Under the pieces are notes generated by a model that saw only the letters and a list, made by a program, of their open reading frames with translations, searched no databases and had not been told where the DNA came from. Made by a program: the position numbers and the translations under genes. This document shows positions 1 through 64,000 of a stretch of 64,000 nucleotides of DNA, piece after piece; position 1 is the first letter of the stretch; every line of letters begins with the position of its first letter. The stretch covers positions 7,812,001 through 7,876,000 of the forward strand of contig OZ176052.1 of the NCBI GenBank assembly GCA_964247055.1, in the 5' to 3' direction. Source of the DNA: Paragordius varius (lineage: Eukaryota; Animalia; Nematomorpha).

Positions 1-1610
1 GGAAACTCGAGAGTTAATCAGATGTGTTTTTTATATGAATTATAAGGAAACCCTTTCTTTGAAAAAGTGAGCATAGGAAACACTTAAAGGGTTTCCTTTT
101 TTTTATTCACTCCACCCAATGGTTTGTTGATTTTTTTTCAACATATACAAATATAAACGCGAGCCATTATGCAAATATACGTTTTATTGTATATTGGAAA
201 AAATAAAAACACGTAAAAAGCTTTTTCCAGTTTTTATTTCTAAAATTAATTATAATCGATATGATAATTAATTCTGAAAATTGAATTATGTGTCAACGGC
301 AATAAATGGTTTCTAACAACATTTTTTTGGAGTTTTTTGAAGAGTTATATTTAGTTCGCTACCAGCTATTACTCATTGAGAAAGCAATCAACAATATAAA
401 TTTTTAAAAAATCTGTTATAATTAATTTAGCACTGTGTGTAATAAAATGTAGTCATTTTATGCATACATAGTAAAGGGAATAAATTTATTACACATACAT
501 TGTCCATTGTTTATTATATATTTAAATTATCATGTACGCATAAAAAATATTTATTTTATTTTTACTCCTTTTTTTCAGATTCTCCTTTATATCTCGCGGT
601 TAATGTATTACAGTAATAATTTTTATATTTTTTTTATAATTTAATTAGTAAATCTATCAACATATTTGAACATAGATAATTTGAAAAGTTTTATCAAAGC
701 GTTTGCTGTTTTGCAATGATATACAACATTTATGCAAATTAGTTCCCAAAAAGTTTAACCACACAGCATATACACATTTACAAGAAACGAATGACAAAGT
801 GGACAAAGTGTTTCATCAATAAATAATATTTCTTTGATACTTTGAAAGTTCATCCGTTATTACAGAGTAAGATTGCCATTATTATTCTTATTAGTTTTTT
901 GCACTAATGCCTTGATATTCTGTATTGATCATTATCATTCCGAAAAATCTTTATCCAATTATAAGCTAGTATTTTGGATATCTGACTCTAATTATAATTT
1001 TGTTTTCAGCATTTATTGTGTACAATACTCTAAGAAATTACCATTTTTGAAAGTTCTTACAATACACCTCATCTCACATCCAATACCAAAATAAAACTTA
1101 TAATTTTAATCTTCTATCCCTTGCTACACATATCCCACCGAAAAAGTTAATATACTCTAACAGGTTGCTGTAAAAAGTTTTTTGTCATAAAAAGGGTTCG
1201 CATTATGTGACACACATTTGGAAATATTTACCATGTATTATTATAGAAGTTGATCCAAATACATTTGGTAAAAGTGCTTTTATCCGTTTTTTGGATCCCT
1301 TGATAAATTATTTATGAGATTTTATCGTAGTACTAACGGAATCATTTAACTATAAACTACAAAGTTTAAACGCTTTACTTTTGAAAGTTTACACGTAACA
1401 AAATTACAGGCATATATGGATGGCAGTTAACGGTAATCACACGACACTTATACACTCCTTAAAAATGTTTTTGTTGGTCATTCCTTATCTTTTATAAATG
1501 ATCCATAATAATAAACTTTATAGTTTTAATTCAAAAGAACTCTACATAGTTTTTAGCGTTTCTAGTGGCTGTGCTATATTTTATATGCATAAGAATTTAT
1601 CATTATCATC

Positions 1611-4600
1611 ATGACATCTATTACAAATTTTATTGGTCTTACCAAATTTTTCCCTCAAACAATCCAGCAATTATTACAAAAGCCAAATATATCGTTGATT
1701 AAGCTATATATAGCAATTTTTACCACAATTGTATGTAGTATCTTAGTTAATACGCTCAGCAGGACATCGCTTGGATGTAATGCATTCAACCTGGACACCG
1801 ATGTCCCAATCATCAAAACAGGTGTTGTCAATAGCTATTTTGGGTTTTCGGTCGCTCAACATCAAATCAATTTTGGCCGCTTTAGGGAAAAAGTGTAAGT
1901 TAATTTACGTATTTTTACCACAAGTAGATTTTATTTAGTTTTTAGAATTAGGAATCGCATTTTTTATGTAAACAACTTTTTTTAAATTGAGTTTTTATAA
2001 TGTATGACTCATTTTATAGTTTTTAACTTTTTTATTTTTTTAATCCGCTATTTACTTCCGTAAACTTATTTTTAAATTAAAATGTTGATGGATGTTTAGT
2101 GTTAATGCCCCCACTTTTTTAAATAGATTTAAAAAACATTTTTCGAAAGCTTTTAGTAGGGTTTTTAAAATTATGTTATCCTTTATTTTCATTTCCTAGG
2201 GATACCTCATCCATATAAATTGTTATATGATATCTATAAATTTATATCAGGATTATTTCAATAATAATAATTTAATTTACTAAAAAAATCAATAATTATC
2301 ATAATGATGATGTCTCTACTCTGTAACACTTTTACTTTTTTGGTCTTGTATAATTATTTAATATTAATCATTTATATTTATAGTTATTTAATAAATTGGT
2401 AAATATTAATATTAATTCACATATATTTTATTCATGTTTTTAGCGATGATGTTAGATAATTGGATGTTTTATGACTTTTTGTTTCTAAAATAGTCAATGG
2501 TTCAACCAGATAAAATATATCTTTAAAATAATATTTATAACGGGTATTTTTATGTTTTTTGCAACTCTTATCCAAAAATATCTCATAGTATCAAAATTTT
2601 TAACCAACATTTAAGGTCCTAATAATTAAAGTTATGTTAATTGCAATCAATAGCTTTTTTAGATTCTTAACAATCCCAACTTTAAACTTAAATTCTTATT
2701 TCAAAAGTAAATGTAATTGCAAACGCTTTCATAACTCAATGTACCGAAAAAAATCGCACAACAGTTTAATATTTTTCTATAATTTTAATCTATTTTCTTA
2801 AAGTTTACTTGATAGGTTCCATAAACGCTGTCGAACATTAGTTTAAACATTGCTGTTTTATATTACAAAGATTAAACCCAATTTTAATTTCTGGCTTTAG
2901 GGCAAAAAATGACATTAATGCTGCCCTCCCTTTGTAATTTGTATAAAACAATTCCACATTCGTAAGGAGAAATTACGAATCTCAATTCCACCAATTTTTT
3001 GAAACATTTCACTTTTGATGAACAACAGATGCGTAATAAATTATCCCCACACAATTTTACATATATGAATATCATTATCATTCTAGGTAATAAATGGGGT
3101 TGTCTGTGGTTTTATTTTTTTATCTAGCTTTTTATAAAGCAACAATTCAGCCATTATTTCGTAGAGATCATCTCTGAATTATAAGAATATTTGTACATTA
3201 TAAATGTAAAACATCTTTGATAAGTAAATTTAATAATATATATCTCTAAACCTAAATTAACTCAGATGGTTGGTTTTGTTAATAAATACTTAACAACGCC
3301 TGTTTTTGGGAGAGCTTTTATTAGATGAATATGCTGTATTATAGTATAATTTTAATTCTGTATAGTCAATTAATATGAACTTTCGATTGTTATTTTTTAA
3401 CCATTGTCAATTATTTTTTATTTTTATCAAAAAATAGAGAAGTATGTTGATTAATGCGATTTTTTTGTCAAAAAATGCCACGGGTTTCTCCTTCCCTGTA
3501 AAAAAATATTTTTTTCGAAAGCGTATAGTGGGACCAATTAATTTTTCATTATGTCCTTAGGCTGGCATTTTATAAATATAAGCGCTAAATTAGCACCTGT
3601 GTTAAACCCCAAATACCCCTGTGAAAACCTAGGTTAAGCATTTATCTAAATAAATGTTCGCACCATTTATGCATTCAGTTATTTCCTTTAGAGTGAGCAG
3701 ATTACAATGGTTGAAAATTTCTATCAGCATTGGGTGTGTTACCATTCAAAAGAATGGAACAGATGAAGTCCCATTAGGGGTCGGAAATTACATCAAAATT
3801 ATAGTGTTAAAATTACGTTTGTAATATTGCACATGTAAATATATTATGATTAGATCAAGAAATTGGCATCATGATACTTTTGTCTGATATTATTAAAATG
3901 TTGTATGGGTATTTATCTTTGGGAAAAGCCAATCATCTTTTCCTTTTTTTATGTAATGATAGGAGAAATATATATAGCAGAAATTTGAGTTTTGGTATCA
4001 CAATTATAAATGGGAATGATAAATTAATCACATAACGTATCCAACTAATGAAAATTATTTTGTTTATATATCGATTATTACACGGCAGTACAAATTATAA
4101 TCGGAGTTAAACTAACAATTTTATCAGTCTTGGAGATAGCACAGGCAGGGGAATTATATATATACCATTTACAAATTCACCCTCAAACAATGCAAATATA
4201 CCCTTGAACAATTCAAATTCACCCTCAAACAATTCAAATTCACCCCAAAAAATAATTATGTGTTTTCGAACTAATGTAACTCATTATTAATATAAAATAT
4301 ATCTTTATGGCATAATTTATTATTTTTTCAATATTATTTTATTTTAAAACACAATTTTATTTTTTAAAAATATAGTAAAATATAGGTAATTTTTAATCTT
4401 AAAAAACATGTTATTTATTTGAGGGTGAATTTGAATTATTCGAGGGTGAATTTGAATTGTTCAAGGGTGAATATGAATTGTAAATGGTACGCTTTTTTTG
4501 GTTTTTTTACCAGCTTTATGCGCGTTTAGATATTTATTTTATTTACACTAATATGATATTCCTGAAACAATTATATATATATATATATACCCTAATATGT

Positions 4601-7600
4601 GTGAATTAGAATGTTGGTGGGTGCACCGTTAACCGTTGTTCCAGGCGTACGGACTACGAGCCCTGGTGCCCTTTACAAATGTCCCATGACAGGTCGGATG
4701 GATGATTGTGAACGGATTCGAGTCGATGACGATTTAGCTCGTATGTCTACTATAATTTCATTTATATACCATTTACAATTCAAATTCGCCTTTGAACAAT
4801 TGGAATTCACCCTAAAAATAAATTAGGACTAATATAACTCATCATTAGTATAAAATATATTTTTATGGCATAGTTTATTATTTTTTCAGTATTATATTAA
4901 TTAAAAACAATATTTCATTTTAAAATATAAAAAAATAGATAATTTTTAATTTTAAAAATCACATAATTTATTTTAGGGTGTTGAATTGTTCGACGGTGAA
5001 TTTGAACTGTAAATGTATACATATATATCCATTTTTTTTATATAGTATACATTTATGCTGGCTCATTAACATTATTGATGACCGATTGGCATCACAGTAA
5101 TGTATGGTTAAAAACAACAAAATTGATGAACTTAAACATTTTCCCCCTATTTTACAACAATAGTTTGTTTATTTAATTTATGGACATAATTTGTTTTATA
5201 ACACACGCTACTGTATTCATTTAGCCAACCATAATGTTAATGGGCCAGCATATATGCGTACACTGTAATTGATATATACAATTATATGTATAAAATATTT
5301 ATTTATTTTCACAAATAGCAAGGGTTTACAGTGTAGTAAATAATCTTTATAGAGGACCATATAATTGAATTTTGAGCCAGGCATTACGGTGAACGAGATG
5401 AATCAAATAAATATATTATCGCCTAAACGTTGATTTGGAAAATTTTTTTCTGGAAAATTTTAAAAATCTAAGACATCAAAAAAATACAAGGTATATATGA
5501 AATCCATTTAAATCGGCATATTCACATGGATTATTAACCTATGCGTCGTCTACGGCATATGGTCTAAAACTGTGTGTTCAATGCGGGCCGCATTCGAATA
5601 TGGGCATTCATTAATTTATTAGATTTCAAACATAAAACTTCAAAAAGAAAACAAAATCTAAAATAATTTTTCTTATTCTTGCTGTTTGGATAGATTTATT
5701 TAGAAAAAAGTGTCTAAGGAATAATAATTTTACCAAAATTTTCTAAACATGTTTTTGCAAATTATGGATTCCGAATTTATCGCGGGCCGCACAGAAAGTT
5801 TCGAAATTTAATATTTATCCATATCATAAATAAGAAATAATCACGAATATTAGACTTTTATACTTCACCAATATTATTTGAAATTTTTTTACAAACACCT
5901 CATTTAAACGTTATTGATTTTTGGAAATAAGCTAAAATTATTTGGTTGTCGAGCTAAAAAATTCTGCTAAAAAAGGGTCATCATTTATCATTTCATAATT
6001 GGCCTCTAGAGATTTTTTTTCTTAGTTCTTTCGTCTCCTACATTTTTGCATATAAAATTATATTGTAGAAGTTTAAAAATAGGAATATCTAGTTATATCA
6101 ATGGTTAAACTCAAAAACACTATATACTAAATGAATTATTATTTATTTAATATTTTAATTACCAAAACATTTTCGCCCAAAATAATTACTAACAGTAAAA
6201 AAATCTTCCTTTCTAAATATATGTTTATTATGTGATAAAAAATATATATAATATAATAATATAAAAAATTAAATTTTTAATCAATCTTTATTTCATATTG
6301 ATTGGTTAATTTCGATTTTATTTAGCCGACAACACATATTTACATTTGTGGTTTTTATAGATTGGTTTGACCATAATTGAATGCATTCATAAGCGGTAAA
6401 ACCGGTTATTTTAACCGGTCAAAATCCAACTCTAACTATCACGCTTTTAACATTATCAATTTAATTTTACCATTTAAATTTTTAAGCTCTCAGATATTTT
6501 ACTCTACAAATTCTACTTTTCTATGTGATTGTAGCTATCATTGCAAAACCGTTTTCAAATATTAAACAAAATATTTAGGACGATATAAAAACTTATAAAT
6601 TTGCAATCAATTCTTGCATATTTTAGCTGACAAAGAGGAAAAACGTGACAATCAATGGTTAGGAGTTACGGTTAAAAGTCACAAAGAAGGCGATGCTGTG
6701 GTGGTATGCTTTATACTTTTTTCAATCCAATTTAAACACTTTTTAGGCAACATTTTTTTAATTAAACATGATATAAAATAGCATATTTGGGTTAGAAACT
6801 ATTTAGGCTTCAAAAAAGAGTTTTTTACGTATATTAAGGATTCAATATTAAGTTTTTTAATGTTTTCTATTCTCTCAAATTTTCTCTGATTATTGAATAA
6901 AGTATATTGATTTATTTATAAAAATATAAATCCTCAAAAATATTATGTAGAACTATTGAATTTAAATATTTTGTTTTTGGAGTAATAAGTTAATTTATTT
7001 TTACTAGTTGATATTAAGGCGTAAATCAATATTTTTACACTCATGTTAGATTTATTATAATTTTTAATTAAAATAAAAAATATTTTTTTTATATGATTCT
7101 AATCTAATAACACAAAATCGCTAGTTAACTTTCTATTATTTTGATATTCCCACGGTCGTACGTGAGTTAATTTTGCCACGTGTTTGCAAAAAAATGTGTA
7201 ATTTTGTTGTGTAAATATGCAAAAGTACTCAACAATTGTTTTTTGATATAACGTGTTTTGGCTTCCAAAAAATTTGTCATATTTAACTTAGCAATATAGA
7301 AAAACAATAAAAGAATTGTTATTGGTTGGCAAAGACTTTTAGTTAGTACACAGAGTTTTGTTATTATGCAACAATATTTTTGTTATTTTGTTGCTTGCAA
7401 TGTTATTAGCTCATGACCTTTTCACATTTTTGTCCGCGATGACATGTTGGGGTAATTTTATAACTCGGAGCTTAGCTCCAAAACACGATTATTTAAATAG
7501 CTGATTTTAAAAATATTAAGTATCTGCAAGCATAATATAGTTAATTATTTAGATTTTCTAACCTTAATATACATTTATTTGCCTATTGTATTAGCGCTTC

Positions 7601-10600
7601 AAAAAAATTTAAAGAAAAAAATGGCGGGAAAAAGTTAGTCATAGATTTTTTACAATTTTATATTTTTTAAAAAACATTGTATTATGGGCCTTAATGACTA
7701 AAAAAGCATATTTTTAGATTCGGCCATATAATACTTTTTAATATATTCAAATTACAAATCGCTCTGGGATATAAATCTACCCTAAAAGATCATTAAGTGT
7801 TAATTAATGCAACAAAAGAACAAAATATATTGTTAATATACCAACATATCTTTTCTCTCTCAATACCATGTTGGCCAATAATATCGCTCTTTCTATTAAA
7901 ACTATTACTGTACGAAACAATTAGTTAGGAATCGTATTATCCAATTTTTTTACAATATTTATAAAATAACTTTAAAACGATCATGAATACTTAATTTTTA
8001 AAGCCGTGTATCAAAGCAATTTTTAAACTATCAATCAGGAATACCGTTTTTTGTGTCCTTCTTACAATTATCAATGAATAACTCAACTGCTACTTTAATT
8101 TTTAGACGTGTGGGCATCGTTATGCCCGGAATGGATCAGATTATCATTGGGGTTTTGGGATATGTTATGCCCTCTCTTCCAACCTTAAATACGAAGAAAT
8201 GTATTCTCCTTGCATTGGTCGTCCTGTGTTTAAGGCCCATCAACAATTTGGCTTCTGTCAAGCTGGCACCTCCGTTTATATTGCGGCAAATGATGACTTG
8301 ATAATAGGAGCTCCTGGGTCATATACATGGACAGGTTAGCTTGTTTTTTTCGTGTTACATAAATAATTTGGCCTTAGATTTGAAATGTGTTTTAGATTGT
8401 GTTTGGAAATAAAGATATTGGATATAATTTTAGCCCTTTTTATATATTTTTAAATTTTCCTGTATATAACAAATGAAGTTAAAAACCTTTTCAAAAACAA
8501 TGACCATCCTTTCTATTGTAATGAATTGAAAATATGTGTATATAATTATTTCATAGTTTATATCAACTATTTTCGATATTATAGGTGCTTTGTTCAAAAA
8601 CAATGTTGCTTCGGGAATTTATGGGGATAAACGATGGTTTTTCACACCCCTAGAACCGCCTGATCCCGTCCCAGTCAGCCATTACAGTTTTTTGGGTAAA
8701 AAGCAATGATTTATATAACTCCGTTCATATATAAACGGCTTAAATATAATTTAGTTTTATCACTTTACAGAATAATATTAAATTAATGCATCTTGCAATT
8801 ATCCGTAATTTGAATTGCTGAAAAACTCCTACTCGATATATTATTATTAGTGTTTAAATATTAATCGGCTATTTTTTAGATTTTTACTATTTTTTCATTT
8901 TGGCTACCATCATTACAAACCTTGAAACGTTTTATCCATAATGTAAATTAAGGCATTTCAGTGTATATTCAGACATATTTTTAGTCCCCAAAGTAATACC
9001 ATTTTCCTCAATCTATTACAGTCATGGATGTTTAGAAATGTCAAACATACGTTTTTAATTGATTTTACTTTGTTTGTAATTGTTATGATGTTTGATATGT
9101 CAACTTTCAACATGCGCATTTTTAAGCCTTAAAATAATTATAGCCTATTTATTGTAAACAATTCAAAACAAAGTAAATTCAATTAAAAACGTATGTTTGT
9201 CAATTCTAAACATACATGACTGACTGTAAGCGTATTTTAATTTGCCATTTTTAGTTCGGAACTTTTTAAAAAATGTTTTATACATGTTGTAGGCATGTCA
9301 GTATATTCAGGCATTTTTTCAGCCCCTATGGATGAAACGCGACCTTCTCCAAAATTTTCTGGTTCTTCCGTTTCGCCTCCCTACACTTTTGTAGCTGGGG
9401 CGCCAAGGGCCAATGGAACTGGACGTGTTATTTTATTCGAACGATATGATAAAAATGCTAATGCGATTGATGGCAACATCAATATCAATAATAATATTAA
9501 TGCAGGATATGCTATGAGGTATAACATATAAATTTTTGCGGATATAAAAATATAGTTTTTTTGGATATATCGTCCATTCAATGTATTTTGTTAATTGTGA
9601 TTCGTAATCAATCACTAATTTATTTTATCAAAATTTGAAAATAAAAGTTAAAATAATTCAACCAAAAATAAAATTTAGACAAAATTCAATACCATCTTCG
9701 CATACAACGCTCATCCCTACGTTGACATTAAGTGGGAAAGATACAATTGGTTCCGGTTTTGGTTATGAATTAACTGGCTTAGATTTCAATGGAGATGGGT
9801 AATTGATACATATATAAATTATTTTTATGAAACCCAATTACTGGTCTAAAATAATTTTTTGCGACTTTTTTGATTTCCCAATCAATTTTACAGTTACCTG
9901 GATTTAGCGATCGGCGCACCTTTTCATTATGATGTTGATCATGAATCAATTGGTGGAGCTGTTTACATTTTTATAAATGGACCTCAGGTAGTTTCAAGCG
10001 TATATATAATAAATTATATAGATGTTTGTTTTCCAAGACAAACTTTATTATAACCTTAATTAAAAAAACATTTTAATTTTTTTAGAAAAATCAAATATTT
10101 ATTGGAAACTTTTTTGTTTTTTAACCATATATTTCATAATATGTGACATAAGATGGAACTTTGAGGTTGAGGTTGTGCTGAAAATTCCAAAATTGCATTA
10201 TTAATTGGAAATTTCGGCCGGAAATGATATTTAATACTTATTTTATTTATTTTATATAAAAATTAACTGTATCGTGGTATTTAATTTGCATATTTTATCT
10301 CATCTATTTCGCACAAACTAATTTCCTGAATTTAAAATTTATAATTATTTTCAAAAGGGATTGAATGCAAAACGGCCCATTGTATTACATGGAACGAACG
10401 ATTCCATGTTTGGTTATTCTTTAACGTCTTTGGGGGATATTAATTTGGATGGCTATGATGGTATCATATATATTTTAACTTAATATATATTTCTGCTTTA
10501 ATTGTAAATTTTAAAATTGATTGAATTCCCGACCTGTTGTTTCTTATAATTTTGAAACAAGGATTTGAACCGTAACCGTTTTTGTGGCATTAAAACCGTA

Positions 10601-13600
10601 ATAGAAACTTTTTTAAACCAAAAAGCGGTTTCAAATCATGTTTTTATTTTTTTTTGTTTAATAATTATGTTAATATTTTTTGATTTTATATATTATGGTC
10701 CTTTTTTAATAAAATAGAATACAATAAATTTTTTGTTTAGTTTTAATTTATTGGAAAATTGAAATAATTCTATCTGTAAATTTTGAAAAATGTATAAAGA
10801 AATCAGAACCATTTAATCTATTATGAGTTGAGTATTTCGATTCCTCTTTATAACATTTCTTCGTTTAAATTAAATATAATGAATTAGCAATTACCTTAAT
10901 TCCTATTTTCGGGATATTCAAAATAATATTAATATGTTTTAGATCTGGCCGTGGGAGCCCCTAACTCAGATAATGGCCAAGGGGCCGTTTACATATTTAA
11001 CGGGGCAAACGAAAATGAATACAAGCATTATACGCTATCTGAATCAACTGCTGAAACCAAATTCCAACAAAATGCGGGCAATCGTTTCACAAGCGATGAC
11101 AATCAAAGAAACACTTATAATTCAAATGGAGATGAAATTATTTTTAACAATGAAGATGTTAGATCAGACAATTCTGATACAGAAGGGGATTCTGATTCAT
11201 TTGTTAGCACAAACGTTTTATCGTACCCTGCATCACAAATTATTACGCCTAATGTGCTTAAATATACGGATACACCACAAAACCAATTTGATTTAATGTA
11301 ACATATTTTTTTATGAAATTATACGGACAAAACGTTAAAATGTAAAGACAATTTTTGTTTTCAAAAGACAACCATACTTTTTTAAGCCTTAAATTACCCT
11401 ATAAAAATCATTTAACCTAAATTAAGATACGTTATGATTCTGTTATCTATTTAAATCTCTATTGCAGTAAAACTATGATTTATAATTAAATAAATCTAAA
11501 TTTAAAAAGTATGGTTGTCTTTTAGAAAAAAATATTTGTCCTTACATTTATATGTTTTGTCCGTATAATTTCAATTTTTACTGTATATGCATGCTAGAAA
11601 AACAGAATTTATGGTAAACAATGTTTTTTTATAATTTTATAGGTATAAGTTTGAAGAAATAATCGGATTTGGCCATTCGCTTTCTGGTGGGTTAGATATG
11701 GATGGAAACGGGTATCCAGATTTACTCATAGGATCATACCGATCAGATAAAATATTTTTACTGAGGTATGTTTATTTAATTATTTCCTATATTTAATGGA
11801 TTCTATATGGAAAATAGATCGGAATCATTCATTACGGTGCCTAAGAATTTTTTTGTAAAAATTGTTAGTTTCATTCGAATGGTTGTGCTAATTATTTTGG
11901 AACAATGTAGCGAATAAGGCTGATAAATACAAACATTCAATGTTAACTATGTGAATAAAGATGATTTAAAATAAATAGCATGTAAATAGGATTAATATAA
12001 TACCAAAATAAAATCATATCTTATTTTCTAAAACGAGTAAAAGGCTGATTCTTTGGTTTTACATAAAATATACCCGTAGTAGCTTATATATTTTTTAACT
12101 TTATGTGTGTGAAAAATTACCTGATTCCCCAATCATATATAAATAATATTTTTTAATAAAAAATAACTTATGCATTTTGTAGATCTCGTCCAATTATAAA
12201 TGTGTATTCTGAAGTTCGAGATTTACCACAAGCATTAGATCCATTAAATCCGTCAGAGTTTACTTGTCCCAATGATCAAAATTTTGGACAATCCCACAAC
12301 ACTCTCAAACCACGCATATGCTTCCCCATAAAAATTTGTTTTAGGTATTAATAATTTTAAAATCAGTATTTCAAAACTAAAAATGATTTCTAAATTTTTT
12401 TATATTAATAATATTGAACCAAATTTATTTCTTAAATAAATGTAAATGCCTTCGAATCAAATCATACTTGCATGATGAGTGTACACAGGAATTTTTTGGT
12501 TGCAGAGAACTAAAATTTTGAGATATAATAAAAATTATATGGGGGTGTCGTAAAAGTCGGAAGGTAACTCTTTTATATTTTCTTAACTCGTATGATGATA
12601 AATACATAATTTTAATTTTTATTCAATTCATAGATTTGCATCCGTGGGTAAAAGTTTGCAACAACACCCAGCTGGGCTCAAAATTAGATATCATCTTATA
12701 GCTGAACGTGTTATTTCTCATCAAACTGCTTTAGTTAATGAGCCTTCTCATTCTACCCTTCATTTGGGGAACCGCGTAGGACAGGGAATTACTAGTGGAT
12801 TTTCGCGCGTCAACTTTTTCCCGAATCCCTTAAACAATGTTTCCTATTTTCCCTCAATCGACAAAGATAATTACAATTATGACGATGATGAAAGCACGGA
12901 TCATAATGAATTAATTGGGCTGAAAGAAGGTAGGTTTGTTTGTTTGTTCAATGGGTTTTTATTTTAGTAACATATTTGTGTTCCTGTGTAGATATCATAA
13001 CATACTCTTATCTATAATAAAGCAATCAATAAATTTATTAACCACATCAACTAAATGAATATAAAATAGATACATTTAAATAATCAACCTTACTTTAAAC
13101 CTGTATGGGTGTATATAATATATTTCATCATTAAAGGAAAAATGAAAAATTTCCGTCGCTTATATTAGCCATACTTATACTTTTTGATAATTTTATATTT
13201 TGTTTTAGCTTAAAATTATTTCATTTTTAATTGTTTGCGGCGTGATTTAACATTACTCTTGTAGATGTTTAGGTTTCAAATAAACTATTTTTCTTTTTTA
13301 TTCGGATTTTATACATTTATCTGAATGGTAAATGTTGATTATTATAGCGTATTTTTTTACAAATATCTTTAGACTCTAACCATCGTATATCACGAGTAAT
13401 TCAATTAACGTCATCACAAGCTACGCAGCATTACATATGTGATACTAGCATTGCATATCTTAAAGTAATTATATATCTCACATTGAAAGGCTCGAATCCA
13501 TATAAAAAATAATTAATAACCATACTTAAATATTTCTATACAATATATTCCTTGTCGAGATAGTGTTTTTTAGCTAAATAATTTACTACAAAACGCTTGC

Positions 13601-16600
13601 GGATTTAACTTTGGCTGTTTTTTGAATTTAATAGTGTGAGATTAATATCTTTAAGTAACGCAATATTTTTTTCCTTACAAATCGAACCAAAATCACCCTA
13701 TTGTAAATAATATAATGTCGAACCTTAAATAATCTTTCATACCACCGTTAATTTTAACATAATAATTTTCTAGTTTAATTATTAAAATGTGATTTGATTT
13801 TATATGAACTAACTTTATTATTATTATGACTTTCAGCCCGAAACAAAAGATTTCTTGAGGCCCATAAATTTTCAACTTTTGGTGAATTTGACGGATAAAA
13901 TACCAAATCAATATGTGGATGATCCATTGGTAGACATAAATTCTTACCCTGTGTTAAATCAAGATTCCGCTATTAAAACTTTTCAAGTAAATGTCAAGTC
14001 AATTGTTGTTTTATCCACCAATTTTATAACTTTAAGTAAATAATACAACATTTTTTGCTTTTCGTCAGGTTCCATTTCTAAAAGATTGCGGGGAAGATGA
14101 TATGTGTGAAAGTGATTTGTCTCTTGAATCCAAAATTAAATTACCCAGGTAATAATTTTTCACATACTAAAAATAATAGATGTAAAAATAACAACTAATA
14201 GATATTGGAACATAAAATCAGTTACTTTTTTCAGGCCGCTGTACTTTTACATTGCAAAGTATGAAATAAAGATATAAATTGATAACACAATCAATTATAT
14301 ATTTTCTCTTTTAATCAATGAATTTATATAGGAAAAAATAACATTTTGAAAAATATACGAGTGTCTTACGAAAAAATTTTTGTCTTTATGTTTTTACATT
14401 ATGTCTGTATAATTTTAAAACTTCGAATTTTACTGTAATATATTTGTCACATCGATAAAGATCGGCAGAAATGGATGATCAAGAACGGATCCTTTTAACC
14501 CTGGGTCAGTATAAAGAAATTAGCTTTTCCGTTTCCATTGAAAATTATGGGGAAGCCGCTTACGAAACTGAATTATACATTCATTTCTCATCTTTCATTA
14601 ATTATGTGGGTTTTAAGGTACCAACATCTGCTACACCAAAAATAAAGGCAAACCTACCAGGAGTATATTGTTGATTTTAGCAAAATTATAATTGATTTTT
14701 TACACGATTAATGCATTTCATTCATGATATATAAACTCTTGAATTTTTTGTGAAATATCTAATAATAAATACATAAAAATTTGGATTTCCCTAAAATGAA
14801 TGATAAAAGAAAAATTTTTTATATTTTGACTACAAATAAGTAACTGTAACTCTCTAGATATTAATTGTACAATTTAATACGTTCATTTTAATTACATGAT
14901 TAATAATTGTACAATTATTATAATAGATGAGAATCGGGCCTAAAAATTACCTATGCACCTTACTTAATGCTACATTGATAAAATGTGATATTGGTAATCC
15001 ATTCAAACGCGATGAAAAAGTAAAAATGAAGTTTTTATAAATATAGTTTAAAAATATTGAAGATAATTAGTTAAATTATTTATGCATATAAAAATTTTTT
15101 AATTGTTCAGAGTAAAACAATCTCTAGTAAATAGTAATGAAGTTAAATTTTAATAAAATGTGAAAAATTATGCTTTTTGCAGGCTGAATTGGTTTTCACT
15201 TTCGATGTCAGCAAATTGAAATTGGAGGATAACCGTATAAATTTTAATGTCAATGTTACCACGTAAGCCCGATTTTTTAACCTTTCATTTGCATCAAGAA
15301 CTATAGATATATTCAATTCTATTTTAGTACCAGTGCCGATAAAGGGACTTATGTAAAAAACCGAACAATAACTGCACTAATCATAATCAAATCAGAAATG
15401 AGTTTGGAGGGGTAAAATACATATAATTAGGTTTTAATTGCACTCTTATTAAAAATTAAATTGATATTTATTTTTTTCTAATAGAATTTCAGTGCCAGAA
15501 CAAATCTTCTATGGTGGCTTGGTTCAAGGCGAAAGTGAAATGCGCCGCGAAACTGATATTGGAAATCCGATCGAACATCGATATGTGGTATAAAGCATTT
15601 TTTAATATCAAAATATTTTTATTTAAACGGACTATTAATAGAGTTTGCCGTGACTGTAAAATTTATACTTTAACGGGCTAAAAGCCAACAATTATATATG
15701 TTGTCTTTTAGAATACTATTTGAGTTTATATTTGTTTGCCTTAGATTTTAAATCATGGCCCAGGAACCATTGCATCATCTTCAGTTGAAATATTATGGCC
15801 TTATGAGGTCGAAAATAGACGGGACCAAGGAAAATGGCTTTTTTATTTAACCAGATACCCTTGGGTAAATATTTATATATCTTAGTTTTTCAAATATTTG
15901 ATAATTTTTATTTCAATATTAATTTGATATACTTTGATTAGATTGATGGGGAAGGTATGTGCGATGTGGATTTAAAACATGTCAACACCTTAAAATTAAA
16001 GGTATTTGCATATAAATATTGAAATATAAATAAAATCTGATGAAATTATAATAAATTATATTTTTAGCTTGAAAACAAACATAAAAAGATATCAGAGTTA
16101 CGTCCAAAGGTATGCTTTTCAAATAAATTGTTTAATTGATAAAATTATAAACCGGGAAATAAATTTATATTTTAACACTTATATCGTTTAGAAGAATAGA
16201 AAAAAACTCAAATCATTAACCAAATCAATCAAAAGATTTAAACGTTTCAGTAAAAGAGTCATGTCTCGTTACAAACGCGAATTAATAATTCTACCAGAAG
16301 CTCGTATAATTGGAGGCAAAATGAGACGAATTGTTACAATGGTTGGTTATTAACATTATTGTTTATTTTGGAGTTAAAGGCCAAAATATTTCACTTTAAT
16401 GTAAAGGACCTTTTATTAATTATAATTAATTTAATTTATTTTAAATTATAAAGGACTGTTCAATCGGTACTGCCAAATGTCACACGATAAAATGTCAATT
16501 GGGACAATTGTTACCCGGGCAAAGTGTGGTTATTCATATCAAAGGCCGATTGTGGAATTCAACTTTAGTTGAAGTATTATATTAATTTTGGCAAAATTAG

Positions 16601-17671
16601 CGTGAGAGTTTTGTATCTATATATATATATATATCACATTTTAATTATTTACGATTATTTTCATTATTAGAATTTTATAATTCAATTAAATTTTCTTTTC
16701 CATATATTTATCGCTCTGTAAAAATCTTTGGATTGTATCCATATCTCAAAATATTATATAATGGTAATCACATGCATTATAAACAATTTTTCTTCCGATC
16801 GGACTCCTTTAGGGACAGTTACTCATATGCCACAAAATTAAAAATTTTAATTATAAAAAAAAATATTTTTAATCGAAAATTACTTTTTTAGGATTATCCA
16901 ACAATCGACGCTGTGTCCATCGTTTCCCGCGCTCAATTATCGATTGATAAGAAATATAATGTTGATCAAAACATCAGCAATGATAATTCTTTTGTAAGTA
17001 AAGCAAATATTTATTTTTACTAACGTGACAACACACACGGTATTAAGCGATATAAAAATGCTTTTTAATTTTTATAGAAATATCCTTTTGTTTCTTTTTG
17101 TAAATCTAACATCTTTTTTTGATTTGATTATAAATAAATTTTATAATTTTTATTATTTAACCTACTTAATTAATGATAGATGATAGCAAAATCGTTTGTA
17201 AAATTACGCTAAAAATGTCGTAAAAAATAGGTGAATTCGTTAAAGCTAAAGTTAACTCCCATTAAAATCATATTTATTTTGATAAAAATATTTAGTTCTT
17301 GCCAAATTATCAAAAAATAAAAGATTCTATTGCTTGTGTTTAGGTTTATACAATCGCATACCCTGATCTCGACGTTATTATGGAGCATAAAATAACGGAA
17401 CCTTGGATAATCATTGTTGCCATATGCTCCGGAATTATTTTATTTTTCCTGCTTACCATACTTTTGTGGAAGGTTTATATTTACAATACATACCTCTAAT
17501 TTTTCGGAATAAAATTGATATGTATTCTTAAAAAAATATATTTAAATAAAATCACAAAAAATTACCTGTCTATTAACTGTTTAGATTGGATTTTTTAAAC
17601 GAAAAGTAATGAAACCGCCATACAGCGCTAGATTAGAAAAAGCAAAATATGAAGAAATGAATGAACTTTAG
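1611..17671 (+). CDS. Integrin alpha subunit, no I-domain, laminin-binding alphaPS1/ITGA3-6-7-like; 28-29 exons, about 1305-1316 aa
   Basis: Exons: 1611-1894, 4610-4740, 6627-6703, 8106-8334, 8585-8695, 9293-9518, 9679-9798, 9894-9987, 10358-10460, 10943-11297, 11643-11765, 12183-12344, 12634-12929, 13373-13464, 13837-13986, 14069-14148, 14461-14617, 14927-15019, 15183-15262, 15328-15411, 15485-15587, 15745-15864, 15942-16001, (16068-16108), 16200(or 16192)-16341, 16454-16573, 16892-16993, 17344-17472, 17585-17671. Motifs: mature start FNLD, FGFSV/LVGAP FG-GAP repeats, Ca loops DFNGDG, DINLDG, DMDGNG, CGEDDMCESDL, YGGLVQGESEM, furin site RYKR, TM helix and KIGFFKR. Confidence 0.95.
4165..4487. 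mobile_element. MITE family C (TA-flanked, subterminal 21-bp repeats)
   Basis: TA|CCATTTACA ... TGTAAATGG|TA; about three AATTCACCCTCAAACAATTCA units at each end, in inverted orientation. Confidence 0.75.
4769..5015. mobile_element. MITE family C copy, 28 nt downstream of integrin exon 2
   Basis: TA|CCATTTACAATTCAAATTCGCC ... GGTGAATTTGAACTGTAAATG|TA; interior matches 4165-4487. Confidence 0.72.
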
Positions 17672-19022
17672 TCAACAAAATAAAAACCATTATTCCTCTT
17701 ATCTCAAAAGCCATATAATCTCGTCATAAGGCATTTATTTTTTGCATGAATTCCCACTCATTATAAAACATCATTCCTTGAACAAACATAACTGTGTTAT
17801 TTTGATTATTTTTGTTACATATGTATAAATAAATTTAATTAGACAATTAAGTTTCAAATGTATTCTTTACCATTGATTTTTGAAATATATTGCCTCATTC
17901 ACATGAATAATTACTATAATAAATGTTTTATTAATATACATGGGTTTACCTAAGCCGGTTTTGATTCCCCAAAATTAAATAAAGTAAAATATGTCCACTA
18001 ATACACGGAATATAAATTGCTTAGATGGATTTTACAAAATTATTGTCATTAACCATTTTTGCTAAAGAATGAAGTTGAATGAAAATTGTTAAACAATTTC
18101 TCCTAAATATTGCTATGATCTGACATTTAACTCTTGCAAAATAATTTAAAATATGCCTAATTCATTTACAAAGTTTTATAAATAAACAGCTAAACTACCT
18201 TCCCGTTAAGTGAGCGTTGCTGGTGGAACTGTGGTACAAAAAGAGCCATTTACAATATTGAGTTTTTTTCAATCGGGCCCTTTTTATGAGGGCCATGAAT
18301 ATATGAGATATTTATTTACATTACTAATAATAAACCTAAAACAAAAATTAATACTGACATAAAACTCGAATATCGATCATGGACGAAACAAAAGAGAACT
18401 GTTATTGACAGTAAGAGCTAAAAATCTTAAATTATCCAATTGTGATTTAAGGATAAAAAATTGTATTGTATTTATTAAACCATTTTGGTTCTTGATTATA
18501 AAATTGATTTTGGTTATGGGTCGCTTAAAATTACTTTTGTGGCATAAAATCCTTCATAATTATAATAAACAGTCAGATTAAAAAGAAAAATATATTTATA
18601 AATAAATTTGTTTGAATATTTATTAGGATCTTTCAAGATTAAGTTCTATTCTTGACATGTTCAATATAGTCGTTATTTCTTGAAGTTGGAGAAATTCTAT
18701 GTTATTCTATTTTAATCGTATTTGACTTCAATATTAAGTCTATCTTTTTGGGTAAACTTTAGTAGGATTTTGGAAGAGTAGTGATTTTGCTATCGGTCGT
18801 ATAATATCTATAATCATAATAACCGGGGTAATGAAGATTTTATTTTTTACCCTATAAACAAATTTTTGGTTAAGGTCTCAAAACTGACTAGTATATATGT
18901 AAAGATAAGTCGAAATGGCTACTGTATATTTGTTATTATTTAAGCTTATTTTTTGATACTATTATTACTGGTTATACAACTTAATTGTATTTATATTTTT
19001 AATGCTTGAGGAGTGTTTAGAT

Positions 19023-19319
19023 TAGGGGTGTCCAACACAAATGGCTTCAAAGGCCGCGCTTTTACCTCAAAATGTGATGGGCCACATTATAAAAATATGT
19101 GGGCATTAACAAAAATTATAACGGATTTTAAACATAAGACTGTAAAAAAATTACGAACACAATAACATTTTCTGCTACTTCGATGCCAAAATTTATTTAA
19201 GGAATATCAATTTTACTTAGATTTTGTCAATTAGCATCTTTTTAGTTGTAAAATTTTGTATTTGGTGTTTTTAAAATTTCTCGCGGGCTGCCAAAATGTT
19301 TTGGAGCCCCTCTGTAATG
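19023..19319. mobile_element. MITE family A (hAT/Buster-type, about 290 bp)
   Basis: Starts TAGGGGTGTCCAACACAAATGGC; GTTTAGAT is duplicated at 19015-19022 and 19320-19327. Confidence 0.75.
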
Positions 19320-19778
19320 GTTTAGATTTAGAACTCAGCAATTGATACATCTTAAGCTTATATATATAAACATGAGATTATTTTTAAGATAGACGTAGCT
19401 CAAGCCTTCCTCCGTTTTAATATTTAACTAATTATTTCATAAGATTAATTATTTGTGTTATATTCTTAGGTAATTTTTCATCATAATATTAGTTAGAGAT
19501 TTGATTTTGTATATGGGTTATTGTCTAGGTTTTATACATGTTGATAAATGTGAAAAAAAACAGAAATTGTTTTTTACCTATTTGGGAGTAATTTTCAATC
19601 GTTTATCCCCCATTAATATTTACTAAAAAGGAAATATTGATTAAAAAATAAGCTTTATTTTAAGTGGTTAATTTAACAATATATTCTATTTACATAAATG
19701 ATACCACTTATTTACAATAAATTTAAAAAATACCTCTTCTTTTTTGAAAACCTTTGCACTTTAGTTTGCAGACACAAA

Positions 19779-22378
19779 ATGTGTTCGCGTTTTTGTATTT
19801 TGTTACTGCTCTTTTCTTCATTGAATATTAAGTTTACGAATTCTTACATGAAAGTTATAAATACTTGGCCTTTCAACGAATGTACCAAACAAGGTATTAC
19901 GCTAAGTTTTTGCAGATGAATATATTTATATATAAATTTAAATAATCGCATCTTAGCCAAATTTATTAATACAAATTTAAAATTATGCTATATAAAATTA
20001 ATTTTATAACAATAATATAGCGTGGGAAACTTTGCAAAAGGGTACAGTTCTCGATGCAGTGGAAGCGGGATGTAATACATGCGAAAATGGTTTATGTTCA
20101 AACTCTGTGGGATTCGGTGGACACCCAGATGAACAGGGAAATACTACGTTAGATGCTATGATCATGGATGGGTAATCCAAAACATATATATTTAGAAAGT
20201 GAAACAATGGAGGTTGGAGCGGTCGGAGGATTAGAACGTATAAAACACGCAATATCTGTGGCTAGAGCTGTTTTAAATTATTCGAAACACACCTTGATTG
20301 TTGGAAGATCTGGTATAATTATTTTAACTTTTATCAATAGCCACTGAATTCGCCAAACAGATGAAATTTACGGAAGAAAATTTATCCACTCCAAAATCAA
20401 TCGATGAATACAATGCATGGAAAAAAAATAATTGCCAACCAAATTTTAGACAGGTATAAGCAGTTTGTAACCCTAAATAATCTGTTAATTTTAACATTTA
20501 TAATTTTGATATATTTTACAGAATGTCAAACCCGATCCTAAAAAAAGTTGTGGCCCTTATGAACCAATAAAAAACATTGTAAAAGGACATGATAAAGGTC
20601 ATGTTCGAGACACTGTTGGAGTTATTGCAATAGATCGAAATGACAAGATGGCCGTCGGACTTTCTACAAACGGTGCTAATCATAAAATACCTGGGTAGAC
20701 TTGAAAAATCTTTTCCCTTTGTCAAAATTTTCACAAATATTTAAAAGATAATCACCCTTTGAAGTTTTCTAATATAGCGATTTTTTAAATATTTAAACAT
20801 ATCCATAGCGGGCCAAATTTAAAATATGCCTTTTTATCAAATTTTTTATTATATCCAAATTTAAACTGTTAAAAACGTCAACTTTTTTGGTTAGATTTTT
20901 TTAAATTTAAATCTAAATTGCTAAAAAACCACCATAAAAATATTAAACGATGAAAATAATTTCAATGTAAATGTGTTGCTCAATATTAAGCTACAAATTT
21001 TTGATGATTTTTGTGTATAAGTTACAAAATTAAAGCATTAAATATATTGTCCAATTATTGTAATTCTTGTACAACACCCCAAAATTTAGCTTTAAACAGA
21101 TAATTGTCGCTCTTATAAAATTAACATGATATTTTCTTATGTGTTCACCATATTTTTATTTTTTACAATATTATACTCGCTATTATTTTACGTGCTGAAT
21201 TTTGGTTTCATATATTCTTACATTATGTCTGATTTTATTATCAAAATCAATTTGATTACTTAAACGTAAAATTTAATATCATTAAAATTAAATTTTGAAT
21301 TTATCTTGTGATGTTTGATATTTATTTTATATGGTCATGTTTTTTAGTCGTGTAGGGGATTCACCTATCCCCGGAAGTGGAGGTTATGTCGATAACGATG
21401 TTGGGGCCGCCGTGGCCACAGGCGACGGGGATGTTATGATGCGATTTTTGCCCTCGTATGTATTTTTCAATAAAATACTATTTTTACTTAATTTTGAAAA
21501 AGGGTTCATGAGGCAAATGCTATCGTATTCACGTAAATTTTAAAATAAGCATCTGTTATGTGTAATAATTTTATCTTTATCGCCATAATATTAATAAATC
21601 ATTCAACCACTTGGATTCATTCTAATAATATCAAACCGCATTAATTTTTTGATGATTTATAATATCATTTAAATTTTTAGTTATGATTTTTCGCTTAAAT
21701 GAAAAATGTTAAAGATTTTTTTATCTATATAATTGTAAAAGCACTAGATTCATGATACATAACGTTTTTACTTTTAATTAGACTCATTATAATTATGAAT
21801 TAGTCGATATTTTATGTTTATATTTTTGGTTATAGCTATCAAGCCGTTGAACACATGCGTAATGGTATTGACCCTGCAAGTGCCGCGGAATTAGCCTTGC
21901 GAAGGATAAGCAACAAATACTGGTTTGAAGGAGCTCTCATTGCTATGAATAAGGCAGGGGAACATGGTAATTATACTTAATATTGTTTAGATTTAGTTTT
22001 TTTATATTTTCTAATATCTGATACCGCAGGAGTCATTTAGGTCAGTCATTAATAGCCAAAAATTATATGCTTCAAATGAATAAAAAAAGAAATTTTATGG
22101 ATAAAATATCAATAAGCTATAAAAATATCGTAGAATATTATCTTTCAAAACTCATTTAAGGTTGATGCCATTTTCTGATTTCATCCGTAGACATGTCTAA
22201 AAAATAACTGTTATTTTTAATAACGGTTACACTCATGACTGGACATATAAGTAGTCTGGCCTAATTTTATGACTTTATGCTTTTAGGTGCTAGTTGTTTT
22301 GGATACAAAACATTCCAATTTAATCACATGACGGAAAAGGGTCTTGTTACTGAAACCATTGATTGCTACAAAAAGTAA
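19779..22378 (+). CDS. AGA: N4-(beta-N-acetylglucosaminyl)-L-asparaginase (glycosylasparaginase), 8 exons, about 331 aa
   Basis: Exons: 19779-19893, 20021-20171, 20200-20312, 20341-20453, 20522-20694, 21348-21455, 21836-21966, 22287-22378 (996 nt). Signal peptide, [36 protein letters not shown]|TVG nucleophile, [31 protein letters not shown]. Confidence 0.96.
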
Positions 22379-22618
22379 CGATGAAAAATTGGATGATTAT
22401 TAAATTTATTATATATCAAATAGTATAAAAATTGTATTATGGACTAAACACAATTATTCATATCCCAATCTGTTAATAAATGGCGAAATGCATATTTGAG
22501 CTATTTTTATAACATAGAGTTTATAATGTACACAAATATAATTTGCAATTCATAATTTACTAATTAACTCAAATTTATCACAAAGAGCATAATCAATATA
22601 CATCAATCAGAACTTAAA

Positions 22619-25600
22619 TCAAAATAATTTGTTAGTTTTTCGGTTTTTGGGAGATTTTAACATTGGACTCGTTAATTGTGGTACCATGTCTACCACTACC
22701 CCAGAGTCTCGGCTATTATCATCTTGTAAATCCAAATCAGGGGATGATTGGGTTAATAAATTATTATTGGGTGTATGGTTACCGTTTAATTTTTCATTGC
22801 TTTTACAAAGGACGTAAGATTGATTATCTATGTGGTCTGTTTTACTGTTATTGTCGAATTCTAAGCCATGATAATGGACATCATTGTAAGGCCATGTATT
22901 TTCCGGGTAATCTTCAGGGGTTGGATTGTACTTGTTTATAATCTCTCTCATTATTTGATTCTGTAAACATAATTTTTAATTTAATAGATAAAGGCATTAA
23001 TAAAATTTATAAAACACTGAAATTAAAATAAGGTTTGGAAAATTAACTTCTAAAATTGCTTCTTTCAAGTCTTCCACAAATTTGGTTCTATCATGTTCAG
23101 ATTTTGCGTTTAAGGCAAGTATAAGTTCCCCGGATAGGATATCATAGATTTTGATTAAATATTTGAAATCTAAAAAAACGAAAATTGCTATAGCATATTG
23201 AAATCATCTAATTTTTAAATGTACAAAAGCATAAGGTAGTAACAATAACAAATAAAAATGTTAATATTAACACTGGAGAGAAATATTCTCGTTAAAAAGG
23301 GTTATTTAATTCTTAGAGTAAAAAAATATTTTCATACAAGGATGGAATTTTAATTGTATACGCTTAAATTGTGTATCAAAATTCCATATAATATACCTTT
23401 TTACTGTAAACGAATCAATTAGATGCTTTAGATATTATGAAATTATACTTGATATTTGATCCATTTCAACGGATAAGCGATGTAATGCATATGCCGATTT
23501 ATAGGAATACGTTGTAGATTGGCCTATAAGATTATGATGAGGTTTCGATTTATTGCCTGAATTAGTGCTGTCATGGCTAGCCGATTTGAATGGCGAATAG
23601 GCAGTGGTTTCCATTATGTTATTGCACGAGGATTTTCCATGTGTGGACGGAGTATGTAGATTGATTTTTTGAGTAGACTTATTATGGCTTGAAGAAGAAC
23701 ATGAATTTATTATTGGATATTGCGATTCATGATAATTACTCCCTGTCATTTTGTGTAAATAATCATTAGATTGGCCCACCCTAAAGAGCGAATCTTTACT
23801 CAAACCAAATTTCCCATTAAATCTAAAGGCTGAGTTTGAAAGACCGTTATTATTATGGCTATGGGATATTCTACTGCTTTTATCTTTCGTCCTTGGGCCC
23901 GGTGTTAAATTTTCATTACTAAATACAAACAATAATCATTACATAATTGGAGGATTAGTAAAGAAGGGAAAAAATTGTGTTTAACATAAAATATAATAAC
24001 ATTAAATGGATAAGTTAAAAAGCTTAAATTAAAATTATGCTTGTGCATATTTGAAAAAGTTTAAGTGATTTTTTATTTGTAGTCTTGGTTATACAGTTGC
24101 TCACTACATACATGCATTCATTCTGCGCGTGAACAATTAAAATGCATTCAGACTGGTAATTTATGACCAGTTTTATATTAATCTCAGTTATTATCAATAA
24201 TATAAATACATATTAGCTGATGATGTTAAAATGTTGGAGGACCATTTCATTTGATTCGATTGTTTCATAAGCGAAGGAGCTGAGCCTCTCATTGACTTTT
24301 GCAGTTTTCCCTCTGAGATAATTTTGCACAAGACTAGTAAATCATTGAATAAAAAGACTTCCCTTTGATGCAGATGGGGATGCCTTTCATTGAATACATT
24401 TAAAAAAAGATTTATAATTGAATAATTTACTACAGTTGGGCGAAAAAAGTCTAAAACTTTGAATTATTGGAAAAGTAATAAAATATCATAACAATATAGC
24501 ACAGTGATACTCAAACCGCGGCCCGCGGGCCGCATGCGGCCCTAAGTGTGCTTTAAAATTGCCCTATGACCATATTGATACTTAAATTTTTTTATTTATA
24601 ATATTTATTTTTTACCCAATTTGAAATGTAGAAAAATTTTCCTACATTAAAATGATTTTAAAATTTATGATTTATGGCACACGTTGTTTCTTTTTCTGTA
24701 TTCTATTTTCTTTTCTTTTTGAATTTTTATTGCATTTCTTTTTTGTTTTCACCCATTGCTTATACATTTCATTGCTATCCTGCTTCATTTTTATAACTCA
24801 TTCCCATAAAATATTTTTCAAATCAACATCATTAAATTTCGACCTGTTTTTTATAGCATAATTCAATTTATATTCCTATTTTTTTTACATAATATTTAAA
24901 CATAATTTCAAAGGATGACATCTAATGCCAAAAATCGTAATTATAATCGCTCCTTTAAAAAAGAATGGAAAAATAATTTTTTTGTCGTTTTAAATAACAA
25001 AGTTGCTACCTGCCTTATAAGCAAAGCAACATAATTATAAAAAAATACAATATTGAAAGACATTTTAAAATCCATTATTCTCATAAATTACCAGAAAATC
25101 ATGAGGAAAGAAACGAAAAGTATAAAAATTTTAAGGAATTATCGAGAAAGAAAAATCTATTATGGCCATAGCTTTTTCCCAGTGAAAAGCTGTAACATTA
25201 GCTTCGTATGAAATTTGCTATGTTTTAGGAAAAAATATGAAACCGTTTACTGATTCCCTAATAAAAGAATGTCTAATAAATGGTTGCACTTTTTATTTAA
25301 ATTCCATAATAAAGATCAAATCATGAGGCAAATTAAAAAACTTCAACTTTCTGATTCAACATGTGCTCGACGCGATATGTCTAAATATATTTTTAACAAT
25401 ACATTATTGGCTCTGAAAAACTGCAAATATTTCAGTATTGCAATCGATTCTAGCCCTGATATAAGTTCAACACCTCAATGTGCGCTCTTCGTGAGATTTT
25501 GCAACCAACATAATCAACAAGGAATATTGAAATTTTTACCAATGAATAATACCACAAAAGACAGTGATTTTCATGAAATAATTAGTACTTTTTTCGATAA

Positions 25601-28600
25601 TAATGGTATATCTACAAAAAAATTGGTTTCGATCTGAGATGGCTGTCCCTCTATGATTGAAATAAACAAAGGTTTAATCCTTTTTTAAAAAACAAATATA
25701 ATTTGCAAAATATATTATCCTTTCACTGCTTTATTCATCAGCAAAACTTGGTTTCGCGTGTAAAATATGAATCACTAAATTTAGTAATTAAAACGGTTGT
25801 GGATATAGTTAATCCGTGGCAGAGAATTTAATCGCCGTAAATTCAAAAACCTTCTGAAAAATATCCACAGTGAGTTTGATGATATCCTTTTTACACCGCT
25901 GTGAGATGGCTAAGCCTTAGCAAAGTTTTAAATATATTTTTTGATTTAAGACATGAAATTCTATTATTTATAAAAGATAACAGAAAGTTTGACGAGTAAT
26001 AGTGACAACTGGTGGGTTTTATTAGCCTACCTTTGCGACATTACTTATAAACTTAGTACTTTAAATACAAGTCTTCAAGGGAGCAAAATAATAACCCAAT
26101 TTACTAATCATTTATTTGTTTTTGAAGAAAAATTAATAATATATAAACAAGATTTTATAGATAAAATCCTCCTACATTTTTCAACACTTAAAACGATTCA
26201 TAAATAAAATATAATTTACCGTGGAGATTAATTTAATAATAGACAATCATTTAACATTTTTATCTAATGAGATGAAATTCAGATCTCAAGATTTGGAAGC
26301 TATATATAAGGAAAATCCGTAGAGAAAAAAGATATATAGAGTTTTGGCAAGTTGTGCCAAATAAATATGAAAATATTAAAAAATGTGCTCAAGTTATCTT
26401 AACTGTTTTTCCATCAACTTACACGTGTGAGACGGCATATTTAAAAATGAAGTATATCAAGAATACATACAGAAATCGCTTAACCAATAATCATATGGAT
26501 GACGTATTAAGATTGGCCTGCCATGAGGCAAAACCAAATTTGTCAAAAATTATTGGTTAATATTAAAATAAATGTTGTTATTAAAATATTTTAATTTTTA
26601 AAACTAAATGGTGCAGAAAGAGTTTTTAGCTGGATTTACATGCGACCCGCAAAAAATTCATTGTGCTGATTTAGAGTATAAATATGTGCGTATGTGTCAA
26701 ATAGCTATGGAATATTTGCCATTATAAGGTTCATGGCCCTCGAAAAAAAAATATGTTTTATTTGGCCCGTCAAATTTTTTTGGTGAGTACCACTGATATA
26801 GCAATTAAAATGTTTTCAACACATAAATAAAGGAGCTTTTATAATAATTGGCAAAAAGAATAAAAAATCAATACACAACTATAAGTAAACTTCTAGCATT
26901 TCGTTCCGCTAATTAACTTTTGATTTTAAAGTAATCTACAGATTTTTAAGGTGCATTATATCATTACCATTAATTTTAATAAAAAAATAATTAATTATTC
27001 ATTGATAAATAATTTATTTATAAATATTTTTTACGTTATATGATAATGTGCCTTTTGCGAAGAGTGCTGTGTTTTATGGTGGTTAAAAATGGATTGTGGA
27101 CTTGTTAATTCGCTTTTTGGAGCGCGAACAAAATCTGGTAATTCGTACAAACGACAGTAACACACTAATCGACGATGGGAGAGGGCTAAATTCTACCCAA
27201 AAAATATTTAAAAACAGTGCATATAAGATTGTAGTGATAGTTAAAATTGTTGAATAATAATATCAACAAATGTTGATTCATAGCCCGTCCAGTCTCTCAT
27301 TTACTAATACTGCTTCTGATCAAGTGAAATTCATATCCTTAATAAAACCTTTATTATGATCCTTTAAAAGTTATAGATGACCCGCACCAAACAGCGCTAT
27401 GCAATATAATCAATACACATTTTTATATTATATTTTTAATTTTTAAAATAAAATATAAAGGAAGTTTGATGTTTTGTCTATTTTCAGAACTTATTGAGAT
27501 AGTTTCCAAAACATCAATATCACAAAAATAGGTTAGTTGTAAATATTTTATATGTTAGGAAGTTGCAAAAAAAGATTAAAAATTTACCGGCCTATGTAAA
27601 ATTATGGCTTGTTGCAAACGCCACACTTGAGTAACATGGTCAGCATCAGGCATCAACTCTTCCTTTTTGATCCTTTCGTATATTCCACACAACAATCCTT
27701 TGGGTATATCATAACCTTCATCCAAACCTATCCAAGATAATAAAAATAAATTTTAATATAAACTATGATTCTCACATATCCAAGATAATAAAAATAAATT
27801 TTAATATAAACTATGATTCTCACATATTAATAAAAAATTGTCAGGTTTTAAATTTAAAACCACGGGTAAAAATACCTTTTAAATTTTTTACGAATTCATT
27901 CATTTTCATGCGTTTATGCGATTTGACCGTCGTATTGTGCAAATCCGTATTAAGCATTATGATCGCATACGCCAGAATAAACACAGTATCTTTTGATTGA
28001 AATTGAGCTACAGTGTTTGGATTACAGTCCGCGTACCGCTTACTAAACAGCTAAATTATAAAGAAACTATTATAAAAAAATGAAATCGAAGCATACATGG
28101 TAAAAATTATAATTGTTAAAATAATTACATTTAAAACTCATAAATTTTAAAGCGTTCGGTAAATATTCTTTGTTGCAGTAAAAATTGAAATGATACTATT
28201 AAATATAAAAACAAATATTTTTTTCCAAAAGACCGCTATACTTTAACTTAATTTGTTCAAATATAACTTATTGCTTTAAACTGCAAAGTAAAAAAAGATA
28301 TAAATTGGTAACACAATCAATTATATAATTAGCAATTGTAATTTGTAATTAATTAGTAGATATATAGGTAAAAATTGAGGTCTAAAAAGTATGGTTGACT
28401 TTTTTAAAATAATATTTGTCGTGATAATTTTACGTTTTATTTATAAAGTTTACATTTTCAATGATTTAAAATGTAATTTGAAGTTAAAAATTTTTTGCAG
28501 CACAATCAAAATATATTTAATAAATACCTCCATAATTTTTTCAATTTTTTGGGCTTCACCAGGGATCCGAAAAATAGAAAGAAACGATCTTAATGCTTCA

Positions 28601-31600
28601 TCAATCTCAAGTCCATGAAAATCAAGGCGGTTTAATATACATCTTCAATATAGTAAATAAATATTTTATATGGGTTAAAATTTATCATTGCCAAAATAAA
28701 TGAAAACATACCGGATTCTAATAAACTCATATTAAATAAAATAAGAAAATCGATTTTTAAGTTAACACTTCTATTCAAATTGGGGTATCTAAATACCCCA
28801 GACTAAATTTAAACTAAAATTTTTAAAAAACTACTGAAGGAAACGGTCCCAATTTAAATTTATGCTTCTATCCTGATAAATATTATATAAATATGCCAAA
28901 ATATCTTGATAAAATTTTGTTTTGAAAAAAAAGTTCCACCTCAAACTATTTCGACGCCATTTTTATTTTACATAAATTTTGCAAAATATCATCTTCATTT
29001 AATTTTAAAGGTAAAACTAAAGCTTATTTTTTATATAAATTACATCTAACATTGATGGAAATAGAAAAAGCGGTTTATTTTGTATTATTTTTTAATTTTA
29101 CAATTTGACACATGTCACGTTGACTAAATTTTTACCTTTCAGTTTTAGCTCAAAATAAGTATTATCAAGTATTTTTAAATAAAAATTTTTATATATTTCG
29201 GTTTATTAATGTTATATAAGTGCAAAATTTTGCCATGGTTTCGATTGCTTCCATACTTTTTAAACTATTTGATTTTAAACAGGCCTGGGGTATCCAACTA
29301 CCCCAATTTGAATCGAAGGACTAAAATGAGTGTGTTGTATCCAAGTGTTAAAACAAACACTTGTTTTGATACAATTTGTTAACCGCCATAATATTGGTTA
29401 CATGGGTTATTTTAATTGGTTAATTTAAATTTTTTTGAAATGTATTGCAGCAAGTAGGATATTTTGTTTTGTCTGGCTTTCGTATATTATTATTTTTTCC
29501 ATTTTTAAATATTTAAAAACCCATAAAATTAATAATATGGCGATTTAACAGATTGTAAAATCACTAAGAAATTAAATATGTCTAATAAAAAAATAAAAAA
29601 CTGGCAATGTACATTTAATAATACTGTATATAAATTTGCGCCAAGAATTTTCGTTAATTGTAATATTTTTGTTGTAAAATATATAAAATTTAATTATACC
29701 GTATAACTTCAACGCACATAGAATTTTGAATGGATCCCAAATATTCTCCTATTTTGGTACGTGATAAACCCTTTCGATTAGCCAAAAAACTGGCAACTTT
29801 GGTGGGATTAGCCTCTAGGAATCCCTTTTCAACTAGCAGATTGATTCCTTCAATCGGTTTTCTATGTTGTTTGCGTTTTAACAAAAGATGCTTTAACATT
29901 TTATTTATATATATACGAATTTTACGATTTTAATATTGAAAAATAAAGCGTTTTATTCTCTTTGAGATAAACTATAGAATTTCTCTCCATGCTTTATAAA
30001 AAGGAATTATCAATGCCATTATGTTTATAAAATGTAAATTGGGTATACAGAATTTTATCTATGGTATTTTGGATAATTGTGAGAGCAAAATTTCTTTTAT
30101 AAATATACGAAACTAATATTATTAAGTGGTAGTTTAGCGACAAATATGTCCTCAAAATTCTAAAACTATTTTTAACAATTTTTAAGTTTAATGGGCTCCC
30201 AATTTCATCCACATAAACAACCCGATTAGTACTTTTTAAAAAAACGTGATCGGTTTCAATTCGATTCTATAAATTAAATCCTAACCAGGTAGGGGTGTCC
30301 AACATGCAGCCCACGAAAAATATGGGTACTAACCAAATACAAATGGGAAATTTCACAATTTGCAAAAATTTTATTATAAATTTTAGCAAAATTGGTATTT
30401 CAAAAAATTAAAGTCTTGGAAAAAACGTTCAAATACAAATTAACAAAAATTGGTTAAATAATTATTGTTTTTGTTTTAGTAATTTTTTACAGTATGTTTA
30501 AAATTAAATAAAAATATTAATTATTTTCGAATGCGGTTCGCCATTTTTTCACGAAAATGCAACTTGCCCCATTTGTGTTGGAAACTCCTGTTATAATCGA
30601 TAAAACTAAAACTTACATCATACCTATTAATAAATTTGATTGATGTCTTATTTTATTAATCAAAAATAGTTAATCTAATTACATTTGTCAAATACATCAA
30701 CTTGTCTTGTTGAAAAAATTATATATAAATAATAGGTAAAAATATTTTTTTTATAAATTCTTCAACAGTGAACCTTAAAAATCAATAAAATCTTTTCTCT
30801 CAATCCTTTTAATATGATAGTAATTTTACAAGATCTCACATCTACTATTCTATTGCGTATTATGACCCCAAAGCCTACTAATTCCTGTAATTTGCGTTAA
30901 AAAAATAATTGAAGGAAAAAATAAAATGTTTATTGAACAGCAATAAAATATTTTAAAAAACCAGAGATGCGTTTGTGCTTACCTGTTAAAAGTGTTCAAA
31001 CAGATTCTATACAATCGCTTCCTAGCTGTATCATTGCTATTATTATGGGAATTAGTGTGTTTTGGTTCATTTGTGGAATCTGAATGTGAGATATGCATAG
31101 TGGATAATTCTTTGATATTGTCTATAGAGGTGTGTTGAAACAAAATTATTGATTTGTTTATATTAAATTGAAAAATCTTGTATTAGGAATCAAAAAAGTG
31201 AAAATTTTGTTTGCTATTGATGTGTTTAATAAAATATTAATAAATGACCATTAGAGTGATTTCTGATACAGTTAAACCTGTATTTTAACGCTAAACTAAT
31301 ACCTATCAATAGTCAATAATGCAATCTATAACTTAACTAAATAAAAGTTGTGAATTTATGGAGAAGAGGAATCGGACAGATAAAAGTTTACAATATACCA
31401 TTTACAGTTTAAATTCGCCCTAAAAAGATGGGTTTTTTAAATTAAAATTATTTAAAATTAAAATAATAATGAAAAAATAATAAACTATGCCATAAGAATA
31501 TATTTCATATTAAGGATGAGTTATATTAGCCCGATAACACATAACTTATTTTTCGGGTAAATTCCAATAGTTCAAGGGTGAATTTGAAATGTATTTGGAA

Positions 31601-32537
31601 GAATTAAAACTAAACATACTTTACACGGGTTTAAAAATTTATTGAACAATAATCATAAAGGTTTTAAGACTATATAAATAAAATTTAATTTTCAACCACA
31701 TTTAACTGTAAAAGTACTGACCGACTATAATTTAAGGCGTATTTTAATTTAATCTAGATAGTATCTCAATTATAAAGTTAACGAAATGGGCTTCATAAAA
31801 TTAACTAGAAAAAGTTAAAAAATGACCTCACAGAAAACAATGTGCTCATAAATTATATTCCTATTTATAAAATTAACTTCTTTAAATACTAAACATGTTT
31901 TAAAAATAGCTGCCTGAAATCATAGAAAACCAATTAACGGCGGTCTCCTGTTATAATTATTCTTTTCCGGTCAAAAAAAGAACTTTAACCAAATTCAGTT
32001 TATTTTTGCTTTCCACTTGAATATAAAAATATTCACTAATAGAAGTGATAAATAAAAAATGAATTTAAATATACAATTCCGAAATTTACCTGCAAGTTTG
32101 GGTGATAAACAAATTTTTTCAGTAAACTCCTGCGAAGTTTTATGCAAATGATGTTTATGGTGCATGTGATATCCATTGCTTGTTGTGCTTGTAGTAGATG
32201 TTAAATGCCGTAAATTTAAATGCTTTATATTGGACACGACGTTTGTCAAAGATTTTGCAGAATTGTCAATATGAGAATGGTTGTTATTTTCCGAAAAATT
32301 ATTAATTTTCATGTCATGCTGGTGTCTATCGAATTTATTTTCAAAATATTTTATATTCATACCACATTCTAAATTGGCATTAAAACTATCAATCGATCTT
32401 TGATACAAATGATGAGTGATTAGGGGTAAGCAAGGTTTTGGTTTTCCATGTATTTTTGATGATTTCGAAGAAGCCGGAGACGATGAGATTAATTTTGAGC
32501 TATTCTTATTATTAATATTGTTGGTGGTAGAATTCAT
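22619..32537 (-). CDS. IQSEC: IQSEC/BRAG (schizo/loner)-type Arf guanine nucleotide exchange factor, Sec7 + PH, at least 11 exons, about 814 aa; 5' end uncertain
   Basis: Minus-strand exons: 32090-32537, 30983-31121, 29700-29861, 28528-28642, 27876-28050, 27588-27727, 27035-27192, 24210-24383, 23449-23918, 23048-23169, 22619-22960 (2445 nt). Motifs: RKRLYRICLNTFNRKP, FRIPGEAQKIE (catalytic Glu), ILAYAIIMLNTDLH, IYERIK, family-typical HRRLVCYCRLYE and LHQREVFLFNDLL, DRTKFVEDLKEAI. The frame is open upstream to 32612, so earlier exons are possible. Confidence 0.9.
24502..26795 (+). mobile_element. Full-length decayed hAT (Buster/SPIN/GTF2IRD2-like) DNA transposon in an IQSEC intron, antisense to the host gene
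   Basis: TIRs CAGTGATACTCA (24502) and TGAGTACCACTG (ending 26795); perfect 8-bp TSD ATATAGCA at 24494-24501 and 26796-26803. Frameshifted transposase from about 24915 to 26560: RSFKKEW, YFSIAIDSSPD, DGCPSM, FHCFIHQ, VRWLS, FPSTYTCE. Confidence 0.93.
27731..27826. repeat. Perfect 2 x 48-bp tandem duplication in an IQSEC intron
   Basis: TCCAAGATAATAAAAATAAATTTTAATATAAACTATGATTCTCACATA at 27731 and 27779. Confidence 0.95.
28766..29347. mobile_element. MITE family B (about 580 bp, TTAA-flanked, piggyBac-like)
   Basis: TTAA|CACTT ... AAGTG|TTAA, with the internal inverted motif TTCAAATTGGGGTATCTAAATACCCCAG / CTGGGGTATCCAACTACCCCAATTTGAA. Near-identical copies at 60966 and 63027. Confidence 0.75.
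30290..30590. mobile_element. MITE family A copy, reversed
   Basis: TAGGGGTGTCCAACATGCAGCCC ... ATTTGTGTTGGAAACTCCTG; TSD not preserved. Confidence 0.65.
31398..31591. mobile_element. MITE family C copy, shorter, in an IQSEC intron
   Basis: TA|CCATTTACAGTTTAAATTCGCCC ... TTCAAGGGTGAATTTGAAATG; interior in opposite orientation to 4165-4487. Confidence 0.6.
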
Positions 32538-34815
32538 TAAGCCCGCATTTTTTTCAAGATTTTTTTCTGTTAATGTTTCTGTTATAATACCATATATTAT
32601 TTTTAACAGAGGTTATTAATAATCTAGTTTCCGTTGATTTTGTGTGGTTTAAAACTAAATTACATATATAAATAATAGATGATTTCAAATTAATCTGAAA
32701 GATATTTCTATTATAAAAACAACAAAAAAGGATGATTAATTCACATCATATGTAGTAGTATTTCAGTAAAAAAATTATTATGTTATAAGGAAACGAATAA
32801 CTTTTTATCACTACTCCTCTATTAAATAAAAATTAAAAATAAAATCAGGATTTTGTGGTATAAATATATGAACTCTTTACATCGAGAAATTACATATATA
32901 TATATATTACGCATTACGTATACATATAAAAATGTCTGTCTATTTTACATTTCTTAGTATTATCATCAGCATCATCTATTGTTCCTAGAAAATCATAAGA
33001 AAAAAAAACAATTGCAATCAATCATAGAACTAAACCGAACAATATTTTATTTAATTAATTTTTTACATATATAAATATTAATTAAAAATTAATCAAAATA
33101 GACTTATTGTTTTGTAATGTAACTTACTCTCTTTTTAACGTGAGGGTTATCAGGGTTAGTTTTCGTTGCAAATGGATTCGATTTTTGTTTTATTATTATT
33201 TCAGTTGGAGGAAGGATTAATTTGTAAATTAGGCATAAGGTGTATAATTTTATGTGTGTGTGGTTGAATTAGTCTTATTCGGGATTAAAATTTGTAATGA
33301 TTTTTACTATTATAAATTATATTAAAAATACGTCGTGGATGATTTTTAGCTTTTTCTGAGGTTCAATAATCTTTTGATATTTCATCGATTAAATGCAAAT
33401 TATTTTACATTATATTATATTTATAAATAAGTTTTTTATTAAAATATAAAAAAAAAGATGGAAAAAAGTGAACAAAATTGATGAAAAGATTCAAAAAATT
33501 TGTTGGTTAGCTGGCAATCTTTTCTCGCGCACGCATGTGCATAATATATGATGATAAAAATATAAATACAGAGACATTAACTAGAAAATGGTTAGAGAGA
33601 TGATGAATAGAGATCCCAGTAAAAATCAATATTTTTCAGTATTAGCAGCGCATAGATTTTTATGTGGTCTCTTTTTATAAAAATGAATAAATAAAAATAA
33701 AAAATGTACTTAACAAAAGCCAAAAATGATAGATAGATTAGTAGAATGAGATGGTACTATGATATTAAAATTATTTTTTTGAAATACTTTTAAGTACTTA
33801 CAATATTATTATGATGACAAACGTTCAAAAATTTATTAACATAAACAAATATATTAATGACGTTTTGCGATCCACTTCAAATATGAATATATAATGAATT
33901 CCGAATAGCGTCTCTGATAAAAGCTGTCTTTTGCTTAATTTTTCAAAGCTTGGAAAACTAAATTTCACAATTATTTAATACATAATGAGGATTTATTATA
34001 TAAGGCGAGCGACAAAATAGGATAATATTCAAAAAATATTTATAACATTTAAGAGTGTAAAATACATTGTTTGTTAGCTTGTATTGTATGTGAGATAGGG
34101 CGTAAAATATTTTTTATTTTATAAATAATAAGGACCAATTTAATATTTTATTTATATATAAATGAAAATTTAAGAGCGTCGTCGTCCATTGGAAATGTCT
34201 CATGGGAATATTTTTTATTTTTTGGTAAACAGATATGCAGTGATCTCAATTTATTTGAAACTTATGAAATTAAATTTTAAAATAAATTAAAAAAATTCAT
34301 ATATGTATTTATAATAAAAAATTGTTTTTCTTTATTACGCAATGAATGTAGGTGGAAACATTACATGTGGCGAATGCAAAAAAATGTCAAAAAAAAATTA
34401 TTTATACTTTTTTATAAATAATTATTTTTTAAATCCCTACTTACTCTTATATACATTATCACATAAATTATATATAGTTAGTTTATATTAAAAACGCATT
34501 TTTCATTTTTGTAAAATAATCCTACATTTATTTTCTCAGGTATGTAAAAGTGAAGACGTATATAATTATAAAGTAGTATATAATATAAAGAAAGGTAGAA
34601 AAGGCACATCAAGGCTTTAAAAACTAAAATATAAGATAAAATGTCACTTGATAACAAACAAATGCCTTCTTGTGAAAAAATTAACATTTTTCTTCCTCGT
34701 CTGAAATTAAAATAAAATAACTAATATAATTATATATAATGAAATGATAATTTTGTTCAAATAATACAAATATTTTTGATGACGCGTAACTTAATTCTCA
34801 TATATTTATTGTATA

Positions 34816-34846
<31 letters not shown>

Positions 34847-37623
34847 TACGATAAAAATTTGTAATAATATGGAATTTTTTTGGAATATATAAGGTATGAA
34901 GTGTTTCTAAAGGCGCGGTTTGGTGCAATACGCGATTTAAACCGCGCTGAAGTTTTGAAATCTTAAACTACGATATTGTAAATTAATGTTGTTAAAAAAA
35001 TACTATCATGGTCCCATAATTCAGATTTATTGTCACATTCTTCGTTTCTTTTTTTTCCAATCTATCAATCATAAATGAATTTATTTTTAACAAAATCTAG
35101 GAAAAAGGGGAAAACATTTATTTTAATGAAATCTCCTCAAAACCCGTATAAATATATCGAAAATGTTTTCATATTTAAATTTACAATAAGAAAATAGAAT
35201 TAAACTTTTGGTTAACGATTCAGAGTAAATTTAATATCTTGATATGGTCTTGTGTGCATATTTATCTAACAATAATAATTTCAAAATATTTTGCGCCCAA
35301 TTTTTTTGCAGTTTTTTAAAAAATTGCTATGATAAGCAATAAATATATATATTAGCATGCCACGCGTCGCTGTGACGTAGACGAAATGATATATTTTCTC
35401 GGCGATTATATGATGATAATTGGGTAAAAAATGATCAGTTAAAACATAAAAAAGAACAATGTTTTTTACCATTACATGTTTCATTCGTTAAATCAAAAGT
35501 TGCATTTACAGAGTGCACACGAAAAATATCTTGATGAAATATATATGATCTGACAAATATATCAGGGTGTTTTTGGTTTTGGACATACGGGTTAGTTAAG
35601 AATCATTTACGTTTTTGTGAAATCAACTCCATATCGAAAATCGCAAAATTAGCTCACATTTTGCTAAATAATTTTTTGCGGTGAAAGCTAGATGCTAATT
35701 TTAAAATATCATTATATCTAATAAACTAAATTTAATTTATTTTTCAGATGTGGGCGTCGAAAGTCTTATATTTAAAGCTTTTCTTAAGTTAAACGCAAAA
35801 ATGCCGAGTTTGCGCGATAACCCTTTATTATGTAGGCTAAATTAGAGGAAAATATTTTTGAAAAATTGCATACCTTGTCAAAAAATTTAATTTTTCATAT
35901 AATATTTTTAAATCGTATTTTTTAAAGCTGGAAATGGTAAAAACGCTTTAACATATTGTAAAACATTTTATATATATTTCGATGATGCTGAACATTTTTA
36001 TTACTAATGATAAATATGACATTTATTGATCATATGAAAGACATTTATACTAAAAGGCAAACCAATCTATATTAAAAATCTGATATGATAGAATAGCATC
36101 ATCGAATTATATAGAAAAAATATATATATTTTGTTTGCCGTATTAAAATGTATAAACCGCGACTAATAAAATATCTGTAAACATATACACTAAAACATTG
36201 GGCGTACTTTAAAATTTGTGGAGATATCTTTTACAAAAAATACAAATATAAAATTTTTCGTACTATCAATTTCTCAACATTTGATGTAGAAAGCAATTTC
36301 GAAAGTTGCAAATTTAAATACGATTTCTAAATAATTATGATAGTATCCCCCTAACTTTCGGTTTAATGAACTTACAATTAATTATTAACATTCTCGACTT
36401 CAAGTGACTATTTTCTTTAAAAAATAAAATCGTTTTATGGTAAAAATAATTTTATATTAAATATGGGGATTTACCTAATCTAAGCATTTTAGAGGCTTTA
36501 ATTATTAGTATATGTGCATTATATATGTGTATACAATGAACTGTGAATTATTTTCCCTCATTAAGAATTTAATGCTTGTCTAACAGTTATTATAATATTA
36601 CTTTGTAAACTCTGTGGGCCTAGTCCAAGAGCCGCTGAATTATTGCTTGTGGAACCCTTAGTATTTGTTGGTTGCAAAATGTGTAAACATAAAAAACTTT
36701 GAGCTAGTTTATGCACAAAATAACGTAGTAGAAGAACGGCACAATGTGATTATTCTTGGGTTTTAAGTATATTAGCGTTTATTCTAAAATTAACTGAAAA
36801 CTAATGCCCTATAGTTAGAATATCAATGCCATCATAATCACAAGGGAAATATTAATCATATATTTATATTTTTATTATCTAAAGTGGGTAATTACTAAAT
36901 ATTTAATATATAGGTATGTATATATATATAATATGAATTGTTTTTATTTACATATAAAAAATGTGATGTATGCAAAGGCGTATAAATATATTTAATGTTT
37001 GTAAACATAAATATAGATATGAATTAATCGGACTATTTAAGAATTTATCACATTCATTGCTAAAATACCATTACACTTAACCATTGTATCCGAAGATTAT
37101 TGCCATATAATCACCATAACTGGAGAGAAAAAATCATTTAGCGTTTATGAAAACTTTTTTTAATAAAATATAATGAATATATATTTCATATATAAATTAA
37201 AGAGATTCATTACATATATAAAAATATTTTAAATAGTAATGTGTATAGTACATAAAAATATAGGTCTGTTTTTTGTCTAATTGCGATGAAAATGTTTTGT
37301 GACAGTTTATGAAATATAAAATACGTTATTATAAAAGAAAAAAAAGATGGTATATAATTTATATAAATGTATTCTCAAAAGTAAAAAAATAGAAAATACT
37401 ATGCTTAAAGTGATAATATATATGCACCATGTGAGTTTATTGGCCAACTAATCAACCAAATAAATGTGTCTCTATATTCATAAAACCATAATATTGGGTT
37501 TGGATTTCCACTTTGTAAAATATACTAAAGTCATTCTTTAAATAGTAAATAAAATAAAAGTAAAAGTATAAAATGTCATTTTAAATTTACAAATTTTTAT
37601 AGGTGTTTTATAATCAATTTTCA

Positions 37624-40600
37624 TCATTCACACACATTATTAACAATGTCAAATGCATTGGGTGGGTACTCATTTTGATCATTAGCTCCATTAAAATGAA
37701 TGGAAGACGAAGGAAAACAGCCATTCTTCATTTCAAGTCCATTTTCGCTGGTAAAAGAGGTTGGTATTTTCATGGCACCGCTTTTCAAACCATTTAAACT
37801 TTTGTTATGAACAAAACCGTTTCCCGTTGATATCATTACCAAACCATCATTCGTTATACCATTATTATTGATATTCTCACTATTTTCAAAGGCATTTTCT
37901 GCCACGTATTGATTACGGTCATAATGTCCATTCGAAAAGTTACTATTATCATTATTATGGTTAAAAGCACCTGACAAGTTGCCATAACAATATTTTTTTG
38001 TGTTATCCAGATACTTATGATTATTTTCATGATATAGCGGCTCAGAAGCACCATTTGGATGATAAAAAAATCCATTTTCTCCAACAAATTTATGAGCATG
38101 CTGAGCAGCAAAATTATGGTCAGGAGATGTAATAAATACATTATCTCCTTGTTCTTCTCCATTTTCCTTCCCACCGCCGACCTCATAATACCCATAATAA
38201 TTTTCATTTTTATCATCAATCATTTGATAATTAGAATTAGAATTACTGGCACACCTAACTTTATTGCACTGGGCCATTTCATCACTAAAACCATTGGTTT
38301 CACTCATTTCTGCCGCGTTTTTTGTCGAGAGATGTTTCGCTTTATCTAAGCCATTAACGGTATTTAACGTGGTGGAAAGAGTAACAACATTAGCGGAATT
38401 ATGCGCTATAGTTGCACCATTCTCACTACCTATTAATACTGTATTGTTTGCATTGGCCACACACGGTAATAAACCGTTTTCGGGTCCATTTTCTTTTTTG
38501 TCCTAGGAAAGAACGTGAAACAAAATGTTAACATAATAGTTTAACGTTTAAAGAATTATAGCTAATAATTGAATACAAATAACCTATATTATTATTTCAT
38601 TCAAAAGTTCCCCATTATTAACTTGAAATTATGTTGATATTTAGGATGGTTTGCAGTTTACCTGTTATTAAGCTTATTATTTTTATATTTTGTTTTAAAT
38701 AAAACACACATTACTTAAAAAACATGCCATAGGATAGCAAACCAAAAAAATCTACCTATTCAAACAAAAATACTTTAATGTCATAGCTTATGGCAAATAC
38801 TGTTTAACTTTTAGTAATACTTTATAATAATTTTACTATAAGATAAAATTTATGAAAAAATGAACATAACTAATTAAATGTAAAAATATGCATTCTATAG
38901 TTTTTTTATTCCTTATATAGCGTAAAAATTTAAATTTGCCATAAACGCTTTTAATACACATCTGCCCAGAGCTATATTGATGATGAAAAAATTGTGCAAT
39001 TATGAGCGTTCGAATCTCATACGCATAGAGCAATTACTTATAAAATAAAAACCATCATTGAATAAAATCATCCCTTAAAACTAACTTACCCCAATTTCAC
39101 TATTAGCTGACCCGAGTGATTCATTATTGCTATTGCCTTGCGATGACATGGATGATGAAGTGAGTAACACTGTTGTATTGGTAGTAGATGACACAGCAGT
39201 ATTAGTTAAGGACATCTGTCCTCCCATAATAAGAGGGGTAGGGGGAGCAGAGCCAGCAGCATAGATGGGGAAAAATGAGCCATAACCATTACATTTGTTG
39301 TCATTCATTACTAATTTCGTCGTCGTCGTCATGTTACTGCCAGATTGGGGTGGAGTGGGCGGCCCAACATTATGGGGTAAGGGTAGGGGTGAAGGTGTGG
39401 CAAAAAAATATGCTCCGGCTGGAATCATATTCTATAAATCATTGATGGTAAATAATTTATACATATAGTGGTGTAAGACAAATTACATATTTTGATATAA
39501 TAACATGCTACTTTTAAATAAATCTCGTACCCGAGATATTTGCAACACTATATAGAACGCGCCATGGCGGTCGTTGAAATAATCGCAATTTGGTCAAGAA
39601 ACCAGTAAAATATTCGGAAAAGATATATATAATTAAATATGATTAAAAATCAATGAATAGAATTTTATTAATGAGGGCGATTCAAACCTGTTTGCTACAA
39701 CCATATGTTTTGATATTTTGAACAAAAATTTATTCGTTTTATATAAATTTAAATAATTTTAAAGTAAATTTTAAACCGCTCTTTGTTGGGAAGACAATGG
39801 TGTAGGGTATGCATTAGGTAACATGGTGTGATTTGCAATCTAAATAAACACAAATTTAATATGCTTATAAAAGCGTGCTTACATTCGGTGTTAAGGGAAG
39901 CGTTGGCATAAAAATTGGTTGAGCAGCATAAATAATTGGTAGATTCATCTGTGAAAAATGCAAATTAAATATTTTTGTTATAAAATTTATACATAATAAT
40001 TCTTCAAATGTATTTAAATTAAGCAATTCTGTATGTGGTGATTTTAGATAGGGTAAAGACATGAATAAGTAGTGATAATGAAATTGTGAGGATTCGAAAT
40101 GTATTTAAAGTAATGCAATTAATACAAAATAACTTTTGAAGAAAAATTGAAATATATCATTTGCACTTCAAGAGTGTTCTTAAACACTTTAAGATAGTTC
40201 TTGTACAGTTCAAGTTGATTGAACACCAAGTTGGTCCTTAAAATTTATAAATTTTGATTTAACCATAATTTTTGCATTTATTTTTTATTTTTTTATTAAC
40301 CTAATTTTTTTTATTTATTATATATTCATTCATTAAAAAATAAAAAATTTTATTGAAAAGAAACTTTTTTGTTTCAAACTATTTTTTCAATTGAACAAAA
40401 TTATTAACTTTTAAATATTTTTAATGAAAAATTGTAATTAATAACCCAGAAAACTCATATATTTTTTCATTTCGTGTTAACATCTTGTAAATATCCAAAA
40501 TTATTTAAAGAAATTAATAAAGATATACGGTTTCTCATAGATTAAAAATTGATATCGATTTAAAATTTATGTTAAATAATAGAAAATAGGTTAAAAGCAA

Positions 40601-43033
40601 TAAAATAGATGAATTATTTACGATTTAATTGATAAAAGTTAAAAACAAAACGAAAAAGTCAAAGGACCAACTTGAAGTGTTCAAGGGCACTTTTGAAGTG
40701 CAAATGGTATATTGAGTAAAAAAAATAAACCTGGTTAGAATTATTGGTTATGGGTGAGGATATACCACTTGACAAATTGTTTGCCCCATTAGTATTATTA
40801 ACGATTCCGTTTTCAGATAGCGCCCCGTTACTTTGATATTGAATCGAATTGCTGTTGCTATTGCTTTTTTGATGATGAGTAGGATAAATACCACCATTAA
40901 AATTGGTAATATTATTATTATGATTATTAATGTTCATATTGGGATTTGGTTGTAACACATAGGCTGTAGGGGTCATTGGTGTGGGTGTTCCGAATCCTGG
41001 TAGCCCATAGTTTTGATTTTGACCTGTGGCTGCATATGCCGCTAACCAATTGTTTAAGTATTCATCTATTGTGCAAAAATGCAATACAAACACGATAAAT
41101 GTAGCAAATATTATTTTTGCAAATGAAATGAGTTAGTAAAAGCCAAAACTGTATAATTTATTATCATGGTCAGCAGTAAAGCGAATTTAAACTTTCATGG
41201 GTAACGATTAAAATTCAACTGTTTTTTTAAAATAAAAGTGATTAGTCCCTCAAAAGCGTAAGCTGGTTGCATATAAAGATTTAGAGATCAGACAAACAAA
41301 TAATTAGCATTATTGTGGTAGGTGTATTGTTTGGGCGGCATTCATCATTATTTTTACAAATCACGAACTATCAAACGGTCTGCATCTGAAAATAAGACCA
41401 ATTAAAAAGCGGGTTAATGATTCGAACACCAAATTTTCGGGCTAACATTTTTGCAAGTATTTTTAAAAAATAATACATGGGCGTTAAAAATATGGATATA
41501 AAATGACATAAATATAAAAAACAAAAATATGGAATTACTTAAGACAGCTATAATTTTTTGAAATTAGTTAAGCATTTTGGGGATTTTTAATTATAGCATA
41601 ACATTTAAAAATCATCAGTCAAGCAACGATCCAAATAATTTCGTTAAAACTTTCGAATAAAATCGAATATCTTTGTAGCTTTGATCGATTAGCAAGTGCA
41701 AACATAACCGAATTTCAAAAGCCCCTTGAAGTTAATTTTTTGAGTATAATATTATAATTTCAAGTCAAACGTCATATATCTCAAATTTTTATGCGTTTTT
41801 AAAAAATTTTAAATGCCCAGCTTGCATGCTGATCAACCAAATTAATATCAACAATTTCCAAGTGGTGTGAAAAAAGTGTGAAAGTAACTTTTTACTGTTT
41901 ATTGATGGCGATTGTTGCATCATTTTATCGCCGGGATTTCCGTCAAAAGCTGTAGCGGTTGATTGAGCAGAATTAGATAAGGGCTGTGCTCCTCCTCCAA
42001 TCACAATATGTTGGGGTTGAGGCGTGGTCGATGCACCCAAAGGCGACGAAGCTGCATGATGAAACCCCAAAGGGATCAACCCTGATGGTGCCGGTGTTGT
42101 TTGATGTACTACATTTTGTTGTTGCAAATATTGTGGATTAATCACATTATTACCAAACAAGGGACTATTTGCATTAGCGTTGCTCATCATTAAGTTTGAT
42201 GGAAGAGTTTGTTGTTGAGGATGAAAAATTAATTGATTGGCGGCTGCTGCTGCTTGGTTTTGTTGAAAACTTGGAAGTAAAATGGTGGTGGCCGTGCCAT
42301 TGAGTGACCCCAGCGCAGGGAAATAATGGTGAGTCGCGCCGCCCTGGAAATGGATGTTTTGTGTTGCTTCAAACATACCATTTGTTGCAAGGGAGCCACC
42401 TGGGCCAAATGCACATGCTCCCATGGTAGCGGCTTGCATTATTTTAGTAGCAGTAGTCATATTTGATTGCTACAAATATTGTTGTAAAAGTAAATTAGTA
42501 AGCTGTGATTAACAAAAAAAGGATTTTTAAAATTTAAGAATTTAAAATTTCTATTGTATTTACGAGTTAAGCGACCAATTTAAATATTAGCAAAGTACTT
42601 GTTTTTTGATGGCAGGTCCGACATTCAATTTTCGGTCTTTAAAGGAGAGGGAATCCGACTAAAAATAATCATACAAAAAAGTATACCATTGAATTAACTT
42701 TCTTTACATCTTCTTCGGATTCAAATGTAACAAAACCATAACTGAAATTTAAAATTTATATTACCCTTTGGATATACCAGCTCGGTCATATATAATTTTT
42801 ACATCTTTAACACTACCGTATTCCGAAAAAAACTTTGATAATTCATTTTCTAAAGTCTATCAAGATTTTAAAATTTTATTAACTTGAGTAGGGATACCAC
42901 CAACAAAAATTCTGTTAGGAATAACCACGCCGTATTTGGGTGGATGGGTATCATTTATTGGTGAAATCATATTGGATACCATGTCTAAATTGTTTTCTTT
43001 ACTAATCTAATAAAATAAAAATTTATTTACCAT
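37624..43033 (-). CDS. boule: Boule (DAZ-family RRM RNA-binding protein) with a very long low-complexity C-terminus, 10 coding exons, about 842 aa
   Basis: Minus-strand exons: 43031-43033 (ATG), 42884-43006, 42765-42856, 42687-42741, 42599-42658, 41896-42469, 40731-41065, 39883-39948, 39090-39431, 37624-38502 (2529 nt). RRM reads PKYGVVIPNRIFVGGIP-TLENELSKFFSEYGSVKDVKIIYDRAGISKGYGFVTFESEEDV-KDRKLNVGPAIKKQ, typical of Boule/DAZL. The RRM call is firm; linkage of the last four exons rests on splice-phase compatibility. Confidence 0.88.
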
Positions 43034-44042
43034 TGTTAATTATCATATAACGATGTCAAAAATAAATAAAACGGTGTCCAATCATATAAAAATGTTTTTG
43101 GAAGAAGCGTTAATTGACCAATTTAGATACAACCTTCATGCTAAATAGGTTATTAATATATGCAAATTTGTTTTACCTTAAACTTTTTTGTCAAAAAGTT
43201 GGATACTTTTTTTAACCTTTAGGTGTTGCTTTTGCTAAAATTTTTCAAAACCACAAGTCTTTTTAAGTACCATGTTGTGGGATAAACAAACAAACAAATG
43301 CGAATAAACAATGTGGTACATATGGCGTAAACAAGAACATTATTATTTTTAGTAAGATATTCAGAATGTTCTAATTAATTAATTAATTAAAATGCGGTTT
43401 ATATGAAAAGATTAAAATATGATTGGAGACTTATTTTATTAATTATATATTTTTATTTGTGAAATAATTTTGTAGGTTAAGATGTTTAGGCCTAAAAATC
43501 TTTTAATTTAAATCAGTGAAAACGGAACTACTCAGAACCAACCTCGTCTCATAGAATGTTTCCGATGGGTTGTTTAACTTTTCGGGATCAAAATAATTGA
43601 AGCAACATTAAACTTCCGCCCAACGTAATTGTTATATTGCACTAGAATTTAGTTAGTCCGTATGTAACTCTGCTTTAATTTTAAATCATTTATTTTTAAA
43701 ATATTTTATACCTTTAAACTCTCGATTATCGAATTTATTTTGAATTAATGTATATTATTTAAAAATTTGGGTCCCTCAATTAAGAAACCATTTTTTATCT
43801 CTCAAAAAATCATAGATGGTGTGCTTAAATCTATAGGCTTACTTTCCATGTTTACATTTAAAAGTTACATTAAATTTTGTGAAGCATTTAAAGATGCCCT
43901 TGTTAAATATTAGAAATAACAAAAAATAATTATTTTTTAATATATTAATTAAATGTGTTATATGTATAGTTTAAGCATAATATACATTAAAAATAAATTG
44001 GCATCATCAAAAACATAATTATCTATGAAAGTCCATATAGAC

Positions 44043-44322
44043 TACCGGTGTCCACACAAATGGCTTCGCGGGCCGTTTTCTAAGATCAAAAAATCCGAGC
44101 CGTGCAAAATGCATGGGCATAAACCAATATTTTATTAGATTTCAAACATAAAATTGTAAAAACTACTATTTATTTGCAATTTTTGCTAGTTCATTGCCAA
44201 AATTCAAGAAGATTATTTAAGAAATTTGTTTAAGTAAGATTTATTTTATTTAAAATTTATCGGGAGCCACAGAAAATTTCTGGAGGTCAGAACCTAACCC
44301 GAGCGCTAGTTGTACACTCCTG
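44043..44322. mobile_element. MITE family A copy
   Basis: TACCGGTGTCCACACAAATGGCTTCGCGGGCCG ... GTTGTACACTCCTG; flanks ATATAGAC / ATATAGGT. Confidence 0.7.
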
Positions 44323-45186
44323 ATATAGGTATAATTTAGGTCATAAATCTAGGGCCTGGATAAATCTTTGATGGCTCCATCCATTATATATATTCATAGT
44401 TTTGTTTACTTGACTTTTATACTGAAAATTAAACACCACCCAATCTGCCCTCAAAAACAATGATTCTAAACAACTAACCCCTTTAGCCTTTTTATTACAG
44501 AGAGTTCCTGTTTTCCCGTGCGTACAACCCCTGTGCTAAATATATGAAAGCTAAAAAATGATATTTGATGTTTATGTAGCCCAGTTAGATCATAACCAAA
44601 CTCAAGTTCTAAGTCTAAAAAACTTTGGAAATTAAATAAAAATTAAAAATATGATTTGTGTCTAAAATGATGAGGTGGAATATCAGGATAAAAATATAAT
44701 TTATTGTTCTTATAAAATCTATCCAAGTGTATCGACTGGTAGAAAGTTAATTATCATATTTCAAACAGGACATAGAGGTTGTCGATAAGTACAATAAATA
44801 TAATGTAAATTCAACAAAAACAAAATAAAAAACGGACCCTGGTTAAAATAGCTTTATTTAATTAGTAAATTGTCTTCTTTAATGATTTAAATATCAAATT
44901 GCTAAACGTTCCAGTAGAAACTAATAAAATAAGACCGACCATTAAACGCATAAAAACCATATATATATGAATACTGGTACGAACCTACTTAATCATACAT
45001 AAATGGCCCAAAATGGTTCTAATATTAAAATGATAGTCAAAACATAATTTGTAAAAAATAAAAAATAATTAGGCCAATTGTCAAACAATTTCGCTTGTCA
45101 GAGCATTCGGATGCATTTTAAAGGCATCAATTTAATTTATATCGTGTGCTACTACAAAGACAGGAATCTAAAAAAATATCTTATAT

Positions 45187-47430
45187 CAGTGGTACTCACC
45201 AAAAAAATTTGACGGGCCAAATAAAATATAGTTTTTTCAGGGACCATAAATTTTATAATGGCAAATATTCCATAGCTATTTGACGCATATGATAATGTGA
45301 CCAGATAGGCTGTTTTTCGCAGTACAGTACTGGATTTTCAGAAAAATACTGCGACTGTACTGCGCCCACTTTTGTACTGGTTTTTAAAAAAATTTAATTA
45401 TTAATAATTTTATATTAATTACCTTTTATTTATTCGAAAAAGATATATTCCCTCTGTAAAAACAAGCCCATAATCTGTAGAGAAATGGTTCATTTTGCGG
45501 TAAAAAACTAAGATTGGTCTATTTTTAATTGGTTAATATTTTATTTTCTGCTCGAATTATAAAATTGGATTTTGTATCGGTCAACCGCTTATGATTGCAG
45601 GCTTTCGCAAAGTGGCGATAAAAATCTCAGAATCCACCGTAAGATTCAGGCCTATGGCTCTTTCACTCAGGGCTTCTGCAAAAAGAGGTGCCTCAAAATT
45701 TAAAATTAACAAAAAATATTTATGATATTTAAATAAATGTTTGATCAAGTTTAGAAAGTTAATTTTTTGTTATATCAAACCGAAAATTGTATGGAAAATT
45801 GTTACAGTAACTTCTATTTAAAATTTATTATATATGGCATATGATTTTGAAATACCCTTTTTTTCGTAAAAATTAAGAGTTTTTATTTACGTTTACTCAT
45901 TAGGTGGGAGGTATGATATTACTTAATTTTTTCCTAAACTTTAATTTTTTGAGTCTTCTTTTTTTGCATTAACAAATTTGAGATATTTTGTTGAAGGTTC
46001 TTCAAACTATTTTGAAGCATGATGGAAACGCTATAACGCTTTAAAATATAATAAAACCCTTTTTCTAAATAATTCAATGATGCTGAACATTACTACAGTT
46101 TGTTTAATTTAAAGGTTTGTTTGCTTGCAAATTTTGGAACAAACACAATTTTTATTTAAAATAAATTGTAAAAAAAACGAATATTTTACTCAAAATTCTG
46201 AGCGAGAAAAATGTTAACCATTATCGAATTATATTAAATGGTATAACATCTCAAACGTTTATTTTCGTTTCCATCATGCTTAAAATAGTATGACGCTTCA
46301 ACAAAATGCTAAAAATTAAATTTTGAAATGCATTTTTTAAAAAATATATTTAGTTTTGATATCAATATTTAGCATATATTAAAAAATATTGCACAATGTC
46401 GGAATTTTCGCGCTCATTTTAATAGAACAGTCCATTTTAAAAGAACCGAAAAATTTGAGACTTTCAGAGCTCATATCTAAAAATTTTAACCACAAGCACC
46501 ATAATAATTCTGATATTTTCCTATCAGAATATATATATTTTATGATTTTTGGAAACTGTGTAATATACCACACCGATGGTGTAAAAACTGCAAAGTATGT
46601 TTTAATTTTGTACTGCGTCAAAGTTTAAAATATATGGTCACATTAGCATATGACCATGTTTATACTCTAAATCAGCACAATGAATCTTTTGTGGATCGCA
46701 TGTAATCCATCTAAAAACTCGTTTTGCACATTTAGTTTAAAAAATTAAAAAAATTAAAAAAATTTGACAACATTTATCTTGATAATAACCAATAATTATT
46801 GACAAATTTGGTTTGGCCTCATGACAGGCCAATCTTAATACCTCGTTCATATGATCATGAGTTAAGCGATTACTGTATGTATTCTTGACATACTTCATTT
46901 TTGAATATGCCGCTCACGAGTGTAAGTTCAGAGAAAAACAGTTAGGATAACTTGAGCACATTTTTTTATATTCTCATATTTATTTGGCTATCTTGCCAAA
47001 ACTCTTCTTGAATATAGTCTCCAAATTGGAATCATTTTCAAAATCTACGAACAATGATATGCGCCAGATCAAAACCGAAATTCTTAAGTTGTTTAATATT
47101 GAATATATCAATATGCCATGGATTTTCAACGAGTTAATGCCTAATTCTTCAAATCTGAATTTCATCTCATTAAATAATAAATGATTGTCTATTATTAAAT
47201 TCCGCGGTAAATTCCATATTTTGTTCATGAATCGTTTTAATTGTTGGAAATTATAGGAGTGTTTTATTTATTAAATCTTGTTTATATATTATTAATTTTT
47301 CTTCAAAATTAAATATTTGATTAGCAAATTGAGTTATTGCTCCCTAAGTAATGTCGCAAAGGTAGGCTAATTTAACCACCATTTGTGACTATTAATTTCC
47401 TTGTCAAACTTTCCCTTATCTTATATAAAT
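45187..47430 (-). mobile_element. Second, diverged copy of the same hAT family; 3' part only, reverse orientation, interrupted at 45290-46648
   Basis: Begins CAGTGGTACTCACCAAAAAAATTTGACGGGCC, the reverse complement of the right end of 24502-26795. Homology resumes at 46649 and runs to about 47430 (equivalent to about 25960-26690). Confidence 0.88.
45290..46648. mobile_element. Unclassified 1.36-kb TIR element inserted in hAT copy 2
   Basis: Imperfect TIRs TGATAATGTGACCAGATA / TATATGGTCACATTAGCA. TA (or ATAT) duplication. Removing the element plus the duplication restores colinearity with hAT copy 1. Confidence 0.75.
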
Positions 47431-47435
47431 TGATA

Positions 47436-50400
47436 TGTAGTTGATATTACAACATTGCATCATTGTATTGTTATCTTACATCATATTATTATTATATTAA
47501 TCGCGTTTGGCGTTTATGTCGTGCGTCATTATTCGTGGAATTCTCATATAAATCTTCGTACAATAGACATATTCTTACAATTGTGACGCACATGCATGTT
47601 AAAATTATAACTAATAAAAAGTATAAATATCACGAAATTTTAATAAATTAATTATTATTTGTAATTTGACCATTTATATTTCATTTGACGATGGATGGAG
47701 ATTTCAATGAAGGATACGATGACACTTATGATTTTGCCACCTACATCAGATATGTCAAAAGGGTTATGATCTCCAAAAATGTTGATATTAATGATGATAA
47801 TATCAAAGTACTGTTTTTGGCTGGAGCTGGTCTTAAAACAATAAATAAGATCGAAACAATGATTTTTCCAGAATCAATTGATGATGCTCCTTGGTCCATA
47901 ATTCATGACATTGGTAAACCTTTCTCACCCGCCAAGTCTGTCTTCGCTGCAAGGTTTGAGTTTGCTCGTTTGCGGAGAAAGGATGGAGAAACATACACGG
48001 AATTTTTCCAAAGAGTCAAGAGTGTGGCGGAAAAGGCTGAATTTTAAACAGAGGTGGAGGAGAGAATTAGAGACAGTTTCGTGGCTGGATGAAACTTGCA
48101 ATCATTGGAAGTGGATCTTTATTTACGATTCCCGGATGGGAAGTGTGATGGGAAGGCGGTGTCATTAACCACCATTGTCGACATGGCCTTGGCCTAGGAA
48201 CTTGCAAGGGCCGATATTGCCTCCCATGTGTCGTCAAGCAGTATCCTCAAAATTCAAAAGAATCGATCGAATAATAATAATAATTATAAAAGTAATAATG
48301 TGGAATATAAAAAAAATGATGATGGCAATAATAATAAATGGAAGTGGAGATGTGGCAAATGTGGTAAATCGCATATATCTAAACAATGTCCCGCGTTCGG
48401 AAAAATATGCCACAATTGTAATAAAAAAATCATTTTCAGGCAATGTGTCGCCATAAAAAACGATATAGTGATAATATAAACGCTAATTGAAATAAATGGG
48501 GCACACAAGCGAACATTTGCGCTACGATTAATGGCCAAGCTCTCAGTATGGTTTTTGATACTGGAGCTGCTGCTTCTCTGATTAATAAAAAGTCTGGAAG
48601 ACGGTGGGAGCACCGTTACTAAAAAGTGCTCCCAGATTAACTTTCTACGGAAACAACCCAATCAAACTCTTGGGAAAAACAGTTGTCAATGTAACAATGG
48701 GAAGTACGAAGAAATTAGAATGTTTTGTGACGGAAGAAGAGCTATCTCCGATATTTGGCTGCCTTGGATCATTGGTTGTGGCATGACCTTACCGGATAAC
48801 GTGAAAGTTAATCAAATAATATCTAATAATAATACTGATCATGATGATGTATTCAAGCGATTTCCAAAACTCTTTAGTGGGGAATTGGGTTGTTACAACG
48901 GTGATCCTGTTAAATTGTATGTTCGATCAGATGCAATACCAAAAGTCTGCGCTGCACGGCGAATTCCATTGGCACTACAGAGTAAAGTAGAGATGGAAAT
49001 GCAGAGACTGATGGACCTGGGGATAGTGAGTCCCGTTGATCGTACACAACACCATGTGGAATGGGCGACTCCTACGGTTAACGTCGTAAAAACTAATGGG
49101 GAAATTAGGGTGTGCGCTGATTTCCGGGTAACAATCAATTCTTTGATGGAGAACATATCTCAGATTATCCCGATATTTGACACGACCGCGTCTAAATGTG
49201 CGGGATCCACATGGTTCTCGTCCATTGATTTAAAGGACTTACCTTCGAATTCCGGTGGATGAGGAGAGCAAAAAATATTTGGTTATTATTAGCCCGATGG
49301 GATATTTCCAATTTAATCTTCTACCATTTGGATTGAAGGTTTCCCCCATGCTTTTCCAGAGAATAATGGATGAGGTACTCAAAGATTACAGGGGCACAAT
49401 GGCTTATCACGACGATGTATTGATTGTTGGTAAACGAAAGATGAACATGATAAAAATCTTAACGAGACCCTAACAAGGATACAAAAATTCGGTTTTACAT
49501 TAAGGAAAGATAAACTGAAACTTTATCAGAACAATATTAAATTCCTGGGTTTTGAGCTATTAAAACAGGGAATTCGTCCTGTACAAGATAAAATTGACGT
49601 CATTACGAAATGTGCGACACCTACCAATAAAATTGAGTTAAGATCATTTTTGGGATTGCTCAATTTTTATGAACGTTTTCCTGGCTTACATGTCAAAGTT
49701 AGTAATCTATATGCACTAACAGGATCCAAAAAGGAATGGAGATGGTCACAAGAACATCAAAATGAATTTAAGCAAGCAAAAAACTTAATATCAAGAGAAT
49801 CTTTACTTGCCACTTATAACATATATAATAAAACAATAATACAAGTGGATACGTCTACAAAAGGCTTTGGAGCTGTACTTCTGCAAATGGAGAATAAGAG
49901 AATGGTACCAATTGCATTCGCGTCAAGAAAATGCCAGAATGCAGAGAAAAATTATTCTGTGATTGAATTGGAAACTAAGGCTTTGCTGGGTTAGAAAAAT
50001 TACATTATTATATATATGGCCACAAATGTGAGATCTGGTCAGATCATAAGCCGTTAGTTCATTTGTTCGGAAACAATCGGAAGTTAAGTGATATTAAAAA
50101 CTGTAAATTGTTAAGATGGATCTACAAGGCCGCAGCGTATGATATTGATATGAAATATATAGCGGGATCGACAAACATGGCCGATGTGTTTTCAAGACTT
50201 CCCGAAAAGAGTCAGACACCATTAGCCAATGATGATGAATATGTGGCCGAAAAAAATCCGACAAATCGCATTCAAGGATTTAAATTTAAATAAAACCCAA
50301 ATAAAAAAAGCTTGTTTGGAGGATAAACTGTTTAAACGATTACGTATGGCACTTAAAAATAATGATTGGTCAACACCGGAATAATCCGCATTCAAAGCCG

Positions 50401-51390
50401 GGAGAAATGATCTTAAACAAGCTGATGGTTTCTTATATGTTGGTGATCGGTTGGTTATCCCAACAACTGCGCGAAGACTAATTTTGGCTTGGTTTCATGC
50501 TGGACATCCAGGGATCGTTGCTATGAAAAACACAGGTCGTTGGTGTTTTGGCCCGAAATGGATAAGGACATTGAAAAGTTAGTACACGACTGTCAGTGTT
50601 GTCAGAGGAACAGGGCGAACATTGCTGAGAATCCGGTATATAAATGGAACTTCAATGTGGGAATATGGGAAAGACTCCATGTGGACATCGCGGGTCCAAT
50701 GTGTGGTAAATATTGGTTGGTTTTAATTGACGCGTTCTCAAGATGGGTGGAGGTGGAGATACTTTGAAGTATTCCATCTGATGTCATTTTGAAACAATTG
50801 GAGAAATGGTTTTCCTCTTATGGTTTTCCAAGAATGTTAGTATCTGATAATGCTACTTATTTCAAATCGTTAAATTTTCGGGAAAGGATGACAAATTGGA
50901 AAACATGTGACGTCTGCTCCCTATCACCCAAGGACGAATGGTTTGGTGGAAAGAGTGATTTACACGTTGAAATCCAGATTTCCTTCTACGATGATGACTG
51001 GCGTAAAGAGTCAAGAGGCTTTAAATAATGTATTATTGACCTTCGAAACTGATGGCATAATGAAATAAAGACGACTCCCACATCGTTGTTTTTGAAGAGG
51101 AACATCAACCACCATTGAATTGGTTGCAAGATAAAGAAGCGCCTAAAGAAAGTACACCACCGAGACCGTTAAGAGAATTTACACCTTCACAGCCAATATT
51201 TATAAAGAATGAGATATCTAAAGGATGGCGACCGGGAACGGTTGAAGTAAGAACGGGGCCTTTGTCGTATGAAGTAAGGGATGAAGAATGGAAAGAGATG
51301 AGGAAACATGCCGATCCACTGAGGCGGGATGGTGAGCGGAGTGAGGCCCCCAGGTGTTACCCAGATCGAGTCCGCAAACCTCCTAAGCGT
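47436..51390 (+). mobile_element. Decayed Ty3/Gypsy LTR retrotransposon (Mag-like gag-pol), many frameshifts and stops; candidate 5' LTR 47436-47579; no 3' LTR found
   Basis: Gag 47685-48047; double zinc knuckle CGKCGKSHISKQCPAFGKICHNC; protease MVFDTGAAAS; RT WATPTVNVVK and AYHDDVL; RNase H VDTSTKGFGAVLLQ, DHKPL, ADVFSRLP; integrase HAGHPG...CQCC, HVDIAGP, VSDNA. The order PR-RT-RH-IN indicates Gypsy. The LTR candidate (TGT...TACA) is low confidence. Confidence 0.92.
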
Positions 51391-52711
51391 GAAAGAGACC
51401 TAAAAAGCTCTATGGGAAATATCCGCTGTAATCTCCTAACCTGGTGCCATCTGACTGTAAACTCTTGGAAGTTCTGCAAAAACTTTCATGCATTTACCCT
51501 GTCAGGGAATATTTAAAGTTTTTGGTTTTATAAATCAAATAAAAATCATCCTTTTCTTGTAATATATTATTTTTAAAGGGTGAATTTACATAATATTCGT
51601 AAAATTTATTAATTAAAAGTAAGTATGTTCCAAATTTGTTTCTGTTTTGGAGGTTAGAATAGGGAGTAGTATACAGGGTCGGAAGAGGCTGAGTTGTGAT
51701 TAAATGGTGCTTTTATGGATTGAAGCAACGGGCGCCATATAAGCATTGGTACACTTTTATATAAATGAAACTGCCTTAGAACCGAGTTTATATGAATCAA
51801 TTAATAAACTTAAATAATAATAATATTTTGAATATGATCTCGGTCAAAATATAGAAAATTTGCAAATATCTTTTTATTATTTCATTTAATGCAAAATAGA
51901 AGATGAATTAGTAATTAGTTTTATGAAACAATAGTGTTCGGACTATCATGCTAAAGATTTATATCCTGAACGGAAAAATCACATATCCTACATATTAAGC
52001 TACATACCAAATAATTAATTTATATTCATATGGTTTTTATTATTAGATTTCTTTCCGCGTGTAAAAAAAAATAAAAACGTAATTATATTTATAGTATATA
52101 AAAAACGCTAAAAATGTTTTAACTTACTCTTTCTTACAAAATATATTTAATTTATAAATTTTAAATCCATATTTCTTTTGCACGTTGGATGGATGGATGT
52201 ATTAATAAATAATATATAGTGGTTTGTAAAATATGCTGCTGTCAAATTTTTACTTTATTTGTTAAAATTTTCATTCGTTTTATAAATATAAATGATAGTT
52301 TTTCCTGCTATGTTGCATATCTTTTTTATATTTATTTTTTTTTAAATTTTATTACAATGTTGGGAATCTTTACATTTTTCCCTTTTTTTGAATATAAAAA
52401 AAATTAAAAATATCCACTTGAATTTTACGTTTTATATATGGAAACTGAAGTGACATTTACCTACTTATTTCAGTGAGTTTGAAATTTTTCCATATCTCAC
52501 ATAAATAAATTAACACCTTTCTTTTTTTATGATTAATTCATAATTGCAAATTGAATGACCATTTAAACGCAAAATATACATGTATATCAATTACAATTTG
52601 ATTCTCTATACCTACATATATGCCTATGGAATAACGATGATACATTTTTGTCTTTTAATGTGTAAATTGATTGCAAAAAAATAAAACTTTTATTCAAAAT
52701 TCGGTCGATCA

Positions 52712-53264
52712 ATGTCAAAATTATATATCCTCCGTTTGCATATCATTCTATTATGGGTAAAATTATCACCCATATTCTCAAATTCAATCATCAATTCAAA
52801 GAACATCTTGCCTTATATCTACTCAACAGATAATAGTTCTCAATCTTTAATTCAATCTATAAACCAACCCAAAGTTGAAATTGTAAAACAACAACAGGGA
52901 AATTCCATCATAAATGATTTCGATAAGGATTCGTGCGATGAAGGTTTTTTTTACCAAATATTTAGTTTTTAACTTATGATGAAATTCCATTTTGAAATTT
53001 ATTATTATCAAACATATAAATTGCTAAGGAGCAAAGTTTCGCTTATAAAATATATTTTGTCCGTCGTAATGAATTCCGCAATATATGATATATTATAGTT
53101 TTACCCATCATTATTTTTTGAAATAATTTGTTTTAAAAGTACATACTTTTAACATAACGTTTGCGGATCAAAAACGGTATAGTATAATGGAAAATTTATA
53201 TTATAAAATTAAATATTACACATTATATAATGAACGAATTCAGGACCTGATAAATTATCACGAA

Positions 53265-53327
<63 letters not shown>

Positions 53328-56300
53328 GTTTCATAATAAAAAAAATATCCAAATTATTAATATATTATATCTAGCTTTTAAATTTTAAGGTGTCTTATTG
53401 GGTGATATTATTCTAACTAAGGAAGACATACAACATGTTCTCACTCAAGATACCAATTTGCCACACCACATTAAATGGCAATTAGAAACGAATTGCACGA
53501 TAAAACATGTGAAGGAATCAATTAACTCCGATGAAACAACTACTTTGTCAGCATCAGATAACATTTTAGCTAGGTTAAAAAGATCAACTTCTAAACATCA
53601 AAGAGTTCATCGGAAATCTAAAAGAGCCGTCACCGCGCTCAAAAATAGATTGTGGGATTATGGAGTCATACCATATGAAATTGATTCCATATTTGACGGT
53701 ATATTTTTATCATTGTAATTTTGTAATTGTAAATCATTTGATCGAAAATTATGTATGATGGCTTTAAAGGGGTTTCCTGTCCTTGCAATTTTTATTTTGA
53801 TTAATTTTTGGGAAATTGTTTTTTGGCAAAATAAAATGGTGATGAGGTCCTCGTCCACTGATTTCTTTTAATTTAATATTAGGGAAAAATTAACATATCT
53901 TATTTATTTATGCGTAAATTAAATTTAAAAAATAAATAAATATCAGTTTAAAACAGATGTGTCTAACACAAATGGCTTCGCGGGCCGTATTATTTTTAAA
54001 AAAACTGGCGGGCCACATTCACAAAATATATGGGCAAAAACTAATATTTTCTTAGATCTTAAACATTAGATTAACCTATATTTATTTTAACAATTTTTGT
54101 TAGTTCGAATGCCGAGATTCGCAAAGACTTTAAAAAAATGTTTTAAAAAAATCAATTTTACTAGGATCTCTTATCTGTATTATAACTTTTTCGCGGCAGA
54201 AGGCCCCATGACGCCCGCGAGCCGCGTGTTGCACCCCAGTTTTAAAGTAAACAAATCCCATAAATATATTGATAAAATCATTATGCGAGATAAAATATTT
54301 GAATATTTTTATTTACTGTCTTATCTTTGGTGCATAATCACCTTTTATATTCATCCTCTATAAAAACAAAAATTATTTGGAAATATATTTCCAATTGCGT
54401 TTATTTATGTGTATGATTGATTTAGGGGCCCATAGAACTTTGTTCATGCAAGCAATGAGACACTGGGAAAACTTTACCTGTATTACATTTGTCGAACGCA
54501 ATGCTTCACTTCATGACAATTGGGTCATTTTTACAGAAAGACCATGTGGGTAAACTTGATTTTGATTTGCTTAATTTTTATGCAATGGTTAAAATGTAAG
54601 TTAATTACTTTCTATAAAATTATTTTATCATAGATGCTGTTCATTTGTGGGAAAACGTGGTTCCGGTAGTCAAGCGCTATCGGTCGGTAAGAATTGCGAC
54701 AAATTTGGAATTGTAATTCATGAAATCGGTCATGTGGTTGGATTTTGGCATGAACACACGCGTCCTGATAGGGATAGAAACGTCATTATAAATTACGAAA
54801 ATATTTTATCAGGTAATTTTATTTCTCCCTAAAGTATAATTATCCATAATATTATCTTTAAATATATATATAACATAATGTTATCGATAATATTGCAATT
54901 ATTATGGCTAATATAATTTTTATTACAGGCCAGGAGTATAATTTCAAAGAAAAATTCAGCAGTGAAGTCAACAGTTTGGGTGAGCCCTATGATTTTGGTA
55001 GCATAATGCATTATGCGAGAAATACATTTGCAAGAAGTACTTACTTGGATACTATTCTGCCACGTTATGCCGATCGATATGGACATAGGCCGGAAATAGG
55101 TCAAAGAGCACATTTAAGCACAGGCGATATACGTCAAGCCAATATACTTTACAAATGCACACAAAAACATGGTATCATTTTTTTGATGCTCCCTAAAATT
55201 CATAGAAAATAAATTTTTTTGAGATTTAGGTTGTAGCAAAAAATACGAGGGATGATTAAATTATATATAAGTACTTTTAAATTTTATACTATAAAGAAAA
55301 TACTTAGATATGATTCCAAAACAAATTACTTTACTGCTTTTTAGATGTGTTGCTAGCTCATTAGCGGTCATTTAATCAAATTATCCATATTATATAACAT
55401 TATTTTATTGTACCATATTTTTCTAGGGTGCGGAGGGACTCTGTTTAATTCTTTTGGGTATATAACATCACCCGATAGTGTTGCAAATCCAAATTCAATC
55501 AATGAAGCAACTGAAAAAAGTATAACATGTAGGTGGCGTATATCTGGCGCTTATGGTCAATACATAGTTTTCAATGTAACCAAATTTCATTTACCCTCCC
55601 CAAGTGAATTAAACGATGCTAAAAATTGTGGTGAAAATTACTTAATGATACGAAACGGATATTATGAGCTTGCTGAATTAAATGGTACTTTGTCTTTCAT
55701 AAATTCTATTCCCAGTATGTGGAATATATTTTAATATTTAATTAGACAAACTTTAATAAAATAAGAATTTAAATTGATAATCGCAAATTTTACATAAAAA
55801 TAGAGTCTTTAATACCCTATGCGTTTGAAATACTAAAGGAAAAAGATTAACCCCATTTTAATAGATATATATCAATTTTATTCCCCTTTACATGGTCATA
55901 TATTTTTTGTTTAAAAATGTTCAAATATGTCACAAGTCTTAACATTGAAACAATAAATTTCGTATTTTATATCTTGTATAAAGATATAAATAATAATAAA
56001 GTTTTAATGACCTAAATTTTCCGGTGCTTAGTTTTTAGTATAAAAATATAAATATCTAACATTATTAGCATTATAACACAATTTGTGAAAAAAACGTCAA
56101 ATTTTATGAGGTCACACAGTGAACCTCAAGGTTTTATTTGTTGTCAAAGATATGTTTTATTACTACATCTATATGCCTAATTAATTTTCATATTTATATT
56201 TGACGACAAATAATATATTTGAAACTAATAATTTTAGCTATATACTGTGGACAGGTAACTGTACCAATCTCTATACAATCAAATGGGCCCCATCTATGGA

Positions 56301-59300
56301 TTGAGTATAAAGCAACAATAGATGTTGAACAGGGAGACAAACCAAAGGGTTTTATTGCCCAATATGAAAGTATAATAAAAAATGTTTGAATTTTTGGGAT
56401 AGTTTGGGTTTTCAATGTCTAAAATTCAGGGTTAAAGTTTACAATACTAAGCCCAAACCCTAAATTTTTGCCTTTAACGGATCAGTAAATTTGTCTATTT
56501 TATAGACTATATTTCTTTTTCAGCATATAATTTTATTTGGATGATTTAAATTATTAACAACAAAAATATATTTTTGAAATTTTCCTGTTATATTAGAGTT
56601 TAATCTTTAATGCTTGAGGGTCCAACATGCGGCCCGCAAAATTTTCAAAAATTTTAAGTCAATTAAAATTTTATAATATTTAATTTTTCGATAATTACTT
56701 GATATTTATTTTTTAAAGTGATAGTTATAGTTTGATTCAAACTGTATCGTTCGAAAATTTCTTAATATTAAAGAGTGTATATAGCATCCCAAAAATGGGT
56801 CCAAGAGCTTTTGTTTCCCATAATTTATAGCCTAGGGTAGGGGTGTCCAACACAAATGGCTATGCCGGCATTTTTGACTCAAAAAATCCGTCGGCCCGCT
56901 TTCGAAATATAAATGACCATTAATAAATATTTTATTAAATTTTAAATTACTAACACATCAAAACTACCATTTATTTTTCATTATGCTAGTTCATAGGCAA
57001 AATTTGGAAAGAGTATTCGGAAAAATTGTTTAAGCAATGTCAATTTTACTTCGATTTTGCATTTATCATTTTATAATTTTAAAATTTTTGATTTGGTATT
57101 TTTTGAACGATGTCAAGAGTTGCGCACCCCTGGTCTAGGGTATGGAACTCTACCATTATTTTGAAAAAAATTAATATTTAATAAGATTCAGGCTTTAGTT
57201 AGGGTCATATTTATTTTTATGTTGTATTGATAATAGTTAAATGCGGTGGCACTTTAATATCAGACAATGGTGTGTTGAGAAGTCCCAATTATCCGTTCGA
57301 TTATTTAGCCGATCAAGATTGTTCTTGGATACTACAAGTTTCGCCTAATTACCAAATAGCCATCTCATTCCAAACATTTGAAGTGATTTTTAAAATTTTT
57401 TAATAGCCTTTAGAATTTCTCAAAAATTTAATTAAAAAATATTAACTTTTCATGAGTTTAATTAATGTTTTTATATATATCAATTAACCTCATTTATTTA
57501 CAAAGTGTAAAATATTTTCAGTACATGTTTACTGATAAAATATTTATGGGTTTCCTATTCTTGTATAACCAAGTGTGCTTAGTTATTCTAATATTTATTT
57601 TTAAGAAATATAACTAAATTTTCTTAATCATAATGTTATATTTTTATTCCACAATTTATACAACAAATTAATTTTAAAAAAATTTTCAAAAGATAGAAAA
57701 TCACGATAACTGTGTATATGATTTTTTGGAAGTCCGAGATGGATCAAATAATAATGCACCATTGATTGGTAGATTTTGTGGATATAATTTACCCAACAAT
57801 TTAACCTCGACAGGGAATCAAATGTTTTTGCACTTTAAATCAGATACGTCGGTACAAAAAGGCGGCTTTTCTTTGAACTTTTTTAAAGGTAGGCATATTT
57901 TATTTTTTTTTAATTTAAATACAAATATTAAATTGATGGATTTTGAATGATTTTAGAATCAGATGAATGCTTAACCAAAGATCATGGGTGTCATCAAATT
58001 TGCATTAACACAATGGGTGGTTATCGATGTGAATGTAAGCTTGGATATGAGTTGGGAGACGATAAGAAATCTTGTGAAGGTCTTAAATTTGCTTTGCGAT
58101 TCTGATTTTCCTGATAAAATTTTTGTAAATTGAATTTAAAAAAAAATCTAAGAATAAATTTATTTTTTTAGGCGAATAAAAATATTAATTTATTATTGAG
58201 CAGTGTGTAAATCACGATATATATTTTAAATAGTCATGGGACAAGTCAAAAATTTAATTAAGCGTAAAATATTAATATTTTGATTAATTAGAGCCCCTTG
58301 TTTTTAACATATTATTGGGTTAAAATATTTATTTTTGAATGCAAAACTACATATCTTAGAGGCCTGTGGTGGACTTTTAGAAAACACAAATGGAACCATT
58401 ACAAGCCCATCCTTTCCCGAAATTTATCCTCCCAGAAAAATATGCCTTTGGCAAATAGTTGCTCCTATTGGCTATAAAATAACTCTAAATTTTACACATT
58501 TCGACCTCGAGGGAAACAATGTAAGCTCGCAAAATTTAATAACTTAACAATTTTCAAAATAAAAAAAAAATTTTTTCATATTAGGAAGATTGTGAATATG
58601 ATAAGTTAGAGATTAGGAGTGGGAATATGGATGAACCGGATTACTCGTATTTACACGGTAATTTGTGTGGACCTCTTCTGCCCTTGCCTATTACATCGGA
58701 AAACAATGTGCTTTATTTGAGGTTTTCATCCGATAATTCTGTACAGAATACCGGGTTTTCAGCCACATACAACATTGGTATGTGGACTCTTTTTATATTT
58801 TAAGTTTTTTTGGCAGCATTTTAATAATATATATCTAGTACGTTAAAATAGAAAACATAAAGATAAAAAGTCAAGACTAAAAGACAAATATTATTTTAGA
58901 CAATCATGCTTATAATATACTGCATTTATTTAAATACTTATAAAAATGATTACTATTAGGATATATGTAACTATTAAAAAAATGTTTATCTTTATAAAAA
59001 TAATTGGTCTTTTAATTTTTAGGTTTTGTCTTTATAATTTGAATTTTAAATGTAATTATAATATATTTAAATTTCTTTATTTAGACAAGGATGAGTGTGC
59101 CATAGACAACGGTGGATGTCAACACATTTGTCAAAACTTACCTGGTAGCTATCAATGCCTTTGTCATGATAATTATGTCCTCCATGAAAATAAACATGAT
59201 TGCAAAGAAGGTAAATAAACACTTAAAAAATATGATTTAAATATTATATAAAGTTGATTTTTAAACTTGTGATTATATATGTCGTGAAAAAATATTTAAG

Positions 59301-62044
59301 CAATCAATTATTAAATTCATTTTGCACTTGTTTCTCTGTAGTTTTTTAAGGATAAAGGGTCGACATTAAAATTTTTATAAATCGAAGTCAATTTATTAAT
59401 TGGGCGAAGGTTAAAAATAATGTTTGGTTTTTTGATCATTTGTTCATTAAAGATTTGTGTCCACAACAATTTTGACTGAAATATAAATTTTAGTTTATGT
59501 AAAATATATTTTGGATTTAAACCATATTTCTTTCGTTTAACCTTCTTGTAGTTATTTCACCAATTTAAATTATAGGTGGCGGGTGTTATTATCAAATAAC
59601 ATCAGCTTTTGGCAAAATTATCAGTCCAAATTGGCCTTCCAAATACCCAAAGCGACAAGTTTGTTATTGGAATATAACAACCTTGGCTGGACAAAAGATA
59701 AAATTGGTATCAATTTTAATTTGTCTCAAATAAAAATATTTGTTAATAAATTCATTTTTCGGTGCATTTAAAGGATTTCAATAAGTTTGAAATTGAACAT
59801 CACCAAGAATGCGCATATGACCACTTGAGGGTATATGATGGGCCAGATACAACGTATCCAACTCTTGGGAAGTTTTGTGGTAGCAAGTCACCCTCATTAA
59901 TATCTTCCGGAAACAATGTTGTACTTTTGTTTGAAAGTGACTCTACAATACAAAAAACGGGATTTATAGCCACATATTCTACAGGTCCGAATCAAAAAAC
60001 TTTTTTATTTTAGTTATTAATTTTACTTTAATTTCTCTAATTAATAGTAAATAACAATGTTTTCATAGCAAATCTGGTGAAATATTTTTTAATTAACTAA
60101 GACTATTCACTTCCTTTTTTAAAGATTCCTCAATCAAATACTCATTTTATATTTGCATATAGTTAAAAATTTCGAGCGATTATTACTTAATATTTCTATA
60201 ATTCCTAACAAATTTCCTTATTGTATGTAGTTTGTGGTGGTCATTTAATAAGCAAAGAGGAAAATCAATCAATATATTCGCATGCCAAATTCGGAGATAG
60301 CAATTATGACATTGGGCAAGAATGTGATTGGCACATCATTGCACCTAAAGGATATAAGTAAAATTATTGGATATTTGCTATCCTTTTGCCCTACACTTAG
60401 AAAAACTAATGTTTTTGTTTTTGAAAAATTGATTAATTTAAAAACTACATAAACGTTCCAGACTATTTTAGTTATATTAGTAATAACGATCATGGTTTTA
60501 AAATAAACTGTGATATAAATATTGTTTTAAGTTAAATGATACAATAATTTATAAATGTTGTGCCAGTTAGTAATTTAACGACATTAGATTAGCCAAATCT
60601 GTATTAATTTTCTAAAAAAAGAGCAAATGGTGGTATTAAAGTCATTTTACCGCAATATATTTTTGAAGCGAAAGCTGTTAAGTTCACAAGCTCCGACGTA
60701 ATTGTTATTTTATAATATAATTATCCATAAAATGTTAATGGATTAATATTATCATGAATATTAGAATCGAATTAACATTCACAAGTTTTGAATTGGAAAG
60801 TAATCCGAACTGTACCTTTGATTATGTTCAGATCATGGATGGCCCAACCATGCCCTATAAATTTTGTGGAAAAAAAGTAAATAAATAATATTTATCTTTG
60901 TTTTTTTGCATATAAAAGTATGGATGTCAAAAAACAATTATTGTATTTAAATAAACTGTATTTAACACTTGGATACAACACATTCATTTTAATCCTTCGA
61001 TTCAAATTGGGGTAGTTGGATGCCCTAAGCGTGTTTAAAATTAAATACTATAATAAATATGTAATTAATTGAAACCATGGCAAAAGTGTGCACTTATATA
61101 ACATTAATCAACCCAATATAAAAAAAATTCAATCAAAAATACTTGATATTACTTATTTTAAGGTAAAACCCAAAGGTAAAAAATTAGTCAAACTGACATG
61201 TGTGCATTAGCAAAATATATAAATAATAATAAATAAACCACTTTTTTCTGTTTTTATCAATTTTAGATTTGATTTGAATAAAAAATTAGCTTTACTTTTA
61301 GCTTTTAAATTATATAAAAAAGATATTTTAAAAAAATGTTGTGAAACAAAAATGGCGGCCAAATAGTTTGATATGGAACTTTTTTCAAAACTAAATTTTA
61401 TTAAGATATCTCGGCGTTTTTATATAATTTTTAGGATAATAGAAGGATAAATTTAAGTTGAGACCGTATCTTTCAGTAGTTTTTTAAAAATATCAAAGTT
61501 TAGACACTAAATCAGGGCTGTCCAAAGCAAATGGCTTCGTGAGCCGCATTTTTTACTCAAATATCTGGCGAGCCGTATTAGAAATATATTGGTTATCATG
61601 GATAATTTATTAAATTTAAACATATGACTGCAAAATGCAAAGACAATAATTTTTTTATTTCATTAAAATGATTTGATAAATATTAATTGACCACCAAATT
61701 TTGAGAGAATATTTTCGCAAATAATTTCAATTTTGCGGGCCGCATATGGGTCTGCGTGTTGGACACTTCTAATATAAATTATGACTATTATGTCTATATT
61801 TTACGATTTTAAGTAATACATCAAGCTTATATTAAAACTTGCTTAATTTATTCAAAATATATGCATATTACGGCATAATTAGGCAAACATGACCTTTGTT
61901 TCAGCCCGAAACAGATTACGAATTCATTTTGTGACGGATGATGCAATTAACTCAAAAGGTTTTCATGCAATATACCGCACCTACATCTCACATCAGAACA
62001 AAACCCGATCTCATATAAAATCGACAGAATCAATATTGTCTTGA
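52712..62044 (+). CDS. tld: Tolloid/BMP1-family astacin metalloprotease (pro, astacin, CUB-CUB-EGF-CUB-EGF-CUB-CUB), 18 exons, about 1054 aa
   Basis: Exons: 52712-52943, 53390-53698, 54426-54549, 54634-54812, 54929-55171, 55427-55684, 56238-56369, 57237-57382, 57693-57888, 57957-58079, 58360-58520, 58585-58777, 59085-59210, 59576-59706, 59774-59984, 60231-60357, 60765-60876, 61883-62044 (3165 nt). Furin site RKSKR|AVT, zinc motif [13 protein letters not shown], Met-turn SIMHY, five CUB and two EGF modules. Confidence 0.95.
53267..53320. repeat. (AT)n microsatellite, about 27 units, in tolloid intron 1
   Basis: Direct read. Confidence 0.95.
53954..54239. mobile_element. MITE family A copy in tolloid intron 2
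   Basis: CAGATGTGTCTAACACAAATGGCTTCGCGGGCCG ... GTGTTGCACCCCAG; flanks GTTTAAAA / TTTTAAAG. Confidence 0.7.
56838..57132. mobile_element. MITE family A copy in tolloid intron 7
   Basis: TAGGGGTGTCCAACACAAATGGC ... GTTGCGCACCCCTG; flanks GCCTAGGG / GTCTAGGG (7/8). Confidence 0.78.
60966..61512. mobile_element. MITE family B copy, reversed and truncated
   Basis: TTAA|CACTTGGATACAACACATTCATTTTAATCCTTCGATTCAAATTGGGG; colinear with the reverse complement of 28766-29347. Confidence 0.72.
61513..61771. mobile_element. MITE family A copy abutting a truncated family B MITE in tolloid intron 17
   Basis: CAGGGCTGTCCAAAGCAAATGGCTTCGTGAGCCG ... GTGTTGGACACTTCTA. Confidence 0.7.
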
Positions 62045-62060
62045 ATATTAATATAAATCA

Positions 62061-62072
62061 AATAAATTTATT
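62061..62072. terminator. Candidate bidirectional polyadenylation signal AATAAATTTATT between convergent tolloid and PLAAT-like genes
   Basis: The palindrome gives AATAAA on both strands within the 92-nt gap between the stop codons. Confidence 0.45.
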
Positions 62073-62136
62073 TTATGTATTAAAAATATTTTAATATTAA
62101 TACTTTAATTATAATATAGGATAATAAAGTGTGATA

Positions 62137-62994
62137 TCATGAATAATATTTTTCGATTGGAGAGTTTGCAAAAGCTTCATATCCCTTCTTCAACGAAGAC
62201 CATATATTAACTAACGTTATAATGTTATTAGATTGACTAGTGTTTTCATTAGTTTTCTTATTATGTTGTTCTTTGTAAAATTGATAAAATCCATTAAAAC
62301 CACAATACAATTTAAGAGCCGTATCGCTGGTTTGTGATGACCAGGGTACACCATACTTCCAAAATGTTACATAATGTTCACAGTTTTGCGTCAGCATGTG
62401 ATAAGAAACATCTTGGTTCAATAAGCTACGTGCGTTTTCTAATGCCCTTTCACTAGAAAAGGGTTTACATCCCCTTAAACGCGCCTCGATCTCTTTGTTA
62501 TTAATGCGAATCAATGATTGCCCAGCAACCAAAGCAAATGAATCTCGAGCCAATCTAGCTATTGTTCCCTTTAAAGCTTCTGTGATAGAGGGAGTAGGCC
62601 TGTTTAATTCGTTAGTAGGTACGGGGATATCATTGTCAAAATTATTGGTAAGTGAAGGGAATACGATTCTGGACATTGATTGTATAATGCTTCCAAAGGA
62701 GGAATCAAATTGTTTATCGGATCTTTTCGTGCGATTACAGTTATCAATGGAGGAAGATTCTTTCGCTTCAAAATCAAAACCATTGTGGGCCCGCACATGA
62801 ATAACTGTAGAACCACCTTCGTATATAGCCCAATGGTGATATAAGCCACGATTATATTCAATCAAATCTCCTGGTTTTGCCAAAGGTAAAATAACATCCC
62901 AAGTTCTAAAAGGATTTAGATTATCAATTCCTATATCAATTGTCTCATCAAAGCTTTCAAAAACTTCGAATTGGTTTGATTCATCGGTAACCAT
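62137..62994 (-). CDS. LRAT-domain phospholipase A/acyltransferase (PLAAT/HRASLS-like), single coding exon, 285 aa
   Basis: PGDLIEYNRGLYHHWAIY (His54), VIHV (His66), INNK and QNCEHYVT (Cys205) give the H-H-C triad of the LRAT/permuted NlpC/P60 family. An in-frame TAA lies directly before the ATG. Confidence 0.88.
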   Translation of the reverse strand: MVTDESNQFEVFESFDETIDIGIDNLNPFRTWDVILPLAKPGDLIEYNRGLYHHWAIYEGGSTVIHVRAHNGFDFEAKESSSIDNCNRTKRSDKQFDSSFGSIIQSMSRIVFPSLTNNFDNDIPVPTNELNRPTPSITEALKGTIARLARDSFALVAGQSLIRINNKEIEARLRGCKPFSSERALENARSLLNQDVSYHMLTQNCEHYVTFWKYGVPWSSQTSDTALKLYCGFNGFYQFYKEQHNKKTNENTSQSNNIITLVNIWSSLKKGYEAFANSPIEKYYS

Positions 62995-63026
62995 TTAGCA
63001 TAATAAATAAAAGCAGTTGTTTATAA

Positions 63027-63613
63027 CACTGCATCCAAAATCGAAGGATATACAACACATTCATTTTAGTCCTTCGATTCAAATTGGGGAGTTAAATACC
63101 CCAGGCCTGTTTGAAACTGAATTCTTTTAAATTTGAAATAAATCGAAACCATGGCAACATTTTGCACTAATATAATATTAAAAACCGAAATATATAAAAA
63201 AATTTATTCAAAAATACTTGATATTACTTATTTTAAGCTAAAACCGAAAGGTAAAAATTCTGTCAACGTGACATGTGTGCAATGATAAAATTAAAAAATA
63301 ATACAAAATAAACCGCTTTTTCTGTTTATATCAATGTTAGATGTAATTTAAATAAAAAATAAGCTTTAATTTTACCCTTAAAATCAATGAAAGACGATAT
63401 TTTGCAAAAATTTTGTAAAAAAAATGGCGGCAAAGTAGTTTGACATGGAACTTTTTTCAAAACAAAATTTCATGTAGATATTTTGGTATATTTTAATTTT
63501 TATTAGGATAGAAGCAAAAATTTAAATTGAGACCGTTTCCTTCTGTAGTATTTTAAAAATACTAAATCAAATTTAGCCTGGGGTATTTAGATACCACAAA
63601 TTGGATCGAAGTG
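63027..63613. mobile_element. MITE family B copy just upstream of the PLAAT-like ATG
   Basis: Colinear with the reverse complement of 28766-29347; ends GAAGTG|TTAA at 63613-63617. Confidence 0.75.
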
Positions 63614-63659
63614 TTAATCAGAAAAAAATGCCTATATTTTATATTTTTTTTATTGAAAG

Positions 63660-63930
63660 CTAAAATAAGCGAAAAAGTGCAAATAAAAGTTTTAAATATA
63701 TGTTAAAGTTTGATATCAAATAAAAATATTTTCTTAAAATGCATACCTTAATCAACAATCTAATTTTTAAAAAGATTTTGTTGAAGCGTAATACATTTAA
63801 GCATGATGGAAACGATATAAAAACGTTTTCACATAAAAAAAATTTTTGATACACTGAACATATCCACTGCTTCTAAATTTTAAATTCAATGTTCCTTTGC
63901 TTTAAAATTGCTGAACATTTGTAAAAAATA
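63660..63930. repeat. Dispersed repeat shared with 46010-46390
   Basis: AAGCATGATGGAAACG occurs at 63799, at 46015 and, inverted, at 46266. 63700-63830 aligns by eye to the reverse complement of 46250-46390. Confidence 0.6.
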
Positions 63931-64000
63931 CATATTTTATTTAACATAATCTAGAAGACAAACGACTCTTAACAGTAGTGATAGAAATGTTTAGCATCAT

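Follow-up and report, generated by a model that had tools for sequence, protein, structure and literature searches.

The 64-kb window, that is, the whole stretch of DNA analyzed, carries on its forward strand an integrin alpha gene (positions 1611-19085; ∼27 introns), an AGA (aspartylglucosaminidase) gene (19779-22366; introns of ∼126, 28, 28, 68, 653, 380, and 320 nt), and a tolloid gene with Astacin, CUB, and EGF domains (52766-61882). The reverse strand carries an IQSEC gene (22628-35536; ∼11 introns) and a boule gene (39090-43033), the latter consisting of RRM exons followed by a low-complexity tail. Domain matches upheld the names integrin (FG-GAP), tolloid (Astacin and CUB), and IQSEC (Sec7 and IQ_SEC7_PH). 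Transposase-like and gypsy-like ORFs lie within and between the genes, and MITE-like copies are present on both sides of integrin exon 2. An Rfam search of the 64-kb window returned no match.

Exon chaining revealed no introns shorter than 64 nt in the integrin, tolloid, or IQSEC genes, the shortest being 65, 64, and 87 nt, respectively, in agreement with the original observation that these three genes lack tiny introns. A hidden in-frame tiny-intron candidate was also sought in the integrin alpha gene, and none was found. By chaining, the tolloid gene contains introns of 64, 67, 68, and 84 nt and longer; HMM matches were continuous across each of its 64-, 67-, 84-, 116-, and 310-nt introns, and at the first three of these the CUB and Astacin models run on without a break. 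Throughout the window, the next sizes above the tiny class obtained by ab initio exon chaining were 64, 65, 66, 67, 68, 68, 73, 77, 82, 82, 84, 87, and 95 nt. The series of sizes from 64 to 95 nt listed previously was thus reproduced by our own chaining, save that a second 82-nt intron was obtained instead of one of 91 nt.

Two tiny introns, both of 28 nt and bounded by GT and AG, interrupt the AGA gene. The first (20172-20199, forward strand) is flanked by exons corresponding to positions 34-82 and 85-119 of the Asparaginase_2 model, the split codon and first residue supplying positions 83-84. An AG at 24 nt is passed over in this intron. The second (20313-20340, forward strand) is flanked by exons corresponding to positions 85-119 and 122-161, with residue 37 and the split codon supplying positions 120-121.

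Inspection of the boule gene on the reverse strand revealed a 27-nt GT-AG intron (42857-42883) inside the RRM that is in frame and contains stops; the flanking sequences IFVGGIPTQ and TLENEL correspond to RRM_1 positions 1-9 and 10 onward. It is followed by a 23-nt GT-AG intron (42742-42764) that is seamless on the same model, exon 2 (RRM_1 12-40) stopping at position 40 and exon 3 (RRM_1 41-55) beginning at position 41. Excision of these two introns and of the AGA pair gave unbroken protein-family matches. A further GT-AG intron of 28 nt (42659-42686), found by relaxed chaining, is predicted from reading frame and motif, joining ...EEDVKKVNSM to SDSLSFKDRKLNVGPAIKKQ at the end of the RRM; the short last exon gave no significant HMM match. 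Finally, a putative 24-nt intron (43007-43030), placed right after an assumed ATG and proposed from the letters only, requires that this ATG immediately precede the GT, and in the chaining this acceptor is joined to a donor lying 245 nt upstream. Of six tiny introns of 23-28 nt proposed for AGA and boule, five (28, 28, 27, 23, and 28 nt, all GT-AG) were therefore recovered, and the 24-nt boule intron depends on the assumed start codon. In the boule tail, both chaining runs predicted a candidate intron of 43 nt (39840-39882, reverse strand; GTAAGC...TTTATTTAG) flanked by mini-exons of 66 and 63 nt. This is a plausible intron, and it speaks against the assertion that nothing lies between 28 and 64 nt. 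A Pfam search with the tail exons gave no match, and a protein word search with the large boule exon found no relatives.

Calls of long introns, and some intron positions, were taken from a self-trained exon chainer. Strict PWM-driven chaining misses or distorts tiny introns, such that 27 nt became 48 nt (boule intron 1) and 30 nt became 42 nt. Such chaining served only to propose candidates; each call below 64 nt was inspected and, wherever a protein family or structure extended to it, checked on that model, with exons searched separately and joined translations used only for reading frames. Calls rejected as frameshift bridges comprised 22-, 38-, 50-, and 53-nt “introns” in a gypsy-like element, a 43-nt call in a transposase-like chain, and a 25-nt call in a reverse-transcriptase ORF. 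A 29-nt call in ARIH1 conflicts with the human sequence, and a 33-nt call lay in a weak chain; both were set aside. A protein word search with the ALR exon gave no match. In counts of ORF joinings, GT-AG was not in excess over decoy dinucleotides (TG-GA and others) at any length; because true junctions are bracketed by decoys and the counts relied on a weak coding model, this approach was dropped.

A 200-kb block on a different chromosome, its location chosen arbitrarily, was added to this window, giving a sample of 264 kb examined at the level of individual letters. Nine genes of the 200-kb block contributed 15 further tiny introns, measuring 21-32 nt. Each of the 20 curated tiny introns begins with GT and ends with AG. 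The set has 18% GC (82% A+T), and its lengths, from 21 to 32 nt, are distributed evenly among the three residues modulo 3; seven of the 20 lengths are divisible by 3, so that depletion of 3n introns is not visible. In thirteen cases the flanking exons join seamlessly when placed on Pfam, NCBIfam, or PDB coordinates (two each in AGA, boule, ARL, and ARIH1 and one each in ALR, HPD, LSM1, PP1, and PP2C).

The 247 confident introns in the 264 kb included 10 tiny calls and five calls at 40-48 nt, and then continued with 59, 60, and 64 nt upward. Among the five 40-48-nt calls, two were real introns of 27 and 30 nt whose lengths had been miscalled, and one call spans a transposase-like ORF. Of ∼175 genome-wide junctions, the lengths of which were estimated from coordinates alone, 18 measured 19-32 nt, four measured 43-53 nt, and 20 measured 57-100 nt; tiny sizes were found again on eight or more chromosomes. 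The tiny class accordingly spans ∼19-32 nt with a median of 26 nt and makes up ∼8% of introns, whereas ordinary introns begin abruptly at ∼57-60 nt, show a shoulder at 65-95 nt, and mostly measure 150-1000 nt. Lengths of 33-56 nt are, per nucleotide, 6-10-fold rarer than either adjoining range. Six candidates fall inside this range, namely the 43-nt boule candidate, one of 40 nt in the 200-kb block, and coordinate estimates of 43, 46, 52, and 53 nt. The range is thus depleted, not forbidden; of the earlier proposal of a forbidden size window, the two classes are retained and the strict exclusion is not. The genome, of 110 Mb, is AT-rich and transposon-rich, and tiny, ordinary, and kilobase introns coexist in it, even within the same genes.

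Assembly indels, insertions into coding sequence, or the decayed frames of pseudogenes could in principle pass for tiny “introns,” with the size classes an effect of tracing. In keeping with this, the chainer does bridge frameshifts in decayed transposon ORFs with false short introns (38, 43, 50, and 53 nt), and the 27-nt intron of LSM1 is in frame and without a stop. Reading through those 27 nt, however, splits the LSM domain match into two stretches. An artefact is also at odds with the invariant GT...AG termini and A+T content of the curated set, with 13 seamless junctions on independent protein models of single conserved genes such as PP1, LSM1, ARIH1, and HPD, and with the recurrence of the same sizes across chromosomes, and we regard it as highly improbable.

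Tiny introns are clustered within genes. Eight adjacent tiny-tiny pairs were observed against 1.3 expected (P ∼1e-5), and when only verified introns were counted there were four against 0.55 expected (P ∼0.001). They are also biased toward the 5′ end, with 19 of 20 tiny introns, and 10 of 11 genes, conforming to intron positions 1-3, although some positions derive from partial gene models. A verified tiny intron in HPD, by contrast, occupies position 7 of ∼8 and adjoins a 59-nt intron. Ten large genes, labeled as tissue-type after the data had been seen, contained no tiny intron among 137, with 10.8 expected. Gene families likewise differed. Tiny junctions accounted for 11 of 36 (31%) in Ras and at least 5 of ∼13 (about 40%) in UQ_con (E2), against 1 of 46 in chaperonin and 1 of 43 in myosin (about 2% each) and 0 of ∼15 in the receptor family Neur_chan_LBD. 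Together, the adjacent pairs, the large genes, and the family contrast substantiate the proposed tie to gene class and local clustering, also outside the window. Housekeeping function is not the whole rule, because chaperonin genes are housekeeping genes yet have few tiny introns.

The occurrence of tiny introns in runs would also be expected if the pattern reflected history and not a constraint on splicing. Compact tiny-intron genes would then have been inflated stepwise, by tens to thousands of bases, through transposons and duplications, tiny introns being relics in insertion-free stretches and the dip reflecting insertion size. Transposon debris is indeed present in long introns, as MITE-like copies and transposase-like or gypsy-like ORFs. 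Against this, transposon-free introns of 59-100 nt form a dense shoulder with a sharp lower edge, and insertions alone leave unexplained both the 5′ bias and the total lack of relics in large genes. Such a history is therefore an improbable account of the size classes.

The composition of donors and acceptors was alike in tiny introns, in introns of 57-110 nt, and in longer introns, with a weak, AT-rich consensus of G|GTAW...TAG|. In these three classes, taken from the longest down to the tiny, G occupied donor position +5 in 23%, 12%, and 5% of introns. The 20 tiny introns are T-rich at -3 to -9 upstream of the AG and have no conserved branch motif. No class-specific splice motif was found in the logos of all classes, in a comparison that included only 20 tiny introns and ordinary sites selected with a PWM. 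Minor, U12-type introns are characterized by a conserved ATCCTT-like 5′ splice site and a TCCTTAAC-like branch site. The tiny introns do not fit this type, their donors being GTAW without a C/T-rich box at +4 to +8. Judged from protein colinearity, the tiny introns are probably U2-type GT-AG spliceosomal introns.

That the splice-site consensus is common to both classes leaves the suggestion of two distinct recognition regimes unsupported; in the logos compared between classes, composition was the same and no branch motif stood out. A related possibility is that two mechanistically distinct pathways operate, with tiny introns taking a dedicated route, for example, one that is cap-aided or independent of a polypyrimidine tract, ordinary introns taking the standard one, and genes being sorted by route. 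The 5′ bias, the loss of G at +5, the skipping of the AG at 24 nt in the first AGA tiny intron, and the narrow range of tiny lengths would all fit such a scheme. The otherwise equal composition of donors and acceptors in all classes, the lack of a class-specific motif, and the late position of the HPD tiny intron beside one of 59 nt do not, and we consider two pathways unlikely. In its fullest form, a second, mechanistically separate spliceosome assembly would act on 19-32-nt introns, measure their length, depend on the 5′ end, and serve a defined set of compact genes, such that size class would be a gene-level regulatory or quality-control label; this, too, is a doubtful proposition.

Comparable patterns have been described in other animals. 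Short introns of Gyrodactylus salaris have modes near 32 and 58 bp (Hahn et al. 2014, PMC4040987), and the same paper, citing Tsai et al. 2013, describes short-intron lengths in tapeworms as also two-moded. In both groups the short mode occurs at intron positions 1-2 and is tied to gene sets (PMC4040987). The present genome resembles those of these neodermatan flatworms in having, besides numerous long introns, two modes under 100 nt, in the placement of the short mode at the first intron positions, in the non-random set of carrier genes, and in belonging to a parasitic animal. It differs from Gyrodactylus in phylum, in a lower mode at ∼26 nt instead of ∼32 nt, in an upper class that starts at 57-60 nt with a shoulder at 65-95 nt, and in a wider dip.

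Introns below 30 nt have been published for Dicyema japonicum and for myxobolid Myxozoa (Hadjez et al. 2026, PMC13644364). As in those animals, the introns below 30 nt found here are GT-AG, with motifs reduced to approximately GTA...AG and with short neighbors; a clear branch motif or polypyrimidine tract, lacking in those animals, is apparently lacking also among the 20 tiny introns here. The median intron of Dicyema and myxobolids is, however, 22-27 bp and their genomes are compact, whereas here tiny introns represent ∼8%, a depleted range separates the classes, and a median below 30 nt was not found, most of the 247 confident introns measuring 150-1000 nt. Ciliates include introns below 30 bp, all of those in Stentor being 15 or 16 bp according to work cited in PMC13644364. 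Ciliate tiny introns share a very narrow length range, an AT-rich interior, and an apparently ordinary spliceosome with those described here; ciliates are, however, unicellular, and depletion of 3n lengths is not visible in the present set. These precedents overturn the claim of an undescribed system. The two-moded, 5′-biased, gene-partitioned pattern was already known, and the novelty lies in the animal lineage and in how the features are combined.

We favor, with a probability of roughly 60%, the interpretation that the two intron classes of the window exemplify an architecture present throughout the genome and set by length, both classes being ordinary GT-AG spliceosomal introns. Class would then be determined by length rather than by sequence. 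Introns of at least 57 nt would have room for the usual pairing of both splice sites across the intron, and tiny introns would be removed in a compact configuration that tolerates only a narrow length range. Intermediate lengths would be spliced poorly and purged. Tiny introns may be shrunken ancestral introns, most of them persisting or originating within intron positions 1-3 of compact genes in broad use, generally as runs, with none in large tissue-type genes. The removal of the tiny introns by splicing, the action of length as a ruler, and the cause of the partition among genes are inferred.

Introns below 30 nt were long believed absent from animals, and to our knowledge the published cases come from two parasite lineages only, each with a compact genome. 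Because tiny introns coexist here with ordinary and kilobase introns, with a depleted range between the classes, this genome constitutes a natural experiment on how short an intron can be and still have its splice sites paired, and it may lead to the mechanism that deals with introns lacking room for both ends of the usual early complex. In practical terms, standard gene finders and aligners assume that introns are no shorter than 30-60 nt and will fragment or mis-frame numerous small conserved genes in this genome, and tiny introns missed in this way could add to the apparent gene losses and low BUSCO scores of such genomes.

Letter-level reading covered 264 kb of the assembly (110.6 Mb in 44 contigs, about 27% GC), made up of the window (C3:7812001-7876000, 64 kb) and a 200-kb block on another chromosome (C1:5000001-5200000) that was picked by round coordinates, its contents unseen beforehand. 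Introns were called with a self-trained exon chainer carrying a flat prior on intron length. Protein models were matched exon by exon, and joined translations served solely for reading frames. In the window, profile matches upheld the gene names of the original prediction, and the chainer rebuilt integrin alpha (about 27 introns), tolloid, IQSEC, AGA and boule.

Both tiny introns (about 19-32 nt) predicted in AGA were recovered on the forward strand, at 20172-20199 and 20313-20340, each 28 nt long with GT-AG termini. The three surrounding exons are colinear with Asparaginase_2, matching positions 34-82, 85-119 and 122-161, and positions 83-84 and 120-121 are filled exactly by flanking residues and split codons. 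In the intron at 20172-20199, an in-range AG at 24 nt (TTTAG) is bypassed and that at 28 nt is used, because the reading frame requires the 28-nt acceptor; the bypassed AG hints at an acceptor-choice rule or an unproductive alternative splice. Four tiny introns had been claimed for boule (reverse strand), three of which lie inside the RRM domain at 42857-42883 (27 nt), 42742-42764 (23 nt) and 42659-42686 (28 nt). The 27-nt junction reads IFVGGIPTQ/TLENEL, corresponding to RRM_1 positions 1-9/10 onward, and by profile match exon 2 corresponds to RRM_1 12-40 and exon 3 starts from position 41. The fourth (43007-43030, 24 nt) is a candidate only, which presupposes an ATG immediately 5' of its GT.

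Fifteen further tiny introns were found in nine genes of the 200-kb block: PP1 (24 nt), LSM1 (27 and 25 nt), HPD (30 nt), ALR (21 nt), ATG16 (25, 22 and 32 nt), ARL (22 and 26 nt), PP2C (30 and 26 nt), ARIH1 (22 and 30 nt) and SLBP (23 nt). Junctions were seamless on the models for ARL (Arf 83/84-111/112), ALR (Evr1_Alr 48/49/50), LSM1 (LSM 31/32/33), PP1 (end of STPPase_N, then Metallophos 1-7/8), ARIH1 (PDB 5udh residues 38/39-60/61/62) and PP2C (PDB 2i0o residues 35/36/37), and for HPD across a 59-nt and the 30-nt intron (4HPPD 228/229-252/253). Protein word searches with the large boule exon and the ALR exon gave no matches. That the tiny introns are an artefact is very unlikely. The 27-nt LSM1 intron (L007:5668-5694, in the block) is in frame and stop-free, reads as a nine-residue insertion and is therefore invisible to ORF-based tracing; the LSM match is broken into two stretches across it.

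Across the 264 kb, the chainer gave 247 confident introns, among them 10 calls at 21-32 nt and five at 40, 42, 43, 43 and 48 nt, followed by 59, 60, 64 and 65 nt and a dense run to 100 nt, with the bulk at 150-1000 nt. Inspection against protein models revealed that the PWM-driven chainer had reported a true 27-nt intron (in boule) and a true 30-nt intron as 48 and 42 nt, respectively, because it trimmed exon codons in frame. A third middle call bridges a transposase-like ORF, and the other two are candidates, one of 43 nt in boule and one of 40 nt upstream of a sulfatase. After curation, tiny introns numbered 20 in about 254 (8%).

As predicted, the next sizes in the window above the tiny class were 64, 65, 66, 67, 68, 68, 73, 77, 82, 82, 84, 87 and 95 nt by the chainer, and the 64-, 67- and 84-nt introns of tolloid were seamless on CUB and Astacin models. 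The claim that nothing lies between the classes is contradicted by the 43-nt intron in the boule tail (39840-39882, reverse strand; GTAAGC...TTTAG), which both chaining runs placed but which is a candidate only, because no homology support was found for it. The mini-exons on either side of it (39777-39948, reverse strand) are 66 and 63 nt long, both multiples of three, and each could therefore be skipped with the frame intact.

Lengths were also estimated over the whole assembly from exon-by-exon Pfam matches by subtracting three times the gap in the model from the gap in the genome; the remainder of the true length modulo 3 is preserved, and indels are the only source of error. Up to 100 nt, the 36 Ras junctions gave tiny estimates of 19, 22, 22, 23, 23, 25, 25, 26, 28, 29 and 31 nt, then 46, 53, 58 and 67-86 nt. 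About 13 UQ_con junctions gave 25, 25, 26 and two near 21 nt, none at 33-56 nt, then 63 and 88 nt; 46 chaperonin junctions gave 26 nt, none at 33-56 nt, then 57, 67, 71 and 73 nt; and 43 myosin junctions gave 32, 52 and 71-89 nt. RRM_1 yielded 26 and 31 nt, and about 15 Neur_chan_LBD junctions gave no estimate below 68 nt. The one Pkinase estimate of 43 nt, implied by two clean protein-kinase exon matches at C1:9148632-9149007, equals the boule candidate in size. In two Ras-family genes, C2:7964739-7965373 (29, 28 and 23 nt) and C5:5361143-5361730 (22, 22 and 19 nt), all three estimated introns are tiny, and the whole gene therefore lies within about 600 bases. In several Pfam matches, internal stops occur together with 24-30 extra bases, which suggests that tiny introns lie there in frame. 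Once pooled, the counts per nucleotide of length came to about 2.7 for 19-32 nt, 0.25 for 33-56 nt and 1.4 for 57-100 nt; the predicted size gap is thus a deep dip, but not a forbidden range.

Local clustering of the tiny class was borne out by permuting the 20 tiny labels across 254 introns in 30 gene models: eight adjacent tiny pairs were observed versus 1.3 expected (P about 1e-5), or four versus 0.55 with tool-verified introns only (P about 0.001). None of the 137 introns in ten large genes was tiny (10.8 expected; P about 2e-4 with one event per gene). These genes include integrin, tolloid, IQSEC, RIM-binding-protein-like, BRPF-like, TBC, carnitine/choline acyltransferase and thrombospondin-repeat genes; genes were sorted into "large tissue-type" or "compact, broadly used" only after the data were seen. 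Nineteen of the 20 tiny introns occupy intron positions 1-3, the exception being HPD. The proposed tie to gene class held in part. The Pfam-gap estimates match the gene partition in part: Ras and E2 genes often carry tiny introns, chaperonin and myosin genes seldom do, and receptor genes have none. As the chaperonins show, housekeeping status alone is no predictor.

The window also carries mobile elements. Two MITE-like elements with inverted ends of 21-nt subrepeats (ACAATTCAAATTCACCCTCAA), at 4172-4489 and 4767-5015, closely flank integrin exon 2 (4608-4740). A gypsy-like retroelement (47682-51510, forward strand) has gag-pol-type ORFs spread over several frames, and GC is raised to 0.375 across 48001-52000; chainer "introns" of 22-53 nt within it are false and bridge frame breaks. 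Related transposase-like ORFs, one within an IQSEC intron, lie at 25254-26557 (forward) and 46740-47267 (reverse); they had no Pfam match, and a similar ORF chain is present in the 200-kb block. Directly past tolloid is an intronless 285-residue gene with an LRAT domain (62140-62994, reverse strand; E 3e-19).

Donor and acceptor compositions were similar in the three size classes (20 tiny introns, 42 of 57-110 nt and 190 longer ones), although the ordinary sites were PWM-selected and small numbers could hide a subtle difference. All three classes have about 65% G at -1, GT, 64-80% A at +3 and A or T at +4 at the donor, and 71-80% T at -3 before the acceptor AG. The one change is at +5, where G falls from 23% in longer introns to 12% in 57-110-nt and 5% in tiny ones. 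The tiny introns have 18% GC, their lengths are evenly distributed among 3n, 3n+1 and 3n+2, and no common branch motif was found among the 20. The classes being alike, there is no sequence mark of a separate recognition system, and the two regimes originally proposed are not supported. A truly separate, cap-proximal splicing pathway for tiny introns may nonetheless exist; alternatively, the pattern may be a historical relic shaped by transposon insertions.

The favoured model has a single splicing machinery that can handle introns in two length ranges. Intron sizes and termini, protein colinearity and the placement of the tiny class are directly established; everything beyond these is inferred. 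The abrupt lower limit of the ordinary class, at 57-60 nt, would reflect the usual animal minimum for cross-intron pairing of both ends, introns of 19-32 nt would require a more compact arrangement, and intermediate lengths would be removed by selection. The tiny introns are probably ancestral introns that shrank and, in compact genes, were kept as runs at the 5' end.

The system is not undescribed in kind. Gyrodactylus salaris has intron-length modes near 32 and 58 bp, the short mode falling at intron positions 1-2 and in gene sets common to Echinococcus (Hahn et al. 2014, PMC4040987), which credits Tsai et al. 2013 with first noting bimodality in tapeworms. Hadjez et al. 2026 (PMC13644364) report introns below 30 bp only for Dicyema and myxobolids, where motifs are reduced and short introns have short neighbours. 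For horsehair worms, no published report of a tiny-intron pattern was found, and the Gordionus genome preprint is silent on introns. The layout of size classes in P. varius resembles that of flatworms, and its lower mode is as short as that of myxobolids and Dicyema; what is new here is the combination of a flatworm-type layout with an ultra-short lower mode in a non-compact genome.

Follow-up and report, generated by a model that had tools for sequence, protein, structure and literature searches.

The boule gene of the hairworm Paragordius varius (Nematomorpha) raises a question about how small an animal intron can become: What are the four segments of 23–28 nt that interrupt, one after another, the beginning of its coding sequence, and how could they be removed? 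The gene lies in a stretch of 64,000 nt of contig OZ176052.1 (assembly GCA_964247055.1, positions 7,812,001–7,876,000), which we call the window and whose features are collected in table 1. The answer that we consider very probable, judging from the sequence and its comparison with other animals, is that this nematomorph boule gene is functional and that the segments are genuine ancestral introns of the major class (U2-type, GT-AG), eroded to their present size and presumably removed by the ordinary major spliceosome.

Table 1. Features of boule and neighbouring genes in the window
Feature	Position	Strand	Length	Phase	Remarks
boule exon 1	43031-43033	-	3 nt		Coding part is the ATG alone; equal ATG-only exon in Gordionus, Priapulus, and Owenia
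boule micro-intron 1	43007-43030	-	24 nt	0	GT..AG; directly 3' of the ATG; in-frame stop at 3' end
boule exon 2	42884-43006	-	123 nt		Reaches the RNP2 motif of the RRM; searched alone, finds boule proteins
boule micro-intron 2	42857-42883	-	27 nt	0	GT..AG; two in-frame stops
boule exon 3	42765-42856	-	92 nt		92 nt also in all five intron-bearing orthologues
boule micro-intron 3	42742-42764	-	23 nt	2	GT..AG; immediately upstream of RNP1
boule exon 4	42687-42741	-	55 nt		RNP1; same length in Gordionus, Priapulus, and fish, but 58 nt in Owenia and Holothuria
boule micro-intron 4	42659-42686	-	28 nt	0	GT..AG
boule exon 5	42599-42658	-	60 nt		Completes the RRM; same length in Gordionus, Priapulus, Owenia, and Holothuria
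Rest of boule	37624-42598	-			Introns 5-10 of 129, 830, 782, 43, 345, and 587 nt; boundaries in the low-complexity tail less certain
AGA		+			7 introns, the first of 127 nt
AGA micro-intron	20172-20199	+	28 nt	2	Exons on both sides match human AGA (1APY) colinearly to the residue (20-68 and 73-108)
AGA micro-intron	20313-20340	+	28 nt	1	Exons on both sides match 1APY colinearly to the residue (73-108 and 110-144)
Integrin alpha	1611-17671	+	1300 aa		27 introns
IQSEC-like Sec7 gene	22619-33250	-			Partial; 3 reliable introns
BMP1/tolloid	52700-61990	+			15 introns; first exon not found
LRAT-domain gene	62137-62994	-			Single exon

A preliminary description of this DNA had given coordinates, lengths, and GT-AG ends for the four segments, all of which proved exact; the chance that all four would carry such ends is approximately 5e-11, with equivalent placements allowed for. 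Excision of the segments yields a continuous RRM of boule type within an intact frame of 864 amino acids. Each of them contains an in-frame stop, and retention of any one ends translation at 8, 49, 73, or 96 amino acids, respectively, in agreement with the earlier statement that the last three must be excised to restore the RRM. Their interiors also differ in composition from the neighbouring exons, having a GC content of 0–12% versus 27–42%. Joint skipping of exons 3 and 4 was considered and rejected, for it keeps the frame (147 nt) but loses the core of the RRM. Upstream of the ATG there are two GT..AG stretches of 36 nt (43141-43176 and 43235-43270, minus strand) that could be introns of the 5' untranslated region.

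The gene as a whole, according to a model guided by hand and searched exon by exon, extends on the minus strand from 43033 to 37624 in 11 exons. Its membership in the BOULE/DAZL family is indicated by both the boule-type RRM and the conserved exon structure, and exon 3 alone has the RRM of DAZL as its best match among PDB structures (2XS5, E 9e-7). The closest relative that we have found is the boule protein of another hairworm, Gordionus montsenyensis, which gives the best score for exons 2–5 summed (374 vs. 353) and scores 65 versus 42 for exon 8; the database search found no boule protein from hairworms beyond Gordionus. Similarly, the only database match of the LRAT-domain gene of the window is from Gordionus (48% identity), in which this gene and boule both lie on OX940786.2. 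Judging from these protein scores, the closest protein relatives of the two genes are therefore nematomorph. The product of 864 amino acids is much longer than the ~380 amino acids of the BOULE/DAZL products compared (381 in Gordionus, with the same CE terminus), because it has a long low-complexity tail rich in N, Q, G, and S, encoded at 37624-42469 (minus strand).

Where do the four introns come from? To answer this question, each orthologous boule protein was mapped exactly onto its own locus, thereby defining the sites, phases, and lengths of its introns. Introns 1–4 occur at the same sites and in the same phases in Gordionus (42, 50, 40, and 43 nt; XP_065320728), Priapulus (7883, 266, 289, and 3033 nt; XP_014666741), and Owenia (925, 1202, 1197, and 1326 nt), and so do introns 2–4 in the sea cucumber Holothuria (4956, 1878, and 2939 nt) and the fish Aplochiton (186, 142, and 122 nt). 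Introns 2–4 are thus common to five animals of four or more phyla, and intron 1 to the first three; the first intron of the fish and sea cucumber genes lies 8–9 codons into the coding sequence and not right after the ATG. Consequently, the equivalence with vertebrate introns that the preliminary description had stated holds for introns 2–4 of Aplochiton but fails for intron 1. Identity of sites and phases across phyla implies that the boule introns are old bilaterian introns which have shrunk, rather than recent insertions. The proposal of shrunken ancestral introns, for which an alignment of intron positions had been suggested as a check, is in this way supported, the Paragordius introns being shorter than every orthologue compared. 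In other words, Paragordius shares with the BOULE/DAZL genes of Gordionus and Priapulus the RRM, the intron positions and phases, and the exons of 92, 55, and 60 nt, and departs from them in the size of its introns and its product. The beetle boule locus was discarded as an uninformative comparator, since its RRM introns have been lost.

All ten boule introns of Gordionus measure 40–50 nt (L005:10001-11574), with no difference in size between the front and the back of the gene. Such lengths are themselves under the usual animal minimum, and the preprint on the Gordionus genome is silent on introns. Judging from this single sister species, shrinkage may have proceeded in two steps, down to ~40 nt and then below 30 nt at 5' ends.

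The short class is present in a second gene of the window. We have modelled 62 introns altogether: six of 23–28 nt, one of 43 nt, and 55 of 64–2715 nt, with a median of ~260–280 nt, in line with the earlier remark that this genome still has introns of kilobase length. Besides the four in boule, the micro-introns include two in AGA, whereas the modelled parts of the integrin alpha, BMP1/tolloid, IQSEC, and LRAT-domain genes have no intron below 64 nt. In the AGA micro-intron at 20172-20199 the AAG acceptor at 28 nt is required, 4 nt past a TAG at 24 nt, because cutting at the latter would lead to an immediate stop; AGA would thus bypass this TAG even though boule has micro-introns of 23–24 nt. 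The 43-nt intron, the only one of 29–63 nt in the window, lies 3.1 kb into boule (39840-39882, minus strand) and has a counterpart of 47 nt in Gordionus. Mobile elements are also present. Boule intron 7 carries a foldback (MITE-like) element at 40151-40713, having inverted arms of 52 nt (83%) and a depth of more than 1000 times the single-copy level; it is probably polymorphic, as a contig of run X4 joins 40120 to 40689 in an apparent empty site. By inspection, a decayed Ty3/gypsy-like retrotransposon occupies 47685-51516 (plus strand), in which stops and frameshifts interrupt the gag-, RT-, RNase H-, and integrase-like parts, and a transposase-like remnant of hAT-type appearance lies within an IQSEC intron (25269-25637, plus strand).

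How could such introns be removed? The GT and AG ends, together with the restoration of the frame at an orthologous site of the same phase, are those of the major class; by inspection, the minor-class motifs, namely the RTATCCTTT donor and the TCCTTAAC branch site, are absent from the four boule introns. We infer that the major spliceosome would act by intron definition upon signals reduced to a GT(A) donor, an A/T-only body without a fixed branch motif, and a (T/C)AG acceptor. Across the six micro-introns no TRAY position is common, the branch point was not located, and no donor has a G at position +5, versus 30% of the 56 longer introns of the window; the latter value shows that donor sites are weak window-wide. 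The distance between the 5' splice site and the branch would be less than ~22 nt in the boule micro-introns. Human extracts need ~50 nt for this distance, and 46 nt abolished splicing (PMC6692369). Given that an intron of 23 nt leaves less than ~20 nt, the geometry of the human B complex cannot hold unchanged, and the machinery of this animal presumably copes with a tight lariat, like that of myxobolids, dicyemids, and ciliates. Such tolerance, for which the preliminary description had assumed a modified spliceosome or recognition mode, may need only small changes, by analogy with the myxobolids, which splice introns of 22–27 nt with a conserved branch-recognition region of U2 snRNA and U2AF (PMC13644364), and with Stentor, which has kept all snRNAs while changing its branching factors (PMC9505925). 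No spliceosomal gene or snRNA was found within the 64-kb window. As far as the window extends, the tolerance would be used near gene starts only, and unspliced boule copies, with their premature stops, would be expected to enter nonsense-mediated decay.

The confinement of the short class to gene 5' ends in the window, a feature absent from the preliminary description, needs to be considered in depth. None of the six micro-introns is more than 534 nt from a start codon. If a boundary is drawn at 600 nt from the start, six of the nine introns on the near side have 28 nt or less, versus none of the 53 on the far side; the Fisher p of this split, 1.4e-6, makes the evidence look stronger than it is, since the short class occurs in two genes only and its introns are not independent. 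Among the 19 introns below 100 nt, the six shortest are also the six nearest to a start (p 3.7e-5), and when ranks are taken only within boule and AGA the probability becomes ~9e-4 (1/210 × 4/21). The ATG, and not a mapped transcription start, served as the origin of these distances, which are estimates for BMP1 and IQSEC.

One explanation, which we regard as a distinct possibility although short of probable, is that the clustering reflects mutation and not splicing: The spliceosome would accept 23 nt anywhere, deletions linked to open chromatin and germ-line transcription would shrink promoter-proximal introns, and transposons would re-expand those downstream. High-copy elements do lie in downstream introns, as exemplified by the probably polymorphic foldback of boule intron 7, and the 43-nt intron has survived deep in the same gene. 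Yet the minimal class of downstream introns heaps at 64–95 nt (12 introns) and includes nothing below 43 nt, a distribution that resembles a second floor more than random expansion.

Alternatively, and in our opinion rather doubtfully, splicing itself may depend on position. Introns in the first ~0.6 kb would then use a route coupled to the cap or promoter that permits 23–28 nt, for example, a hand-over from U1 to U6 before full engagement of U2, in which the cap-binding complex or factors bound to the polymerase would assist, while downstream introns would need ~40–65 nt or more. Such a mode would refine, not replace, the main reading. It is consistent with the split and rank statistics of the window, with the lack of any split in the uniformly short introns of Gordionus boule, and with the 5' clustering of 37-nt microintrons in the liver fluke (PMC6530080). 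This evidence needs to be weighed against the restriction of the short class to two genes, the counting of distances from the ATG rather than from mapped transcription starts, and the first AGA intron of 127 nt, which stands ahead of the short ones. As a tentative proposal, one major spliceosome could thus serve two size regimes, a promoter- or cap-proximal one of 23–28 nt in series and a distal one of ~40–65 nt and more, the split having arisen within Nematomorpha from a uniform condition of 40–50 nt like that of Gordionus. If this were true, the hairworm with two regimes and Gordionus would form a natural pair in which to compare what determines the minimum length of introns.

It is unlikely, in our estimate, that the introns are real but spliced inefficiently, their retention and decay limiting or regulating boule as in microsporidia, in which the median splicing efficiency is ~25% (as cited in PMC13644364). 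In-frame stops are indeed present in all four introns, including both of those with a length that is a multiple of three. However, these stops are expected from composition alone, without excess in the micro-introns (48–78% per intron in shuffles); moreover, inefficiency at four introns in a row would allow little full-length mRNA to form, and AGA, a housekeeping gene, carries the same class.

We consider it very improbable that the segments derive from assembly error, insertions in a dead gene, or excision at the DNA level. Public runs from three studies, encompassing other individuals or samples, have yielded gap-free contigs across the introns: a contig of run X1 (42671-43350) spans introns 1–3, one of X3 (42775-43063) introns 1 and 2, and two of X6 intron 4 (42546-42696) and intron 1 (43005-43155). 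Runs X1, X3, X4, and X6 cover introns and repeats as genomic DNA does, and among the joints listed for the DNA contigs none skips the micro-introns. The presence of the segments in DNA from three studies argues that they are not assembly errors. The preliminary description had named a pseudogene as grounds for abandoning its reading; the frame is intact, with a terminus like that of the Gordionus protein, and the coding indels listed between individuals are all multiples of three (38229, -6; 38276, +3; 40917, -6; 42239, -3). Taken together, gap-free contigs, such indels, and the open frame speak against an assembly error and give no evident sign of a pseudogene, and the GT..AG ends fall at ancestral intron sites. 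What could be said for this reading, and against the main one, is that none of the listed public runs that contain the boule stretch is recorded as RNA, and that presumed RNA runs with the same species label contain next to no boule words; this absence is unsurprising, as expected for a germ-line gene.

Non-spliceosomal removal by cleavage and ligation of the IRE1/XBP1 or tRNA kind shares with our case nothing but length (XBP1-type introns have 23–26 nt) and is most implausible, given the canonical GT-AG ends at spliceosomal positions and the lack, in the boule micro-introns, of IRE1/XBP1- or tRNA-type structures, of stem-loops exceeding those of shuffled sequences (z -0.8 to 0.3), and of any Rfam match.

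Returning to the reading of eroded introns spliced by the major spliceosome, how does it compare with known systems? A survey of 51 animal genomes dated September 2026 reports introns under 30 nt in myxobolids and Dicyema only: The median is 27 nt in Henneguya and 22 nt in Thelohanellus and Myxobolus rasmusseni, with Dicyema japonicum also below 30 nt (PMC13644364). The preliminary description had named dicyemids and ciliates as precedents for introns of 20–30 nt, while missing the myxobolids. Paragordius resembles these animals in being parasitic and in having introns of 23–28 nt at conserved ancestral positions, with a donor reduced to approximately GTa, little polypyrimidine tract, and short neighbours. 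It differs in one feature of their regime, since the short class constitutes the genome-wide median of those highly reduced animals and is a minority of six in 62 introns, confined to 5' positions, in the window of this transposon-rich bilaterian; moreover, it has a related hairworm, Gordionus, at 40–50 nt. Trematodes and cestodes, with microintron peaks of 36–37 nt in Opisthorchis (PMC6530080) and Taenia (PMC5036155), similarly combine a distinct class of mutually adjacent short introns with long ones, and Opisthorchis shares the 5' bias. However, the hairworm introns are ~10–14 nt shorter and belong to an unrelated phylum, and the 36-nt class of Taenia lies toward 3' ends (PMC5036155). With ciliates and microsporidia the hairworm would share spliceosomal removal far under the human distance limit, besides 3n introns with stops, but those organisms are unicellular with near-uniform tiny introns, such as the 15–16 nt of Stentor (PMC9505925) and the tiny introns of heterotrichs (PMC13685798), whereas those of the hairworm are of 23–28 nt and variable. 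The Stentor values also imply that the earlier phrase "near the physical limit" was overstated.

We found no paper on intron size in hairworms in the literature. On the sequence evidence, the hairworm would raise to three the animal lineages with introns below 30 nt and would be the first ecdysozoan among them; the distinct contribution of this locus lies in four consecutive tiny introns whose exact orthologues occur in a related hairworm and in four further phyla. In practical terms, gene finders with a minimum intron of 30–40 nt would give wrong annotations at the 5' ends of genes like these. In evolutionary terms, the hairworm genome is not miniaturised, so that the view of tiny introns as a simple by-product of compaction would lose ground, and the introns of 40–50 nt at the same sites in Gordionus would allow the question of what sets the minimum intron length to be put to the test in a comparison of two spliceosomes.
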